NCBI GenBank assembly: GCA_963805975.1
Contig: CAWDVR010000005.1
Coordinates: forward strand, 512,001-576,000
Direction of reading: 5' to 3'
Source: an uncultured Acidobacteriota bacterium
GTDB taxonomy: Bacteria; Acidobacteriota; Thermoanaerobaculia; Multivoradales; SZUA-115
Length of the DNA stretch: 64,000 bases
Of the stretch, positions 1-64,000 are shown one piece after another (within the stretch, counting starts at the first letter, position 1; each line of letters begins with the position of its first letter). Both the position numbers and the translations under genes were made by a program. Under the pieces are notes generated by a model. It ran no database searches. It was not told the DNA's origin and saw only the letters and a program-made list of their open reading frames with translations.

Positions 1-1107
1 GTGGTCGTAGTCGAAGAACTTGATTCCCATCGCGCCCCAGGAGGTCTTGGGAAAGCGCTCGGCCGTGCGGTCCACGAAGCGCTGGCCGCCCTGGTTCTCG
101 AAGTAGTGGTTGTCGCCCTGCATGTTGAGCACGAAGAGGTCCGGGAAGCCGTCGCCGTTCACGTCGTGGAAGCTCGCGTCGCCGCTCCAGCTCCCGTCCT
201 CGAGGCCCACCTTCTTGCTCACGTCCTCGAAGCGGTTGCCGCCCAGGTTGCGGTAGAGGATGTTGTAGTCGGTGCGGTCCGGGCGGAGGTGGCCGCTGAA
301 GGCGTCGGGGTAGCCGATGTAGTAACCGCCCCGGCCTTTCGCTTCGGTGGTGTACTTGCCGACGTTGGTGAGCAGCAGGTCGAGCTTGCCGTCGCGGTCG
401 TAGTCGAAGAACACGGCGCCCGAGGAGTGGCCGGAGAAGTCGAGGCCGGCGGCCTTGCTCACGTCTTTGAAGCGGCCCTTGCCGTCGTTCTCGAACAGCA
501 CGTTGCCGGTGCGCACGCTGGTGACGAAGAGGTCCGGGTCGCCGTCGTTGTCCACATCGGCGAAAGAGGCGGTGACGCCGATGCGGTCGGCGAGGGCTAC
601 CCCGGCCTCGGCGGTCACGTTCCGGAACTTGCCGGCGCCCAGGTTCTTCCACAGCTCGTTGCCGCCGAGCTGGGAGCTGAAGTAGAGGTCGATCCGACCG
701 TCGCCGTCCACGTCCGCCGCGGCGAGCCCGTTGCCGTGGTCGTAGTGCACGGCCTTGTAGTCGCGGCCGGCGTCGTCGACGATCTGGTGCTTGAAGGTGA
801 TGCCGCTCTCGGCCTGGCGGTCGGTGAAGCGGAAGCCGTGGAAGACCTCGAACTGCCAGAGCGTCTGGAGCTGGTTGAAGCCGCGGATGTCGAGCGTCTC
901 GAGGTTGCTGTCCACCGGCGGCACGTAGAGGTTCTCGCCGCTGGCGGCCGAGCCCCCGCCCGGCTGAGAGAGCTGTGCGCTGGCCAGGTGGTCGTGGGCC
1001 CACGCCGCTCCCGCGACGCCCGTGGCGAGCGCGAGTGTAGAGAGCACGGCCAACGACGGCCTCGTCGCGCGAAGGCGGTACGGGCGTTGCGCTGAGTGGA
1101 GCTTCAT
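1..1107 (-). CDS. CRTAC1/ASPIC-UnbV-like FG-GAP repeat secreted protein (3' end runs off window)
   Basis: Not in the ORF track (no stop in window). Manual reverse translation from ATG 1107 (GGAGA RBS upstream): MKLHSAQ... signal-like segment, then FTDRQAESGITF, DHGNGLAAADVDGDGRIDLYF, ADVDNDGDPDLFV, DYDRDGKLDL repeats. Confidence 0.85.
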   Translation of the reverse strand, partial: MKLHSAQRPYRLRATRPSLAVLSTLALATGVAGAAWAHDHLASAQLSQPGGGSAASGENLYVPPVDSNLETLDIRGFNQLQTLWQFEVFHGFRFTDRQAESGITFKHQIVDDAGRDYKAVHYDHGNGLAAADVDGDGRIDLYFSSQLGGNELWKNLGAGKFRNVTAEAGVALADRIGVTASFADVDNDGDPDLFVTSVRTGNVLFENDGKGRFKDVSKAAGLDFSGHSSGAVFFDYDRDGKLDLLLTNVGKYTTEAKGRGGYYIGYPDAFSGHLRPDRTDYNILYRNLGGNRFEDVSKKVGLEDGSWSGDASFHDVNGDGFPDLFVLNMQGDNHYFENQGGQRFVDRTAERFPKTSWGAMGIKFFDYDH

Positions 1108-1166
1108 GAATGGGTTCTCCGGTGGGATGGACGGAGCCGTGAAGCTACTACAGGCTCGACGCCGTC

Positions 1167-4100
1167 TCAAGCGTCTGGCTCGGTCACCAAGCTCTCCACG
1201 CGATAGCTCGCCTCGGCCGCTGCGACCGAGAGGGCCTGGGCGGCTGCCCGGATCTCGTCGATCCGCTCCGAGCTCGGGCCCTCGACGGCTGCCCAAGTGA
1301 GCAGGCGCTCGAAGGACTCTCGGTGGAAGTAGGTCCAGCCCTCGAAGCGGTTGAGGCGCAGGGCGAGGCGCATGTCCGGCTCGCCGAACCATGCCGACCA
1401 GGCCGCCGGTGCGCTCACTCGAAGGGGCGGCAGAAGACCGGCGACCAGCACCTTGAGCTCGAGCAGGGCATCGCGGGCCGGCTCCTCGCCGGCTCCCAAG
1501 CCCTGGAACGAGGCGAGGAGCTGCTTGCCGAGCAGCAGGTCGTCGAGCAGGTCGCGGGACGATACGACGGTGCCGGCGATCGCGGGAACCTCACCCAGGC
1601 GGCGGAGGAGGAACCACGCGTAGAGCACCGCCAGCGCGGGTACGGCTCCGTCGGCCGGTTCGGCGGTGAGAAAAGCGCGAGGGTCGAAGTCAGCCTGCAT
1701 CTCGGCTGCCTCTGGGGCACCTTCGGCGAGGATCGGCGCCTCCTCTTCCTCCAGGTCCGAGGCCGGTGAGGCGAGCCACGCGACCACGGCCTCCAGGTCC
1801 AGGCGAGCGGCGCGGGCGAGACCGGCGAGCCCTTCAGAATCGGCCGGCGGCTCGGCGTTCGCCGGCTCCGCCGAGTTGAGCGCCTCGGTTGCCCCCTCGC
1901 TCGCCCCCTCGCTCTCACGGTGCCGCTCGAGCGCCTGGAGGAAGGCGAGGAGATGCTCCTCCACCTCGGCGAGCACCGCTACCAAGGGCTCGGCCGGGGC
2001 ACGCGAGAGGGCGGCGTCGAGGAAGCGATGGACGAGCTCCGGCTCGATCAGGGTGCGGAACGGCCCGAGCACCGCTTCGAGCGTGGGCTCGAGCAGGGCC
2101 TCGGCGAGGCTCGGCACCCCGCGCCCGGCGAGCGCCGCGGCGAGCGCGGCCCAGCGGCCGTCCAAGTCCTCGAAGATCGCCTCGAAGTCGAGAAAGACGT
2201 GGCATCCGTAGCCGCCGAGCGCCAGGAGCAGCCCGGCGCTCACGATCTCGCGCGGATCGAAGAGGTGCTCGAAGCCGGTCACGGCGTCGCGGCAGGAGAG
2301 GAGCAGCGGGCGCCTGTCCTCCGGGTCCGGTTCCTCGAGGCCCAACGTGTGCGCGAGCGTCTCCCAGCGCAGGTGCGGCCGCTCGGCGCCTTCCACTTTG
2401 AAGGCGATCGGCACCGAGCGGCGCAGGCGCCCGCTGGTCGTGCCCGGCCGGTTGTGGAAGACGACCAGGGCCCGCTCCTCGCCCAGCCGGTTGGCGTAGG
2501 CGAAGACGTCCTCGTCCACCACGCCGAGGGACTTCTCGAAATCGAAGAGCACGAAGCTAAGGGCGCCGGCGAAGAGCCGCCGCCGCTCGAGGAGCGGCAC
2601 GATCTGGCGCTCGTGGCGGGCCACGATCCAGGGGTCCGGCCGCTCGTCGCGGTAGGCGCGCGCGTACTCCATGCCGTAGCGCTCGACGAAGCCCTCGATC
2701 TGGCCGTGACCGAACATCGGCAGGCCCGGCAGGGTGGCGAGGAGGGTGGCGGCGCCGAAGTACTTGTCGCCACTCCCGAACTGGTCGATCGCCGTGCGCT
2801 CGTCCGGGTTGCTCATGAAGTTGACGTACCGTTGGAGGATTCCCGGCTCGAAGGCGAGGACGTTCTTGATCGCCTTGCGGTAGTCGGCATTGCGCTCGTC
2901 GCGAAGCAGGATCATGAACGCGCTGTTGTACACGCGGTGCATGCCGAGCGAGCGCACGAAGTAGGTTTCCATGAGCCAGAACGCCTCGGCCAGGAGCAGC
3001 GTGTCCGGCGCCTCCAGGGCCACGCGGTCCACCACCTCGCGGAAGAACTCGACCGGCATCCGGCGGTCGAACTCCTCCTCGGACAGGCCGTGCTCGGAGC
3101 GCGAGGGGATGTCGCCGCCGCTCCCCGGCGGCGGGTACCACAGCCGCCGCACGTGGCGGCGGGCGAGGGTCATGGCGGCGTCGAAGCGGATGACGGGGAA
3201 GCGCCGCGCGACGTCGAGGATGGTCTCGAGCACCGCCTCGCGCACCTCCGGCTGCAAGTAGTCGAGCTGCGCCGTGTCGTTCCACGGCGTCGAGGTGCCG
3301 TCGTTGCCGTGGTAGAGGTAGGCGATCTCTTCTTGGACGCGGTCCACCCGCTGGAAGACCACGGCGGCGTCCGTGCGGTCGTAGTAGTGGTCCTCGAGGT
3401 AGATGCCCACGTCCGGGTCGGGTGAGAGGTCCGGGCCGCCGAAGGTGTAGGCCCGAAACGGCGGCTCTGGGACCTGGAGGAAGCGCTCCGGATGCTCGAG
3501 CACCCACTCGGAGTCGATGCCGAAGTGGTTCGGCACCATGTCGCAGGCGAGGCGGAGGCCGTGCTTCAGCGCCTGCCGGCGCAGCTCGTCGAGGGCCTCC
3601 TCGCCGCCCAGCTCGGCGGCGATGGTGTAGGAGTCCACGGCGTAGGCCGAGGCCGCCGCCTCCGGGTTGCCCGTCGCCTGCTTGATCTGCCGCGAGGCGG
3701 CGCTCCTCTGCCAGAGGCCGATCAGCCACAGGCCGGTGAAGCCGCGTCGGGCCAGGAGCTCGAGCTCGCTCTCCGGGATCTCGTCGAGGCGGGTGATCGG
3801 CCGGCCGTGCGCGACCGAGAGCTGCGCCAGCCAGACCAGCGTGTTCTTGGCCATCAGCACCAGCCGCGGCATCCAGTCGAGGTCAGGGCTGAACTGTTCG
3901 GGGCCTTCGGGCTCGGGCTCCGCCTCCGGCACCTCGACCGGCCCCGGCCCCGGCGGGAAGACCGGCCGCTCCTCCTCGCGCAGCAGGTCGGCGGCGCGGA
4001 GCTGCCGTGCGGCCTGCGGCCCGGGCGGAGGCGGGGGTGCGTACTCCCGGGTGAGCAGGCGGAGCTGGCCGGAGAGCGATCGCGGTTCCTCGATGGCCGG

Positions 4101-4832
4101 CGCCTGGAGCGCCTCGAACAGGCTGCGGCGCTCCTCCGGCGGCGAGGTGGCGGTCGGCGCTTCGGGGTAGGCCGGCCGGTCGGCCAGGAACTCCTCGAGC
4201 GCGGTGATCACCTCCGGGTAGGCCGTCTCGCGCCGCAGCACGCCGTCGTCGAACAGCTCGCGGAAGGGCGCAAAGGCCGGGCTCGAGTTGGCGAGCCAGA
4301 GGATCACCAGCTCCTCGATCAGGATCTCGCGGTGGCTGCGGCCGCCGGTCTCGGCGGCGAGGTAGTCCTCGAGGGTAGCCTCGCCCGTCCACACCGCGAG
4401 CGGCGGGAACTCGCGCGCGAAAGCGAGGAGCGTCGCCTCCACGCGCTCGGGCCCCAGGCGATCGCCGATCCAGGCGAGGGCCTCCGCGAGCACGCCGCCG
4501 TCCACCTCCCGCCGGTAGTGCTCGACCATGGAGTGCAGCAGCTCGTGGACCAGGCCCAGGGCGTAGATGCGGGCCGGGGTGACGGCGAGGGCGAGGTCGC
4601 GGTCGACCTCCGAGAGCTCCGTGGCCAGCCGGTCCGCCAGGCGCCGCGCCGCCGCCACGTCCGCGAACACGGCGCCGCCGGCGAGCGAGAAGAGAGAGGA
4701 GTCGAGCCCGAAGCGCTCGCGGGCGCGGCGGGAGACGTGGAGGTCGAGACGGGGCGATCCGTGAGGAGGCGGGCCGCTGCTCGAGGTCAGCCTGATGCGA
4801 GGCAGCCAGCGGGCGGTGAGCGGCACGGTCAT
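1167..4832 (-). CDS. Large GH13 alpha-amylase family protein
   Basis: GH13 conserved regions DMVPNH, RFDAAM (nucleophile), LAEAFW (acid/base), NPDE; long N- and C-terminal extensions; exact start uncertain. Confidence 0.85.
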   Translation of the reverse strand: MTVPLTARWLPRIRLTSSSGPPPHGSPRLDLHVSRRARERFGLDSSLFSLAGGAVFADVAAARRLADRLATELSEVDRDLALAVTPARIYALGLVHELLHSMVEHYRREVDGGVLAEALAWIGDRLGPERVEATLLAFAREFPPLAVWTGEATLEDYLAAETGGRSHREILIEELVILWLANSSPAFAPFRELFDDGVLRRETAYPEVITALEEFLADRPAYPEAPTATSPPEERRSLFEALQAPAIEEPRSLSGQLRLLTREYAPPPPPGPQAARQLRAADLLREEERPVFPPGPGPVEVPEAEPEPEGPEQFSPDLDWMPRLVLMAKNTLVWLAQLSVAHGRPITRLDEIPESELELLARRGFTGLWLIGLWQRSAASRQIKQATGNPEAAASAYAVDSYTIAAELGGEEALDELRRQALKHGLRLACDMVPNHFGIDSEWVLEHPERFLQVPEPPFRAYTFGGPDLSPDPDVGIYLEDHYYDRTDAAVVFQRVDRVQEEIAYLYHGNDGTSTPWNDTAQLDYLQPEVREAVLETILDVARRFPVIRFDAAMTLARRHVRRLWYPPPGSGGDIPSRSEHGLSEEEFDRRMPVEFFREVVDRVALEAPDTLLLAEAFWLMETYFVRSLGMHRVYNSAFMILLRDERNADYRKAIKNVLAFEPGILQRYVNFMSNPDERTAIDQFGSGDKYFGAATLLATLPGLPMFGHGQIEGFVERYGMEYARAYRDERPDPWIVARHERQIVPLLERRRLFAGALSFVLFDFEKSLGVVDEDVFAYANRLGEERALVVFHNRPGTTSGRLRRSVPIAFKVEGAERPHLRWETLAHTLGLEEPDPEDRRPLLLSCRDAVTGFEHLFDPREIVSAGLLLALGGYGCHVFLDFEAIFEDLDGRWAALAAALAGRGVPSLAEALLEPTLEAVLGPFRTLIEPELVHRFLDAALSRAPAEPLVAVLAEVEEHLLAFLQALERHRESEGASEGATEALNSAEPANAEPPADSEGLAGLARAARLDLEAVVAWLASPASDLEEEEAPILAEGAPEAAEMQADFDPRAFLTAEPADGAVPALAVLYAWFLLRRLGEVPAIAGTVVSSRDLLDDLLLGKQLLASFQGLGAGEEPARDALLELKVLVAGLLPPLRVSAPAAWSAWFGEPDMRLALRLNRFEGWTYFHRESFERLLTWAAVEGPSSERIDEIRAAAQALSVAAAEASYRVESLVTEPDA

Positions 4833-4879
4833 GGGTGGACCGGAACGGTCGCGATTCGGATCGAGCTCTCCGTGCTCCC

Positions 4880-4975
4880 CGAGGTGCGAGTGCCCCGAGT
4901 GTCCTGGTCCGGTGCTCGAGCTCCCTGGCGGGCGGCCTGCGCTCCTCCCAGGACACTCGGGGCACTCGCACCTCG
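4880..4975. repeat. Perfect 28-bp inverted repeat with 40-nt spacer (MITE/REPIN-like)
   Basis: CGAGGTGCGAGTGCCCCGAGTGTCCTGG (4880-4907) and its exact reverse complement (4948-4975) in the divergent intergenic region. Confidence 0.85.
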
Positions 4976-5065
4976 ATCCGAACAGCTACCGGCCGGGTGC
5001 CGACTACAGTATCAGGCGCTTGCTACGGTAAGATCGGTGCGGCGGGTCGCGAGGGCACTTCTGGC

Positions 5066-6118
5066 ATGGCTTCCACTCATATCGGCATCGGCATCCAAGG
5101 GTTCGGCCGCATCGGCCGGAGCCTGCTGCGCCTGCTCTACGAGCGCCATGCCGTAGAGGGGCGGGACGACCTGAGACTGCTCGCCATCGCCGATCCCGCC
5201 GATCCCAAGGCCCTCGCCTACCTCGTCCGCTTCGACACCCTGCTCGGGCGCTTCCCGGCCCCCGTCTCTCTCGATGGCAATGCTCTTCTGGTCGGCGGCC
5301 AGCCCATTCACGTCGCGAAGACGGACCAGCCCGGCCAGGTGCCGTGGGGCGAGCTGGGCGTCGACGTGGTGATCGAGGCCTCCTCCAGACCGCGGCGCCG
5401 CGCCGACCTCGAGCAGCACCTGGCGGCCGGCGCGAAACGGGTGATCCTCTGCTCGCCGCCCGCCGAGCCGCCGGACCTGACCGTGGTCGAGCCCTTGAAC
5501 GGCCACCTGCTCTCCCGCGAGCAGCGGATCGTCTCCAACGCCTCTTCCACCGCCCACTGCGCGGGGCCGGTGGCGAAGGTCCTCGCCGACGCCTTCGGCA
5601 TCGAGCGGCTGTTTCTCGCCACCGTCCACGCCTACACCGACCAGCAGCGGCTGGCCGACGTGCCGGAGAGCGACTGGCGCCGCGGGCGGGCGGCGGCCGA
5701 GAACGTGATCCCCCAGGAGACCAACGCCGGGGCGATGCTCGAAGAGCTGATCCCCGAGCTGGCCGGCCGGGTGACGGCGATGTCGATGAACGTGCCGGTG
5801 GCGAACGGCTCGCTGGTCGATCTCGTCTGCTGGCACCAGCGCGAGGTCACGGCCGGGGCGATCAACGAGGTTCTGCGCGCCGCCGCGGCGAGCGAACGCT
5901 GGCGCCGCGTGCTCGCCTTCGAGACCGAGCCCATCGTCTCCTCCGACGTGCTCGGAAGCTCCGCCTCCGCCGTCTTCGACTCGGAGGCCACCATGGTCCT
6001 CGGCGACCACGTGTCGAAGACCCTGGCCTGGTTCGACAATGCCAGCGGCTACGCGCGGCGCGTGCTGGAGCTGATCGAGCGTTTCGCCGCCCTGGACCGG
6101 GAGGGCGACACGCCGTGA
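5066..6118 (+). CDS. Type I GAPDH-like protein lacking catalytic cysteine
   Basis: IGIQGFGRIGR Rossmann motif, PWGELGVDVVIE, HAYT, WFDN; active-site motif reads NASSTAHC instead of NASCTTNC. Confidence 0.85.
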   Translation: MASTHIGIGIQGFGRIGRSLLRLLYERHAVEGRDDLRLLAIADPADPKALAYLVRFDTLLGRFPAPVSLDGNALLVGGQPIHVAKTDQPGQVPWGELGVDVVIEASSRPRRRADLEQHLAAGAKRVILCSPPAEPPDLTVVEPLNGHLLSREQRIVSNASSTAHCAGPVAKVLADAFGIERLFLATVHAYTDQQRLADVPESDWRRGRAAAENVIPQETNAGAMLEELIPELAGRVTAMSMNVPVANGSLVDLVCWHQREVTAGAINEVLRAAAASERWRRVLAFETEPIVSSDVLGSSASAVFDSEATMVLGDHVSKTLAWFDNASGYARRVLELIERFAALDREGDTP

Positions 6119-7152
6119 GCGCGATCCGGATCGGCATCAACGGCTTCGGGCGCATCGGCCGGAGCGTCTTCCGTGTGCTGCACGAGGCGCGAGTCGGCCA
6201 CGGCCGCGACCGGGAAGAGGGCGCCCGGCTCGAGGTGGTGGCGATCAACGACCTGTACGAGAACGAGCAGCTCGCCTACCTCTTGGAGCACGACACGGTG
6301 ATGGGCCGCTTCGAGGGCGAGGTCGCGGCGGACGCCGAGTCGATGACCGTCGACGGCCGGCGCATCGAGATGACGGCCGAGAAAGACCCGGCGGCGATCC
6401 CGTGGAGCGCGCTGGGCGTCGACTTCGTGGTCGAGTGCACCGGCGTCTTTCGCACCCGCGAGGGCCTGGCGCGGCATCTCGCCGGCGGCGCGCGGAAGGT
6501 CGTCCTGACGGTGCCGGCCGAGGACGAGATCGACGCCATGATCGTGATCGGCGTCAACGAGCACACGCTGAGACCGGAGCACGCGCTGGTCTCGAACGCC
6601 TCCTGCACCACCAACTGCCTGTCGCCGATCGCCAAGATCCTCGACCAGGCGTTCGGCATCGAGGAAGGGCTCATCACCACCGTCCACGCCTACACCAACG
6701 ACCAGCGGCTGGCGGACGTGCCGCACAAGGACCTGCGCCGGAGCCGCGCGGCGGCGGAGAACGTGATCCCCACCACGACCGGCGCGGCGCGCGCCGTGGG
6801 CAAGGTGCTGCCCCACCTCGACGGCCGCCTGGACGGCATTGCCGTGCGCGTGCCGGTGCCGGACGGCTCGATCGTCGATCTCGTCTGCCGCGTGCGCGCC
6901 AGGCCCACCGCGGCGCAGGTCAACGCCGCCGTCCGCGCCGCCGCCGAAGGGCCGCTCGCGCGCATCGTCGAGTACAGCGAGACGCCGCTGGTGTCCTCCG
7001 ACGTGATCGGCAACCCGCACTCGTCGGTGTTCGACGCGCTCTCGACCCGCGCCACGGGCGACGGCTACCTGCGTGCCGTGGCCTGGTACGACAACGAGTG
7101 GGGCTACTCGAACCGGGTCGTGGACCTGCTCGCGCTGATGGCTAGAATGTAG
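6115..7152 (+). CDS. gap: Type I glyceraldehyde-3-phosphate dehydrogenase
   Basis: GTG start overlapping upstream stop; IGINGFGRIGR, NASCTTNC, TTTGAA, WYDNEWGY. Confidence 0.95.
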   Translation: MSAIRIGINGFGRIGRSVFRVLHEARVGHGRDREEGARLEVVAINDLYENEQLAYLLEHDTVMGRFEGEVAADAESMTVDGRRIEMTAEKDPAAIPWSALGVDFVVECTGVFRTREGLARHLAGGARKVVLTVPAEDEIDAMIVIGVNEHTLRPEHALVSNASCTTNCLSPIAKILDQAFGIEEGLITTVHAYTNDQRLADVPHKDLRRSRAAAENVIPTTTGAARAVGKVLPHLDGRLDGIAVRVPVPDGSIVDLVCRVRARPTAAQVNAAVRAAAEGPLARIVEYSETPLVSSDVIGNPHSSVFDALSTRATGDGYLRAVAWYDNEWGYSNRVVDLLALMARM

Positions 7153-7200
7153 CCGACTCCCGCCTCGACCGCCGTTCGCGGAGCCCCCAGGAGATTGTCG

Positions 7201-9327
7201 ATGCCGTCATCGAAGACGCAGATCCGCGTGCCCTGCCTGCCGGTGGCCGACATCGAGCTGCCGGGCGAGGTGGCACGGCTCTACGAGCTCGCCTACAACC
7301 TGTGGTGGACCTGGAGCTCGCAGGCGCGGATGATGTTCCGCGCGATCGACCCCCACGCCTGGGAGCTCTACCGCAACCCGGTGCAGCTCCTGATCAACGT
7401 CGAGCCCTCGCACTGGCGGCCCTTGCTCGACAACCGCGAGTTCCTCTCCACCTACCGTGAGGTGCTGGCGCAGTTCGAGGACTACGTGCACCGCTCGGAG
7501 CCCACCTGGTTCGAGCGAAAATACAAGAGCTACAAGGGCGGGCCGATCGCCTACTTCTCGATGGAGTACGGCCTGCACGCCTCGCTCGCCATCTACTCGG
7601 GCGGCCTGGGTGTGCTCTCCGGGGACCACGCGAAGAGCGCCAGCGACCTGGGCTTGCCCTTCGTGGCGGTCGGCCTCGCCTACCGGCGCGGCTACTTCCA
7701 CCAGACCGTGGACGGCGAGGGCCGCCAGCAGCACACCTACCCGGAATACGACTTCGCCCGCCTGCCGCTGCGCCCGGCGGCGGACGCCACCGGCCAGGAG
7801 CTGCGGGTGAAAGTGCCGCTGCCGGGCCGCGAGGTCCAGGCCCGCGTCTGGGTGGTGGAGATCGGTCGCGTGCCGCTCCTGCTGCTCGACACCCACGTGC
7901 CCGAGAACCATCCCGCGGACCGGCCGATCACCGGCACGCTCTACGTCTCCGGCCGCGAGATGCGCCTGGTGCAGGAGCTGGTGCTGGGCGTCGGCGGCGC
8001 ACGGGCGCTCGCCGCGCTGGGGCTAAGGCCGGCCGTGTGGCACATCAACGAGGGCCACTGCGCGCTGCTGCAGCTCGAACGGCTGAGGACGGTGCCGCCC
8101 GCGGAGCTCGGCAGGGAGATGGTCTTCACCACCCACACGCCGGTGCCGGCCGGCAACGAGGCCTTCGACCGCGACCTCGCCGCCACCTATCTCGCGCCGT
8201 GGAGCGAGGAGACCGGCCTGCCGCTCGCGGATCTGCTGGCGCTCGGCGAGGCGGGGCAGAGCCCGGGGGACACCGCCTTCAACCTGACCGCGCTCGCGGT
8301 GCGCACCAGCCGCGCGGTCAATGCCGTCTCCAAGCTCAACGCCCAGGTGACGAGCCGCATGTGGGGCCACCTGCTGCCGGCCCCGAAGGAGGGGCAGGAC
8401 GCCATCTTCCCGATCACCAACGGCGTCCATCCCTCGAGCTGGGTGGGCCGCGACGTGCGCGCCCTGTTCGCGAGCTACGTCGGCAGCGACTGGCAGGAGA
8501 AGCTGCTCACCGAGGCGGCGTGGCGGCGCTTTCGCGAGGTGCCGGACGCCGAGCTGTGGGCGGCCCACCAGGAACAGAAGAGGCGGCTCGGGACCCTGAT
8601 CCGCGACCGCTGCCGCGACCAGTTCGCCCGCCACGGCCGCTCGCCCGGCGAGCTGCGCACGGTGGACGAGCTGTTCGACCCCGCGGCCCTGACCATCGCC
8701 TTCGCCCGCCGCTTCGCCACCTACAAGCGCGCCAAGCTCATCTTCTCGGACCTGGCGCGCCTCTCCACCCTGCTCTGTGACGACGACACGCCGGTGCAGC
8801 TCCTCTTCGCCGGCAAGGCCCACCCGGCCGACCAGGCCGGTCAGGCGCTGATCCAGCAGATCTTCGCCCTCTCGCAGACGCCGTCGCTCAAGGGCCGGGT
8901 GATCTTCCTCGAGGACTACGACCTGCGGGTGGGCCGCAGCCTGGTGCAGGGTGCGGACGTGTGGCTCAACACCCCGCGGCGGCCCATGGAGGCCTCCGGC
9001 ACCAGCGGCCAGAAGGCGGCGATGAACGGCGCCCTCAACCTGAGCATCCTCGACGGCTGGTGGCCGGAAGGCTTCGACGGCGAGAACGGCTGGGCGATCG
9101 AGGACGAGGTCAAGCCCAGCGAAGCGGAGCAGGATGCGGCCGACGCCGAGACCCTCTACCGCCTGCTGGAGCAGGAAGTGGTGCCCGCCTTCTACGACCG
9201 TGGCGCGGACGGCCTGCCGCACGCCTGGATCGCGCGCATGAAAGACGCCATCGCCACCATCACGCCGCGCTTTTCCTCCAACCGCATGGTGCGGGACTAT
9301 GTGGAGCGGAGCTATTTTCCGAAGTAA
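7201..9327 (+). CDS. glgP: Alpha-glucan (glycogen/maltodextrin) phosphorylase, GT35
   Basis: AYFSMEYG, YSGGLGVLSGDH, ARRFATYKRA, EASGTSGQKA PLP-binding motif. Confidence 0.95.
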   Translation: MPSSKTQIRVPCLPVADIELPGEVARLYELAYNLWWTWSSQARMMFRAIDPHAWELYRNPVQLLINVEPSHWRPLLDNREFLSTYREVLAQFEDYVHRSEPTWFERKYKSYKGGPIAYFSMEYGLHASLAIYSGGLGVLSGDHAKSASDLGLPFVAVGLAYRRGYFHQTVDGEGRQQHTYPEYDFARLPLRPAADATGQELRVKVPLPGREVQARVWVVEIGRVPLLLLDTHVPENHPADRPITGTLYVSGREMRLVQELVLGVGGARALAALGLRPAVWHINEGHCALLQLERLRTVPPAELGREMVFTTHTPVPAGNEAFDRDLAATYLAPWSEETGLPLADLLALGEAGQSPGDTAFNLTALAVRTSRAVNAVSKLNAQVTSRMWGHLLPAPKEGQDAIFPITNGVHPSSWVGRDVRALFASYVGSDWQEKLLTEAAWRRFREVPDAELWAAHQEQKRRLGTLIRDRCRDQFARHGRSPGELRTVDELFDPAALTIAFARRFATYKRAKLIFSDLARLSTLLCDDDTPVQLLFAGKAHPADQAGQALIQQIFALSQTPSLKGRVIFLEDYDLRVGRSLVQGADVWLNTPRRPMEASGTSGQKAAMNGALNLSILDGWWPEGFDGENGWAIEDEVKPSEAEQDAADAETLYRLLEQEVVPAFYDRGADGLPHAWIARMKDAIATITPRFSSNRMVRDYVERSYFPK

Positions 9328-9407
9328 GTTTGAAAGGGTAGCGAGCGGGCTTCTGTGCAGCCCTGACTGGCTTCCCCTTCCCCACTGGCGCGGTCAGACC
9401 CCGACGG

Positions 9408-9851
9408 TTAGAGGCACGAAATCGGCGGCCAGCAGTCCACGCAGTACGCGCGGCCGCACTGGACCGCCCCGCCTCCCGACGCCCGGCACTCGCAGTAGCC
9501 ACATGGATCGAGGCAGCTCGGGGACGGTGTGCAGCCGGGGAACGGGCAGTTGGTGGTGACGCCGTCGCAGGTGACGGAGGTGGAAGTGACGGTACATGAG
9601 CTGTGGCCGGTGCAGCTGATAAAGCAGCCGCTAGAGCAGGTCTGCTGGGCGTTGCAGTGGTTGAGCTCGAGCGGGGCGGGAGCAGCCCCGGGCAGCTCGA
9701 GCAGGTCGGACAGGCCGGCGGTCGCCACCTGGCAGGCGGGCGGGGCGGGGGAGAGGGACGCCGGCAGCGCGGCATCGACGCCGGCAGCGGCCGGCAGGGC
9801 CAGGACGGTGCCGAAACAGAGAGCAAGCACGGCGAAACGGCTTCTGGACAT
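9408..9851 (-). CDS. Secreted cysteine-rich small protein
   Basis: AGGAGG RBS, hydrophobic signal peptide, Pro/Ala-rich spacer, then 16 Cys in the last ~82 aa. Confidence 0.75.
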   Translation of the reverse strand: MSRSRFAVLALCFGTVLALPAAAGVDAALPASLSPAPPACQVATAGLSDLLELPGAAPAPLELNHCNAQQTCSSGCFISCTGHSSCTVTSTSVTCDGVTTNCPFPGCTPSPSCLDPCGYCECRASGGGAVQCGRAYCVDCWPPISCL

Positions 9852-10084
9852 GGCTCTTTTCCTCCTGGCGTGCGCCTCTTGAGACTGAGTGTAGAGCTAT
9901 CGCTCGATGATTCGGATCATCTCATGTCGACAGTACTTATGCAACGGCTTTCTGATTTGCTGTCCTGCCTCTTGCCTTGGCCCATCGGGATTGTTGATCG
10001 ACTTGATCAACTTTTCTAGAATGGCCGCCCCATGAGCCTTCTCCCAATCCGCAGGGCTCTTCCCAACAGACAGGAGCCGATCCC

Positions 10085-10954
<870 letters not shown>

Positions 10955-10960
10955 CCGCCG

Positions 10961-11422
10961 ATGGAGCCCGAGCTTCCGCCCAAGCTGGCACGGCTGGTGG
11001 ACGCCTTCGCCCTGATGCCGGAGCGGAGCGAGCGCATCGAGGCGCTGATCGGCATCGCCGAGCGCTTCCGCCCGGTGCCGGAGTCGGTCGCCGCGCGGCC
11101 CTACCCGGAGGAGAACAAGGTGCCGGCCTGCGAGTCCGAGGCGTATCTCTTCGCGCGCCCGCAGGAGGACGGTACCTTGAAGCTCCACTTCGCGGTCGAG
11201 AACCCGCAGGGCATCTCGGCCCAGGCCATGGCCGTGATCCTCGACGAGACGCTCTCCGGCGCACCCCTCGACCAGGTGGCGAAGGTACCGCGCGACCTGC
11301 CCTACAAGCTCTTCGGCAACGAGCTCTCGATGGGCAAGTCCATGGGTCTGATGGGCATGGTCGCCATGGCGCAGAACGCGGCGCGGCGGGCGTCGGCTAG
11401 TCGAGATACCCCAGCGCCCTGA
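10961..11422 (+). CDS. sufE: SufE-family sulfur acceptor
   Basis: KVPACESEAY Cys motif, size, position directly after the sulfurtransferase. Confidence 0.8.
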   Translation: MEPELPPKLARLVDAFALMPERSERIEALIGIAERFRPVPESVAARPYPEENKVPACESEAYLFARPQEDGTLKLHFAVENPQGISAQAMAVILDETLSGAPLDQVAKVPRDLPYKLFGNELSMGKSMGLMGMVAMAQNAARRASASRDTPAP

Positions 11423-12773
11423 GCTGCTCGATCGATTCCGGGTCGAGCTCTGCCACGGGCAGGTTGCCCAGGGATTTCAGGCCCTGCTGCACGCGGGCGA
11501 GCCAATCGGCCAGGGCGGGCGAGGCCTTGCTCTCGGCAGCCGTCAGGTTCTTGCTCTCGCGGGGGTCGGCGCGAAGATCGAAGAGCCGGTGCACGCCGGC
11601 GAGGCGCAGGATCTCCTTGCGGCCGTTCTCTACGATCGCCACCTCGAGCAGGCCGCCGGCGCGGGCGTCCTTGCCTTCGCCGTGCCCGAGGACGGCGCCC
11701 TTGTGTGCCTGGAAGGCCGTCACCCGTTCCTGGGGAGCCGGAGCACGCCGGGTGAGGACCGCCGACCAGTCGTAGCCCGTGAGCGACGGAGGCACCGGCA
11801 GGCCGAGCAGACCGAGCACCGTGGGAGTCAGGTCCGTGATCAGGGCCGGGACCGAGATCGTCTGTCCGGAGGGGATCTTGCCGGGCCAGGCGAGCCCCAT
11901 TGGGATGCGCAGGTTGGGGTCGTAGACGTTCCTGCCGTGGCCCCAGTAGCCGTGCTCGCCCAGGCTCTCGCCGTGGTCGCTCGCGAAGAGCAGCAGATTG
12001 TCGCCGCCGGGCTCGATGCGTCCGAGGGCGGCGAGCAGCAGCTCGACCTGGTGGTCCACGAAGGCGATCTCGGTGTCGTAGCGGTCGGAGCGCGAGGCCC
12101 CCTCGGAGACCGGCACCCCGAGGCGCGACGCAAACTTTTCTTGCAGCCGATAGGGCGCGTGCGGCTCGACGTAGTGCACCCAGAGCAGAAACGGCCGCCG
12201 GCCGTCGCTCGCCTGCTGCTTCTCCATCCAGTCGATGGCGGCCTGGGTCAGGTCCTCGCCCGTCGCCTCGCCCTTGAACATGCCCATCCAGCGCTTGCGG
12301 CTGAGCACCTCTTCGTAGAGATCGAAGTGCTCGCCGAGGCCGGAGAGCCTGTCGCGCACCGTCCAGTTGCCCACGAAGGCGGCCGTGCGGTAGCCGCCGT
12401 GGGACAGGAGCTTGGGCAGCGAGGACAGGCCGGGCCGGAGCCGCAGGCCGTTTCTCGTGGCCCCGTGCTGATGAGGCTCGAGCGAGGTCCAGAGCGAGGA
12501 CAGCGACGGGCCGGTCAGCGGCTCGATGGTGCGCGCCTCGGAGAACCGGGCGCCGCCCGCCAGCAGGCGGTCGATGGCCGGGCTGGTGGGCCGCGGGTAG
12601 CCGGCCGAGGACAACCGGTCGGCGCGCAGCGTGTCCACCGTGACGAAGACGATGTTGGGCAGCCGCCGGCCGGCAGCCTGGGCCGGCTCGTCCCCGGTCC
12701 ATGCCCAGACCGTGACCGCCGCGAGCAGGAGCGCGGAAAACCGAGGAGATCTTGGGCGAGGGGCAGGTCGCAA
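11397..12773 (-). CDS. Secreted sulfatase/alkaline-phosphatase superfamily protein (Thr at nucleophile position)
   Basis: PNIVFVTVDTLRAD, LTGPSLSSLWTS, VHYVEPHAPY, YDTEI, SDHGE, C-terminal LRALGYLD; TTG start uncertain. Confidence 0.85.
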   Translation of the reverse strand: MRPAPRPRSPRFSALLLAAVTVWAWTGDEPAQAAGRRLPNIVFVTVDTLRADRLSSAGYPRPTSPAIDRLLAGGARFSEARTIEPLTGPSLSSLWTSLEPHQHGATRNGLRLRPGLSSLPKLLSHGGYRTAAFVGNWTVRDRLSGLGEHFDLYEEVLSRKRWMGMFKGEATGEDLTQAAIDWMEKQQASDGRRPFLLWVHYVEPHAPYRLQEKFASRLGVPVSEGASRSDRYDTEIAFVDHQVELLLAALGRIEPGGDNLLLFASDHGESLGEHGYWGHGRNVYDPNLRIPMGLAWPGKIPSGQTISVPALITDLTPTVLGLLGLPVPPSLTGYDWSAVLTRRAPAPQERVTAFQAHKGAVLGHGEGKDARAGGLLEVAIVENGRKEILRLAGVHRLFDLRADPRESKNLTAAESKASPALADWLARVQQGLKSLGNLPVAELDPESIEQLRALGYLD

Positions 12774-12857
12774 AGCGGCCGAAAGTGTACTCCAGTCCGC
12801 CGCCGGGAGACGCCGGCGCTTGCCGCGACCACTTCTGGCGCGCTACCGTAGCCGCCC

Positions 12858-13424
12858 ATGCCGAGGATCACCAAGGTCTACACGCGGACCGGCGACGAAG
12901 GAACCACCGGCCTGGGCGGCGGCCAGCGCGTGGCCAAGGACTCGCTGCGGATCGCGGCCTACGGCACCGTGGACGAGCTCAACTCGGTGCTGGGCGTGGC
13001 GCTCGCCTGCGGGCTCGATGCGCGCCTGGCAGCGGAGCTGCGGCGCATCCAGAACGAGCTCTTCCACCTCGGGTCGGACCTCTGCGTGCTCGAGGAGGAC
13101 AAGGCGCGGATGCCGGTGCCGCGGATCGAGGACCGCCACGTCGACGCCCTGGAGAAGCTGATGGACGCGCTCTCCGAGGAGCTAACGCCGCTCGCCAACT
13201 TCGTGCTGCCCGGCGGCAGTGCCGGCGCGGCGCACCTCCACGTGGCGCGGACGGTCTGCCGCCGCGCCGAACGGGTGCTGGTGGCCTTAGGACGCGAGGA
13301 GGCGATCGGCGCCTTTACGATCCCCTACGTGAACCGCCTGTCGGACGCGCTCTTCGTGATGGCCCGCTACGAGAACCTCAAGCAGGGCAGTGGGGCGGAC
13401 GTGCTGTGGGACAGCCGGGCCTGA
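12858..13424 (+). CDS. PduO-type cob(I)alamin adenosyltransferase
   Basis: [43 protein letters not shown]. Confidence 0.93.
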
Positions 13425-13428
13425 AAGC

Positions 13429-15144
13429 CTAGACCACCGTCTCGCGCACCACTTCCTCCACCGAGGTCACGCCGTCGCGGATCTTCTGCAGGCCGCTGGC
13501 GCGGAGCGAGATCATGCCGCGCTCCATCGCCTTCTGGCGCAGCTCGAAGGCGGTGGCGCCGGAGAGGATCAGCTCGCGCAGATCGTCGTCGATCTCCATC
13601 ACCTCGTAGAGGCCGACGCGGCCCTTGTAGCCGGTGCCGCTGCAACGGTCGCAGCCGCGGCCGCGGAAGAGAGAGAGGTTGCGAGCCTCCTGCTCGCCGA
13701 AGCCGACGTTGACCAGGCCGGCCAAGGGGACGTCGAAGGGCTCCTTGCAGAAGGAGCAGATCCTCCGCACCAGGCGCTGGGCGACGATCAGGTGCACGGA
13801 GGTCGCCACCAGGAAGGGCTCGATGCCCATGTTCATCAGGCGGTTGATCGACGACGGCGCGTCGTTGGTGTGGAGCGTCGAGAGCACCAGGTGGCCGGTC
13901 ATGGCGGCCTTGATCGCCACCTCCGCGGTCTCGAAGTCGCGGATCTCTCCCACCAGGATGATGTTCGGGTCCTGGCGCAGGAAGGAGCGCAGGGCGGCGG
14001 CGAAGTTGAGGCCGATCTGCTCCTTCATCTGCACCTGGTTGATGCCCGGCAGGTTGAACTCCACCGGGTCCTCGGCGGTGATGATGTTGACCTCCGGCTG
14101 GTTGATGCGCTGGAGGGCCGAGTAGAGGGTGTTGGTCTTGCCCGAGCCGGTGGGGCCGGTGACCAGCACCATGCCGTAGGGCTTGAGGATCGCCTGCTCG
14201 AAGCGGCGCAGCGACTCGACCTCGAAGCCGAGCCGCGCCATGTCGAGCATCAGGTTGTCCTTGTCGAGCAGCCGCATCACGATCTTCTCGCCGAAGATCG
14301 TCGGCAGCACCGAGACGCGCAGGTCGAGATCCTTGAACTTGCCCGAGACCTTGGTCTTGATCTTGATCCGGCCGTCCTGCGGCAGCCGCTTCTCGGCGAT
14401 GTCGAGCTTGGCCATGATCTTGATGCGGCTGGTGATCGCCTCCTTGAGCTTGATCGGAGGGTGCATCACCTCGTAGAGCAGGCCGTCGATGCGGTAGCGG
14501 ACCCGGTAGTCCTTCTCGTAGGGCTCGACGTGGATGTCCGAGGCGCCGCGCTTGATGGCGTCGGTCAGGAAGATGTTGACCAGCTTGACGACCGGTGCCT
14601 GCTCGGACTCCTCTTCGAGCGCCCCGAGATCGAGGTCCTGCTCTTCCTCGAGAACCTCGAGGTCGGTCTCCGTCTCCTCGGAGAGATCCTCCATCACCTT
14701 CTTGAGCTCGATCGAGTGCGTGCTGCCGTAGTAGCGGTCGATGGCGTTGCGCAGGCTGGTCTCGGAAGCCACCACCGGCTCGACCCGGTAGCCGGTCATG
14801 AACTTCACATCGTCCATGGCGAAGACGTTGGTGGGGTCGATCATCGCCAGGGTGAGCGTGGCGCCGGCCTTGGAGACCGGCAGGATCGTGTACTTGCGCG
14901 CGATGTCCGCCGGGACGATCCTGATCACCACCTCGTCGACGTCGATGCCGTCGAGGCCGATGGCAGGCACCCCGAAGTGCTGCGCGAGCGCTTCGACGAG
15001 GTCGTTTTCCGAAAGGTAGGCGAGCTTGACCAGCAAGCTTCCCACGCGCCCGCCCTGCTCCTTCTGGAGAGCGAGCGCCTCCTGGAGCTGCAACGGATTG
15101 ACCTTGCCGGTCTTGACCAGGATGTCGCCGAATCGATTCGCCAT
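13429..15144 (-). CDS. pilB: Type IV pilus assembly ATPase
   Basis: N-terminal MshEN-like RFGDIL, ASDIHVEP, GPTGSGKT Walker A, RQDPNIILVGEIRD, CSFC/CDRC zinc motif. Confidence 0.93.
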   Translation of the reverse strand: MANRFGDILVKTGKVNPLQLQEALALQKEQGGRVGSLLVKLAYLSENDLVEALAQHFGVPAIGLDGIDVDEVVIRIVPADIARKYTILPVSKAGATLTLAMIDPTNVFAMDDVKFMTGYRVEPVVASETSLRNAIDRYYGSTHSIELKKVMEDLSEETETDLEVLEEEQDLDLGALEEESEQAPVVKLVNIFLTDAIKRGASDIHVEPYEKDYRVRYRIDGLLYEVMHPPIKLKEAITSRIKIMAKLDIAEKRLPQDGRIKIKTKVSGKFKDLDLRVSVLPTIFGEKIVMRLLDKDNLMLDMARLGFEVESLRRFEQAILKPYGMVLVTGPTGSGKTNTLYSALQRINQPEVNIITAEDPVEFNLPGINQVQMKEQIGLNFAAALRSFLRQDPNIILVGEIRDFETAEVAIKAAMTGHLVLSTLHTNDAPSSINRLMNMGIEPFLVATSVHLIVAQRLVRRICSFCKEPFDVPLAGLVNVGFGEQEARNLSLFRGRGCDRCSGTGYKGRVGLYEVMEIDDDLRELILSGATAFELRQKAMERGMISLRASGLQKIRDGVTSVEEVVRETVV

Positions 15145-15272
15145 GCGAGCCCCCAGAACCAACGCGGAAAACGAAGCGAAAACTGCTGCCCGAGCGCGAG
15201 CGGGTGCCGCGACGGCAGGTGTGATCGGAAACGAGCAGGCGGGAGTTTACAGTGAGGCAGAGGGACCGGCAA

Positions 15273-16319
15273 CTATGTGCGTCTCGCAATGGAAGCGAAT
15301 GCCGCGTCGATGTTCGGCCGCTCTCGAGCGCGCAGCAGGTCGATCGCCCGCTCGGCGACCGCAGCGGGCTCGATGGCCAGCAGGCAGGCGCGAGTATCGT
15401 CGAGGCGCTGGTGGCAGAAGCTGCACGGGAGAACCACGGAGAGCGCCTGCCGGGGCTCGCCGTACGGGCCGTGCGTACGTGGGTCGGTGGGCCCCATCAG
15501 CGCGAGCGCGGGAGTGCCCAGGGCATGCGCCAGGTGCAGCGGTCCGGTGTCGCCCGCCAGCACCAGGCCGGCGCTCCTCAGCACGCGACCCAGGGTCCGG
15601 AGGTCCCCCGCCTCGATGCGCTCGGCTACGCCGCCGCTCGCCGTCTCCACCGCCGCCGCGAGCTGTCGCTCGCCGGGCGCCACGGCCACGCGCACGGCGA
15701 GGCCCCGTGCGGCGAGCTGCCGCGCCACTTCTCCCCAGCGCACCGGCGGATAGACCTTGTTGCCCCAGCCGGCACCGGGATGGATGAGCACGAAACCGCG
15801 CTCCGGCCACGGCTCGGCACCGGCGAAGAGCTTGTCACCGCCGAAGTCCGCGGGCTCCGGTTCGAGGTCGAGAGCGGCGAGCAGCGCCAGCGCGCGCTCG
15901 ACCGCGTGGGCGCCCGCGGGTGCCACGCCGCGGCTCATCCAGACGGCGCTCTCCGGCTCGCGGCGGAACGGGCGCGCCAGGCCGATGCGCCGGTCGGCGA
16001 GCGACAGCGCGGCGAGCAGGCCCCCCTTGTGGTTGCCCATCAGGTCGAGCGCGATGTCGGCCTCGAAGCGCCGCAGGGCGGCGAGGAAGCGGGCCACCTC
16101 GGCGAGGGTCGAAGGCGCGAACGGGCGCCGGCGCCAGGGCCGCAGACGGACGGGGATCAGCTCGTCGAGGTCAGGATGGCCGGCCAGCAACGGTGCCATC
16201 GCCTCCTCGACCACCCATCCGAGGCGCGCCGCCGGCAGCTGGCGGCGCAGGGCGGTGAGCACCGGCAGGCAGTGCACGACGTCGCCCAGGGCGCTGGTGC
16301 GGACGAGGAGGATGCGCAC
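15273..16319 (-). CDS. GT9 LPS heptosyltransferase (WaaC-like)
   Basis: RILLVRTSALGDVVH, HPGAGWGNK, GDTGPLHLA. Confidence 0.9.
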   Translation of the reverse strand: MRILLVRTSALGDVVHCLPVLTALRRQLPAARLGWVVEEAMAPLLAGHPDLDELIPVRLRPWRRRPFAPSTLAEVARFLAALRRFEADIALDLMGNHKGGLLAALSLADRRIGLARPFRREPESAVWMSRGVAPAGAHAVERALALLAALDLEPEPADFGGDKLFAGAEPWPERGFVLIHPGAGWGNKVYPPVRWGEVARQLAARGLAVRVAVAPGERQLAAAVETASGGVAERIEAGDLRTLGRVLRSAGLVLAGDTGPLHLAHALGTPALALMGPTDPRTHGPYGEPRQALSVVLPCSFCHQRLDDTRACLLAIEPAAVAERAIDLLRARERPNIDAAFASIARRT

Positions 16320-16320
16320 G

Positions 16321-16797
16321 TCACGGCAGCGACTTGATCTTCTGGATCAGGTCGCTCGTCGCGTGGTCCTTGGGGTCGCCGACCAGGCGGGTGCTGCCGC
16401 CGTAGGCACGGACCGTCTCGTGCTCCGGGACGCGCTCCGGCGTGCCGTAGTCGGTGCCCTTGCAGTGGACGTCGGGCCGGAGGCGGGCGAGGAGCGGGGC
16501 CGGCGAGTCGCCCTCGAAGACCACGACGTAGTCGACCGGCGACAGAGCCGCCAGCAGCTCGGCGCGCTCGGTGGCCGGCACGACGGGCCGCCCCGGTCCC
16601 TTGAGGCGGGCCACGGAGCCGTCGTCGTTGATCGCCACCACCAGCACGTCCGCCTCGCGCCGCGCCGCCTCGAGATAGCGCAGGTGCCCCACGTGCAGCA
16701 GGTCGAAATGGCCGTTGGCGAGCGCGATCGTGCGACCGCTGCGGCGCACCGCCTCGAGCTCCCGCGCGAGATCGGCCGCGCTCAGCACGCGACCCAT
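16321..16797 (-). CDS. D-glycero-beta-D-manno-heptose 1-phosphate adenylyltransferase (RfaE domain II/HldC-like)
   Basis: [28 protein letters not shown]. Confidence 0.9.
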
Positions 16798-17831
16798 TGG
16801 AGCCCTTCGAGCGGGGTGGGATCGGTCTTGATCGCGTCGCGAAGCTCGGCAGCCGTGACGGTGGCCGTCCCCATCTTCATCACCACCACCCCGCCGGCGT
16901 AGTTGGCAAGCAGCGCGGCCTCGAGCGGCGAGCCACCCGCGGCGAGCGCCAGGGCGAAGGCGCCGATCACCGTGTCCCCGGCGCCGGTGACGTCGGCCAC
17001 CTGGGCGGTGCCGTGGACGGGCAGGTGGACCGCGGAGCCCTCCTCGAGGAGGGACATGCCGCGGCTGCCCCGAGTGACGAGCAGAAACCGGGCAGCGAGC
17101 AGCTCGCGCAGCGCGCGGCCGCCGCGAGTCACGGTGGCGAGGTCGTCGCCCAGGGGCGCCCGGAGCAGGGCCTCGGCCTCCTCCTCGTTCGGCGTTCCGC
17201 CGTCCAGGCCGACGAACTCCGCCAGGCGGTAGCGACTGTCGACCAGCACCGGCGCCCCGGGCGCGAGGCGCTCGCGCAGGGCCGGCAGCAGCTCCGGCAC
17301 CGCCGCGCCGTAGCCGTAGTCGCTCACCACCGCCACGCCGGGCCGCAGATCCCAGCCCGCGAGGGCGCCGGCGAAGTGGCGCCTGTCCTGGTCGGTCAGA
17401 GTGAGGGGCTCCTCGATGTCGAAACGCACGATCTGTTGTTTGATGGAGTTCCGGCCGCCGCCCAGAATCCGCGTCTTCGTAGGGGTGCGATATCCGGCAC
17501 GGACGGCAATGCCCTCGATCGGGACGCCCATCCCGGAAAACGCCGCGAGGAGATCGTGGCCACTGGCGTCGTCGCCGACGATGCCCAAAGGCAGGGGACG
17601 GCCGCCCAGGGCGGCGATGTTGGCGACCGCGTTGGCACCGCCCCCGGGCACGGTGCGCTCGCTCTCGAAGCGCAGGATGAGGACCGGCGCCTCGCGGCTG
17701 ATCCGTTTCGGAATGCCGGAGATGAAGCGGTCGGCGACCAGGTCCGCAAGCACCGGGACCGGGCAACCCGCCAGGCGGTCGATCAGCTCGAGAAGCCGGT
17801 CGGGTGACGGAAGTGGTTTCACCTCAGTCAT
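16782..17831 (-). CDS. Heptose-7-phosphate kinase (RfaE domain I/HldA-like, PfkB family)
   Basis: [36 protein letters not shown]. Confidence 0.9.
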
Positions 17832-17990
17832 TTGCGGCGCGGATCTTAGCATGCCCGAAGGCCCGCTCGGCGCGTTCGGAGTCGGCGTCCGTCCAAGGTG
17901 CAGGGGACCGGCATGGGACGGTAGGGCGCCAAACCGTTGGCACGACGCATGCGTACACTTTTCTGCCGGTTTCGTGTCTTCGAGGAGGGA

Positions 17991-18677
17991 ATGGGCATGG
18001 CAATCGACAAGGCCGAAGAGGTGGTTCACGGGCGTGGCTGGGACTTCGAGGCCGTGGCGATGCCATTCGTCGATGCCCTCTATAACACCGCCTATCGGAT
18101 GACCCGCAACGCCGAGGACGCCGAGGATCTGGTGCAGGAGACCTACCTCAAGGCCTACCGCTACTACGACAAGTTCGAGGACGGCACCAATTTCAAGGCG
18201 TGGCTCTTCAAGATCATGAAGAACACGTTCATCAACAACTACCGGCGCAAGCAGCAGACGCCGCCGCTCAGCGACTTCGCCGAGATCGAAGAGGCGTTCG
18301 AGAGCCAGGTGAGCAAGGACGCCTCCGGGCAGATCAAGAGCCCGGAGCAGGAGTACCTGGAGAACGTGCTCGACGAGGACGTGCAGCGGGCGCTCGACCA
18401 TCTTCCGCCGGACTACCGGATGGTGGTCCTCCTGGCCGACCTCGAAGGCTTTTCCTACAAGGAGATCGCCGAGATCCTGGAAGTGCCGGTCGGCACCGTC
18501 ATGAGCCGCCTCTACCGCGGGCGGCGGCTGCTCGAGTCGGCGATGCTCGAGTACGCCCGCGAGTATGGCTATCTGCGTTCCGGCGAGCCCTCCAAGATGC
18601 GCAGCCGGCCGGCGGGCCCGACGGCCGAGCCTGCGAGCCCGGAAGCGGAGGAATTTCCGACCCAGGCGGGCGGTTAG
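17991..18677 (+). CDS. ECF sigma factor (SigH/SigR-like)
   Basis: GAGGAGG RBS; [47 protein letters not shown]. Confidence 0.93.
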
Positions 18678-18752
18678 ACTGTCCGAATAGTTCGGACCAC
18701 GCCGAGTGTCGCGTCGTCCCCTGATATCTCGCAGCTCCCGCGGAGGAAACGG

Positions 18753-18989
18753 ATGGACTGCCGGAAGGTCTCCGAGATCGCGTTCCTCTACGTCGACAAC
18801 GAGATGGGGTCGGATCTACAGCAGCCTTTTCACGACCACCTCTCTCGGTGTCCCTGCTGTGCCAGCCGGGTGGATCAGAGTCGCAGGCTGGTGATCCTGG
18901 TCCGCCAACGCTGCGTACGGCAGCCGGCTCCGCAGCACCTGCGGGTCCGCATCCTGACCAGCCTGCCGCATCGGCAGGGATGGAGCTGA
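18753..18989 (+). CDS. Zinc-binding anti-sigma factor (ZAS/zf-HC2, RsrA/RshA-like)
   Basis: MDC...YVDNEM...HLSRCPCC (HxxxCxxC), soluble, directly after sigma. Confidence 0.88.
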   Translation: MDCRKVSEIAFLYVDNEMGSDLQQPFHDHLSRCPCCASRVDQSRRLVILVRQRCVRQPAPQHLRVRILTSLPHRQGWS

Positions 18990-18997
18990 CAACGGCT

Positions 18998-19459
18998 ATG
19001 CGAAACGCTTCGCGGTTTTTGATCACGGCCCTGGTCTCGGCCGTTCTCGGGTGTGCCCAGCCGGGGGCTGCCCAGGTGCCGGATCTGCCGGGGCTGTCCG
19101 GTTCCGGTGTGAGGTCTGCCGACCTGGCCAAAGGCAACGCTCTGCTCGTGGTCTGGACCTCGTGGTCGCCGCGATGCCGCGACGTGGTCGAGCGGGTCAA
19201 CGCGCTCGACCAGCAGTGGCAGGGCAAGGCCCGCGTCTACGCCGTCAATTTCAACGAGGACCGGACGGAGGCGGAGCGCTTTCTCCAAGGCAAGACCTTC
19301 AATGTTCCGGTGCTGCTCGATGCAGACGGCTCCTTCTCGAAGAAAAACGCCATCACGGTACTGCCGGGCCTGGTGGTGATCCAGGATGGGAAGATCACCT
19401 ACGCCGGCAAGCTGCCGGACGCCGCCGACGGCCTCCTTTCGGGGCTGCTCGACCGCTAG
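18998..19459 (+). CDS. TlpA-like redoxin, probable lipoprotein, SxxC motif
   Basis: Signal ending VLGC; LLVVWTSWSPRC, VLLDADG, PGLVVI thioredoxin-fold pattern. Confidence 0.75.
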   Translation: MRNASRFLITALVSAVLGCAQPGAAQVPDLPGLSGSGVRSADLAKGNALLVVWTSWSPRCRDVVERVNALDQQWQGKARVYAVNFNEDRTEAERFLQGKTFNVPVLLDADGSFSKKNAITVLPGLVVIQDGKITYAGKLPDAADGLLSGLLDR

Positions 19460-19597
19460 CCCCTGTCGCTTCCCGGTCCACCGCCTCGGGAATTCCACCC
19501 CACGCTTGCATTGACGCCACAGTTGTGTGCTAAGCTCCGCAAGCTTTTTCGCCTAAGGAAAGTAACAGGGCCCACGAGAGCGATCCTACGCCGATAG

Positions 19598-20962
19598 ATG
19601 CGAGCGCCGAGCCCAGCCCCCCTGCGGAAGCTCGCACTTCGGTGGAAGCACTGGCTTCCGATCGTTCTGATTCCTGCCCTCGGCGTAACCCTCTTCCAAC
19701 TTCAGAGCGCGGACTGGTTCCGTGGTGCTTCGCAGATGGCGGTCTCGACCGCTGCCGTACTGCCGGCGCTGCCCGTGGCTCCACCAACGCCCCCGGCTTC
19801 GCCCCCGATCCAGCGCACGGTGCGCTCCGGCGAGACCCTGAGCCAGGTCTTCGAAGATCTGGGCCTGAGCTCGCAGGAGGCTCGTTCGGCGGTGGACGCG
19901 ATACGCCCCCACGTCGACCCACGCCGCGTCCGCACCGGCGACGCCTACGTTGCCGCGTACGATCCGAGCCGGAAGCTGGTGTCGTTCGAGATGGGTGTTA
20001 CCGGCCGCGGGCGGGTCAAGCTCGCGCGCTCGGCCGCGGACGCCTGGCGATCGATCTTCACGCCCGTGGTCCGCGAGGTCCGTCCCCGCGTCGTCACCGC
20101 TGAGCTCAGCGAGTCGCTCGAGGCTGCGATCCGCGGTGCGCAGGCGGATCCGGTGCTCGCCTACAAGATGGCCGACGTGCTGCAGTGGGACCTCGATTTC
20201 ACCCGCGATCTGCGCGTCGGCGACAAGTTCCAGATCCTCTACGAAGAGGTTCTCCTCGACGGTAAGTTCGCCTCGGTGGGCGAGGTCGTGGCCTTGCGCT
20301 ACGAGAACCGTGGCCGGGTGCTGGCGGCCTTCCGCCATGGCGAGGGCTACTACGACGCCGACGGCCGGCCGCTCAAGAAGATGTTCCTGCGGGCTCCGCT
20401 GCGCTTCACCCGCGTCACCTCCGGCTTCTCTCATCGCCGCTTTCATCCGGTTCTCCATACGTTCCGGCCGCACTACGGCGTCGACTACGGAGCGCCCAAG
20501 GGCACCCCGGTGATGGTCACCGCCAACGGCACCGTGAGCTTTGCCGGTTGGGACCGTGGCGGCGGCAAGACCGTCAAGGTGCGGCATCCGGGGGGCTACA
20601 CCACCTGCTATCTCCATCTCTCCGGCTTCGCCGAGGGCATCCGGCCCGGTCGGACCGTGCGCCAGAGCGACGTGGTCGGCTTCGTCGGGTCCACGGGCCT
20701 GGCGACGGCCCCGCACCTCGACTACCGGGTCAACCTGAACGGAAAGTGGCTCAACCCGCTCTCTCTGGATGCGGTGCCGGCACGACCCATCAGTGGCACC
20801 GAGCTGGCGAGCTTCCGGGCCCGCCGGGACGCGCTGCTGGCGAGCCTCGCGGCTGGAAAGCCGCTCGCGATGCCGCTCGACCCGGAGACCAAGCTGGCCC
20901 GCTCCTCGCCCGGCCTGCCGGCCTCCGCCGTCGCCCCGGACATGGCCTCGGCGCGCCGATAA
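19598..20962 (+). CDS. M23 peptidoglycan DD-endopeptidase (MepM-like)
   Basis: N-terminal TM, VRSGETL, HYGVDY, YLHLS, PHLDY. Confidence 0.92.
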   Translation: MRAPSPAPLRKLALRWKHWLPIVLIPALGVTLFQLQSADWFRGASQMAVSTAAVLPALPVAPPTPPASPPIQRTVRSGETLSQVFEDLGLSSQEARSAVDAIRPHVDPRRVRTGDAYVAAYDPSRKLVSFEMGVTGRGRVKLARSAADAWRSIFTPVVREVRPRVVTAELSESLEAAIRGAQADPVLAYKMADVLQWDLDFTRDLRVGDKFQILYEEVLLDGKFASVGEVVALRYENRGRVLAAFRHGEGYYDADGRPLKKMFLRAPLRFTRVTSGFSHRRFHPVLHTFRPHYGVDYGAPKGTPVMVTANGTVSFAGWDRGGGKTVKVRHPGGYTTCYLHLSGFAEGIRPGRTVRQSDVVGFVGSTGLATAPHLDYRVNLNGKWLNPLSLDAVPARPISGTELASFRARRDALLASLAAGKPLAMPLDPETKLARSSPGLPASAVAPDMASARR

Positions 20963-21013
20963 GTCGGAAAAAAGGCGGGGAACGCCTATCAAGACCGCAA
21001 AGCAGGTTTCGTC

Positions 21014-21391
21014 TTAGAAGCGGTTGTCGTCACGGCCGGCGACCAGCGGCCGGAGCTTGCCCGTCTTGACGGTGATGAGCGATTCCACCTCGCGGCGGGT
21101 GGGCTCGTCCAAGGCCTGGAAGTCTCGAATCAAGCCCATGTCGCGCTCGCTCATCGACTCCTTCGCCATGTCGTCGAAGAACTCCCCGATCGTGATCTGG
21201 AACTCCGAGAGGATGCGGAAGAGGGTGTCCAGGCTGACTCGATACTCTCCTTTTTCCATCCGGGAGAGGTCGGACTGCTGGATGCCGATGCGTGAAGAGA
21301 GCTCGGTCTGAGTCAGGTTGTGCTCCTTGCGGAGCTGGCGGATCTTCCGCCCGACGAGCTTCACCGGCCGGATCTTGTAGACGGTAGCCAT
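21014..21391 (-). CDS. XRE/Cro-C1 helix-turn-helix regulator
   Basis: KIRQLRKEHNLTQTELSSRIGIQQSDLSRMEKG; GGAGA RBS before ATG 21391. Confidence 0.9.
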   Translation of the reverse strand: MATVYKIRPVKLVGRKIRQLRKEHNLTQTELSSRIGIQQSDLSRMEKGEYRVSLDTLFRILSEFQITIGEFFDDMAKESMSERDMGLIRDFQALDEPTRREVESLITVKTGKLRPLVAGRDDNRF

Positions 21392-21462
21392 CTTGACACG
21401 TTCTCCAGAGCCCCTAGACGCTATCGAAATGTCGATTTGGCATGGCAGAGCTGAGATAGCTG

Positions 21463-21491
21463 ACACTAGCGAGGTGCTCCGGCGAAGTCAA
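21463..21491 (-). promoter_or_regulatory. Putative sigma70 promoter of the XRE gene
   Basis: Minus strand TTGACT (21491-21486), 17-nt spacer, TAGTGT (21468-21463). Confidence 0.6.
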
Positions 21492-21558
21492 GATGGGGTG
21501 ACGACATAGGTTGTGGGGGTCATCCGGAAGGCTTGCTGATAATCTGGCGCCGCCTCCC

Positions 21559-22329
21559 ATGCGGCAAAACCTCTTCCTGCTGAAAGAGCTCGTCCAGCGC
21601 GACTTCAAGGGCCGCTACGCCGGCTCCCTGTTCGGCCTTTTCTGGTCCTTCGCCCAGCCGCTCTGGCTTCTGGTGCTCTTCAGCTTCGTGTTCGCCACGG
21701 TGATGAAGATCTCGCTGGCGGGGGAGAGAACGGGGAGCTTCGCGGTGTTCGTGTTCTGCGGCCTCCTGCCATGGACGGCCCTCAACGAGGGCCTCAACCG
21801 GTCGGCGACGGCGGTGACCGACAGCTCCAACCTGGTGAAAAAGCTGCGGTTTCGGTCCCAGATCCTAGTCTTGACCGTGGTTCTGACGGCGCTGCTCCAC
21901 CAAGCGATCGCTATGTCCCTGTTCATGGTCTTCCTGGTCGCGACCGGTGAGCTTGAGTGGCGCGGGCTGCCGTTGCTCGCCCTGGCGATCCCCCTCCAGG
22001 CGGCGCTCACCGTGGGGCTGGGCCTGTTGCTCGCCGCCGTTCACGTGTTCTTCCGCGACACCGCGCAGATTCTGGCGCTCGCGCTCTCCGGCTGGTTCTA
22101 TTTCACGCCGATCGTCTATCCACTGAGCCTGGTTCCCGAGACCATCCGTCCCTGGGTCGAGCTCAACCCGCTGACGGCCCTGGTCGGCCTCTACCGGCAG
22201 GGGCTCCTCGGCGGCACCTTGACGCTGCCCTCGGGCACCGGAGCACTCGCCGTCCTTGCCGTCGTGGCGCTCCTCGGGGGAAGCTGGCTTTTTGGCCGGC
22301 TGGAGCCGCTTTTCGTCGACGAGGTTTGA
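21559..22329 (+). CDS. wzm: ABC-2 polysaccharide export permease
   Basis: RDFKGRYAGSLFGLFWS, six TM segments, FFRD, YFTPIVYP, LNPL. Confidence 0.92.
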   Translation: MRQNLFLLKELVQRDFKGRYAGSLFGLFWSFAQPLWLLVLFSFVFATVMKISLAGERTGSFAVFVFCGLLPWTALNEGLNRSATAVTDSSNLVKKLRFRSQILVLTVVLTALLHQAIAMSLFMVFLVATGELEWRGLPLLALAIPLQAALTVGLGLLLAAVHVFFRDTAQILALALSGWFYFTPIVYPLSLVPETIRPWVELNPLTALVGLYRQGLLGGTLTLPSGTGALAVLAVVALLGGSWLFGRLEPLFVDEV

Positions 22330-22449
22330 ATTCGTTCGCTGCCGTGGCGCAGAGCTTGCTTCCTGTTAGATTCTCGTCTGTAAAGGGCGTGCCTTGGTAC
22401 CGAGCACGCTTCTACCATCCGGTCTCATTCTTGAAGGGCTCGATTCTCT

Positions 22450-24294
22450 ATGCTGATTCAGCGGTTCAGGACTCCTTCGGCCATCTGTTGCCTCGCCGCT
22501 TTCCTCACGGGAACGGCCCTTTTGACCGGCTGCACCGCCAACTCTGCCGCCAACTCGGCCTCTGTGGCGCCGGCCAGCGAAGCAGCTCCGCCGGCAGCGG
22601 CTCCGGGAGCGCCGCCGGTGGCCGAGAAGCCGGCTCCTCCGCCCCCGGCGACCTCGAGCCCGCCCGCGCTGGCAACCTCGACTCCGGTGCGCACTCCGGA
22701 GCAGGCGCTCTCGGCGGTCTCGGGTGCCCAGGTCGATGTGCCTCCTCCCCCGCGGGCGGGCATCGAGCCGCCGGACGGCGTCTGGCTGAGCGACGAGACC
22801 GGCACCGAGTTCTATATCGAGAAGATGAAGCGCTACGAGGGCAAGTACAAGTGGATCACCGATCACCAGATCAACTATCTCGGCGTCAAGGTGGACATCG
22901 TCGACGCCGATGACGACTGGTTCTACGTCAAGGTCTATCGCGTTCGGGACTACGAGCGCAGCATCAAGCGCGTGGACCCGACGCCCGAGCAGCTCGCCGA
23001 GGTCGCGGCCACTTTCTCGGGCGATACCGGTCAATCCGATCGCTTGGAGTTCCGCGCTTTCGACCGTGGGTTGCCGGCCAACGGCCTGTGGCGCAACGGC
23101 TTCGTGATCGCCGACATGAATGGCGATGGCCACCCCGACATCGTGCACAGCCCGCCCCGCAAAGGCGGTGGCCTGCCGATCGTCTTCCTGGGCGACGGCA
23201 AGGGGGGCTGGCAGGTGTGGCGGGAGCTGCGCTATCCGCGGGAGTACGACTACGGCGACGTGGCCGTGGGCGACTTCAATGGCGACCGCCACCAGGACTT
23301 GGCGCTCGCCATCCACCTGCGCGGCATGCGGGTGCTGGTGGGCGACGGCAAGGGCCGTTTCACCGAGTGGTCGGACGGGCTCGACTACCAGGTGCCCGGC
23401 GAAGGTGGCGATTCCTCGGGCTTCTCCTCGCGCGCCGTTCGCGTCGTCGATTGGAATGGCGACGGTCGCCCCGACGTGCTGGCCCTCGCCGAGGGACCCC
23501 GCATCGGCAACCCCTCGGCCGAGCAGAGGCGGCGCGAGGGTCTGGGAGCGGTCGCCTTCGTGGCCGAGGGGCCGATGGTGTTCCTGAACCAGGGCAATGG
23601 GAAGTGGGTGAAGCAGGCCGAACCGGCGAACCTGCAGGGGATCTTCGGCGACGACCTCGAGGTTGGAGACTTCAACGCCGACGGCCGGGTCGACTTCGCG
23701 ACCTCCTCGAGCCGCATGTCGCGGAAGGATCTGGTCAACCTCGGCGGACCTGGCGTCGAATGGAAGGCGGAGATGATCGGGTCTGTGCGGTCCAACGCCT
23801 ACGTGCGCGGCATTTCGGTGGCAGACGTAGACCACGACGGCAAGGACGACCTCTTCGTCTCCTTCGTCTGCTACGAGCTGGGAATCTGGAGAAGCGGGAT
23901 CGACCTGCTCTACTCGCGGCCAGACGGCGCCTGGGAGCGGAAGTCGCTCTTCGCGCGCGAGGACCGCACGGCCTTCTACGGCATGGCCGCCGGTGACCTC
24001 GACGCCGATGGCGCCGTCGATGTCGTGGCGGTCGACAACGACGGCGGCATGCTCGTGCTGCTGGGCGATGGCAAGGGCGGCTTTGCCGTCGAGGAGTCGC
24101 CCGAGCTCAACAAGCTGCGCGGCATGTGCCGCGGCTACCGGGTTGAGCTGGCCGACCTCGACGGCGACGGCCGCGACGAGGTGATCGCCAACTACGCGGA
24201 CGAGCCCTCGGCGCTCTTCGACCCGCAGCGCTGCCTGAATGGCGGCGGTGTGGTGGCCGTCACCTCGGTTGCCAGGGCCGGTGCCGGCCGCTGA
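22450..24294 (+). CDS. FG-GAP/VCBS repeat lipoprotein
   Basis: LLTGC lipobox, Pro/Ala linker, seven DxNGDGxxD-type repeats. Confidence 0.85.
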   Translation: MLIQRFRTPSAICCLAAFLTGTALLTGCTANSAANSASVAPASEAAPPAAAPGAPPVAEKPAPPPPATSSPPALATSTPVRTPEQALSAVSGAQVDVPPPPRAGIEPPDGVWLSDETGTEFYIEKMKRYEGKYKWITDHQINYLGVKVDIVDADDDWFYVKVYRVRDYERSIKRVDPTPEQLAEVAATFSGDTGQSDRLEFRAFDRGLPANGLWRNGFVIADMNGDGHPDIVHSPPRKGGGLPIVFLGDGKGGWQVWRELRYPREYDYGDVAVGDFNGDRHQDLALAIHLRGMRVLVGDGKGRFTEWSDGLDYQVPGEGGDSSGFSSRAVRVVDWNGDGRPDVLALAEGPRIGNPSAEQRRREGLGAVAFVAEGPMVFLNQGNGKWVKQAEPANLQGIFGDDLEVGDFNADGRVDFATSSSRMSRKDLVNLGGPGVEWKAEMIGSVRSNAYVRGISVADVDHDGKDDLFVSFVCYELGIWRSGIDLLYSRPDGAWERKSLFAREDRTAFYGMAAGDLDADGAVDVVAVDNDGGMLVLLGDGKGGFAVEESPELNKLRGMCRGYRVELADLDGDGRDEVIANYADEPSALFDPQRCLNGGGVVAVTSVARAGAGR

Positions 24295-24322
24295 GCCGGC
24301 CAAAAAACCTCCACCAAGCGGC

Positions 24323-24352
24323 TTGACACCTCGAACAGCCGTCCTATAGTGT
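24323..24352 (+). promoter_or_regulatory. Near-consensus sigma70 promoter
   Basis: TTGACA (24323-24328), then TATAGT (16-nt spacer) overlapping TAGTGT (18-nt spacer), preceded by an A-tract; rare by chance in this GC background. Confidence 0.7.
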
Positions 24353-24638
24353 AAGAGCATAAGACGGCCTGACCGCCCGTGAATGCTCGGGAGACAGCTC
24401 CCGGGAGCTCGAGGGTGTAGCGGCCATCGGGTCGCACTCGAGATCGGCTGCGGCCCGATCGACACGCAGCAGCTTCGAACAACGTAAGACCGCTTTGAAT
24501 CTTTTGCTTGGAGGTGATGTTTCTCAGCCGGAAGGAACCACGGAAGGTACTGACAGCTAGTTGGATGTGTTGGGTGGGAAATCCGCTTTGGTTTCCCCGT
24601 GGGAAACAACGTAGTCACCTTTGAGGAGATTGTCTGTC

Positions 24639-25961
24639 ATGAAGAAAACTGCGGTTTGCATCGCGCTCGTGGGCCTGCTGGCCCTGGGCGGTCAGGCGAT
24701 CGCGGAGATTGGGACGATCGACGATGTGCCGGCGGCGACTTTGCTGCTGCCGTACTTCGCGGTCGATCTCAACGATCCGCTGGCCTTGACGACCCTGTTC
24801 TCGATCAACAATGCCTCGGCGGCCCCGGCGATCGCCCACGTCACTCTGTGGACGGACCTGTCGGTACCGACGCTCGACTTCAACGTCTACCTGACCGGGT
24901 ATGACGTGGTCACGTTCAACCTGCGCGACCTGTTCACCACGGGTACGGTGCCGGCGACGGAGCACATCAACGACGGCGATGCGATCTCGCCGGTGGGTGT
25001 GTTCTCGTTGGTGACCAACCCGATCACGGGCGTGGGCCCGGGCTCGACGTCGTGCAACGGCCAGTTGCCGTTGCCGCCGCTGCCGGGCGTGCTGCTCGAC
25101 CACATTCGTGCGGCGCACACCGGTTTGGCTTCGCCGGTGGTGTTCGGTGGTCTGTGCTCGGGTGTGGAGTATGGCGACAACATTGCTCGCGGTTACATCA
25201 CGATCGACAGCGTGAACTTCTGCACGCTGGACTTCCCCGGCGACACCGGTTACTTCATTGCCGGTGGCAACGGTGCGGCGAACAACCTGAACCAGCTCTG
25301 GGGCGACTACTTCTACGTCAATTCGGGTGAGAACTTCGCGCAGGGCGAGACGCTGGTGCATCTCGAGGCGTCGGCGGCACTGGGTGCGGCGAACTACACG
25401 TACTACCGTCGGTACAGCGGCGGCGCTGACCAGCGCGAGGGCATGGGCTCGACGTTCGCGGTGCGTTACAACGATGGTGGTGCGTTCTCGGGTGGTACGA
25501 GCCTGGTGGTGTGGCGCGATGCGAAGCGGACGATCTTCCCGTTCTCGTGCGCTCTGACGGCTCCGGCTCCGTATCCGTTGGGTCAGACGCAGATCGTGAT
25601 CTTCGACGAAGACGAGAACCCGGACGTTCCGGAGTCCTCGCCGTTCTCGCCGGTGATCCCGGGTACGTCTCTGCTGCCGTTCCCGTGGGAGACGCAGTCG
25701 ACGCAGGTCAACGGTCCGGACTTCCCGGTGCCGTTCAACTTCGGTTGGCTGTACCTGAACCTGAACGCCGCAGTGGCGGGCAGCCAGGTGCCGTTCGAGC
25801 CGATCATGCAGAACTGGGTGACGGCGCTGATGGATGCCGACGGTCGGTTCAGCGTGGGCTTCGATGCGATCCAGCTCGACAACGTGACCGACCCGGCCAC
25901 GGCGACGAACATCCTGCTCCCGGTCTGCGACGGCGCACCGGATCCGGCTGGCTGCTTCTAG
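24639..25961 (+). CDS. Secreted 440-aa acidic protein, S-layer protein candidate
   Basis: GAGGAG RBS; Sec signal MKKTAVC...QAIA; mature EIGTIDDVPAATLLLPYF..., one Lys and six Cys in mature part, frequent GGT/TCG/GTG codons. CDS is solid; S-layer role is inference. Confidence 0.8.
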   Translation: MKKTAVCIALVGLLALGGQAIAEIGTIDDVPAATLLLPYFAVDLNDPLALTTLFSINNASAAPAIAHVTLWTDLSVPTLDFNVYLTGYDVVTFNLRDLFTTGTVPATEHINDGDAISPVGVFSLVTNPITGVGPGSTSCNGQLPLPPLPGVLLDHIRAAHTGLASPVVFGGLCSGVEYGDNIARGYITIDSVNFCTLDFPGDTGYFIAGGNGAANNLNQLWGDYFYVNSGENFAQGETLVHLEASAALGAANYTYYRRYSGGADQREGMGSTFAVRYNDGGAFSGGTSLVVWRDAKRTIFPFSCALTAPAPYPLGQTQIVIFDEDENPDVPESSPFSPVIPGTSLLPFPWETQSTQVNGPDFPVPFNFGWLYLNLNAAVAGSQVPFEPIMQNWVTALMDADGRFSVGFDAIQLDNVTDPATATNILLPVCDGAPDPAGCF

Positions 25962-25988
25962 TGGTTCGCGAGTAGCGTTTGCTCGACT

Positions 25989-26024
25989 CCAGGTGGGCCT
26001 GGCCTCCAGGCCCACCTGGTTTCT
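25989..26024 (+). terminator. Intrinsic terminator / stabilising hairpin
   Basis: CCAGGTGGGCCTGG-CCT-CCAGGCCCACCTGG 14-bp perfect stem followed by TTTCT. Confidence 0.75.
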
Positions 26025-26170
26025 CCGGCAGCCTCTGCAACGTGCTCCTCGTCACCGCGGGGCAGATTGGAGCGGCCAGCCACCGGCCAGCGAGCACACT
26101 CGCTCCGGCGGGAACTCTTCAACCCGGCGATCCGATCAGAGCCGGCTTTTCCAAGGACGGTAAACAATTG

Positions 26171-29100
26171 ATGGAGCTACGCTCGATGACCCGGAAGACC
26201 GCCCTGCAAGTTCCATGCTGCGTGAGCCTATGCCTACTCCTCGCGGTCGCCGTGTCTGCGCCGGTCGAGGCTCAGGGAAGCTGCCAGTTCTCCCTCGCCG
26301 CAGCCCCCGCATCGGGTGTGCCGGCGGCGCTCTGGGGCGACCTGAAGCCCGTGGACGCCGGCCAGCTGCCGTCGGACCGCGACAACACCGGGATGAGCGA
26401 CCTGATCTCGCCAAGCGAGACGCGGCCGCGCTGGATGTCGATCGACATCGAGAACAGCTACGGTTTCGTGGCCATCACCCACGGCTTGCAGATCTGGGAT
26501 CTCTCGAGCCCGGCTGCGCCCGCCTTCCGCGGCGTCGCCGGACCTGGCTCCTTTCTCTCCTGGCGCACGGACCCGCACGAGGGCAACCCGGCGCGTGACG
26601 TCGACTCTCCGCCAGGCAACGACGACGTGACCGCGGTCGCCGTGGTCGGCGGTGGTGGGCTCAACGTGTTCGACACCAGCGTCAAGAACAGCCCGGTGGC
26701 GCGCTACGCCGACGGCGGCAAGACGGCGAACCAGGTCTACGCCGGGCGCGTCGGCGGCAAGGACTATGCCTTCGTCGCCAGCACCGACGCAGGGCTCCTG
26801 GCCTACGACCTCGAAGTCGCCGGCAACCTGACGACGGCCTGTATCGACAACTCTCCCAGCTCGGTCACCTGCGGCGTTTACCGTGGTCGGATCGGCTCCC
26901 GCGGAGGGTTGCTGTACGTGGACGGCGTGTCCAACGCGGCGCAGACGCAGCTCTGGGTCGCCTCCGCCGGCGGCCGCACCAGCACGGGGATGGAGCTGTG
27001 GAACGTCTCCAATCCCACCAACCCTCAGCTCGTTTTCGCGCCGACCTTCCCGGAGTCGCCGTCCTACCCGGACTTCGTCCACGGTGTCGCCCTCTGGCGT
27101 AACGGGTCGAGCTACTACCTGGCGCTGCGGGTCGAGGTGGGCAACAACACCACCTCGGCGCGCATCTACGACGTGAGCTGCATCGCCACCAGCTCCTGCA
27201 CCGGCCTGCCGGCCCCGATCTGGTCGCGCAACCTGCCCAACGAGTCGGCGGAGTTCTACATTACCGCTTCCGAGGGCGCCGGCCGACGCTTCCTGTACTT
27301 CGGCAACAACAACCGCTGCGCGAGCGGGCTGCAGAACGAGTGGCTCTACGACGTCAGCAGCCCCTCCTCGCCGACCGACGTCACACCCGGCCCGGGTCTG
27401 GTGGGCGGCGAGCAGACGGGCTACTGGGGCTGGTACTACCGCGCCAACCCCACCGGTTTCAACGAGATCGACCCGCGGATCGGGAAGTTCAACGGCCAGC
27501 ACTTCTATCGCACTGCCTACAGCATCTTCGACATCCACGTGTTGAACAGCGGAGGCCCGCCCACGGCGGCCTTCAGCCACACGCCGGCCCTGGTCTACGA
27601 AGGCCAGCAGATCGACTTTGCGGACAGCTCGCTCGGCAACCCGGCCTCTTGGAGCTGGACCTTCCAGGACGCGACGCCTCCGACCTCGACCAGCCAGAAC
27701 CCGCAGAACGTCGTGTTCAACTCACCGGGCGCCAAGTCGGTCTCGCTCCAGGTGACGAATGGCTTCGGCACCGACACCGAGGTGCAGAGCATCAACGTGC
27801 TCGACCCGGCACCGGTGGTGGCGAGCGTTACCGTCTCGCCCAACCCCGCGTTCGTCTGCCAGCCCATCACCTTCACGGCCACCGGCGTCACCGGTTTCCC
27901 CCTGCCGACCCTCTCCTGGGACGTCCAGGGCACCAGCGGCTCGGTCGCGACGGGCGGCAACGTCAACCCGTTCGTCTGGTCCACCACGGGTGCCACTCTT
28001 CCCGGTACCTACACGGGTACCGTGACCGCCGCCAGCGGCGCCGGCTCCGACGCGGCCATCAGCCCGACGCTGGTGCTCAGCGCGCTCCCGACCCTACCCT
28101 TGGCCGGTGCCTTCACGCCTATCACCGACCTCTTTACCGGCGGGACGGTGCAGTTCCATGTCAACGCCCTGGGCGCCACGGCGTGGTGCTGGAACTTCGG
28201 CGACGGCACCTCGTTCCCCACCGGCTGCCTGCCCTCGAACCCCGGTAGCTTCAGCACCGATCCGGTGGCGGGTCCGAACCCGTCGCACACCTACCAGTCG
28301 GTCAACACCTACGTGGTGAGCGTCAGCATCCGCAACTGCGTCGAGGGGGTGCGGACCAGCGCGCCGCTCTCCGTCAGCGTGACCCAGGTCACGCCGCTGA
28401 TCGCGGACTTCGCGGCCCAGGGCGTCTTCTGCACCGGCTCCGGCTGCTTCGCCAACACCAACACGCCGATCACCTTCACCAATCTGACGACCGGCCTGCC
28501 GGACTTCTACGATTACGATTGGGCGGGTGACGGGACCTACGAGGACGCCAACCACACGACGCCCGTGACCATCCACACCTATAGCGCGACGGGCACCGTG
28601 AAGCCCACGCTGCGGGTACGGCGTGGTACCGAGCAGGACGTCTTCGAACACCGTCAGATCGTGCTCTCGACCGGAAGTGGCGGCGGCCTGCCGAGCGCCG
28701 CGATCAGCGGTCCCTTGTCCGGACAGGTGGGAGCTGCGCTCTCGTACAGCGTCTCGGCCAGCAACTGCTCGCCCGCGCCCTCCACCTGGACCTGGGACGT
28801 CGGCGGCGGCACCATCAGCGGCTCGACCACCGGCAACCAGATCTCGGTGAGCTTCTCGACGTCGGGCACGAAGGTCATTCGCGCCACGGCCGGCGCCGGC
28901 GGCTGCACCGGTACGTCCGACACCCACTCGGTCTCCATCACCACCCCGACCGGCGGCGGGACATTGGCTGCCAACTTCAGCTTCACCCCGATCAACCCGA
29001 CCCCTGGCCAGCAGGTTTCCTTCGATGGCACCACCTCGACCGGAAGCCCGACCGGCTTCACCTGGCACTTTGGCGACAACACCTCCGGTACCGGCGTGAA

Positions 29101-30916
29101 CGTCACCCACACCTACGCGCAGAGCGGCACCTACCAGGTGCAACTGGAAGTGAGCAAGCCGGGCAACACCTGCCCGTTCGGTACCTGCTCCGCCTCGGTC
29201 ACCAAGACGGTGACGGTGGGCGGCCCGACCGTTGCCGCGAGCTTCACCAGCAACGCCACCTGCGGCGCCTTCGAATGCACGGCCGAAACCGGCCAAGCGG
29301 TGAGCTTCACCTCCACCTCGCAGAACGCGACGGTGCTGGATTGGACCTTCGGTGACCAGACCTCGGCCACCGGCGCCACCGCCAGCCACACCTGGAACGT
29401 CGCCGGCAACTACCAAGTCGTGCTGACGGCGCGCGACGGCCAGGGCGGCAGCGCTCAGGCCACCAAGCTCTTCCGCGTCGAGGAGCCGCCGACGCAGGAC
29501 GAGGTCGTGATCCTGCCCTGGATCGCCGACACCACCGGTGCGCTCGAGCAACTGAGCGACCTGTACGTGACGAACCCCGGCACGGAGCCGATGAACATCG
29601 AGATCAGCTTCCGTGTCCGCGGCACACCCGAGGCGACGCCCCCCAGCGCAACCCGCACCGTGGGGCCGAAGGCCACGTTCTACGCCCCGGACGTGCTCAA
29701 CGATCTGTTCGATCGCAACGACACCGGCGGCTTCCTGGTGGTGAAGGCGCTGGACGTCGCCGTGGAGCCGGTGGTGGTCTCTCTCAATCGGACCTTCCAG
29801 CCCGGGGGCAAGACCTACGGACAGCTCGTGCCCGGCATCGGCGACCGCGAGCTGGCGGACATCGGCCGGGACAGCGGTGGCACGCAGTACCTGCTCGGGC
29901 TGTTCGATACCAATGAGCGCCTGACGCAGATCGGCCTCACCAACCCGCACCCCGAGACGGCCACGTATCGCCTGCGCTTCGTCGACCATCTCGGCAACAT
30001 CATCGCCAGCACGCCCCAGGCGCTGGCGGTCGCACCCTGGGGGCAGAAGCAGTTCCAGGTGCAGGAGCTTCGCGACCGCTTCGGTCTCGTGGGTCGCGAC
30101 GACTACCGGGTGGAGGTCGTCCAGGTCTCGGGTCAGACCCTCTTCGCCTACGCGGGCGTGATCCGCACCGGCACCGAGGATCCCTCCTTCGTGCAGGTCA
30201 GCCTGCCGAACCGGGCGCACACCTACCTGGTGGGCGCCACCTCCACGCCGGGCTTCAACAACGCGCTCTTCGTCACCGACGTGGTGCTCTCGAACCCGAC
30301 GACCCAGGTGATGCAGGTCGAGATGAAGTTCCGGGGACTCGGCGTCGACAGCCCCGAGCTGGGACCGGTCGACATCACCCTGTTGCCGAACGAGACGCAG
30401 CGCATCGAGGACGTGATCTTCGACCGCTTCAACCTGCACGACACGGTCGGCTTCCTCACCTTCGACAGTGAAGGCGCCGGCGGGCTCTTCCCGCTGATCC
30501 ACGGCGAGGTCTACCAGGACAGCGGCCCGCAGGCGCGCTACGGCCTGTTCATGCCCTCGCGCCGTGACGCCGAGATTGCCGGGGTCGGCCAGCAGCTCGT
30601 GCTCTCGGGCCTGCGTCAGCTCGCGGAAGACTCGAACACCAGCCTGCTCCTCTTCAACCCGGCCGAGGAGTCCGCGCTCTGCGACCTCGTCTACTACGGC
30701 CTGGGCGGCCAGGAGCTGGGACGGATCACCAACTACACGGTCTCGCCGGGAGGCATGCGGCAGATCAACCCGTCACGCCATCCGCTGCCTGCCGGCGGCG
30801 TGACCGGCGGCTTCTCGGTGGTGGTGGAGGTCAAGGCCGGTAGTTTGATGGGTGGAGCGCAGGTGGTCATCAACCGGACGAACGACCCGGCCTACATCTC
30901 GGCCGCCGTTCGTTGA
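26171..30916 (+). CDS. Large secreted multi-PKD surface protein
   Basis: Signal peptide; N-terminal propeller-like region (GLQIWDLS, GLNVFDTS, GMELWNVS); several PKD/Ig-like repeats (WNFGDG, WHFGDN, WTFGDQ); four C-terminal repeats with NP motif; start could be 26186. Confidence 0.85.
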   Translation: MELRSMTRKTALQVPCCVSLCLLLAVAVSAPVEAQGSCQFSLAAAPASGVPAALWGDLKPVDAGQLPSDRDNTGMSDLISPSETRPRWMSIDIENSYGFVAITHGLQIWDLSSPAAPAFRGVAGPGSFLSWRTDPHEGNPARDVDSPPGNDDVTAVAVVGGGGLNVFDTSVKNSPVARYADGGKTANQVYAGRVGGKDYAFVASTDAGLLAYDLEVAGNLTTACIDNSPSSVTCGVYRGRIGSRGGLLYVDGVSNAAQTQLWVASAGGRTSTGMELWNVSNPTNPQLVFAPTFPESPSYPDFVHGVALWRNGSSYYLALRVEVGNNTTSARIYDVSCIATSSCTGLPAPIWSRNLPNESAEFYITASEGAGRRFLYFGNNNRCASGLQNEWLYDVSSPSSPTDVTPGPGLVGGEQTGYWGWYYRANPTGFNEIDPRIGKFNGQHFYRTAYSIFDIHVLNSGGPPTAAFSHTPALVYEGQQIDFADSSLGNPASWSWTFQDATPPTSTSQNPQNVVFNSPGAKSVSLQVTNGFGTDTEVQSINVLDPAPVVASVTVSPNPAFVCQPITFTATGVTGFPLPTLSWDVQGTSGSVATGGNVNPFVWSTTGATLPGTYTGTVTAASGAGSDAAISPTLVLSALPTLPLAGAFTPITDLFTGGTVQFHVNALGATAWCWNFGDGTSFPTGCLPSNPGSFSTDPVAGPNPSHTYQSVNTYVVSVSIRNCVEGVRTSAPLSVSVTQVTPLIADFAAQGVFCTGSGCFANTNTPITFTNLTTGLPDFYDYDWAGDGTYEDANHTTPVTIHTYSATGTVKPTLRVRRGTEQDVFEHRQIVLSTGSGGGLPSAAISGPLSGQVGAALSYSVSASNCSPAPSTWTWDVGGGTISGSTTGNQISVSFSTSGTKVIRATAGAGGCTGTSDTHSVSITTPTGGGTLAANFSFTPINPTPGQQVSFDGTTSTGSPTGFTWHFGDNTSGTGVNVTHTYAQSGTYQVQLEVSKPGNTCPFGTCSASVTKTVTVGGPTVAASFTSNATCGAFECTAETGQAVSFTSTSQNATVLDWTFGDQTSATGATASHTWNVAGNYQVVLTARDGQGGSAQATKLFRVEEPPTQDEVVILPWIADTTGALEQLSDLYVTNPGTEPMNIEISFRVRGTPEATPPSATRTVGPKATFYAPDVLNDLFDRNDTGGFLVVKALDVAVEPVVVSLNRTFQPGGKTYGQLVPGIGDRELADIGRDSGGTQYLLGLFDTNERLTQIGLTNPHPETATYRLRFVDHLGNIIASTPQALAVAPWGQKQFQVQELRDRFGLVGRDDYRVEVVQVSGQTLFAYAGVIRTGTEDPSFVQVSLPNRAHTYLVGATSTPGFNNALFVTDVVLSNPTTQVMQVEMKFRGLGVDSPELGPVDITLLPNETQRIEDVIFDRFNLHDTVGFLTFDSEGAGGLFPLIHGEVYQDSGPQARYGLFMPSRRDAEIAGVGQQLVLSGLRQLAEDSNTSLLLFNPAEESALCDLVYYGLGGQELGRITNYTVSPGGMRQINPSRHPLPAGGVTGGFSVVVEVKAGSLMGGAQVVINRTNDPAYISAAVR

Positions 30917-30926
30917 CACGCCCCCG

Positions 30927-32186
30927 ATGAGGGAGCCGGTCGTCGAAGCCAGAGGTTTGTCGAAGGTCTATCGCGTCTACACGAGCCCCTTCGACCGCCT
31001 GCGCGAGTGGCTTTCCGGCCGGCCCCGCCACCGGGCGCTGCACGCCCTGTCCGCGGTGAGCTTCGAGGTGCCGGCGGGCGAGGGCCTCGGCATCGTCGGC
31101 GAGAACGGCGCCGGCAAGTCCACCCTGCTCAAGATTCTCGCCGGCATCGTGCGCCCCACCGCCGGCGAGCTGCGGGTGCGCGGGAAAGTCGCTTCGATCC
31201 TGGAGCTCGGCTCCGGCTTCCATCCCGAGCTCACCGGCCGTCAGAACGTCTCGCTCAACGCGGCGATGCTCGGTTTGACGGCGGCGGAGACGCGAGAGCG
31301 CCTGCCGGAGATCGTCGCCTGGAGCGAGCTGGGCGATTTCATCGACCAGCCGGTCAAGACCTACTCCACGGGCATGGCCATGCGGCTGGGCTTCTCGATC
31401 GCGACCCAGGTCGACCCGGAGGTCTTGATCATCGACGAGGCGCTGTCGGTGGGCGACGGCTACTTCCAGAAGAAGTGCATGGACCGCCTGCAGGTGCTGA
31501 TCAGCCAGGACAAGACCATCCTCTTCTGCTCGCACGCCATGTACTACGTGACCGCCTTCTGCCGCCGCGCCTTGTGGCTGCGGGGCGGCGAGCCCGCGGC
31601 CCTGGGACCGGCGGACGAGGTGGTGAGGAAGTACGAGAACTTCCTCCAGGCCAAGACGGCGCGCGCGGAGGAGGTCGGTTCGGCTGCCGGGGAGGAGCCC
31701 GCGGACCACCTGCCGAGGCGTGGCGCCGAAAGCGGCAGGCGTCTGCCGGCCCGCATCGTGTCCGTGGATCTGCCGGCCGGAAAGCACTATCGCCACGACG
31801 GCTTCTGGCGGCTCGAGGTCGAATGGCAGAGCGAGGACCCGGATCTCGGTTTTCATCTGGGGGTGGGCGTCAACCGCATCGACGAGGTCGAGGTGCTGGC
31901 CTTCGGTACCCATCTCGACGGCCTGCCGCCCCATCGCGGTCAGCGCCGGTACCGCGCCGGGCTCGAGGTGCCGCGCATGCCCCTCCTCAAGGGCTCCTTC
32001 ACGCTCTATGTGTTCCTGATGGACGAGCGGGGGATGCACATCTTCGATCGCCGGATCGTGCCCGGCGCCTTCGAGGTGGCGACCGACGGCTATCGGTTGG
32101 GTCTCGTCGAGACGCCGCACCTCTGGCACCTGGACGACGGGCTGGCCGCGCCGGCGGCCCCGGTCTTCGCCGCCGCTTCCCGATAG
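30927..32186 (+). CDS. wzt: ABC polysaccharide export ATPase with C-terminal carbohydrate-binding domain
   Basis: GENGAGKST, YSTGM signature, IIDEALSVGD, SH, ~150-aa Wzt_C-like tail. Confidence 0.93.
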   Translation: MREPVVEARGLSKVYRVYTSPFDRLREWLSGRPRHRALHALSAVSFEVPAGEGLGIVGENGAGKSTLLKILAGIVRPTAGELRVRGKVASILELGSGFHPELTGRQNVSLNAAMLGLTAAETRERLPEIVAWSELGDFIDQPVKTYSTGMAMRLGFSIATQVDPEVLIIDEALSVGDGYFQKKCMDRLQVLISQDKTILFCSHAMYYVTAFCRRALWLRGGEPAALGPADEVVRKYENFLQAKTARAEEVGSAAGEEPADHLPRRGAESGRRLPARIVSVDLPAGKHYRHDGFWRLEVEWQSEDPDLGFHLGVGVNRIDEVEVLAFGTHLDGLPPHRGQRRYRAGLEVPRMPLLKGSFTLYVFLMDERGMHIFDRRIVPGAFEVATDGYRLGLVETPHLWHLDDGLAAPAAPVFAAASR

Positions 32187-32196
32187 GATAGGGACC

Positions 32197-33315
32197 GTGC
32201 CGGATCTTGCCACCAGCCTCGCCGAGAGCGAGGAGATGACGGTCGGAGAGGCGCAGCCCAGCCCTTATCTCCACACCGGCGCCGACCGGATCTACAACCC
32301 GCTCGCCGACCAGACTCTGGCGGCGGGGGATGCCGACTACGATCTCCTCCGCGGACTCCTGGACGGGTCGCTCACCGCCGACCAGCTCGCGCCCACGGCG
32401 CGCGAGCGGCTCGCCGCCGCGCACTGGATCGCCGAGCCGGGTGAGGATCTTTCCACCCGCTTCCACCTCCGCTACGTCAGCCTCGAGGCGCACACGGTCT
32501 GCAACCAGGCCTGCTACTTCTGCCCGGTGTCGGTGGCGCCGCGCGAGGACTACTTCATGCCCACCGAGGTCTACGAGGGCATCGTGGACCAGCTCGCCGC
32601 CTACCGCCACACCATCGAGGCGGTGTCGATGATCAACTACAACGAGCCCACGCTCGACCGCCGCTTCCTCGACCAGGTGCGCTGCCTCAAGGCGGCGGGC
32701 CTGCCGCCGGCGGTGCTCACCAACGGTTCGGGGCTGACCCCGGACCGGGCCGATGCCCTGGTCGAGATGGGTGGGATCAAGTACCTGTCGATCAACCTGT
32801 CGACGCTGGACCGCGACCGCTACCGCGGCGACCGCGGCGCCGATCACCTGGGCGTGGTGGCGAAGAACCTCGAGCACATGCGCGACCTGGCCGTGGCGCC
32901 CACCATGGAGATCGTCGTCCTGGGTACCGGCAACGAGGCCCACAAGCGGGACTTCGCGGAGATCACGGCGCGCTTCGCCGGCAGCCGCTTCGCGGTCAAG
33001 TACTACCAGGTCATGGACCGGGCGGGCTACATGCCGATCGGGCTCGGCCCGGCGGCCAAGCTGCGCAAGCTCTGCGGCTGCGAGAACGTGGGCTCCCGGC
33101 CGTTGCAGCACCTCCACATCACGCCGCACGGCAAGTGCGTGATGTGCTGCGAGGACTACGACGGGTACTACGAGATCGGCGACCTCACCGAGAGCTCGAT
33201 CGACGAGATCCTCACCGGGCCCGAGATCGCGCTCCTGCGGCGCTGGGTCTACGGTGTGGAGGAGGCGCCGCCGGGCTTCATCTGCCGCAAGTGCGTCTTC
33301 GCCCGCACCGAGTAG
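32197..33315 (+). CDS. Radical SAM protein with SPASM/Twitch domain
   Basis: CNQACYFC motif, NEP, TNG, C-terminal CGC...CVMCCED...IGDL...CRKC. Confidence 0.9.
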   Translation: MPDLATSLAESEEMTVGEAQPSPYLHTGADRIYNPLADQTLAAGDADYDLLRGLLDGSLTADQLAPTARERLAAAHWIAEPGEDLSTRFHLRYVSLEAHTVCNQACYFCPVSVAPREDYFMPTEVYEGIVDQLAAYRHTIEAVSMINYNEPTLDRRFLDQVRCLKAAGLPPAVLTNGSGLTPDRADALVEMGGIKYLSINLSTLDRDRYRGDRGADHLGVVAKNLEHMRDLAVAPTMEIVVLGTGNEAHKRDFAEITARFAGSRFAVKYYQVMDRAGYMPIGLGPAAKLRKLCGCENVGSRPLQHLHITPHGKCVMCCEDYDGYYEIGDLTESSIDEILTGPEIALLRRWVYGVEEAPPGFICRKCVFARTE

Positions 33316-33325
33316 CGGCGGCGCC

Positions 33326-34366
33326 ATGCCGCGCGTTTCCCTCCTTCTCGTCACCTACCGCTCGGCACCCCAGGCGGCCGGAGCCATCTCCTCGTTGCGG
33401 CGTGAGGCCGCTGCCGCCGGCGTGAGCGCCGAGGTCGTGATCGTCGATCATTCCGAGTCGCGGGCAGAAGAGCAGCGCCTGTCGGCGCTCGCGCCGGACC
33501 ACCTCCTGCCGCGACCCAACCGCGGTTACGCCGCGGGCCTGAACGCGGGGATCGAGGCCGCCTCGGGCGAGGTGCTGCTGCTCGCCAACCCGGACATCGA
33601 GCTCCTTCCGGGCTCGCTCGCTGCGCTCCTCGCCGCGCTCGCGGCCGGCTGGCGGGTAGTAGGTCCCCAGTTTCAGCTCGGCCCCTTTCTTTTCCCACCG
33701 GCCGACCTCCAGACGCCGGGTGAGGAGCTGCGGCGCTGGCTCGCGGCGCGCTCGGCCTCTGCCTGGAGCCGCCACCTGCGCCGCGAGGTGCGTCGCTGGC
33801 GCCGCGCCTGGCGCGCGCCCGCACCGAGCGCTGTGCCCACCCTCTCCGGCGCGCTGGTGGCCGCCCCGCGCGAGACCTGTGAGCGCCTGGGGCCCTGGGA
33901 CGAAGGCTACTTCCTCTACTTCGAGGAGACCGACTGGCTGCGCCGCGCGCAACGCCTGGGCCTCGGCGTGGGGTTGGTGCCGGCCGCTCGGGTAAGGCAC
34001 CGCTGGGGCCACGCGGCGCGGCCGGACGAGCAGGGCCAGACCTTCGACCTGTCGCGGCAGCGCTACTTCGGGCGCCACTTCGGCCTCGCGGGCCGGCTCG
34101 TCACCCGCCTGCCCTCGCGCGCAGCCCCTGACCCGGCGCCGGTCTTCGCGACGGGAGCCCTACCCACGGCCCCTGGGCTGCTCTGGCTCCTCTCACCCTC
34201 ACCGCTGGGCTATCCCGCCGCGGGCCTCCAAGGTGTCTCCGCCGAAGAGATCCCCGCCGCCCTCGCCGCCTTCACGGCCGAGCGCAGCCACACGGGGCCG
34301 CTGACGCTCTCGGCCTACGACGTGGACCGTGAGGCGGTCGTGGGGCGCTGGAGCGTGAGCGGGTGA
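33326..34366 (+). CDS. GT2 glycosyltransferase (rhamnosyltransferase-like)
   Basis: LVTYRS, NRGYAAGLN, NPD, WDEGYFLYFEETD. Confidence 0.88.
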   Translation: MPRVSLLLVTYRSAPQAAGAISSLRREAAAAGVSAEVVIVDHSESRAEEQRLSALAPDHLLPRPNRGYAAGLNAGIEAASGEVLLLANPDIELLPGSLAALLAALAAGWRVVGPQFQLGPFLFPPADLQTPGEELRRWLAARSASAWSRHLRREVRRWRRAWRAPAPSAVPTLSGALVAAPRETCERLGPWDEGYFLYFEETDWLRRAQRLGLGVGLVPAARVRHRWGHAARPDEQGQTFDLSRQRYFGRHFGLAGRLVTRLPSRAAPDPAPVFATGALPTAPGLLWLLSPSPLGYPAAGLQGVSAEEIPAALAAFTAERSHTGPLTLSAYDVDREAVVGRWSVSG

Positions 34367-35208
34367 GACTTCCTCGCGTAGGGCCGGGTCCGGGCCTCAC
34401 CGCCCTGTGCCTGAGCGTAGGGCTCATGGCCTGCCAGCCTGGACCGGTTCCTCCGCGTCTCTCGGCGAAAGACCTGTGCTCGCTCGACGGCGTGACACCC
34501 GAAGTGATCCTGGTCGGCGAAGCCGATGCCTCCGAGTGGCACGGCAGGTTCGATCTGCCGGACCTGCCACACCTTTGGCAGCCGGCCGAGCCCGACGAGA
34601 TCATCTCGGACTTCCGCAAGGCCGTTCGAGCGCGGCTTGGCACGGATGTCGACGCGCGCGCGTTGATCGAGCGGCAGCGTGCGATTTTCGCCACGATGCC
34701 GGCAGAGTGGCGCGGCGAGGCCACCAACGCCACGCTGCTCCTGGAGGGTCGGGCCGGTACCATCACCCCCATCGGTTGCCTCGAGGCGATGCTCTGGAAG
34801 TGGCAGGCAGCCCGGTATCCCATGCTCGAGAACCCGACCGAGTTCGGTGCCTTCGTCCTGCGAGGCCAGGGGCGAGTCCGCGTGTACCTGTCGAGCGCCG
34901 ACCTGGTCGGCCAGAGAGTTCGCGACGAGGTCACGGAGCTCGTGCAGGCCGATGCTGTCGCCGGTTTCCAGCTCCTGGCCCACCTCCACAACCATCCGTT
35001 CCTGTTCGACCGTCAGGTGGGGGACCGCATGTGGACGGTGGAGGGCACCCAGGAAGACGTCGCCGGCGCGCTCGCACCAAGCATGACCGACGTCCAGTTC
35101 TACCGGAACCTCCGCGACAGCCACGGTCTCGAGGAAGCGTGGGTGACGAACGGTCTCGAGACCTCGCGCTTCGACGCCGGCGAGCTCGACACGCTGGCGG
35201 CGCGATGA
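34363..35208 (+). CDS. Hypothetical lipoprotein with JAB/MPN-like motif
   Basis: LMAC lipobox; EFGAFVL ... HLHNHPF ... PSMTD. Confidence 0.65.
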   Translation: MRLPRVGPGPGLTALCLSVGLMACQPGPVPPRLSAKDLCSLDGVTPEVILVGEADASEWHGRFDLPDLPHLWQPAEPDEIISDFRKAVRARLGTDVDARALIERQRAIFATMPAEWRGEATNATLLLEGRAGTITPIGCLEAMLWKWQAARYPMLENPTEFGAFVLRGQGRVRVYLSSADLVGQRVRDEVTELVQADAVAGFQLLAHLHNHPFLFDRQVGDRMWTVEGTQEDVAGALAPSMTDVQFYRNLRDSHGLEEAWVTNGLETSRFDAGELDTLAAR

Positions 35209-35229
35209 AGCCGGGTTCGAACCGTTCCG

Positions 35230-36384
35230 CTATCGCGGCTCTACGGTTTCCGCTGGCAGGAACATCTCCGCCACGGCATACGCCTGTTCGGAAAAGGCAG
35301 TGAAGGGCTGGAAGGTGAGGTTGCCCTGGATCGAGACCACCAGGCCGGCTTCGGGCAGGAGCACGAAGAAGGACATCGCACCGTTGGCGACGCCGCCGTG
35401 GTGGACGACGCGTAGCTCGCGCCCGCTCGCGGAGATCTTCCGCCGCCCGCTGCGCCAACCCATGGCGTAGCCCTCGCCATTGTCCGTGCCGTCCGCGAGC
35501 TTCTGGGGCGTCGTCAGGAGGTGGAAGGTCTCCGGCTTGACCACTCTCCCGGCGAGCACGGCATTGCCCAGCCGCACCATCTCGGTGGGTGTCGAAACGA
35601 AGCCACCCGCTGCCCACTTGTTGCTCACATCGGTCGCCGGCGCCTTCATCGGCGCCCCGATGAACCCCGCGATGTAGCTGGTGACGAGCCCGGGCGCCGG
35701 GGCCGCCTGCCGATTCGGTCCGGTGTGATCGAGACCCAGCGGCACAACGATCCGCTCGTTCACGAACGAGAGGAAGTCGCGCCCGGAGGCGCCCTCGATG
35801 GCCGCCGAGAGCAGCACGAAGTTGTAGGCCGAGTAGGCGTACTTCGTGCCGGGCTCGAAGCGCAGCGGATCGTCCCGGAAGACCCCGACCGCCTCCTGGA
35901 TCGAGCGAAACTCCCGCGTGTTCGTGTACTCGCCCGCCGCCATGTCGTAGTCCCGCAGGCCCGCCAGGTGCCCGGCGAGGAGGCGCGCGGTGAGCGCGTG
36001 GCCCTTGGCAGGGAAGTACGGCACGTAGGTCTGGATCGGTGCGTCGAGATCGAGCTTGCCCTCTTCGACGAGCTTGCCGAGCGCGAGCGAGGTCAAGACC
36101 TTCGACGTGCTGCCGAGCGGGAAGACGGACTCCGCCGTCACCGGCGTCGCGGCCTCCAGGTCGGACACACCGAAGGCCTGGGCCCACACCAGCCGGTCGT
36201 GTTGTCCGACCGCGATCGAGAGGCCAGGAATGCGCCGCTCCGCCATGAACGCGCGGAGCTGGTCCGCGGCACGCTGGGTGACAAGGGTTGTGGGCGGCGG
36301 CGTGACCGGCGGCGCCGCAGTCTGGGCGAGGACGGGCAGGGAGCAGAAAACGAGGAGCAGCGGAGCCATCCATGAAACGCGCAT
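35230..36384 (-). CDS. Serine hydrolase, beta-lactamase class C/PBP-like family
   Basis: Signal peptide, LGSTSK (SxxK), YAYSAYNF, AAGG, HHGG. Confidence 0.88.
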   Translation of the reverse strand: MRVSWMAPLLLVFCSLPVLAQTAAPPVTPPPTTLVTQRAADQLRAFMAERRIPGLSIAVGQHDRLVWAQAFGVSDLEAATPVTAESVFPLGSTSKVLTSLALGKLVEEGKLDLDAPIQTYVPYFPAKGHALTARLLAGHLAGLRDYDMAAGEYTNTREFRSIQEAVGVFRDDPLRFEPGTKYAYSAYNFVLLSAAIEGASGRDFLSFVNERIVVPLGLDHTGPNRQAAPAPGLVTSYIAGFIGAPMKAPATDVSNKWAAGGFVSTPTEMVRLGNAVLAGRVVKPETFHLLTTPQKLADGTDNGEGYAMGWRSGRRKISASGRELRVVHHGGVANGAMSFFVLLPEAGLVVSIQGNLTFQPFTAFSEQAYAVAEMFLPAETVEPR

Positions 36385-36389
36385 GGCCC

Positions 36390-37391
36390 CTACAACCCCT
36401 CCGCCCCAAACGCCGCCTCCACCCGGTCCAGCACCCGGTCGCGGCTGAACTCCTTGACGCAAGCAAAGCCGGCCTCTGCCAGGGCTCGCCGGCGCTCGGG
36501 GTCGGCCAGCGCAGCGACAATGGGCACCAGGGCCTCGGGCTCGCCGGGTGGGAAGCGGAGAAGGGCGTCGTCGGGGAGGACTTCGAGCGGGCGGATGCGC
36601 GAGGCCGCCACGGGCACGCCGCAGGCCATGGCTTCGAGGACCGGCAGCGAGAAGCCCTCTTCGTCGTAGGGCGGGTTGATGAGGGCGTCGAGGCGGTGGT
36701 AGAAGGCCGGCATCTCGGCGGTCGGCAGGTGGTGCCAGAAGTGGTCGGTGACGCCCAGGGCGCGCTCCTCGTCGGAGAACGGATCGGTCGAGGCGCGGTG
36801 TACCGCGAGCTCGTATCCGGCCTGCCGCGCCAGTGCCAGGCCCCGGAGCGCCTCGGGCACGCCCTTGGAGCGGACGCCGAAGGAGCCGACGATCCCCAGC
36901 GCCAGAGTCTGGCTCTCGCCGCGAGCCGGCCCGGGCACGAAGAGATCCTGGTCCACGAACTCGCCGATGAAGTGGCAGCGGCAGTCGTAGCGCTCGGCGA
37001 GGAGCGCTTCGAGATGCCGCGACACGAGGAGCTTGGGCACCGGCAGCCGGTAGACGGCGTCGATGGCCGGCAGCCTCTCCTCGTACTCGCGGTGCACCCC
37101 TTCCCAGCCCTGACAGAGGTGGAACACGCGCCGGGCGCCGGAGGCGAGAGCCGGTTGCAGGGTCGGGTAGAAGGTGCCGATGGCCACGTCGGCGCGCGGG
37201 ATGGCGCCGGGCTCGAAGATGGGCACCTGCTCGCAGGGCACCCGCACCGGGTGCCAGGCGGGCGGCGGCTCGGGGCTCACCACGCGCACGCCGTAGCCGC
37301 GGCCCTGAAGGCCCTCGGCGAGCTCGAAGACGATGCGGTTGCCGCCGTGGAGCGAGGTGGCGGGCAGCACGAAGACGACGCTCGGTCGCAT
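36390..37391 (-). CDS. GT4 glycosyltransferase
   Basis: HGGNRIVFELA, EGFSLPVLEAMACG. Confidence 0.9.
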   Translation of the reverse strand: MRPSVVFVLPATSLHGGNRIVFELAEGLQGRGYGVRVVSPEPPPAWHPVRVPCEQVPIFEPGAIPRADVAIGTFYPTLQPALASGARRVFHLCQGWEGVHREYEERLPAIDAVYRLPVPKLLVSRHLEALLAERYDCRCHFIGEFVDQDLFVPGPARGESQTLALGIVGSFGVRSKGVPEALRGLALARQAGYELAVHRASTDPFSDEERALGVTDHFWHHLPTAEMPAFYHRLDALINPPYDEEGFSLPVLEAMACGVPVAASRIRPLEVLPDDALLRFPPGEPEALVPIVAALADPERRRALAEAGFACVKEFSRDRVLDRVEAAFGAEGL

Positions 37392-37413
37392 CGAGACGCT
37401 CGGCGGGCCGGCC

Positions 37414-38112
37414 CTACCAGTCCCCGTCGTGCCGCTTCAGGAACACGGTGTCGTGCGGCGCCGACTTCTCTTCTTCCGGCCGGCCGTTCGTGTAGTAGTA
37501 GAACGAGACCGACTTGCGGCTCGTGCCGGCAGGGCAGGAGAGCGGCGTGGGATGGCCGTGGTACGAGCGGTCGGTGGTGCTGAACACCACCGTGCGGTTG
37601 AACAGCGGCAGGATCTTGCGCACGGCACCCTGCATCGCTTCGTCCCACAGCTCTAGGTGGCCGCCGTACTCCTCGCGCCAGTCGCGGTTCAGGTACACCA
37701 GCACGTTGAGCCGCCGGTCGAGGCGCAGCTTGGGATGCCAGTTGAAGTCGGCGTGCATCTTCAGGAAACCGCCGGGCAGGATCTGGTGCGGCCCGCCGCC
37801 GCCGAAGTAGGGGTCCGGGATCAGGCCGTCGATGCCGGTCAGCTCCTCGAGGAAGGCGAGCACCGGCGGCGAGCTCATCGCCTGCATGAAGGCCATCACC
37901 CGGGGGCCCACCGGGTTGCCGTGCCGGTAGCCCAGCTTCTTCTCCTGCGGGTTGTCGAACACCGCCCAGTCGACCGCGTCGGGACGCGGGAACTCGGCCA
38001 GCACGACGTCGAGATCGGCGTCGGCGAACAGGCCGTCGATGGCGATGTGGGGGAAGGGCTCGGCGCCGGCGTACTCGGCGGAGAGGGTCTTGGGGTCCGC
38101 GTTGAGATTCAT
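37414..38112 (-). CDS. 2OG-Fe(II) oxygenase
   Basis: LIPDPYFGGGG, HAD, YLN, GGHLELW, PLFNR, HGH, RKS. Confidence 0.9.
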   Translation of the reverse strand: MNLNADPKTLSAEYAGAEPFPHIAIDGLFADADLDVVLAEFPRPDAVDWAVFDNPQEKKLGYRHGNPVGPRVMAFMQAMSSPPVLAFLEELTGIDGLIPDPYFGGGGPHQILPGGFLKMHADFNWHPKLRLDRRLNVLVYLNRDWREEYGGHLELWDEAMQGAVRKILPLFNRTVVFSTTDRSYHGHPTPLSCPAGTSRKSVSFYYYTNGRPEEEKSAPHDTVFLKRHDGDW

Positions 38113-38211
38113 AGTGGAGAGGACCGCCGGGGGAGAGGTGAGCGAGGCGGACGGGCGAGTCTAGCCCCGCGCCGCGAGAGGGGTCAACCGCGGTAGGTAC
38201 AATACCGCCCC

Positions 38212-38928
38212 GTGGTCCCAGCACTGTCCGTGGTGATCCCCGCGTATCGGGAAGAGCATCGCCTGCCGGCGACGCTCGACCGCGTGCTCGCCTATCTCGA
38301 GGCGCGGGGCCTTCCTTTCGAGATCCTGGTGGTCGACGACGGCTCGCCGGACCGAACGGCGGAGATCGCCCGCTCGTATGAAGCGCGAGGCGTGACCCTT
38401 CTCTCGCAGCCCCAGAACCGCGGCAAGGGAGCGGCCGTCAAGCGCGGCGTCCTCGCCTCGCGTGGCGTCCTCGTGCTGCTCACGGACGCCGACCTCTCGA
38501 CGCCGATCGAGGACGTGGAGCGCCTTGAGCGCGAGGTGGGGGAGGCACCGCTGGTGCTCGGCAGCCGCGCCCTCGAGAGCTCGGAGATCACGCACCGCCA
38601 GCCGTTCTACCGCGAGGCCATGGGCAAGACCTTCAACTGGATCCTGCGCCGCCTCGGCCTGGTGCACATGCGCGACACGCAGTGCGGCTTCAAGCTCCTG
38701 GCTGGCGACGAGGCGCGCCGGCTGTTCTCGGAGCTCACCATCGACCGCTTCGCCTACGACGTGGAGCTGGTGCTGCTCGCCCAGGAGCACGGCCTCGCCG
38801 TGCGCGAGGTGGGCGTGCGCTGGGCCGACTCGTCGGCCTCGCGCGTCGACCCTGTCGCCGACTCGGCGCGCATGCTGTGGGACGTGCTGCGCCTCGCCCG
38901 CCGGCGCCGGGAGATGAAGCGCAGATGA
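38212..38928 (+). CDS. Polyprenyl/dolichyl-phosphate glycosyltransferase-like GT2
   Basis: VVDDGS, NRGKGAAV, DADLS, DTQCGFK, FAYDVE. Confidence 0.9.
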   Translation: MVPALSVVIPAYREEHRLPATLDRVLAYLEARGLPFEILVVDDGSPDRTAEIARSYEARGVTLLSQPQNRGKGAAVKRGVLASRGVLVLLTDADLSTPIEDVERLEREVGEAPLVLGSRALESSEITHRQPFYREAMGKTFNWILRRLGLVHMRDTQCGFKLLAGDEARRLFSELTIDRFAYDVELVLLAQEHGLAVREVGVRWADSSASRVDPVADSARMLWDVLRLARRRREMKRR

Positions 38929-39872
38929 GCCAGCTCCGCCCCACCGAGGAGGGCGATCTCGCCCGGCTCTCCGACCTCTACAAGGAGCGCTTCGGCCATC
39001 CGCTGACCGCGGAGGAATGGCGCTGGAAATACCGCGCCCTGCCGGGAGAGGCCGAGAGCGTCGTGGCGGTGGACGACGCCGGCCGCGTGGTGGCCCATGC
39101 CGGCGCCCTGAAGCTGCCGGCGCGCTGGGCCGGGGGCGAGGGCGGGATCTGGCAGTTGACGGACTTTCTCGGCTCGACCCGCGGCGCGGGCCTGAAGGCG
39201 CCGCTGGTCAGCCTCGGGCGCTCCCTGCTGGAACGGCTGGGAGAGGCCAGCCAGGCGCCGTGGATCTTCGGCTTTCCCAGCGAGCGCCACTTCCAGCTCG
39301 GCGAGCGGGTGTTCGGCTACGGCCCGCTGGCCGAGGTCACGGAGCTCGCCGGGGACGTGTACCAGGCGGCGGCGCTGGCCGGGCGGGCGGAGGTGGCGCT
39401 CGAGGTCGGCGACCGCGGCGGGGACTGGGTGGAGGAGATCTGGGAAGCCTGCGGCCCGCCCGGGGCGGCCCCGCTGGGGGTGCGGCGCAGCGCGGCCTTC
39501 CTCGACTGGCGCTACTGGGCCCGGCCGGGGCGCTACTACCGCTTCTACCGCGTGCGCGGCGAGGGCGGCGACGGCCTGGCGGTGTTCGCCTTCGTGGGCT
39601 CGGAGGCGCTGGCCGCCGAGCTGTGGCTGCCCGCCGGCCGGGGCCTGGCCTCCGCGCTGCCGGCGATCGCCGGCGACCTGGTGGCGACCGGGCTCGAGCG
39701 CTGGCGCTTCTGGCCGCCGCCCCCGGGCGGCGAGCCGGGAGCTCTGGACGGCCTCGGGCTGGCGCCCCGCGCCCAGGTGTTCATCGGCTGCCGGGGTCGC
39801 GAGGGCGCTGGCAGCCCGGCGCCCTCTGCGGAGGGCTTCTTCTTCGCCATGGGCGACCATGACATCACCTAG
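38925..39872 (+). CDS. GNAT-like acyltransferase
   Basis: LRP..EGDL, WRWKY, FGFPS, RSAAFLDWRY pattern of two-domain GNAT-like proteins; ATGA overlap with upstream gene. Confidence 0.7.
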   Translation: MSQLRPTEEGDLARLSDLYKERFGHPLTAEEWRWKYRALPGEAESVVAVDDAGRVVAHAGALKLPARWAGGEGGIWQLTDFLGSTRGAGLKAPLVSLGRSLLERLGEASQAPWIFGFPSERHFQLGERVFGYGPLAEVTELAGDVYQAAALAGRAEVALEVGDRGGDWVEEIWEACGPPGAAPLGVRRSAAFLDWRYWARPGRYYRFYRVRGEGGDGLAVFAFVGSEALAAELWLPAGRGLASALPAIAGDLVATGLERWRFWPPPPGGEPGALDGLGLAPRAQVFIGCRGREGAGSPAPSAEGFFFAMGDHDIT

Positions 39873-42102
39873 GGCCGCTCGGGCCGGGATGCTCGCCGCC
39901 CTCCTCGCCGCCTGCTCCGACCCCGAGGCCGGGCACGGCTTCCGGTTGGACGAGGCGCTCGCCTCGGGCCTCGCGGAAGCCGGGGTCACGATCGCGGCCG
40001 GGGCCGAGCGCGCCGAGGTCGAGACGGCGGACGAGCGGCGCCCGGCGGTGGTGACGGACCTCGCGCCCTGGAGCTGGGAGGGCATCGTGCCGCGCCATGG
40101 CGCCTTCCACCTCGGCGCGCAGCTCGTGCCGGTGCCGGGAGCCGACACCGGGCGCTTCGAGGTGCGGGCGGAGCTGGCAGTGGGCCTCGGGCGCGAGGTG
40201 CTGGACGTGGGCGCGAGCCAGGAGGGCCGCTGGGTGGACCTGGCCGCGGACGTCTCCCGCTACGCCGGCCGGAAGGCGCGCCTCACCGTGACGCCATCGG
40301 CCACGGGCGACAGCGCCTCCGGCCACAAGGTCGCATGGACCTGGGCCGGGATCGAGCCGGCCGCGGCGGCCTCCCAGGAGCCAGCCCGACCGAACGTGCT
40401 CTTCATCCTCGTGGACACCCTGCGTGCCGACCACCTGACCCCGTACGGCTATGCGAGGGATACCTCGCCGCGCATCGCGCGCCTCCTGGCCGACCGCGGC
40501 GTGGTGGTCGAGACCGCCTACTCGCAGGCTCCGTGGACCGTGCCGTCCGCCGTCTCCTACATGACCAGCCGCTACCCCGGCGACCTCCTGCACGGCCCGA
40601 TGGAGAGCTACGCCATCCCCGAGGGCGTCGAGACCCTGGCCGAGCACTTCGCCGGCAAGGGCTACGAGACGGCGGCCTTCTACGGCAACTTCGTGCTGCG
40701 CGATGCCAACGGCTTCGGCCGCGGCTTCGCCACCCGCTACACGCCGCCGGCAGGGCCGGAGTCGAACCTGCTGCACGCGGACTCGGTCAACGCCCGCGCG
40801 CTTCCCTGGATCCGCAGCCACCAGCGCCGGCCGTTCTTCCTCTACGTCCACTACATGGACCCGCACGACCCCTACGACAACTCGGAGGTGGTGGACGGCC
40901 GCTCGCCCTTCTACCCGCAGTACCGGGGCAAGCTCTCGGGGCAGTGGGTGCACGGCGTCTACACCGGGGGCCTGCCGCTCGACGACCCGGCCGAGGACGT
41001 GGCCCACCTGACCGCGCTCTACGACACCGAGATCCACTACGTGGACCGGGCGATCGGAGACCTGCTCTCGGCGCTCGATCCGGAGGTGCTGGCCGACACG
41101 CTGGTGGTGCTCACCGCCGACCACGGCGAGGAGCTCTACGACCACGGTGGCTGGAAGCACGGCCAGACCCTCTACCAGGAGCAGATCCGCGTGCCCCTGC
41201 TCTTCCGCTGGGACCGGCGGCTGCCGGCGGGCCGGCGCCTGGCCGGCACCGTGCAGCTCCTCGATCTGCTGCCGACCCTCGCCGCGGCGGCGGGCAGCGA
41301 GCCCTCCGCGGCCTGGCAGGGCAGGAGCCTGCTGCCGGCGCTGGCGGGCGAGGCGCCGCTCGAGCGCCGGCCGGCCTTCGCCCAGCACCTGGCGAGCGGC
41401 CCGCTCCGTGCGGCGGCGATCGCCGGCCACAAGAAGCTCCTCTTCTTCAACCGCGAGGAGCCGTTCACGGCCACCAACGGCCTGATCGAGCACCTCTGGC
41501 GCCTGGACCTCGGGCGGCTCGCCCGCCGCGAGCTCTACGACCTCGAGGCCGATCCGGGCGAGAAGAGCAACCGGGTGAGCGCCGAGCCCACGGTCGCCGC
41601 GGCCCTCGAGCCGGTGATCGCCGAGCACCTCGACCGCGCCCTGCCGGGCCTCAAGATCCTCGCTTCCGGCCTCCCGGCGGGCTCGCGGCTGAGTGGTAGG
41701 ATCGTGCTCCAAGACCCCGCGGCAGAGTGGCATCCCTACTTCCTGGCACCCGCGGATCGAGTGACGGTTTCGGGCTCCGAGGTCGGCTTCGAGCTGGTGG
41801 GTGAGGCGGCCGAGGACGGGCCGCTCGAAAAGGGCCTCTGGTTCCCCGGCGAGGTGGCGGGGCTGGCACGGATCGAGGCGCGGCTTTCCGAGGGCGCCGT
41901 CGAGATCCTGGTCGGAGAGTCCGCCGCCTACCGTGGAGGCGCGGTCGCCGCCGCCGAGCTGCGTGCGGCGGGCAGGCCCGCCCGGCCTCCCGAGCGGCAC
42001 CCTGCTCTGCGGCTCTGGAGCCGGGCCCCCGCGGTGGGACCGCCGCGGCCGTCCGACGCCGAGGTGGAAAAGGGCCTGCGGGCCCTCGGCTACATCGAAT
42101 GA
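39859..42102 (+). CDS. Sulfatase-superfamily lipoprotein (Thr at nucleophile position)
   Basis: LAAC lipobox, PNVLFILVDTLRADH, APWTVPSAVS, HYMDPHDPY, YDTEI, ADHGE, C-terminal LRALGYIE. Confidence 0.87.
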   Translation: MTSPRAARAGMLAALLAACSDPEAGHGFRLDEALASGLAEAGVTIAAGAERAEVETADERRPAVVTDLAPWSWEGIVPRHGAFHLGAQLVPVPGADTGRFEVRAELAVGLGREVLDVGASQEGRWVDLAADVSRYAGRKARLTVTPSATGDSASGHKVAWTWAGIEPAAAASQEPARPNVLFILVDTLRADHLTPYGYARDTSPRIARLLADRGVVVETAYSQAPWTVPSAVSYMTSRYPGDLLHGPMESYAIPEGVETLAEHFAGKGYETAAFYGNFVLRDANGFGRGFATRYTPPAGPESNLLHADSVNARALPWIRSHQRRPFFLYVHYMDPHDPYDNSEVVDGRSPFYPQYRGKLSGQWVHGVYTGGLPLDDPAEDVAHLTALYDTEIHYVDRAIGDLLSALDPEVLADTLVVLTADHGEELYDHGGWKHGQTLYQEQIRVPLLFRWDRRLPAGRRLAGTVQLLDLLPTLAAAAGSEPSAAWQGRSLLPALAGEAPLERRPAFAQHLASGPLRAAAIAGHKKLLFFNREEPFTATNGLIEHLWRLDLGRLARRELYDLEADPGEKSNRVSAEPTVAAALEPVIAEHLDRALPGLKILASGLPAGSRLSGRIVLQDPAAEWHPYFLAPADRVTVSGSEVGFELVGEAAEDGPLEKGLWFPGEVAGLARIEARLSEGAVEILVGESAAYRGGAVAAAELRAAGRPARPPERHPALRLWSRAPAVGPPRPSDAEVEKGLRALGYIE

Positions 42103-44030
42103 CCTCCCTCCTGCCACCAGGCGAACCCGAACGCGTGGACGCGGCGAGCGCGCTCGTCCTCGCACCGCACTACGACGACGAGGTGCTGGGCTGCGGCGGG
42201 CTGGTGGCACGGCTCGCGGCCTCCGGTGCCGAGGTCGGCGTTCTCTTCCTGACCGACGGTACGGCGAGCACAGACGAGGGTGAGGATCCTCTCCAGCACG
42301 CGGCCCAGCGCCGCCGGGAGGCGGAGGCCGCCGGCGCGGTGCTCGGCATCCGTTGGAGCGAGCACCTCGGGCTCCCCGACGGCCGGCTGGAGCACCAGGT
42401 CGAGGCGGCGGCAGAAGGAATCGCGCGCCTCCTGGCCCAACGCCGGCCCCGGCTGCTCCTCGTGCCTTCGCCGCTCGAGGTGACGGCGGACCACCGCGCG
42501 GCCTTCGCGGCCCTGCACCGGGCACTGTCACCGCTCCGCGAAGCGGCGGGAGCTTCGACCCCCGAGGAGACCGCCCTGCTCGCCGCGACGGCGGAGCTCG
42601 AGGTCCTCGCCTACGAGGTCAACCGGCCTCTCTTCCCCAACCTGTTGGTGGACGTGAGCGCCGAGATCCCCAAGCTCGAAGCGGCCATGGCCTGCTACGC
42701 CAGCCAGCAGCGGCGGCACGACTACCTCCGGGCGCGCCTGGGTCTGTCGCGCTATCGCACGCTGACCCTCCCGGCCGGTGTGGAGGCGGCCGAGGCCTAC
42801 GTCCGCCTCGCGCCGGCAGACTTCGTCACCCGCAGTCACGCACAGCTCGTGGCGCACCTGGGGGGCGAGCCGCGGCGGCTCGAGGTGCGCGAGGGGCCGC
42901 GGATCTCGGTGGTGGTGCGCACCAAGGACCGCCCGGCCCTCCTCGCCGAGGCGCTGGCGAGCCTCGCCGCGGGTTTCTACCGCCGGGCCGAGGTGGTGCT
43001 GGTCAACGACGGCGGCCGGCCGCCGGAGGTCCCGGCCGACTTCCCGCTGCCGGTGCTGCGCATCGACCTGCCGCAGAACCTGGGCCGCGCCGCTGCGGCC
43101 CAGGCCGGGGTCGAGGCGGCGACCGGCGACTACGTCGCCTTCCTCGACGACGACGACATTGCCGCCCCCGAGCACCTCGCCACCTTGGCCGGGCTGGTCT
43201 CCACCGCCGGCCTGCGCGTGGCCTACACGGACGCCGCGGTCGGCGTCTACGAGCTCGACGCCCGAGAGGGCTGGCGCCTCGCCGAGCGTCGCCTGCCCTA
43301 CAGCCGCGACTTCGACCCCGATCTCCTGGCGGTCGACAACTACATCCCCTTCAACACCGTGCTCGTGGAGCGCGCGCTCTTCGCCGAGGTGGGGCCGTTC
43401 GACGAGTCCCTGCCCTTCTTCGAGGACTGGGACTACCTGATCCGACTCGCCGCCAGGGCGCCGTTCCATCACTTGCGGCAGGTGACCTGCGAGTACCGGC
43501 ACTTCCGCGGCGCCGGCCATCACGTGCTGGGAGAGACACCGAAGAACCGCGCCGACTTCCTGGCGATGAAGGAGCAGGTGCTGGCCAAGCACGCGACCCA
43601 CCTCACGCCGGCACGCCTGGCCGCCGTGGTCGATCGCCTGCGGGCCGAGATCGTGGACCTGGCCGAGGCTCGGGGCACGGCGCGGCGCGAGGCCCGGGAG
43701 CGGGCGGCCGCGGTCGCCCGTCTCGAGGCCCAGCGCGGCGAGGCCGAGGACCGCTTTCACCGCCTGCACGGCGAGCTGGTCTCGGTCCAGGGCGACCACG
43801 CGCGTCTGCTCTCGGAGATCGAGGGCCACGCCGGCGAGATCCGCCGCCTGCACGGCGAGGAACGGCGCCTGAACGACGACAACCAGCGCCTGGAGCGGGA
43901 CCTCACCGTGCAGACCGACCTCGTGGCCCGCCTCTACGCCGAGCTCGAGCGCCTGACGAAGCGCATCGAGGCCATGGAGTCGACCCGCGCCTGGCGTGCC
44001 CATCAATGGTGGCAGCGCAGGGTGCGATGA
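42099..44030 (+). CDS. PIG-L deacetylase + GT2 + coiled-coil fusion
   Basis: APHYDDE, RRRE, DH (PIG-L); VNDGG, FLDDDD, FEDWD (GT2); heptad-rich tail ending STRAW. Confidence 0.88.
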   Translation: MTSLLPPGEPERVDAASALVLAPHYDDEVLGCGGLVARLAASGAEVGVLFLTDGTASTDEGEDPLQHAAQRRREAEAAGAVLGIRWSEHLGLPDGRLEHQVEAAAEGIARLLAQRRPRLLLVPSPLEVTADHRAAFAALHRALSPLREAAGASTPEETALLAATAELEVLAYEVNRPLFPNLLVDVSAEIPKLEAAMACYASQQRRHDYLRARLGLSRYRTLTLPAGVEAAEAYVRLAPADFVTRSHAQLVAHLGGEPRRLEVREGPRISVVVRTKDRPALLAEALASLAAGFYRRAEVVLVNDGGRPPEVPADFPLPVLRIDLPQNLGRAAAAQAGVEAATGDYVAFLDDDDIAAPEHLATLAGLVSTAGLRVAYTDAAVGVYELDAREGWRLAERRLPYSRDFDPDLLAVDNYIPFNTVLVERALFAEVGPFDESLPFFEDWDYLIRLAARAPFHHLRQVTCEYRHFRGAGHHVLGETPKNRADFLAMKEQVLAKHATHLTPARLAAVVDRLRAEIVDLAEARGTARREARERAAAVARLEAQRGEAEDRFHRLHGELVSVQGDHARLLSEIEGHAGEIRRLHGEERRLNDDNQRLERDLTVQTDLVARLYAELERLTKRIEAMESTRAWRAHQWWQRRVR

Positions 44031-45313
44031 CGCGCATCGCGCTCCTGCCGAGCGAGCCGCTTCGCGCCCGCATGGCGGGCATCGGTCTGCGCTACCTGGA
44101 GCTGGCGCGGCGCCTGCCGCGGTCGGGTCTCGAGGTCGTGGTGCTGACGCCCGGCGAGCCGGAGGAGGTGCCGGCGCTGGTCCGCGGCCAGGGGGCGTCG
44201 GCGGAGGTCCGGCGCTTCGCGCGCGGCGGCCTCGCGCGCCTCCTCGCGGACTGCGACGGCGCCGTGGCGCAGGGCCAGCTCGCCAACGATCTGCTGCTCG
44301 AGTGCCCGGCGTTGCCGGTGGCGATCGACCTCTACGACCCGTGGCTGATCGAGAACCTGCACTACACCGCGACCCTGGGGCTCGATCCCTACCGCAACGA
44401 CCACGCCACGTGGGTGCTCCAGATGTCCCGCGGCGACTTCTTCCTCTGCTCGTCCGAGGAACAGCGCCGCTTCTACCTCGGCTTCCTGGCCGCGCTCGGC
44501 CGGCTCAACCCGCGGCGCGTCGAGACCGATCCCACCCTCGGCGGCCTGATCGCCACCGTGCCGTTCGGTCTGCCCGAGGAGCTGCCGCCGCACCAGCCCG
44601 TGCTCCCCGCGCGGCACGAGGGCGGCCGGCGCCTGCTCTTCGGCGGCCTCTACGACTGGTACGACCCGTGGACCCTGCTCGACGCCCTGGCGCGGCTCGA
44701 AGCCCTGCCCTGGACGCTGCTCCTGGTCGAGAACCCCAACCCGACCTCGACACCGCAGCGCCTCTTCGCGGAGGTGCGCGCCTGGTGCGAGGCGCGGGGC
44801 TGGTGGGGCAGCCCCAACCGCCGTGCCAGAGTCGAGGCGATCCCCTGGGTGCCGTTCGAGCGGCGCTACGACCTGCTGCGTGACGTGGATGCGCTGGTGG
44901 CCACCCACCGGCCATCGATCGAGACCGAGCTGGCGCTCAGGACCCGGTTTCTCGATGCTTTCGCGGCCGGCTGCCCGGCGGTGGCGAGCGACGGCGGCAC
45001 CGTGGCGCGGCTGATGCGCGAGGAGGGTGCCGGCTGGGTGGCGCCGCCGGGCGACGCGGCGGCGCTGGCGGCCTGCCTGGAAGAGGTCCTCGCCGGCGGC
45101 GAGCCGGTGGCGGCCCGGCGGCGGGCGGGCCTCGCGCTGGCGCGACGGTTCTCGTGGGACGCGGTGCTGGCGCCGCTCGTCGCCTGGTGCCGGGAGCCGC
45201 AGAGCGATCCCACGAAGGACGACTTCGCCTTCCGGCCGCCCACCGTGGCGCCTCCGGACACGTTCTCCTTCCGCCTGCGCCGGCGCCTCGCCACGCTCCA
45301 GGGAGAGCGATGA
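44027..45313 (+). CDS. GT4-like glycosyltransferase
   Basis: MAGIGLRY, DLYDP, GGLYDWYDP, RTRFLD, FSWD; ATGA overlap. Confidence 0.82.
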   Translation: MTRIALLPSEPLRARMAGIGLRYLELARRLPRSGLEVVVLTPGEPEEVPALVRGQGASAEVRRFARGGLARLLADCDGAVAQGQLANDLLLECPALPVAIDLYDPWLIENLHYTATLGLDPYRNDHATWVLQMSRGDFFLCSSEEQRRFYLGFLAALGRLNPRRVETDPTLGGLIATVPFGLPEELPPHQPVLPARHEGGRRLLFGGLYDWYDPWTLLDALARLEALPWTLLLVENPNPTSTPQRLFAEVRAWCEARGWWGSPNRRARVEAIPWVPFERRYDLLRDVDALVATHRPSIETELALRTRFLDAFAAGCPAVASDGGTVARLMREEGAGWVAPPGDAAALAACLEEVLAGGEPVAARRRAGLALARRFSWDAVLAPLVAWCREPQSDPTKDDFAFRPPTVAPPDTFSFRLRRRLATLQGER

Positions 45314-46671
45314 GCGTGCCGCGCAAGGTCTCGGTCGCCATCCTGTCGTGGAACGGCCGCCACCACCTCGCGACCTGCCTCGCGGCGCTCGCCGAGCAGC
45401 ACGACCCGGGGGTGCCGTGGGAGATCCTGGTGCTCGACAACGGCTCGCGCGACGGCACCGCGGACTGGCTCGCGGCGCGCCACCCGGAAGTGCGGGTGAT
45501 CGCGAGCCCGGTGAACCTCGGCTTCTGCGCCGGCAACAACCGGCTGGTGGAGGAGGCGACCGGCGACGCCGTGGCGCTGCTCAACAACGACACCCGGCCG
45601 CGGCCGGAGTGGCTCGCGGCCCTGGTCGATGCGCTGGCCGCGGCGCCGCCGGACGTGGCGGCGGTCTCCGGCCTGATCCTCGACTGGGAAGGGCGGCGGC
45701 TCGACTTCGCGCGCGGCGCCATGACCTTCGACGGCCACGCCTTCCAGCTCGGCTTTCGCCGGCCGCTCGCGGCAGTGGAAATGCCGGCTGCCGGCACCGA
45801 GCTGCCCTTCGCCTGCGGCGGCAACCTGCTGGTGCGGCGCGAGTCGTTCCTGGCGGCCGGCGGCTTCGACGCCGACTACTTCGCCTACCTCGAGGACGTG
45901 GACCTCGGCTGGCGGCTGTGGTCGGGCGGCGAGCGGGTGCTGTTCGCACCCGAGGCCGTGGTGCACCACCGGTCGAGCGCCACGAGCGACCTCCTCGGCC
46001 TCTTCAATCGCGGGTTTCTGTTCGAGCGGAACGCCTTCCTCACCGCCTACAAGAACTACGAGGAAGGGCTGTGGCAGAAGATGATGCCGGCGGTTCTGCT
46101 GACGCTCCTCCACCGCACGCAGGTGCTTCTCGAGCGCAACAACCCCGGTGGCCACGAGCTGGCTATCGACCCCTACGCCGGTCATATCGCGGACACGGCG
46201 CCCGGCGCCGCAAGGCAGCCCAGTGGTGCGCCGCCCGCGATCGCCGAGCCCGCTGCCTGGAGCGGCGACCGGCTGCTGGCCGGGCTGCGCGAGAGGTGGC
46301 AGCGCCACGGTCCGCGGGAGTTCCTGCGCCGCGGCATCGTGTCGGCGGCCAACCGCCTGCTGGGCACCTCCGCGACCGGGCCGGTCGGGCGCCCGGATCC
46401 GCCGTGCCTGACCGACGAGCGCTCCATCGCCCAGCTCAGGGCGCTCTCCTATCTCGGCGGCCACCTGGGCGCCGCCGCAGCCAAGCGCCGCTCCATCCAG
46501 ACCCGCCGGCGGCGCTCCGACGCCGAGTACTTCGAGCGCTTCCCGCTCTACGTCGTGCCCACCTATCCAGGAGACGAGGAGCTCTTCGCGAGCGCGGGGT
46601 TCGAGAGCTGGCTACCGGAAGGCGTGCCGCTGGTGCGGAGCACGCTGGGTGAGGTGATGGAGGTGGGGTAG
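45310..46671 (+). CDS. GT2 glycosyltransferase
   Basis: ILSWNG, DNGSRDG, NLGFCAGNN, LLNND, GGFDADYFAYLEDVD. Confidence 0.9.
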   Translation: MSVPRKVSVAILSWNGRHHLATCLAALAEQHDPGVPWEILVLDNGSRDGTADWLAARHPEVRVIASPVNLGFCAGNNRLVEEATGDAVALLNNDTRPRPEWLAALVDALAAAPPDVAAVSGLILDWEGRRLDFARGAMTFDGHAFQLGFRRPLAAVEMPAAGTELPFACGGNLLVRRESFLAAGGFDADYFAYLEDVDLGWRLWSGGERVLFAPEAVVHHRSSATSDLLGLFNRGFLFERNAFLTAYKNYEEGLWQKMMPAVLLTLLHRTQVLLERNNPGGHELAIDPYAGHIADTAPGAARQPSGAPPAIAEPAAWSGDRLLAGLRERWQRHGPREFLRRGIVSAANRLLGTSATGPVGRPDPPCLTDERSIAQLRALSYLGGHLGAAAAKRRSIQTRRRRSDAEYFERFPLYVVPTYPGDEELFASAGFESWLPEGVPLVRSTLGEVMEVG

Positions 46672-46679
46672 GGGTTGAT

Positions 46680-46907
46680 ATGCTGGCCGCGATGCCCCGG
46701 CTTCCCACCAGTGGCCCCGAGCACCACGACGCGGGCGCAGCCGCCGAAGACGCCTTCTCCGGCCAGCCGTTCACGGACTTCTCGCCAGAGGGTGTGGACC
46801 GGAACCTCATCCGATCCATGCTCGAGCTGACGCCTACGGGGAGGCTCCAGATGCTGCAAGGGGCCGCAAGCAGCGTGTGGGCTCTACGGCGTGCAGCACG
46901 AACCTAG
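46680..46907 (+). CDS. Small protein, putative antitoxin
   Basis: 75 aa, GVDRNLIRSMLELTPTGRL, overlaps the downstream nucleotidyltransferase-like gene. Confidence 0.55.
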   Translation: MLAAMPRLPTSGPEHHDAGAAAEDAFSGQPFTDFSPEGVDRNLIRSMLELTPTGRLQMLQGAASSVWALRRAART

Positions 46908-47376
46908 GTTCCTCGATCTCCTGGCAGTGCTCGACCGGCACGGTGTCGAGCACGTCGTGGTCGGTGGCGTAGCTGCTGCCTTCGCTGGCGCTCCGATTAT
47001 CACGCTGGACCTTGACGTCGTTTTCCGCCGGACGGCAGAGAACGCTGTGCGGATGGATGCTGCTCTACGGGAGGTCGACGCGATCTATCGCGACCCGGCC
47101 GGCCGCCACATAGTGCCGGATGTCGAGCGTCTGCTCGCAGGCAAGATCCACCTACTGGAGACGCGATCGGGCTACCTTGACGTGCTCACTGCGATCGGCG
47201 CTGGCCTGACTTTCGAGGATCTCGAGCCGCGCTCGATCTCGATGGAGGTAGCCGGTCTCACGGTCAAGGTGCTGGATCTCGCGGTCGTGATCGAGACCAA
47301 AGAGCATGCCAACCGGCCGAAGGACCGAGCCGTTCTGTACGAGCTTCGCGAGACGCTACGGCTCCGGAGCTCGTAG
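46891..47376 (+). CDS. Pol-beta superfamily nucleotidyltransferase-like protein
   Basis: VVGGVAA...TLDLDV, later LDVL, K...RPKD motifs. Confidence 0.75.
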   Translation: MQHEPRFLDLLAVLDRHGVEHVVVGGVAAAFAGAPIITLDLDVVFRRTAENAVRMDAALREVDAIYRDPAGRHIVPDVERLLAGKIHLLETRSGYLDVLTAIGAGLTFEDLEPRSISMEVAGLTVKVLDLAVVIETKEHANRPKDRAVLYELRETLRLRSS

Positions 47377-47433
47377 GTCGCTCTGCTACCATCTCCGCCT
47401 TCGCTCATCTCTCACCGCTGGAGGCCCTGTCCC

Positions 47434-49524
47434 ATGCTCTTGCGCCGTGTCCTGTCCCTGCTCGCTCTCGCCTCGTTTTTTTCCGACTCGCTCTGCGCCG
47501 CCGAATCGATCTCGCCTCCCACCCGCCGCCCGATGACGGCCGAGGACCTTTGGGCCATGGAGCGGGTGGGTGATCCGGCCGTGTCGCCGGACGGCCGCTG
47601 GGTGGTGTTCACCGTCACCCGCTACTCGGTCGAGAAGAACCGGGGCAACGGCGACCTCTGGCTGGTGCCGGCGGACGGCAGCGCAGCGCCCCGGCGGCTG
47701 ACCTGGAACGAGGGCGCGGACGGCTCGCCGGTCTGGAGCCCCGACGGCAAGCGCCTGGCCTTCATCTCCAAACGCGGGGACACGCCTTCGCAGCTCTACG
47801 TGCTGCCGCTGGAAGGCGGCGAGGCCGAGCCGGTGACTGAGCTGCCCATGGCTCCGGACTCGCCGAAGTGGTTTCCCGACGGGCGCCGCATCGGTTTCCT
47901 CGCCCTGACCTGGCCGGAGCTGAACGACGACCTGCCGGCGGTCAAGAAGCGGCTCGACGCCGCCAAGGACGACAAGACGCAGGCCCGGATCAGCGAGGGC
48001 CGGCTGCTGCGCTTCTGGGACGAGTACAAGACCGACGGCCGTGTGGCGCACGTCTTCGCCGTCGACCTCGACTCGCGCCAGGTGACCGACCTCACGCCCG
48101 GCTCGAAGCGCCTCCTGGGGCTCCAGGAGGTGGGTGACTGGGACCTGGCGCCGGACGGCCGCGAATTCGCCTTCTCCGCCAACTCGACCGCGCCGCCGTA
48201 CACCACGCTCAACTACGACGTCTTCACCGTGCCGCTCGCCGAGGACGGGAAGCCGGGTGAGGCGAAGAACCTGACGGCGGCCAACCCGGCGGACGACTCG
48301 TCGCCCGTCTACTCGGAGGACGGCCGCTACCTCCTGTACGGCCGCGGCCGCCGGCCGGAGAACGACGCGGACTTCACCAAGCTCGCGCGCTACGACCGGC
48401 GCTCCGGCGAGGTCCGCGGCCTGATGGAGGATTGGGATGTCGCGCCTGCGGACTGGTCGACGTCGCGCGACGGCGCGATGATCTACTTCCAGGCCGAGGA
48501 ACGCGGCCGGGTCCACGCCTATCGCGCGGCCATCGACGGCGGCGCGCCGCAGCGGCTGGCCGAGGGCGGCTCGATCTCGGGCGTGGCGCTCGCGAGCTCG
48601 GGAACAGACGGCGCCAACCCGCGGATCGTCTTCCGCCGTGAGTCGATGCTCGCGCCCGCGCAGATCTTCGCCCAGGAGGTCGAGGGCTCGGCGCGGGCCC
48701 TCACCAACTTCAACGCCGCGCGCCTGGCCGAGCTGGACCTCGGTTCGATGGGGGAGCGCACGGTGCGGGGCGCCGGCGGCGACGAGGTCCACGTGATCCT
48801 CGCCTTTCCGCCGGGCTTCGACCGCACGAAGAAGTGGCCGCTCCTCCATGCCGTGCACGGCGGCCCGCACGGCGCTTTCTTCGATCAGTTCCACTTCCGC
48901 TGGAACGCGGCCCTCTTCGCCGCCCGCGGCTACGTGGTGGCGATGGTCAACTTCCACGGCTCGACCGGCTACGGCCAGGCCTTCGCCGAGTCGATCGTGG
49001 GCGCGCACGGTGACAAGCCCTTCGCCGACGTGATGGCGGCGACGGACGCGCTCCTGGCCGAGGGCTTCATCGACGAGAAGCGGATGGCGGCGGCGGGGGG
49101 CTCGTACGGCGGCTATCTCGTGTCCTGGATCCTGGGCCACACGGACCGCTTCGCGGCGCTGGTGGACCACGCCGGCGTCTACGACCTGATGGGCCAGTTC
49201 GCCTCGGACGCGACCTGGGGCCGCTCGCTCAACTACGGCGCCTCGCCGTGGACCGATCCGGCGCGGGTGGATCTCTACTCGCCGAGCCGCTTCGCCAAGG
49301 AGTTCGCGACGCCGACGCTGATCCTCCACGGGGAGAAGGACTACCGCGTGCCCTACACCCAGGGCGTGAACCTCTACGGCGTGCTCCAGGGCAAGGGCGT
49401 GCCGTCGCGGATCGTGATCTTCCCCGAGGAGAACCACTGGGTGCTCAAGCCCCAGGCCGCGCTCCTGTGGTGGAAAGAGGTCTTCGCCTGGCTGGATCGC
49501 TTCGCGCCGGGCGGGGGACGGTAG
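47434..49524 (+). CDS. S9 family peptidase (dipeptidyl/acylaminoacyl peptidase)
   Basis: Signal peptide, PD40 repeats (SPDG), HGGP, GGSYGG, HGEKDYRV, ENHW. Confidence 0.93.
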   Translation: MLLRRVLSLLALASFFSDSLCAAESISPPTRRPMTAEDLWAMERVGDPAVSPDGRWVVFTVTRYSVEKNRGNGDLWLVPADGSAAPRRLTWNEGADGSPVWSPDGKRLAFISKRGDTPSQLYVLPLEGGEAEPVTELPMAPDSPKWFPDGRRIGFLALTWPELNDDLPAVKKRLDAAKDDKTQARISEGRLLRFWDEYKTDGRVAHVFAVDLDSRQVTDLTPGSKRLLGLQEVGDWDLAPDGREFAFSANSTAPPYTTLNYDVFTVPLAEDGKPGEAKNLTAANPADDSSPVYSEDGRYLLYGRGRRPENDADFTKLARYDRRSGEVRGLMEDWDVAPADWSTSRDGAMIYFQAEERGRVHAYRAAIDGGAPQRLAEGGSISGVALASSGTDGANPRIVFRRESMLAPAQIFAQEVEGSARALTNFNAARLAELDLGSMGERTVRGAGGDEVHVILAFPPGFDRTKKWPLLHAVHGGPHGAFFDQFHFRWNAALFAARGYVVAMVNFHGSTGYGQAFAESIVGAHGDKPFADVMAATDALLAEGFIDEKRMAAAGGSYGGYLVSWILGHTDRFAALVDHAGVYDLMGQFASDATWGRSLNYGASPWTDPARVDLYSPSRFAKEFATPTLILHGEKDYRVPYTQGVNLYGVLQGKGVPSRIVIFPEENHWVLKPQAALLWWKEVFAWLDRFAPGGGR

Positions 49525-49528
49525 GCCG

Positions 49529-49849
49529 CTACTCCTCTTCCACCACCACCGCCGTGCCGTAGGCCAGGAGCTCGGCGGCGCCGCGGGCCACCTCGGAGGT
49601 GGCGAAGCGCAGGGTGATGACGGCGTTGGCGCCCAGCTCGCGGGCCTCCTCGACCAGGCGGTCCAGGGCCTGCTCGCGCGACTCGGCCACCAGCTTGGTG
49701 TACTCGGCGATCTCGCCGCCGACCAGGCCCCTGAGCCGGGCTATGAAATCGCGCCCCAGGTGCCGGCCGCGGGTGGTGTTGCCCCGCACCAGGCCCAGGG
49801 TGCGGACGATGCGCATGCCGGCGATCGACTCGCTGGTGGTGACGATCAC
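49529..49849 (-). CDS. YbjQ/UPF0145 family protein
   Basis: LGLVRGNT, GGEIAEY, GANAVI, LAYGTAV. Confidence 0.9.
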   Translation of the reverse strand: MIVTTSESIAGMRIVRTLGLVRGNTTRGRHLGRDFIARLRGLVGGEIAEYTKLVAESREQALDRLVEEARELGANAVITLRFATSEVARGAAELLAYGTAVVVEEE

Positions 49850-50310
49850 TTCTCAACCCTCCCGTAGCGATCGGTGGCGGCCGCCCGCAGGCGATCGGCG
49901 AGCACCGAGACGAAGAGCGATCCCAGCCCGAAGAGAGTGCCGAAGGCGATCACTTTGGCGAAGGTGGCGAAAGGCCCCACGGCGAGCTGCCAGGCGCCGA
50001 AGCCGAGCACCGAGGCGCCCGAGGCCACGAGGGCCAGCCAGCCCAGGCGGCGCAGCACGGCGCTCGCCGGGCCGCGGGGCCGCTCGTCCCATTGGGTGTC
50101 GGGAGGCACCTGGAAGCGCGTGCCGCGGGTCGCCTGCCGGAGACGGTGGATGTCCGCCACCAGGTCACGTGCCGCGGCGTGGTCCTCGAGGTAGAGGCGT
50201 ACCTTCTGCGCCTCGGCCTGGGTCAGCTCGCCGTCCACGTAGCCCGAGAGCAGCGCCTCGTCGAAGACTGGTGGGTTCATCTCGTGCGGCTGTGCGGTGG
50301 TATCGCTCAA
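49846..50310 (-). CDS. Membrane anti-sigma factor with degenerate ZAS
   Basis: TTG start with GGAG RBS overlapping the sigma stop; LSGYVDGEL motif; YLEDHAAA instead of HxxxCxxC; two TM helices. Confidence 0.75.
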   Translation of the reverse strand: MSDTTAQPHEMNPPVFDEALLSGYVDGELTQAEAQKVRLYLEDHAAARDLVADIHRLRQATRGTRFQVPPDTQWDERPRGPASAVLRRLGWLALVASGASVLGFGAWQLAVGPFATFAKVIAFGTLFGLGSLFVSVLADRLRAAATDRYGRVEK

Positions 50311-50927
50311 GGCTGGCTCCTTCCCGCGTCTTCCCGGCCCTGGCTCGTCAGCAGGATCTGGCGCAGGGTGGCGCGGGCGCGGTGGAGGCGCGACATCACC
50401 GTGCCGATGGGGACCTGGAGGACGCTCGCGATCTCGGAGTAGGAGAGATCCTGGTAGTCGCGCAGCACCAGGATCTCGCGATGGCTCGCGGGCAGAGCTG
50501 CCAGGGCCTGCCAGACCTGGCGCTTGAGCTCGCGTTGCTCGAAGTCGGCGGCCGGGTCGGCGTCTTCGTCGATCAGGTCGGGCCGGAAGGGCTCGCCGTC
50601 TGCGGGCAGCGGCTCGGCCCGGCGCACCTTCTTGCGGCGCATCAGGTCGTGCGAGCGGTTCCTGACGATGGCGAGGAGCCACGGTTTCACCGGCCGCTCG
50701 GCTTCGAAGCGGTGCAGCTTGGTGAAGAAGGAGAGCAGCGAATCCTGGGCGACGTCCAGCGCGTCGTCCGGGTTGCCCAGGAGCTGCAGGGCGAGCAGAA
50801 AGCAAGGGCGGCGGAAGCGCTCCAGGAGCTCGTTGCCGGCGGTGCGGTCGCCACGCCGCGCGGCAAGCACGAGGTCGCGCTCCGAGAGCGTCGGAGCCGG
50901 GGGCGCCAGCGAAGCGGGGAAGGCCAT
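50307..50927 (-). CDS. ECF sigma factor
   Basis: DALDVAQD, KPWLLAIVRN, LSYSEIASVLQVPIGTVMSRLHRAR. Confidence 0.9.
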   Translation of the reverse strand: MAFPASLAPPAPTLSERDLVLAARRGDRTAGNELLERFRRPCFLLALQLLGNPDDALDVAQDSLLSFFTKLHRFEAERPVKPWLLAIVRNRSHDLMRRKKVRRAEPLPADGEPFRPDLIDEDADPAADFEQRELKRQVWQALAALPASHREILVLRDYQDLSYSEIASVLQVPIGTVMSRLHRARATLRQILLTSQGREDAGRSQP

Positions 50928-51024
50928 CTCTGCGTTCACGACTAGTGTATACGCGATCCGAGGGCGGCCTATTCGCGCCGGCACGCCTTGGGGGCCGGGC
51001 CGCTTTCGGGTATGGTTTTCCGCT

Positions 51025-51966
51025 ATGTCCCCTGCCGCGGCCCCGGAGATCTCGGTCGTCATCCCGACGCACGACCGCCGTGCCGTGCTCGCCGAGGTGC
51101 TCACGGCCCTCGAGCGGCAGCAGGGGGCGCCGCCGTTCGAGGTGGTGGTGGTCGACGACGGCTCGACGGACGGCACGGACGAGCTGTTCAGCCGGCTCGC
51201 GACCGCGCTCGAGCTCAAGTACATCCGCCAGGAGAACCGCGGGCCGGCCGCGGCCAGGAACCGCGGGGTGCTCGAGGCGAGGGCGCCGCGGGTGGCCTTT
51301 CTGGGGGACGACACCGTCCCGCGGGCCGGCTGGCTGGCGGCGCACCAAGCCGCGCACCGGAGGTTGGGCGACGATCCGTGCCGTGCGGTGCTCGGCTACA
51401 CCGCCTGGCACCGCCGGATGCGGCCCACGCGGTTCCTCTCTTACATCAACGAGCACGGGCTCCAGTTCGGCTATGCGCTGATCCGCGAGGCGGACGACGT
51501 GCCGTTCAACTTTTTCTATACCTCCAACGTCTCGCTCGCCAAGCGCCTGCTGCTCGCCGAGCCCTTCGACCTGCGTTTCCCCTACGCGGCATGGGAAGAC
51601 ATCGAGGCGAGCTACCGCATGTCGAAGGCCGGGATGAAGCTCGCGTACGCCGCCGAGGCGGTGGTCGAGCACGACCATCCCACGGACCTCGCGCGTTTCG
51701 CCGAGCGGCAGGAAAAGGCGGGCTATTCGGCGGTAGTCTTCTACCGTTTGCACGCCGAGCTGGGATCGTTCCTGGGCCTAGGCCCCGACGGCCCGCCGCC
51801 GCTTCCGCGGGGCGGGCGCCAGCGCCGGTTGGAGGGCCTGGTCCGTGCTTTGCAATATCTGCCCGTGAGCCTTCCGCGCATCTGGGAGGAGGTCTTGCGG
51901 TACCACTACGTGCGAGGCCTTCACCGTGGATGGAACGAACGCGCGGGGCTCGGAAAGGAGCATTAG
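51025..51966 (+). CDS. GT2 glycosyltransferase
   Basis: ISVVIPT, DDGSTDGT, NRGPAAARN, FLGDD, WEDIE. Confidence 0.9.
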   Translation: MSPAAAPEISVVIPTHDRRAVLAEVLTALERQQGAPPFEVVVVDDGSTDGTDELFSRLATALELKYIRQENRGPAAARNRGVLEARAPRVAFLGDDTVPRAGWLAAHQAAHRRLGDDPCRAVLGYTAWHRRMRPTRFLSYINEHGLQFGYALIREADDVPFNFFYTSNVSLAKRLLLAEPFDLRFPYAAWEDIEASYRMSKAGMKLAYAAEAVVEHDHPTDLARFAERQEKAGYSAVVFYRLHAELGSFLGLGPDGPPPLPRGGRQRRLEGLVRALQYLPVSLPRIWEEVLRYHYVRGLHRGWNERAGLGKEH

Positions 51967-53103
51967 ATGACTTCGGAAGGTTCGGTGGCTCTTCGCACCA
52001 CCCGCTTCGGCGGGCTGGCGGCGCTAGTCTTCTTGATCACCGCGGCTGGCCCGGCAGCGGCTGACCGCACGCGCCAGGATGCGCGTCCCACCCAGGACTC
52101 CGGCCCCACGGTCCGCGTGGAGGCTGGCTCGCGCTCCTCGGACAGCCGCCCCTCGTCGAGGCCCGACTCCGGGAGCGATTCCGGATCGGTCTCGTCCGGC
52201 AATGACAGCCGACCCCACAACGTGGGCCCGCGGCACAACGGCGACGGCCGCATCCGCGTCGACCGGCGGCGGCCGGGCCACTCGTCCTGGCAGGGTCATC
52301 ACGGCCACCACTCTCGCCCCTACTACCCGTACTACCGTTACGGTTGGTATCGTGACCCCTACTACTACTGGCCGTGGTGGTGGGGCGGCGGCCCCTACTA
52401 CAGCTATCCGCACTACTACGAGCCCGGTTATCGCTACGGCTCCGGTGACGGCTACGACGGCGACTCGGGAGCCCTCGATTTCGACGTCAGCCCGGAGCGC
52501 GCCGAGATCTTCGTCGACGGCCAGCGGGTGGGCCGGGCGGACGACTTCGACGGCTTCCCGAATTTCCTCTGGCTGCCCAAGGGCACCTACGACGTGGTGG
52601 TCTATCTGCCCGGCTTCGAGACCATCTCCCGCCAGTACTCGGTCTATCCCGGCGTGGTGATCGACGTCGAGGACCAGATGCAGCGCGGCGACGCCAAGCG
52701 GCCCGAGGAGCTGATGTCCAAGTCGACCGTGAACCGCGACGAGCGGTTGCGGCGCGACCAGGAGCTCGAGGAAGAGGTGGAGGGCCGCGAGCGGGGTGGT
52801 GACGGCCGGCGGCCCGAGATGCGTCGCGAAGCTTCCCCTCGCGAGGCCTACGACGTGCGCGGCGAGCCGGGCAGGCTGGCGTTGTCGCTCGAGCCGAGCG
52901 ACGCCTCGGTCTATCTCGACGGCCGGCTCCTGGGCTCGGCCAGGGATCTCGCCCGCCTGCATTCGGGGCTGATCCTCGACCCGGGCAAGCACCAGCTCGA
53001 GGTGGTGCGGCCGGGCTACGAGAGCAAGACCGTGGAGTTCGAGGTCGAGCCGGGAGAGGAAGCGCGGATCTCGGTGGAGCTCGACAAGCTGGACGAGACT
53101 TGA
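51967..53103 (+). CDS. Secreted PEGA-domain protein
   Basis: Signal peptide, Y/W/H/G-rich segment, two PEGA repeats (PERAEIFVDG, PSDASVYLDG). Confidence 0.82.
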   Translation: MTSEGSVALRTTRFGGLAALVFLITAAGPAAADRTRQDARPTQDSGPTVRVEAGSRSSDSRPSSRPDSGSDSGSVSSGNDSRPHNVGPRHNGDGRIRVDRRRPGHSSWQGHHGHHSRPYYPYYRYGWYRDPYYYWPWWWGGGPYYSYPHYYEPGYRYGSGDGYDGDSGALDFDVSPERAEIFVDGQRVGRADDFDGFPNFLWLPKGTYDVVVYLPGFETISRQYSVYPGVVIDVEDQMQRGDAKRPEELMSKSTVNRDERLRRDQELEEEVEGRERGGDGRRPEMRREASPREAYDVRGEPGRLALSLEPSDASVYLDGRLLGSARDLARLHSGLILDPGKHQLEVVRPGYESKTVEFEVEPGEEARISVELDKLDET

Positions 53104-53147
53104 GGTTCCGAGGCCGGCTCCGGTCGGCCTCGAGCGACAGCCCCTGC

Positions 53148-53178
53148 AACGGCCGGCCCCTGTGCCGGCCGTTTCTTT
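53148..53178 (+). terminator. Intrinsic terminator between convergent genes
   Basis: AACGGCCGGC-CCCTGT-GCCGGCCGTT followed by TCTTT. Confidence 0.7.
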
Positions 53179-53190
53179 CAGATCACTTCC

Positions 53191-53775
53191 TCAGATCACG
53201 CCGGCCTTGACCGCCTCTTTCTCCATCGTCAGCAGCCAGCGCTTGCGCTCGCGGCCGCCGATGTAGCTGCCGATGCCGGACTTGTTGGTCACCACCCGGT
53301 GGCAGGGGATGAGGATGGGGATCGGGTTCAGGGCCAGGGTGGCGAGCACCAGCCGGTAGGCGTCCGGCTTGCCGGCGGCCGCCGCGATCTTGCGGTAGGT
53401 GCGGTGCTTGCCGTAGGGGATCTTCGCCGTCTCCTTGAGCACCCGCTTGGCGAAAGGCGTCAGGTCCGAGGTACCCAGGTCCCATTCGAGCTCGGTCGAG
53501 GGGCGGGCGCCGGCGAAGTACTCCGACAGGTGCCCGAACACCTCGTCCAGGAACTCGGAGTCGTCGATCTCCTCGAACGGCTGGTAGCGGCGCTTCTCTT
53601 TGCGCTTGGGCGCGATGCGGACGCTGGTGACGACGTTGCCGTGGAGGGTCATGCCGAGGTCGCCGATCGGCGACGGGAAGAGCACCATCAGCGGTGGCTC
53701 CTCCAGCACGGCGCGCGCGATCGGCTCTTCGGTCGGTTCCGGCGGAGCCACTCGGCCGCGCGGCAAGTCAAACAT
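53191..53775 (-). CDS. ogt: Methylated-DNA--protein-cysteine methyltransferase
   Basis: SPIG, IPYG, NPIPILIPCHRVV; start may be GTG 53817. Confidence 0.88.
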   Translation of the reverse strand: MFDLPRGRVAPPEPTEEPIARAVLEEPPLMVLFPSPIGDLGMTLHGNVVTSVRIAPKRKEKRRYQPFEEIDDSEFLDEVFGHLSEYFAGARPSTELEWDLGTSDLTPFAKRVLKETAKIPYGKHRTYRKIAAAAGKPDAYRLVLATLALNPIPILIPCHRVVTNKSGIGSYIGGRERKRWLLTMEKEAVKAGVI

Positions 53776-53849
53776 GGACCGGTAGATTACCACGGCCTCC
53801 GAGCCCTGCCAGGCCACCGTTGGCGACCGCCGACCGATAGAATCGCGTC

Positions 53850-54588
53850 ATGTCCGCCACCCTGGGGCGCCTGCGCAACCTGTTGATCCGCTTGCGGCAT
53901 GGCCTGCCCTCGCCCGGCAAGGCGGTTTCGCCGCTTATCGACAACGATCTATTCCAAGCCCATCTCGCGCTCTACCTCTTCGCCGCCGCCCGCGCCGCCG
54001 GCCGCCGCTGCCTGGACCTGGGCTGCGGTACGGGGTACGGCACCGCCCGGCTGGCGGAGGCGGGGGCCGAGGAGGCGATCGGCAGTCGATCTCGATTCCA
54101 AGTGCATCGCCTTTGCCCGGCGGCGTTTCGGCACTGCGCGCATCCGCTTCGTGGTCCAGGATGCAGCGAGCGAGGACGGTGCCGGGATCGATGGCCGTTT
54201 CGGCCTGGTGGTCGCTGCGAACCTGCTGGTGCACGTGACGGATGCCAGGGCCGTGCTGCAGCGCGCCGCGGGCCTGCTCGAGCCCGAGGGCGTCCTCGTC
54301 GCCTCGGTGCCGCCGATCCTCGACGGCCAGACCATGGACCTCCATCGCACTCTCCCCAGCCATCTCTCCAATCTCTATCTCTGGGACTGGGAGGACTTGC
54401 TGCGAGCTTCGTTTGGCAAGCTTCGGCTCTTCCGGCAGTCGCCTCCTCCTGGCCGCCACCCCGACCTCGCGGGCTCCGGCCCGCCGCGTGTCGAGGCCGC
54501 AGAGTTCAGCTTCGAGGAGATCGCGCTGGCGGATCTCTACGACGCCGGCACGATGGCCGCCGTCTTCGTCTGCAGTGAGCCCAAGTGA
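53850..54588 (+). pseudogene. Class I SAM methyltransferase interrupted by +1 frameshift
   Basis: Frame 1 has LDLGCGTGYG...EEAIG; one extra base near 54084; next frame resumes VDLDSKCIAFAR...LVHV...LLEPEGVL. Confidence 0.78.
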
Positions 54589-56069
54589 GCTTTCTCACCT
54601 CTCTATACCGGCCGCCGCTCGGGCTGCTGACCGACCTCTACGAGCTGGCAATGGCCTACGGCTATTGGAAGGAAGGCCTGCGGGACACCGACGCCTGCTT
54701 CCATCTGTTCTTCCGCCGTCCGCCGTTCCAGGGCGGTTTCACGGTGGCTTGCGGCCTGGCGCAGGCTGTCGAGCTGATCGCGGATTTCCGCTTCGCTGCC
54801 GACGATCTCGACTATCTGGCCTCCCTGACCGGCACGGACGGCAAGCCGCTCTTCGAGCGCGCCTTCCTCGAGCACCTGCGGCACCTCGAGCTCGCCTGCG
54901 ACATCGACGCCGTGCCCGAGGGCACGGTGGTCTTCCCCCAGGAGCCGCTGGTGCGGGTCTGCGGGCCGATCCTCCAGGCGCAGCTCCTCGAATCGGCGCT
55001 GCTCACGCTGGTCAACTTCCAGACCCTGATCGCCACCAAGGCCGCCCGCATCGTGGTGGCGGCCGGCGGCGAGCCGGTGCTCGAGTTCGGCCTGCGCCGG
55101 GCGCAGGGCGTGGACGGTGCGCTCTCCGCGGCGCGCGCGGCCTACGTGGGCGGCTGCGCGGCGACCTCGAACGTGCTCGCCGGCAAGCTCTTCGGCATCC
55201 CGGTCAAGGGCACCCACGCGCACAGTTGGGTGATGTCCTTCGCCACCGAGACCGAGGCTTTCGACGCCTGGGCCGATGCCATGCCCAACAACGCGGTCTT
55301 CCTGGTGGACACCTACGACACGCTGGACGGCGTGCGGCGGGCCGTGGACGTGGGCCGCCGGCTCCGGGAGCGCGGGCACTCGCTGGTGGGCGTGCGGCTG
55401 GACTCGGGCGACCTTGCCTATCTCTCGATCGAGGCGCGGCGCATTCTCGACGAGGGCGGCTTTCCGGAGGCCGAGATCTTCGCCTCGAACGACCTCGACG
55501 AGCACATCATCTCGAGCCTCAAGCAGCAGGGCGCGCGGATCGGCGTCTGGGGGGTGGGCACCAAGCTGGTGACCGGCCACAGCGATGCCGCCCTGGGGGG
55601 CGTCTACAAGCTGGCCGCCATCCGGCCGCCGGGCGCGGCCTGGCAGCAGAAGGTGAAGCTCTCCGAGCAGGCGATCAAGACCTCGACCCCCGGCATCCAG
55701 CAGGTGCGCCGCTACTTTTCGCGCGAGGAGTTCGTGGCCGACGCGATCTACGATCTCGAGCTGGGGATCGGCCCCACGCCGACCCTGATCGACGCCATGG
55801 ACTTGACGCGCCGCAAGCACGTCACGAAAGACCTCGAGCACGAAGACCTGCTGGTGCCCGTCTTCCGCGGCGGCCGGCAGGTCCTGGAGCTGCCCTCTCT
55901 CGAAGCGGCGCGGGAGCGCGCGGCCACGCAGCTCGCCCGCTTCCATGCCGGGATCAAGCGCTTCGTCTACCCGCACCAGTACCCGGTGGGCCTGGAGGAG
56001 AACCTGTTCGAGCTCAAGACCCGGCTGGTCCTCGCGGCCCGCGGCGAGAGCGAAGCGGTGGTGGGCTGA
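54585..56069 (+). CDS. pncB: Nicotinate phosphoribosyltransferase
   Basis: [46 protein letters not shown]. Confidence 0.95.
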
Positions 56070-56093
56070 GCCGGCCCCAGGAAGGAGAGCACC

Positions 56094-58247
<2,154 letters not shown>

Positions 58248-59015
58248 GTGCCCGTCCTCCGCGCCGCCGATCTCACCTGGCCCGAGATCGAAGCCCTGGA
58301 CCGCGCCCGCCTGGTGGCGATCCTGCCCGTCGGCGCCGTCGAGGCCCACGGCCCCCACCTGCCGCTCGCGACCGACGTGGTGATCGCCGAGGCCATGGCC
58401 GAGGCCGGTGGCGAGCGGCTCGCGGCGGCCGGCTGGGTACCTCTCGTCCTGCCGCCCATCTCCTACACGGCGGCGCCTTTCGCTGCCGGCTTCGCCGGCA
58501 CGATCTCGGTGCGGCCGGAGACCGTGACGGCCCTGGTGGTGGACGTCGCCCGCTCCTTGAGCGCGCTCGCGGGCCGGGCCCTGGTGCTCGCCAACGCCCA
58601 CCTCGACCCTACGCACCGCGCCTCGCTCGCCGCGGCCGTGGCGGTGGCGGAGAGCGAGGGTCTGCTGCCGATCGTCTTTCCGGACGTGACGCGCAGGCCG
58701 TGGGCGTCGCGGCTCGGCGAAGAGTTCCAGAGCGGCGCCTGCCACGCCGGCCGCTACGAGGGCTCGATCGTGCTCGCGGCGCGGCCCGACCTGGTGCGGG
58801 AGGAGCTGGCCCGTTCCCTCGCCCCCCACCCGGCTTCGCTCTCGGTAGCGATCCGCGCGGGCAGGCGCTCTTTCGAGGAGGCCGGCGGGCATCAGGCGTA
58901 CTTCGGAGATCCCGCCGCGGCCTCCCGCGAAGAGGGGGAGGCCACGATCGAGACCCTGGGAGAGATCCTGGCCGAGGCGGTGGCCGCGGCCCTGGGCGAA
59001 CCCGGCCGAGCCTAG
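58248..59015 (+). CDS. Creatininase-family amidohydrolase
   Basis: LPVGAVEAHGPHLPLATD, NAH, HAGRYE, GDP. Confidence 0.9.
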   Translation: MPVLRAADLTWPEIEALDRARLVAILPVGAVEAHGPHLPLATDVVIAEAMAEAGGERLAAAGWVPLVLPPISYTAAPFAAGFAGTISVRPETVTALVVDVARSLSALAGRALVLANAHLDPTHRASLAAAVAVAESEGLLPIVFPDVTRRPWASRLGEEFQSGACHAGRYEGSIVLAARPDLVREELARSLAPHPASLSVAIRAGRRSFEEAGGHQAYFGDPAAASREEGEATIETLGEILAEAVAAALGEPGRA

Positions 59016-59051
59016 CCGGCCGCCTCTTCGCGAAAACCCGTCCTCAGAACG

Positions 59052-62000
59052 CTACTGGAGCACCCCGATCGTGCCGCCGGGGTCGAGTGGGCACTCGTTC
59101 GGCAGGCACTGCACGCCGTCGGCGAACAGGCTGCCCGGCGGGGCCGAGGTGGCGCGCTTGAAGTCCACGCCCTGGTACCAATTGTTCTTCACCCACAGGT
59201 ACTGGGCCTTGGCCGTGGCCCGCTGCGCCGCGGTGATGTTGGGGTTGGTGATCTGGGCGCGGAACGTGTCGCCCATCAGCCGAAAGCGGATGAGGATGCT
59301 GATGAAGTAGTGCTCCGGGTCCCGGCAGTCGTAGAAACCGTTGCCGAAGACGTCCAGGATCGAGCCCGCGCTGCTGCAGCCCGGCATGCTCCCGGCGCCC
59401 ACGCCTCCCTGCGCCGTCGACAGATTGAAGATCGCGTTGTGGATGTTGAAGGGGTCCGCAGTCGAGCGCAGGCAGACCGCGAACAACGAGTGCCCGAATT
59501 CCTCCACCACGTGGCCCTCGCGCGCCTCGACGTGCACCGAGGACATGGTGATGCCCCCGGTGGCCGCGCCGGAGCGGCCGAGCATCGCGAAGCGGTGGAT
59601 GGGCAACATGCAGTGGTTGGGGCCGCCGTAGATCCATTCGGGATACATCGCCAGGCCCACCCACTTCTCGAGGCTCATCTTGTAGCGCTCCCAGGGCGCT
59701 CCCCAGGGGCTGGGGAAGTAGCGCGCCGGGATGGTGAACAGGATGTTGTTGTTGCTCGAGTCGAAGGCGAGGATCTCGGGCATGAAGCGCTTCTCGTGCA
59801 CCGGGTTGAGGGTGAAGTCCCTGAGTTTCATCCCCTGGATGTGGGCGACCGCCGGGCTGCGCACGATCCTGGCGCTGTCGATGCGCACCTGGTGGTTCTT
59901 GGCGAAGTCCTGCATCATGAGGGCCGGCGCGAGGAAGCGGTTGCCGGCCGAGGCGGCGGCGGAGGAGCGGAACTCGTTGCCGGCGCCTCCCTGGCCGTGC
60001 AGGAAGCTCATCACGTCGTCCCGGCCGTCGAAGTCGATGTCGCCCACCAGCGGCACCTCGCCGGCGCGGGAGAAGTCCGTCGCCCACACGGTCGAGGTCG
60101 CAAACGACGAGCCGGTCGAGAGCGACACCCACACCGGCGCCTGGCCCAGGAGCGAGCCGTCGGCGAAGTGCTGGGGCTGCTGGGTGAAGGTCACGATGTC
60201 CGTGCGCCCGTCGCCGTTGAAGTCGCCGACCTGCGGCAGCTCGCCGGCGAGCGAGAAGAAGGGGTGCCAGATCGAAGAGCCGCCGAAGCTCGAGCCGGTC
60301 GACAGCGCCACCCACACCGGCGCGTTGCCCAGGAGGTTGCCGGCCGCGTCGTGCTGCGGCTGCTGCGTGAAGGTGGCGATGTCGGCCCTGGTGTCGCCGT
60401 CGAAGTCGCCCACCGCCGGGATCTCGCCCTGGAGCGAGAAGAACGTGTGCCAGGGCTGGGCCGTGTCGAAGCCGTCGCCGTTCGACAGCGCCACCCACAC
60501 CGGGGCGTTGCCAACTCCGCTCTGGCTCTTCTGGACGAACGTCACGAGGTCATCCATGCCGTCGCCGTTGACGTCGCCGGCCAGCGGCACCTCGCCCGCC
60601 GGCGCGAAGTCAGGGATCCAGAGCTCGTTGCCGCCGAAGCGCATCGAAGGCGCGATGGCGCCGCGGGACACGAACACCGGGGACGAGGAGGACTGCGAGC
60701 GCGGGAGCTGGGTGAGCTGGGCGAGGTCGGTCTTGCCGTCACCGTCGAAGTCGCCCAGCACCTTGGTCCCCGTTTGCGGGGTGACGGCGACCGTCGAGAT
60801 GAAGTCGCCGTCGGGCTCGCCGTGGGTCAGGCGCATGCCCCACTTCTGCGTCGCCAGCCGCTTCATCACCGAGCGGCTGAAGTTCATCAGGTGCGGGTAG
60901 CCGGCGGTGAAGCCCTGCGGCAGCCGGTTGGCCGCGAGATAGATGTCGCCGTTGAACGACAGCACCGCCGGGTCACCGTACACCGAGCCGGCGCGGTCGT
61001 CGGCGGGCCAGCCGGCCTCCAGCCAGCGGTCGTCGTTCGCGCCGCCGGTCAGGTTGTTGCCCCGCTTGTTGGGGTCCTTGCGCGCAAAGCGGGGCTTGCC
61101 GTCGAAGCCGTTGGCGACCACGTAGAGCTGGTCGTAGACGGTGGCCACCCGCGGCCCGCTCCGGGCGTTGAAGCCGGTGTAGGAGGGCTGGGCCCAGTTC
61201 GAGCGCTGGCCGAACGGCGTGTAGGCGGTGGTGTAGTACACCGGGTTGAAGCTCGGGTCCGCGGCTCCCAACAGGTAGGCCAGGTGAAAGCGGCCGTTGA
61301 ACAGCTCGACGTGGTACTGGCCGTTGGCGAGCGCGAAGCCGTTCGTCACTTGCACCTGCTCGCGGAACATCAGGGGAGCGCTGCTGGTCGAGAAGAGGTG
61401 CTGCACCTGACCGCCTTGCACGAAGAAGCCGTTGAGCGCCGTGCCGTCCCAGACCAGCTGCGGCGAGGAGGCCACGTTGGCCATCGCGATGGCCGGGCTC
61501 CACAGCTGCGTCGCGGGGTTGAAGAGCCTCACCTCGTAGCCGAAGAGCGGCTTGCCGCGGAAGGTAGCGAGCGCCAGCTGCTGGCCGAAGGCCCGCGAGG
61601 CGGCGATGGGCGAGGTGCTGGTGATGCCGAGCGGGACCCAGCCCTCGAACCAGGACGGCGTGCCGCCGAAGAACGCCAGCTTGCTCATGTGGACGGCATT
61701 GTTCTCGGCGCGAGCCAGCACGTAGAAGGTGTTGCCGGTGCCGTCCGGCACCACCACCACGGTGGGCTTCTCGATCTTGAAGCGGGGGCCGGGCAAAGAG
61801 CCGACGCGCATCCATCCGGCGGTGAGCACGGCGGCGTTCTCGGCCACGCTGCCGCTGCGCCGGCTGGGCAGGTGCTTGAAGTAGACCTGGCCGTCCTCGG
61901 AGCGCACGCGGAAGACCCACAGCGAGTTGTTGCGGTGCCCGTAGTCGGCGATGAAGGGCTTACCCGCAGGGGTCGTGGCATAGAGGCTCGCGAAGTCTTC

Positions 62001-62336
62001 CAGCGCCCCGGCCAGCACCAGGTCGGAGCCCATGTCGAGGTGTGCCAGCTGCAGGTTGATGTGCGGCAGGTTGATGCGGAAGTCCCAGCCGTCGAGGTTG
62101 GGCTGGATCTCGGGATAGCTCAGGGTCTCGGGGAGCTGGTCACCGGCCGCGGTGTTCCAGCAGCCGAAGATGATCTGCCCGTTCTTGACGCAGTGGCCGG
62201 CGCCGCGGTCGAGCCCTTGGGCTTGGGCCCGGCCGGCGGCCAGCGCCAGCAGGCAGAGGGCGGCGAGAGCGGCCCGACGCTTCGCGCCGCGGTGAGAGCT
62301 GCTTTCGACAGTGGAGCGTAGGCAACGTCCGAACAT
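59052..62336 (-). CDS. Large secreted FG-GAP repeat protein with zincin-like C-terminus
   Basis: AGGAGG RBS, signal peptide, propeller-like region, five GDxxGDG-type repeats, HVVEEFGH...PEHYF. Confidence 0.82.
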   Translation of the reverse strand: MFGRCLRSTVESSSHRGAKRRAALAALCLLALAAGRAQAQGLDRGAGHCVKNGQIIFGCWNTAAGDQLPETLSYPEIQPNLDGWDFRINLPHINLQLAHLDMGSDLVLAGALEDFASLYATTPAGKPFIADYGHRNNSLWVFRVRSEDGQVYFKHLPSRRSGSVAENAAVLTAGWMRVGSLPGPRFKIEKPTVVVVPDGTGNTFYVLARAENNAVHMSKLAFFGGTPSWFEGWVPLGITSTSPIAASRAFGQQLALATFRGKPLFGYEVRLFNPATQLWSPAIAMANVASSPQLVWDGTALNGFFVQGGQVQHLFSTSSAPLMFREQVQVTNGFALANGQYHVELFNGRFHLAYLLGAADPSFNPVYYTTAYTPFGQRSNWAQPSYTGFNARSGPRVATVYDQLYVVANGFDGKPRFARKDPNKRGNNLTGGANDDRWLEAGWPADDRAGSVYGDPAVLSFNGDIYLAANRLPQGFTAGYPHLMNFSRSVMKRLATQKWGMRLTHGEPDGDFISTVAVTPQTGTKVLGDFDGDGKTDLAQLTQLPRSQSSSSPVFVSRGAIAPSMRFGGNELWIPDFAPAGEVPLAGDVNGDGMDDLVTFVQKSQSGVGNAPVWVALSNGDGFDTAQPWHTFFSLQGEIPAVGDFDGDTRADIATFTQQPQHDAAGNLLGNAPVWVALSTGSSFGGSSIWHPFFSLAGELPQVGDFNGDGRTDIVTFTQQPQHFADGSLLGQAPVWVSLSTGSSFATSTVWATDFSRAGEVPLVGDIDFDGRDDVMSFLHGQGGAGNEFRSSAAASAGNRFLAPALMMQDFAKNHQVRIDSARIVRSPAVAHIQGMKLRDFTLNPVHEKRFMPEILAFDSSNNNILFTIPARYFPSPWGAPWERYKMSLEKWVGLAMYPEWIYGGPNHCMLPIHRFAMLGRSGAATGGITMSSVHVEAREGHVVEEFGHSLFAVCLRSTADPFNIHNAIFNLSTAQGGVGAGSMPGCSSAGSILDVFGNGFYDCRDPEHYFISILIRFRLMGDTFRAQITNPNITAAQRATAKAQYLWVKNNWYQGVDFKRATSAPPGSLFADGVQCLPNECPLDPGGTIGVLQ
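60010..60600 (-). repeat. Intragenic ~55-60 aa tandem repeats
   Basis: Three units GD.NGDG..D..TF.Q...G.APVWV.LS; DNA-level similarity (CACCCACACCGG at about 60126, 60308, 60492). Confidence 0.75.
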
Positions 62337-62457
62337 GGGGTTCCTCCTGAAGTTGGGTTGGGCTCACCTCGCTTTCTGAAACGGGGTCGGAGGCCGAATC
62401 CCGCCACCTTGACCTCGCGCCGCGGTCCGCACTAGGGTCCGGGCCAGCGAGGTGACG

Positions 62458-63234
62458 ATGAGTCTCGAAGGCAAGACGGCGGTGGTCACGGGCGGAGGCC
62501 GCGGCATCGGCGCGGCGGTAGTGCGCGAGCTGGCCGCGGCTGGTGCGGCAGTGGTAGCCGCCGCCCGCACGCTGAGCGAGGTCGAGAGCCTGGCCGCGGA
62601 GCTCTCCGCCGCCGGGCATCGCGCCTGGGGCCTCGCCTGCGACGTGACGAGCGAGGCGAGCGTCGCCCTCCTGGCGCGCCGCGCGGGGGAGCACCTGGGA
62701 CAGGTGGATATCCTGGTGAACAACGCCGGCATCGCCACCTCGGCGCCGCTCAAGTCCGTGACGCCCGAGGAGTGGGAACGGGTGTTCGCCGTCAACGTCA
62801 CCGGCACCTTTCTCGCGACGCGGGCCTTCCTGCCCGGCATGCTCGAGCGCGGTTGGGGCCGGGTGGTCAACGTGGCCTCGATCGCCGGGCTCACCGGCGC
62901 CGCCTACATCTCGACCTACGCCGCCTCGAAGCACGCGGTGATCGGCTTCACGCGCTCGCTGGCCGCCGAGGTGGCGGCCAAGGGCGTGACCGTCAACGCC
63001 GTCTGCCCCGGCTACGTGGACACGCCGATGACCGAGCAGTCGATCGCCCGTATCGTGGCCAAGGCCGGCCTCACCGAGGAGGCGGCGCTCGAGGGCCTGA
63101 AGCGCATGAGCCCGCAGCACCGGCTGTTCGAGCCCGAGGAGGTTTCCTACCTGGTCGCCACCCTCTGCGACCCGCGCGCCCGCGGGGTCAACGGCCAGGC
63201 GATCGTCCTCGACGGCGGGGCGCTCCTCAAGTGA
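62458..63234 (+). CDS. Short-chain dehydrogenase/reductase
   Basis: TGGGRGIG, NNAG, YAASK, PGYVDT. Confidence 0.92.
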   Translation: MSLEGKTAVVTGGGRGIGAAVVRELAAAGAAVVAAARTLSEVESLAAELSAAGHRAWGLACDVTSEASVALLARRAGEHLGQVDILVNNAGIATSAPLKSVTPEEWERVFAVNVTGTFLATRAFLPGMLERGWGRVVNVASIAGLTGAAYISTYAASKHAVIGFTRSLAAEVAAKGVTVNAVCPGYVDTPMTEQSIARIVAKAGLTEEAALEGLKRMSPQHRLFEPEEVSYLVATLCDPRARGVNGQAIVLDGGALLK

Positions 63235-63641
63235 GCCGGCTGGTTCCCATCAACCCCGTGGACCTCGGCGCGCCGCGCGGCTACTCGAACGGCGTGCTGG
63301 CGCCGGCCGACGGGCGGCTCCTGTTCGTCGCCGGGCAGATCGCCTGGGACGAGGAGCAGCGCCTGATCGGCACCACCTTCCCGGAGCAGTTCCGCCGCGC
63401 GCTCGCCAACGTGCTCACCGTGGTGCGCGAGGCCGGGGGCGCGCCGCAGGACGTGGCGCGCCTCACCGTCTACGTGACCGACCGCGAGGAGTACCTCGCG
63501 GCGCGACGGGAAGTGGGCGAGGTCTACCGCGCGCTCATGGGCAAGCATTTTCCTGCCATGGCCCTGGTCGAGGTCGCGGCGCTCCTCGAGCCGCGAGCCA
63601 AGGTGGAGATCGAGGCCACGGCAGTGGTGCCGCCGCCGTAG
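63231..63641 (+). CDS. RidA/YjgF family protein
   Basis: GYSNG, LFVAGQIA, FPAMALVEV, VEIEATA; GTGA overlap. Confidence 0.9.
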   Translation: MSRLVPINPVDLGAPRGYSNGVLAPADGRLLFVAGQIAWDEEQRLIGTTFPEQFRRALANVLTVVREAGGAPQDVARLTVYVTDREEYLAARREVGEVYRALMGKHFPAMALVEVAALLEPRAKVEIEATAVVPPP

Positions 63642-63718
63642 CGGCCTGTGCCAGCCGACGCAAACGAACGTAGCGGCCGGACCTGTGCCGGCCGTCTGAA
63701 ATCCAGGAGAACCCGGCC

Positions 63719-64000
63719 GTGCCGATTGCGCCGCAGAGCTTCCTCTACCAACACGACGCCTCCTCCGGCGTCGCGACCCTCACCCTCGACCGGCCGGAGC
63801 GCCTCAACGCCCTGACCTTCGAGGTCTACCGCGAGCTGCGGGAGACCTTCGTCGCCCTCGACCGTGAGCCGGGTGTGCGCGCCATCGTCCTCACCGGCTC
63901 CGGCCGCGCGTTCTGCTCGGGCGGCGACGTCGAGGACATCATCGGCGCCCTCTTCGAGCGCGACTACCAGGGCCTCCTCGACTTCACGCGCGACACCGGC
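63719..64000 (+). CDS. Enoyl-CoA hydratase/isomerase family (partial, runs off window)
   Basis: Not in the ORF track; AGGAG RBS, GTG start, LTLDRPERLNAL, LTGSGRAFCSGGDV. Confidence 0.88.
   Translation, partial: MPIAPQSFLYQHDASSGVATLTLDRPERLNALTFEVYRELRETFVALDREPGVRAIVLTGSGRAFCSGGDVEDIIGALFERDYQGLLDFTRDTG

Follow-up and report, generated by a model that had tools for sequence, protein, structure and literature searches.

The locus analyzed here, within a window of 64,000 nucleotides from an uncultured bacterium of the Acidobacteriota (class Thermoanaerobaculia), raises the question of why the two genes of a glycan exporter enclose genes for exported proteins. The permease gene wzm (21559–22329, + strand; ABC2_membrane PF01061, E 2.8e-15) and the ATPase gene wzt (30927–32186, +; ABC_tran PF00005, E 3e-22) are separated by 8,597 bp. 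The insert holds three genes only, encoding an FG-GAP repeat protein with the lipobox LTGC (22450–24294, +; five PF13517 matches), a secreted acidic 44-kDa protein of 440 amino acid residues, termed P440 (24639–25961, +), and a large secreted PKD protein of 1581 residues (26171–30916, +; five PKD_4 matches). This co-oriented, split arrangement had been described in the initial annotation, and it was borne out by the coordinates and the Pfam matches. Divergent from wzm lies an XRE-family HTH regulator (21014–21466, −; Pfam HTH_3), which was kept at this position class-wide in the synteny comparison, often with a TPR gene following it. From its predicted fold, codon bias and family range, P440 is a candidate coat (S-layer) protein; we give about an even chance to the reading that it is the major coat protein, tethered non-covalently to a Wzm/Wzt-exported and probably LPS-linked glycan.

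Downstream of wzt, profile matches were obtained for a radical SAM/SPASM enzyme (32197–33315, +), conserved beside wzt in relatives, and for a GT2 glycosyltransferase (33326–34366, +). The run is interrupted by an unknown ORF (34363–35208) and a beta-lactamase-family gene (35230 to about 36381, −). It continues with a GT4 glycosyltransferase (36390–37391, −; a related GT4 lies on the + strand in most relatives) and, by profile matches, a 2OG-Fe(II) oxygenase (37414–38112, −) and a DPM-like polyprenyl-phosphate glycosyltransferase (38212–38928, +). These are followed by a GNAT-like protein (38925–39872, +), an exported sulfatase-family protein (39859–42102, +; PF00884, E 3e-45), a PIG-L deacetylase-GT2-coiled-coil protein (42099–44030, +; SMC-like coiled-coil match at residues 505–629), a GT4 (44030–45313, +; profile match) and a GT2 that is kept in the locus across orders (45310–46671, +). 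The downstream genes named in the initial annotation were recovered, except that the GT4 at 36390–37391 and the oxygenase are on the minus strand, and that the GNAT product, which has no Pfam match of its own, is GNAT-like only by way of a homologue whose GNAT portion it matches in BLAST (E 2e-6). No Rfam match was obtained within 20900–47500.

As judged from sequence comparison, the split layout arose early in Thermoanaerobaculia and is common across the class. Orthologues of wzm were present in 35 of 40 relatives (identity 52–85%), and the orthologous wzm and wzt were split around P440 in 18 of the 22 genomes with both genes on one contig. In broken assemblies P440 lay on the expected side in 10 of 12, and in other orders of the class the split layout was observed at 13 of the 15 loci examined. 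All 18 paralogous wzm/wzt pairs, by contrast, were adjacent (9–128 bp between matches, hand-read from listings), in agreement with the earlier remark that the two genes are usually neighbors; the split of the orthologous pair is therefore not due to chance. A recent insertion or an assembly artefact was ruled out by the class-wide synteny. The initial annotation had also called for a synteny search, with unlinked homologues counting against a surface module, and the enclosed genes proved to be linked to wzm/wzt class-wide. P440 was found in 98 of the 121 sampled genomes of the class. Tandem arrays of up to five P440 genes occur in the locus, and the linkage was kept across orders at P440 identities of 25–40%. 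Its pairwise identities tracked those of wzm (Spearman 0.76) and wzt (0.69) at 23 loci whose members are kin and not independent, which is the pattern expected of long co-inheritance. The wzm/wzt orthologues and their glycosyltransferases also persist in genomes or loci without P440; one genus with wzm/wzt had no P440 match (0 of 16), so that the coat would be dispensable.

P440 has an SPI-type leader (by inspection), a computed mass of 44.2 kDa and pI of 4.05, 42 D/E against 11 K/R residues in the mature chain, and four conserved cysteines. The AF2 model (pLDDT 93.7) contains two ASRAH-like beta-sandwiches, of which residues 254–415 were aligned with TM1070 (1nc7; VIA Z 9.2, rmsd 2.7, 104 residues aligned) and residues 18–233 with ASRT (2ii7; VIA Z 5.7, rmsd 3.6, 103 aligned). 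By its leader, pI and modelled fold, P440 would qualify as the soluble, acidic, beta-rich, leader-bearing type of protein expected of an S-layer subunit. Its sequence had no Pfam, NCBIfam or PDB match, the whole chain had no Foldseek match, and no plasmid match was obtained; in the Atlas it matched unnamed clusters only, the sole named row, Slr4 (0.77), being at chance level and treated as noise. None of the characterised S-layer proteins was among the sequence or fold matches. P440 may resemble proteobacterial ‘cell surface proteins’. In the available part of the ASRAH description (PMC2739507), secreted domains of this kind are arranged as dyads or tetrads, and binding of sugars at the surface is their predicted role. 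P440 shares with that superfamily (TM1070, ASRT, DUF5719) the fold, the secreted dyad/tetrad arrangement and the link to glycosyltransferase genes, but differs in its long disulfide-bonded insertions, in having no Pfam match and apparently in lacking the His/Cys pocket. The equivalents of the TM1070 pocket residues, placed only by spacing from the conserved Asn58, are Thr51/Ser55, so the ligand site may differ. The same partial source describes no S-layer subunit role for any ASRAH protein. The ASRAH-like domains of P440 are predicted to hold the coat on by non-covalent glycan binding.

The PKD protein, which is Ser/Thr-rich, consists of an LVIVD-like N-terminal region, a PKD stalk and a C-terminal tetrad of ASRAH-like domains (29498–30913). 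The AF2-modelled tail repeats gave Foldseek probabilities of 1.0 (TMt 0.72–0.75), and the tail scored 28.9 bits with DUF5719, above the cut-off of 26.2. Two P440 units replace these four domains in some relatives, and P440 units are also found C-terminally on unrelated large exported proteins. Sequence homology between the P440 domains and the tail repeats was rejected (best HH probability 1.4%); the link, as modelled, lies in structure and architecture alone. A role as passenger adhesin is proposed for the PKD protein. The FG-GAP protein, whose homologues in some cases lack the lipobox, is possibly a glycan-binding or assembly factor.

A near-consensus internal sigma70 promoter for P440 (TTGACA-N16-TATAGT) was located at 24323–24350 (+), and promoters with at least 10 of 12 matches were found upstream of 16 of 29 P440 orthologues, compared with 5 of 300 random windows. 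Leader conservation revealed a start-less extended Shine-Dalgarno sequence, GGAGGTGAT (24510–24518, +; STAB-SD-like), 129 nt ahead of the P440 start codon. It was invariant in 15 of 15 aligned leaders, and a start-less Shine-Dalgarno preceded 34 of 36 P440 genes versus 33 of 2000 random windows. Service to an upstream ORF was rejected, as 33 of 34 had no normally spaced start codon. The P440 family has many dispersed paralogues and tandem fusions, and the six paralogues away from the locus carry neither its promoter nor the leader motif upstream; one locus copy alone has the extreme expression signals. With a ribosomal-protein reference, P440 ranked 1 of 1801 filtered ORFs in codon bias, tied with a near-identical copy; with a second reference of nine housekeeping genes it reached the 96th percentile only, and the GGT/CGT codon measure was picked after the codons had been seen. 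Taken from the DNA, these signals suggest very high expression. Lactobacillus S-layer genes have long 5' UTRs, codon bias and strong promoters according to the available part of PMC3666127, and the match of the P440 promoter, leader and codon bias to this list was counted for the S-layer reading. With these hallmarks and its class-wide conservation, the locus fits the dedicated surface module proposed initially. RNase J was not found in the genome (96% complete) and RNase E/G was found twice, which leaves it uncertain that the element works by the classical STAB-SD mechanism. In two soil RNA runs (shares 0.10 and 0.06), contigs with few differences covered parts of P440 and of other genes too; one begins inside the P440 promoter. 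As such contigs can neither show a start nor rank genes, they were given no weight in the argument.

Several genes bear on the exported glycan. The C-terminal extension of Wzt may resemble a glycan-binding module, its match to Wzt_C being weak (PF14524, E 0.008; 16.6 bits, under the cut-off of 30.4). The product of 42099–44030 combines enzyme modules, a coiled coil and a C-terminal segment, as do coiled-coil terminators of ABC-dependent O-polysaccharide systems; a basic/aromatic C-terminal segment was present in 9 of 10 listed homologues, the other being cut by the locus end. It is thus a candidate chain terminator and length ruler. The locus resembles those of E. coli O9a WbdD and Klebsiella O4/O7/O12 (PMC11231755) in Wzm, the C-terminally extended Wzt, the GT2/GT4 set and a protein with catalytic module, coiled coil and C-terminal membrane helix, whereas the distal module combines a PIG-L deacetylase with a GT2 here and is a methyltransferase/kinase or Kdo transferase there. 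It is likely that Wzm/Wzt export a glycan with a capped end, probably the O-antigen of LPS. Unusual decoration of this glycan is suggested by the genes for the radical SAM enzyme, the sulfatase and, in some relatives, an arylsulfotransferase. The initial annotation had left the glycan either to decorate the enclosed proteins or to anchor the lattice; the anchoring role is favored, since LpxC, KdtA and a heptosyltransferase (GT9) are encoded, STT3 had no match in the genome, the ORFs of 21559–46671 include no ligase (as noted earlier), oligosaccharyltransferase or initiating transferase, and wzm/wzt and their glycosyltransferases persist without P440. The proposed genome search for a Wzy_C/STT3-type enzyme returned six Wzy_C-containing frames, none assignable as WaaL, and an initiating transferase could not be assigned either. 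WecA had a below-cut-off match only, and the PglL-type domain PF11846 was matched neither in this genome nor in the control genomes.

The expression and synteny data would also fit an abundant but non-crystalline P440 that binds glycan at the surface or in a matrix and joins the exported polysaccharide chains to one another, in the manner of the Vibrio matrix proteins whose genes lie within the vps region. The lectin-like ASRAH fold, the adhesin-like FG-GAP and PKD neighbors, and the dispersed paralogues and fusions agree with such a protein. However, the extreme expression signals are confined to one copy, which is what a single structural subunit would show, the terminator of O-antigen type and the LPS genes indicate a glycan that stays bound to the cell, and a separate Wzy/Wzc exopolysaccharide cluster lies elsewhere in the genome; we consider this explanation unlikely, though of appreciable probability.

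Covalent attachment of the glycan to P440 and the PKD protein by an unlinked O-oligosaccharyltransferase or GT-C enzyme, as in slg systems, is quite improbable. No such transferase was found in the locus, an extended D/E-x-N-x-S/T sequon was absent from ten close P440 homologues, and the missing STT3 and the P440-less loci also count against it. The genome's six Wzy_C frames and five PMT-like matches, one Wzy_C gene adjoining another PKD/ASRAH-repeat gene, the Ser/Thr-rich PKD protein and the polyprenyl-phosphate glycosyltransferase would be in its favor, as would the PMT_2/YfhO-type membrane proteins (4 of the 13 ORFs with multiple TM segments that were taken from 34 related loci), but genes of the GT-C type occur sporadically, and their products might modify the glycan rather than the proteins. 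Less probable still is that P440 is an abundant structural protein that stays in the periplasm or forms filaments, and that its operon position reflects shared envelope regulation and not binding. P440 has an SPI leader, no signal for targeting to the outer membrane was seen, its paralogues are dispersed, and secretion genes were not found in the locus; against this, very large adhesin-like proteins, expected to be extracellular, carry P440 units at their C-termini, and the linkage outlasts the divergence of P440 across orders.

The precedent chosen initially was the slg cluster of Geobacillus/Paenibacillus, in which Wzm/Wzt and glycosyltransferases likewise lie near an S-layer candidate. Such clusters by definition encode an oligosaccharyltransferase and an initiating transferase, while the present cluster has no ligase or initiating transferase and its host is a diderm with LPS. 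A closer precedent, missed at that stage, is Aeromonas salmonicida, for which the available text gives a wb(salmo)/A-layer locus of the form wzm-[sps T2SS + vapA]-wzt, with S-layer genes between wzm and wzt, and wzt needed for O-antigen (PMC4483657); the A. hydrophila O11 locus is related (PMC4413209). Both loci place a 44–49 kDa S-layer-type gene between wzm and wzt, with a Wzt of about 420–440 residues, glycosyltransferases downstream and an LPS-bearing host; the architecture is therefore of a kind already known. They differ in that the Aeromonas insert carries T2SS (sps) genes and ours FG-GAP and PKD genes, in that the database matches of P440 showed no similarity to VapA or to any solved chain, and in that the layout occurs in few species there and class-wide here. 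The resemblance is likely convergent. Gram-negative S-layers bind O-antigen, as stated in the part of PMC8559796 available; the slg clusters are mentioned there too.

If P440 is the coat protein, the GT2/GT4 enzymes would extend a polyprenyl-bound glycan chain, the deacetylase-GT2-coiled-coil protein would cap it and the Wzt tail would check the cap, after which an unlinked Wzy_C protein would ligate the glycan to lipid A-core. P440 would be made in bulk from its own promoter and a leader-stabilised mRNA, disulfide-folded in the periplasm and moved across the outer membrane by a general type II system (two secretins are encoded elsewhere in the genome; the locus itself encodes no secretion system). 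Two P440 chains, with two domains each, may together correspond to the TM1070 tetramer, attach to the glycan and assemble as a layer, and the PKD protein would be a low-copy passenger displayed on the same kind of four-domain foot. Possible, though only tentatively put forward, is a broader proposal: that sugar-binding ASRAH domains make up a new S-layer family whose lattice unit doubles as the glycan anchor, and that a four-domain foot (two P440 units or a tetrad resembling DUF5719) fixes large adhesins in the coat, as a diderm counterpart of SLH/CWB2 anchoring, with the class-wide start-less Shine-Dalgarno boosting subunit output in a lineage for which no RNase J was found.

Whether Acidobacteriota have S-layers is described as ‘ambiguous’ in the accessible part of a 2024 structure-based survey (10.1101/2024.05.28.596244). 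The locus names a concrete acidobacterial S-layer candidate together with a likely anchor glycan and passenger proteins. If the reading is true, it would add a new S-layer fold and, independently of the first, a second example of wzm and wzt being separated by an S-layer gene; the group, which is widespread and for the most part uncultured, would also gain a surface marker.

The initial annotation had described a split wzm...wzt locus as a candidate S-layer and glycosylation system, and its gene calls were correct when rechecked on the window sequence. The wzm (21559-22329) and wzt (30927-32186) genes have the same orientation and are separated by 8,597 bp, which hold an FG-GAP protein with a lipobox, a secreted acidic protein of 440 residues (P440; 24639-25961, plus strand) and a PKD protein of 1581 residues (26171-30916, plus strand). 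The downstream enzymes were found as listed there, except that one GT4 gene and the 2OG gene lie on the minus strand, the GNAT assignment is indirect and two unrelated-looking ORFs break up the glycan genes. These two ORFs, at 34363-36381, encode an uncharacterized exported protein with an HxHxH-like motif and a beta-lactamase-family protein; neither had a counterpart in the related loci examined. An XRE-HTH gene (21014-21466), divergent from wzm and kept across orders (window; L021-L040 and L118-L134), is a likely regulator of the locus; in many relatives it is followed by a TPR gene, which is not adjacent in the window. Further upstream lie a T2SSE/PilB ATPase gene (13429-15162) and, ∼3-6 kb from wzm (15273-18401), genes for a GT9 heptosyltransferase and a PfkB-family protein, which we take to be HldE-like.

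The synteny search proposed in the initial annotation revealed P440 homologs between wzm and wzt in 18 of 22 same-order relatives with both genes on one contig, and in 13 of 15 loci from other orders. Orthologs of wzm and of wzt were each present in 35 of 40 same-order relatives, where P440 positions were taken from the matches listed (52 further rows were unlisted). Among the matches listed, the intervals that enclose P440 in the 18 loci measure 7.5-15.1 kb, one locus was split by the FG-GAP gene alone, and two, with wzm and wzt megabases apart, belonged to a genus without P440; in the last of the 22, wzm and wzt are adjacent with FG-GAP-P440-PKD immediately upstream. When the two genes were on separate contigs (12 relatives), P440 was on the expected side in 10, again among the matches listed. 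Paralogous wzm/wzt pairs, read off by hand, were adjacent in 18/18. In other orders wzm had a match in 36 genomes, of which 15 were examined (10 chosen after a nearby P440 match had been seen); these showed the order wzm-FG-GAP-P440-(gap or large protein)-wzt in the 13, with one adjacent without P440 and one ending at a contig edge; four of the five picked blind were split. Judged by the source names of its closest homologs, the host belongs to the class Thermoanaerobaculia (Acidobacteriota). P440 matches occurred in 98 of 121 genomes and 57 of 61 genera of this class, but among about 274 Acidobacteriota outside it in only 5 (both tallies count unpublished genomes, G063 and/or G406; no claim is based on these alone). 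The family forms 2274 clusters at 50% identity, with tandem arrays of up to five genes beside wzt (74 loci, in part the same as the relatives set).

The AlphaFold model of P440 (pLDDT 93.7, pTM 0.91) consists of two beta-sandwich domains, and its four cysteines are conserved at 96-100%. Only two structural matches stood out, TM1070 for the C-domain (Z 9.2, rmsd 2.7, 104 residues) and ASRT for the N-domain (Z 5.7, rmsd 3.6, 103 residues), both of the ASRAH superfamily. The C-terminal tail of the PKD protein, four repeats in an ABAB pattern with a confident predicted fold, also matched TM1070/ASRT in structure and DUF5719 in sequence, and profile comparison of P440 with this tail detected no similarity. 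Two P440 units take the place of this tail in two related genomes and in two database proteins, and other giant proteins end in one. According to the accessible text of PMC2739507, ASRAH domains form tetramers when solo, occur as dyads or tetrads when secreted, and are predicted to bind surface sugars. Given this pattern and the tail swap, we infer that the PKD tail has its equivalent in a dimer of P440, each making a four-domain foot. The same genome encodes another PKD protein whose repeats are ASRAH-like, and its gene adjoins a Wzy_C gene (L136:4401-10191, contig C2). Shorter paralogs of the PKD N-terminal region without the ASRAH tail are encoded at C5:121384-124233 and C3:520955-522688, and such paralogs sit inverted inside the locus in L031, L035 and L038.

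A promoter close to consensus is located 316 nt upstream of the P440 start. Sites with at least 10/12 matches precede 16 of 29 orthologs (13/18 within the order, 3/11 outside) vs. 5 of 300 random windows. The leaders diverge from one another except at this promoter, at the true ribosome site and at one invariant element, GGAGGTGAT (24510-24518), an extended Shine-Dalgarno sequence complementary to the 16S 3′ end of the same genome. Of 36 genes, 34 carry it 43-177 nt upstream (vs. 33 of 2000 random windows); it is start-less in 33 of the 34 (no start codon at normal spacing), and was absent before the P440 paralogs (0/6). It resembles the STAB-SD stabilizer at about -125 of cry3 genes (PMC12970973, in part), although RNase J was not found in the host genome; GGAGGTGAT, which across the class sits 75-180 nt before the locus copy of P440, is a candidate mRNA stabilizer or ribosome standby site. 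In codon bias, P440 ranked first of 1801 crudely filtered ORFs against 25 ribosomal-protein/EF-Tu genes, tied with a near-identical copy, and at the 96th percentile against nine other housekeeping genes. Among 18 related loci, a P440 gene exceeded its neighbors in GGT+CGT share in all 18 (a measure picked after looking) and had the highest ribosomal-reference score in 16. These signals, which are proxies for expression, agree with the features listed for Lactobacillus S-layer genes in the accessible part of PMC3666127. One paralog is ∼99% identical to P440 in DNA over the mature region, although its signal peptide differs and it lacks a strong promoter, and another two lie in tandem and are nearly identical to each other (paralogs of note: C1:950947-952269 and C4:116993-119835), which suggests gene conversion or silent cassettes.

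With LpxC, KdtA and the GT9 heptosyltransferase (5 kb upstream of wzm) encoded, the envelope is of the LPS type. The wzt C-terminal tail gave a weak CBM-like match, and the gene at 42099-44030 (enzyme modules, coiled coil, conserved C-terminal segment) has the layout of O-polysaccharide terminators (PMC11231755, as excerpted). No oligosaccharyltransferase or ligase had been seen in the window; in the whole genome STT3 was not found, while six Wzy_C frames (two of them in a Wzy/Wzc-type cluster) and five PMT-like matches lie outside the locus, with no WaaL or protein transferase recognizable among them. PMT_2/YfhO or arylsulfotransferase genes are added in some relatives' loci, the latter between the PKD gene and wzt in L028, L030 and L037; the arylsulfotransferase genes, together with the sulfatase, hint at a sulfated glycan.

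The initial annotation had left two roles for this glycan, decorating the enclosed proteins or anchoring a lattice. Because wzm/wzt and the glycosyltransferases are retained in loci or genomes that lack P440, a housekeeping surface glycan fits better than one made to decorate P440. Covalent glycosylation of P440 by the exported glycan is unlikely. A glycan-tethered protein coat is the best explanation, with about an even chance of being right. Lattice formation is the step that separates this coat from a non-crystalline glycan-binding surface or matrix protein, a doubtful reading that still ranks ahead of covalent glycosylation. Passage of P440 across the outer membrane is predicted from the two secretins that the genome encodes, one of them within a set of genes that, on visual inspection, looks like a type II secretion cluster. 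A periplasmic or filament role appears the least probable reading.

The wzm-[S-layer gene]-wzt layout is already known from Aeromonas salmonicida A450, where wzm and wzt flank the A-layer gene together with its T2SS, and where mutation of wzt abolished O-antigen (PMC4483657; a related Aeromonas locus is described in PMC4413209; both as excerpted); the proteins, fold and lineage of the P440 locus differ. The locus is unannotated in the databases searched, and the family was undescribed in the accessible portions of the open literature searched on S-layers of Thermoanaerobaculia, Thermoanaerobaculum and Acidobacteria (including PMC8559796 and PMC5900883). The accessible part of PMC8559796 places a few unnamed Acidobacteria proteins in its S-layer sequence map, and the main text of a 2024 preprint (10.1101/2024.05.28.596244) calls S-layers in Acidobacteriota ambiguous; its supplementary tables could list a related protein. 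The split locus with P440 is real and ancient. In genus g12 (L115-L117) the wzm and wzt orthologs are far apart and 16 genomes gave no P440 match, and this genus provides a natural negative control for the presence of the coat.
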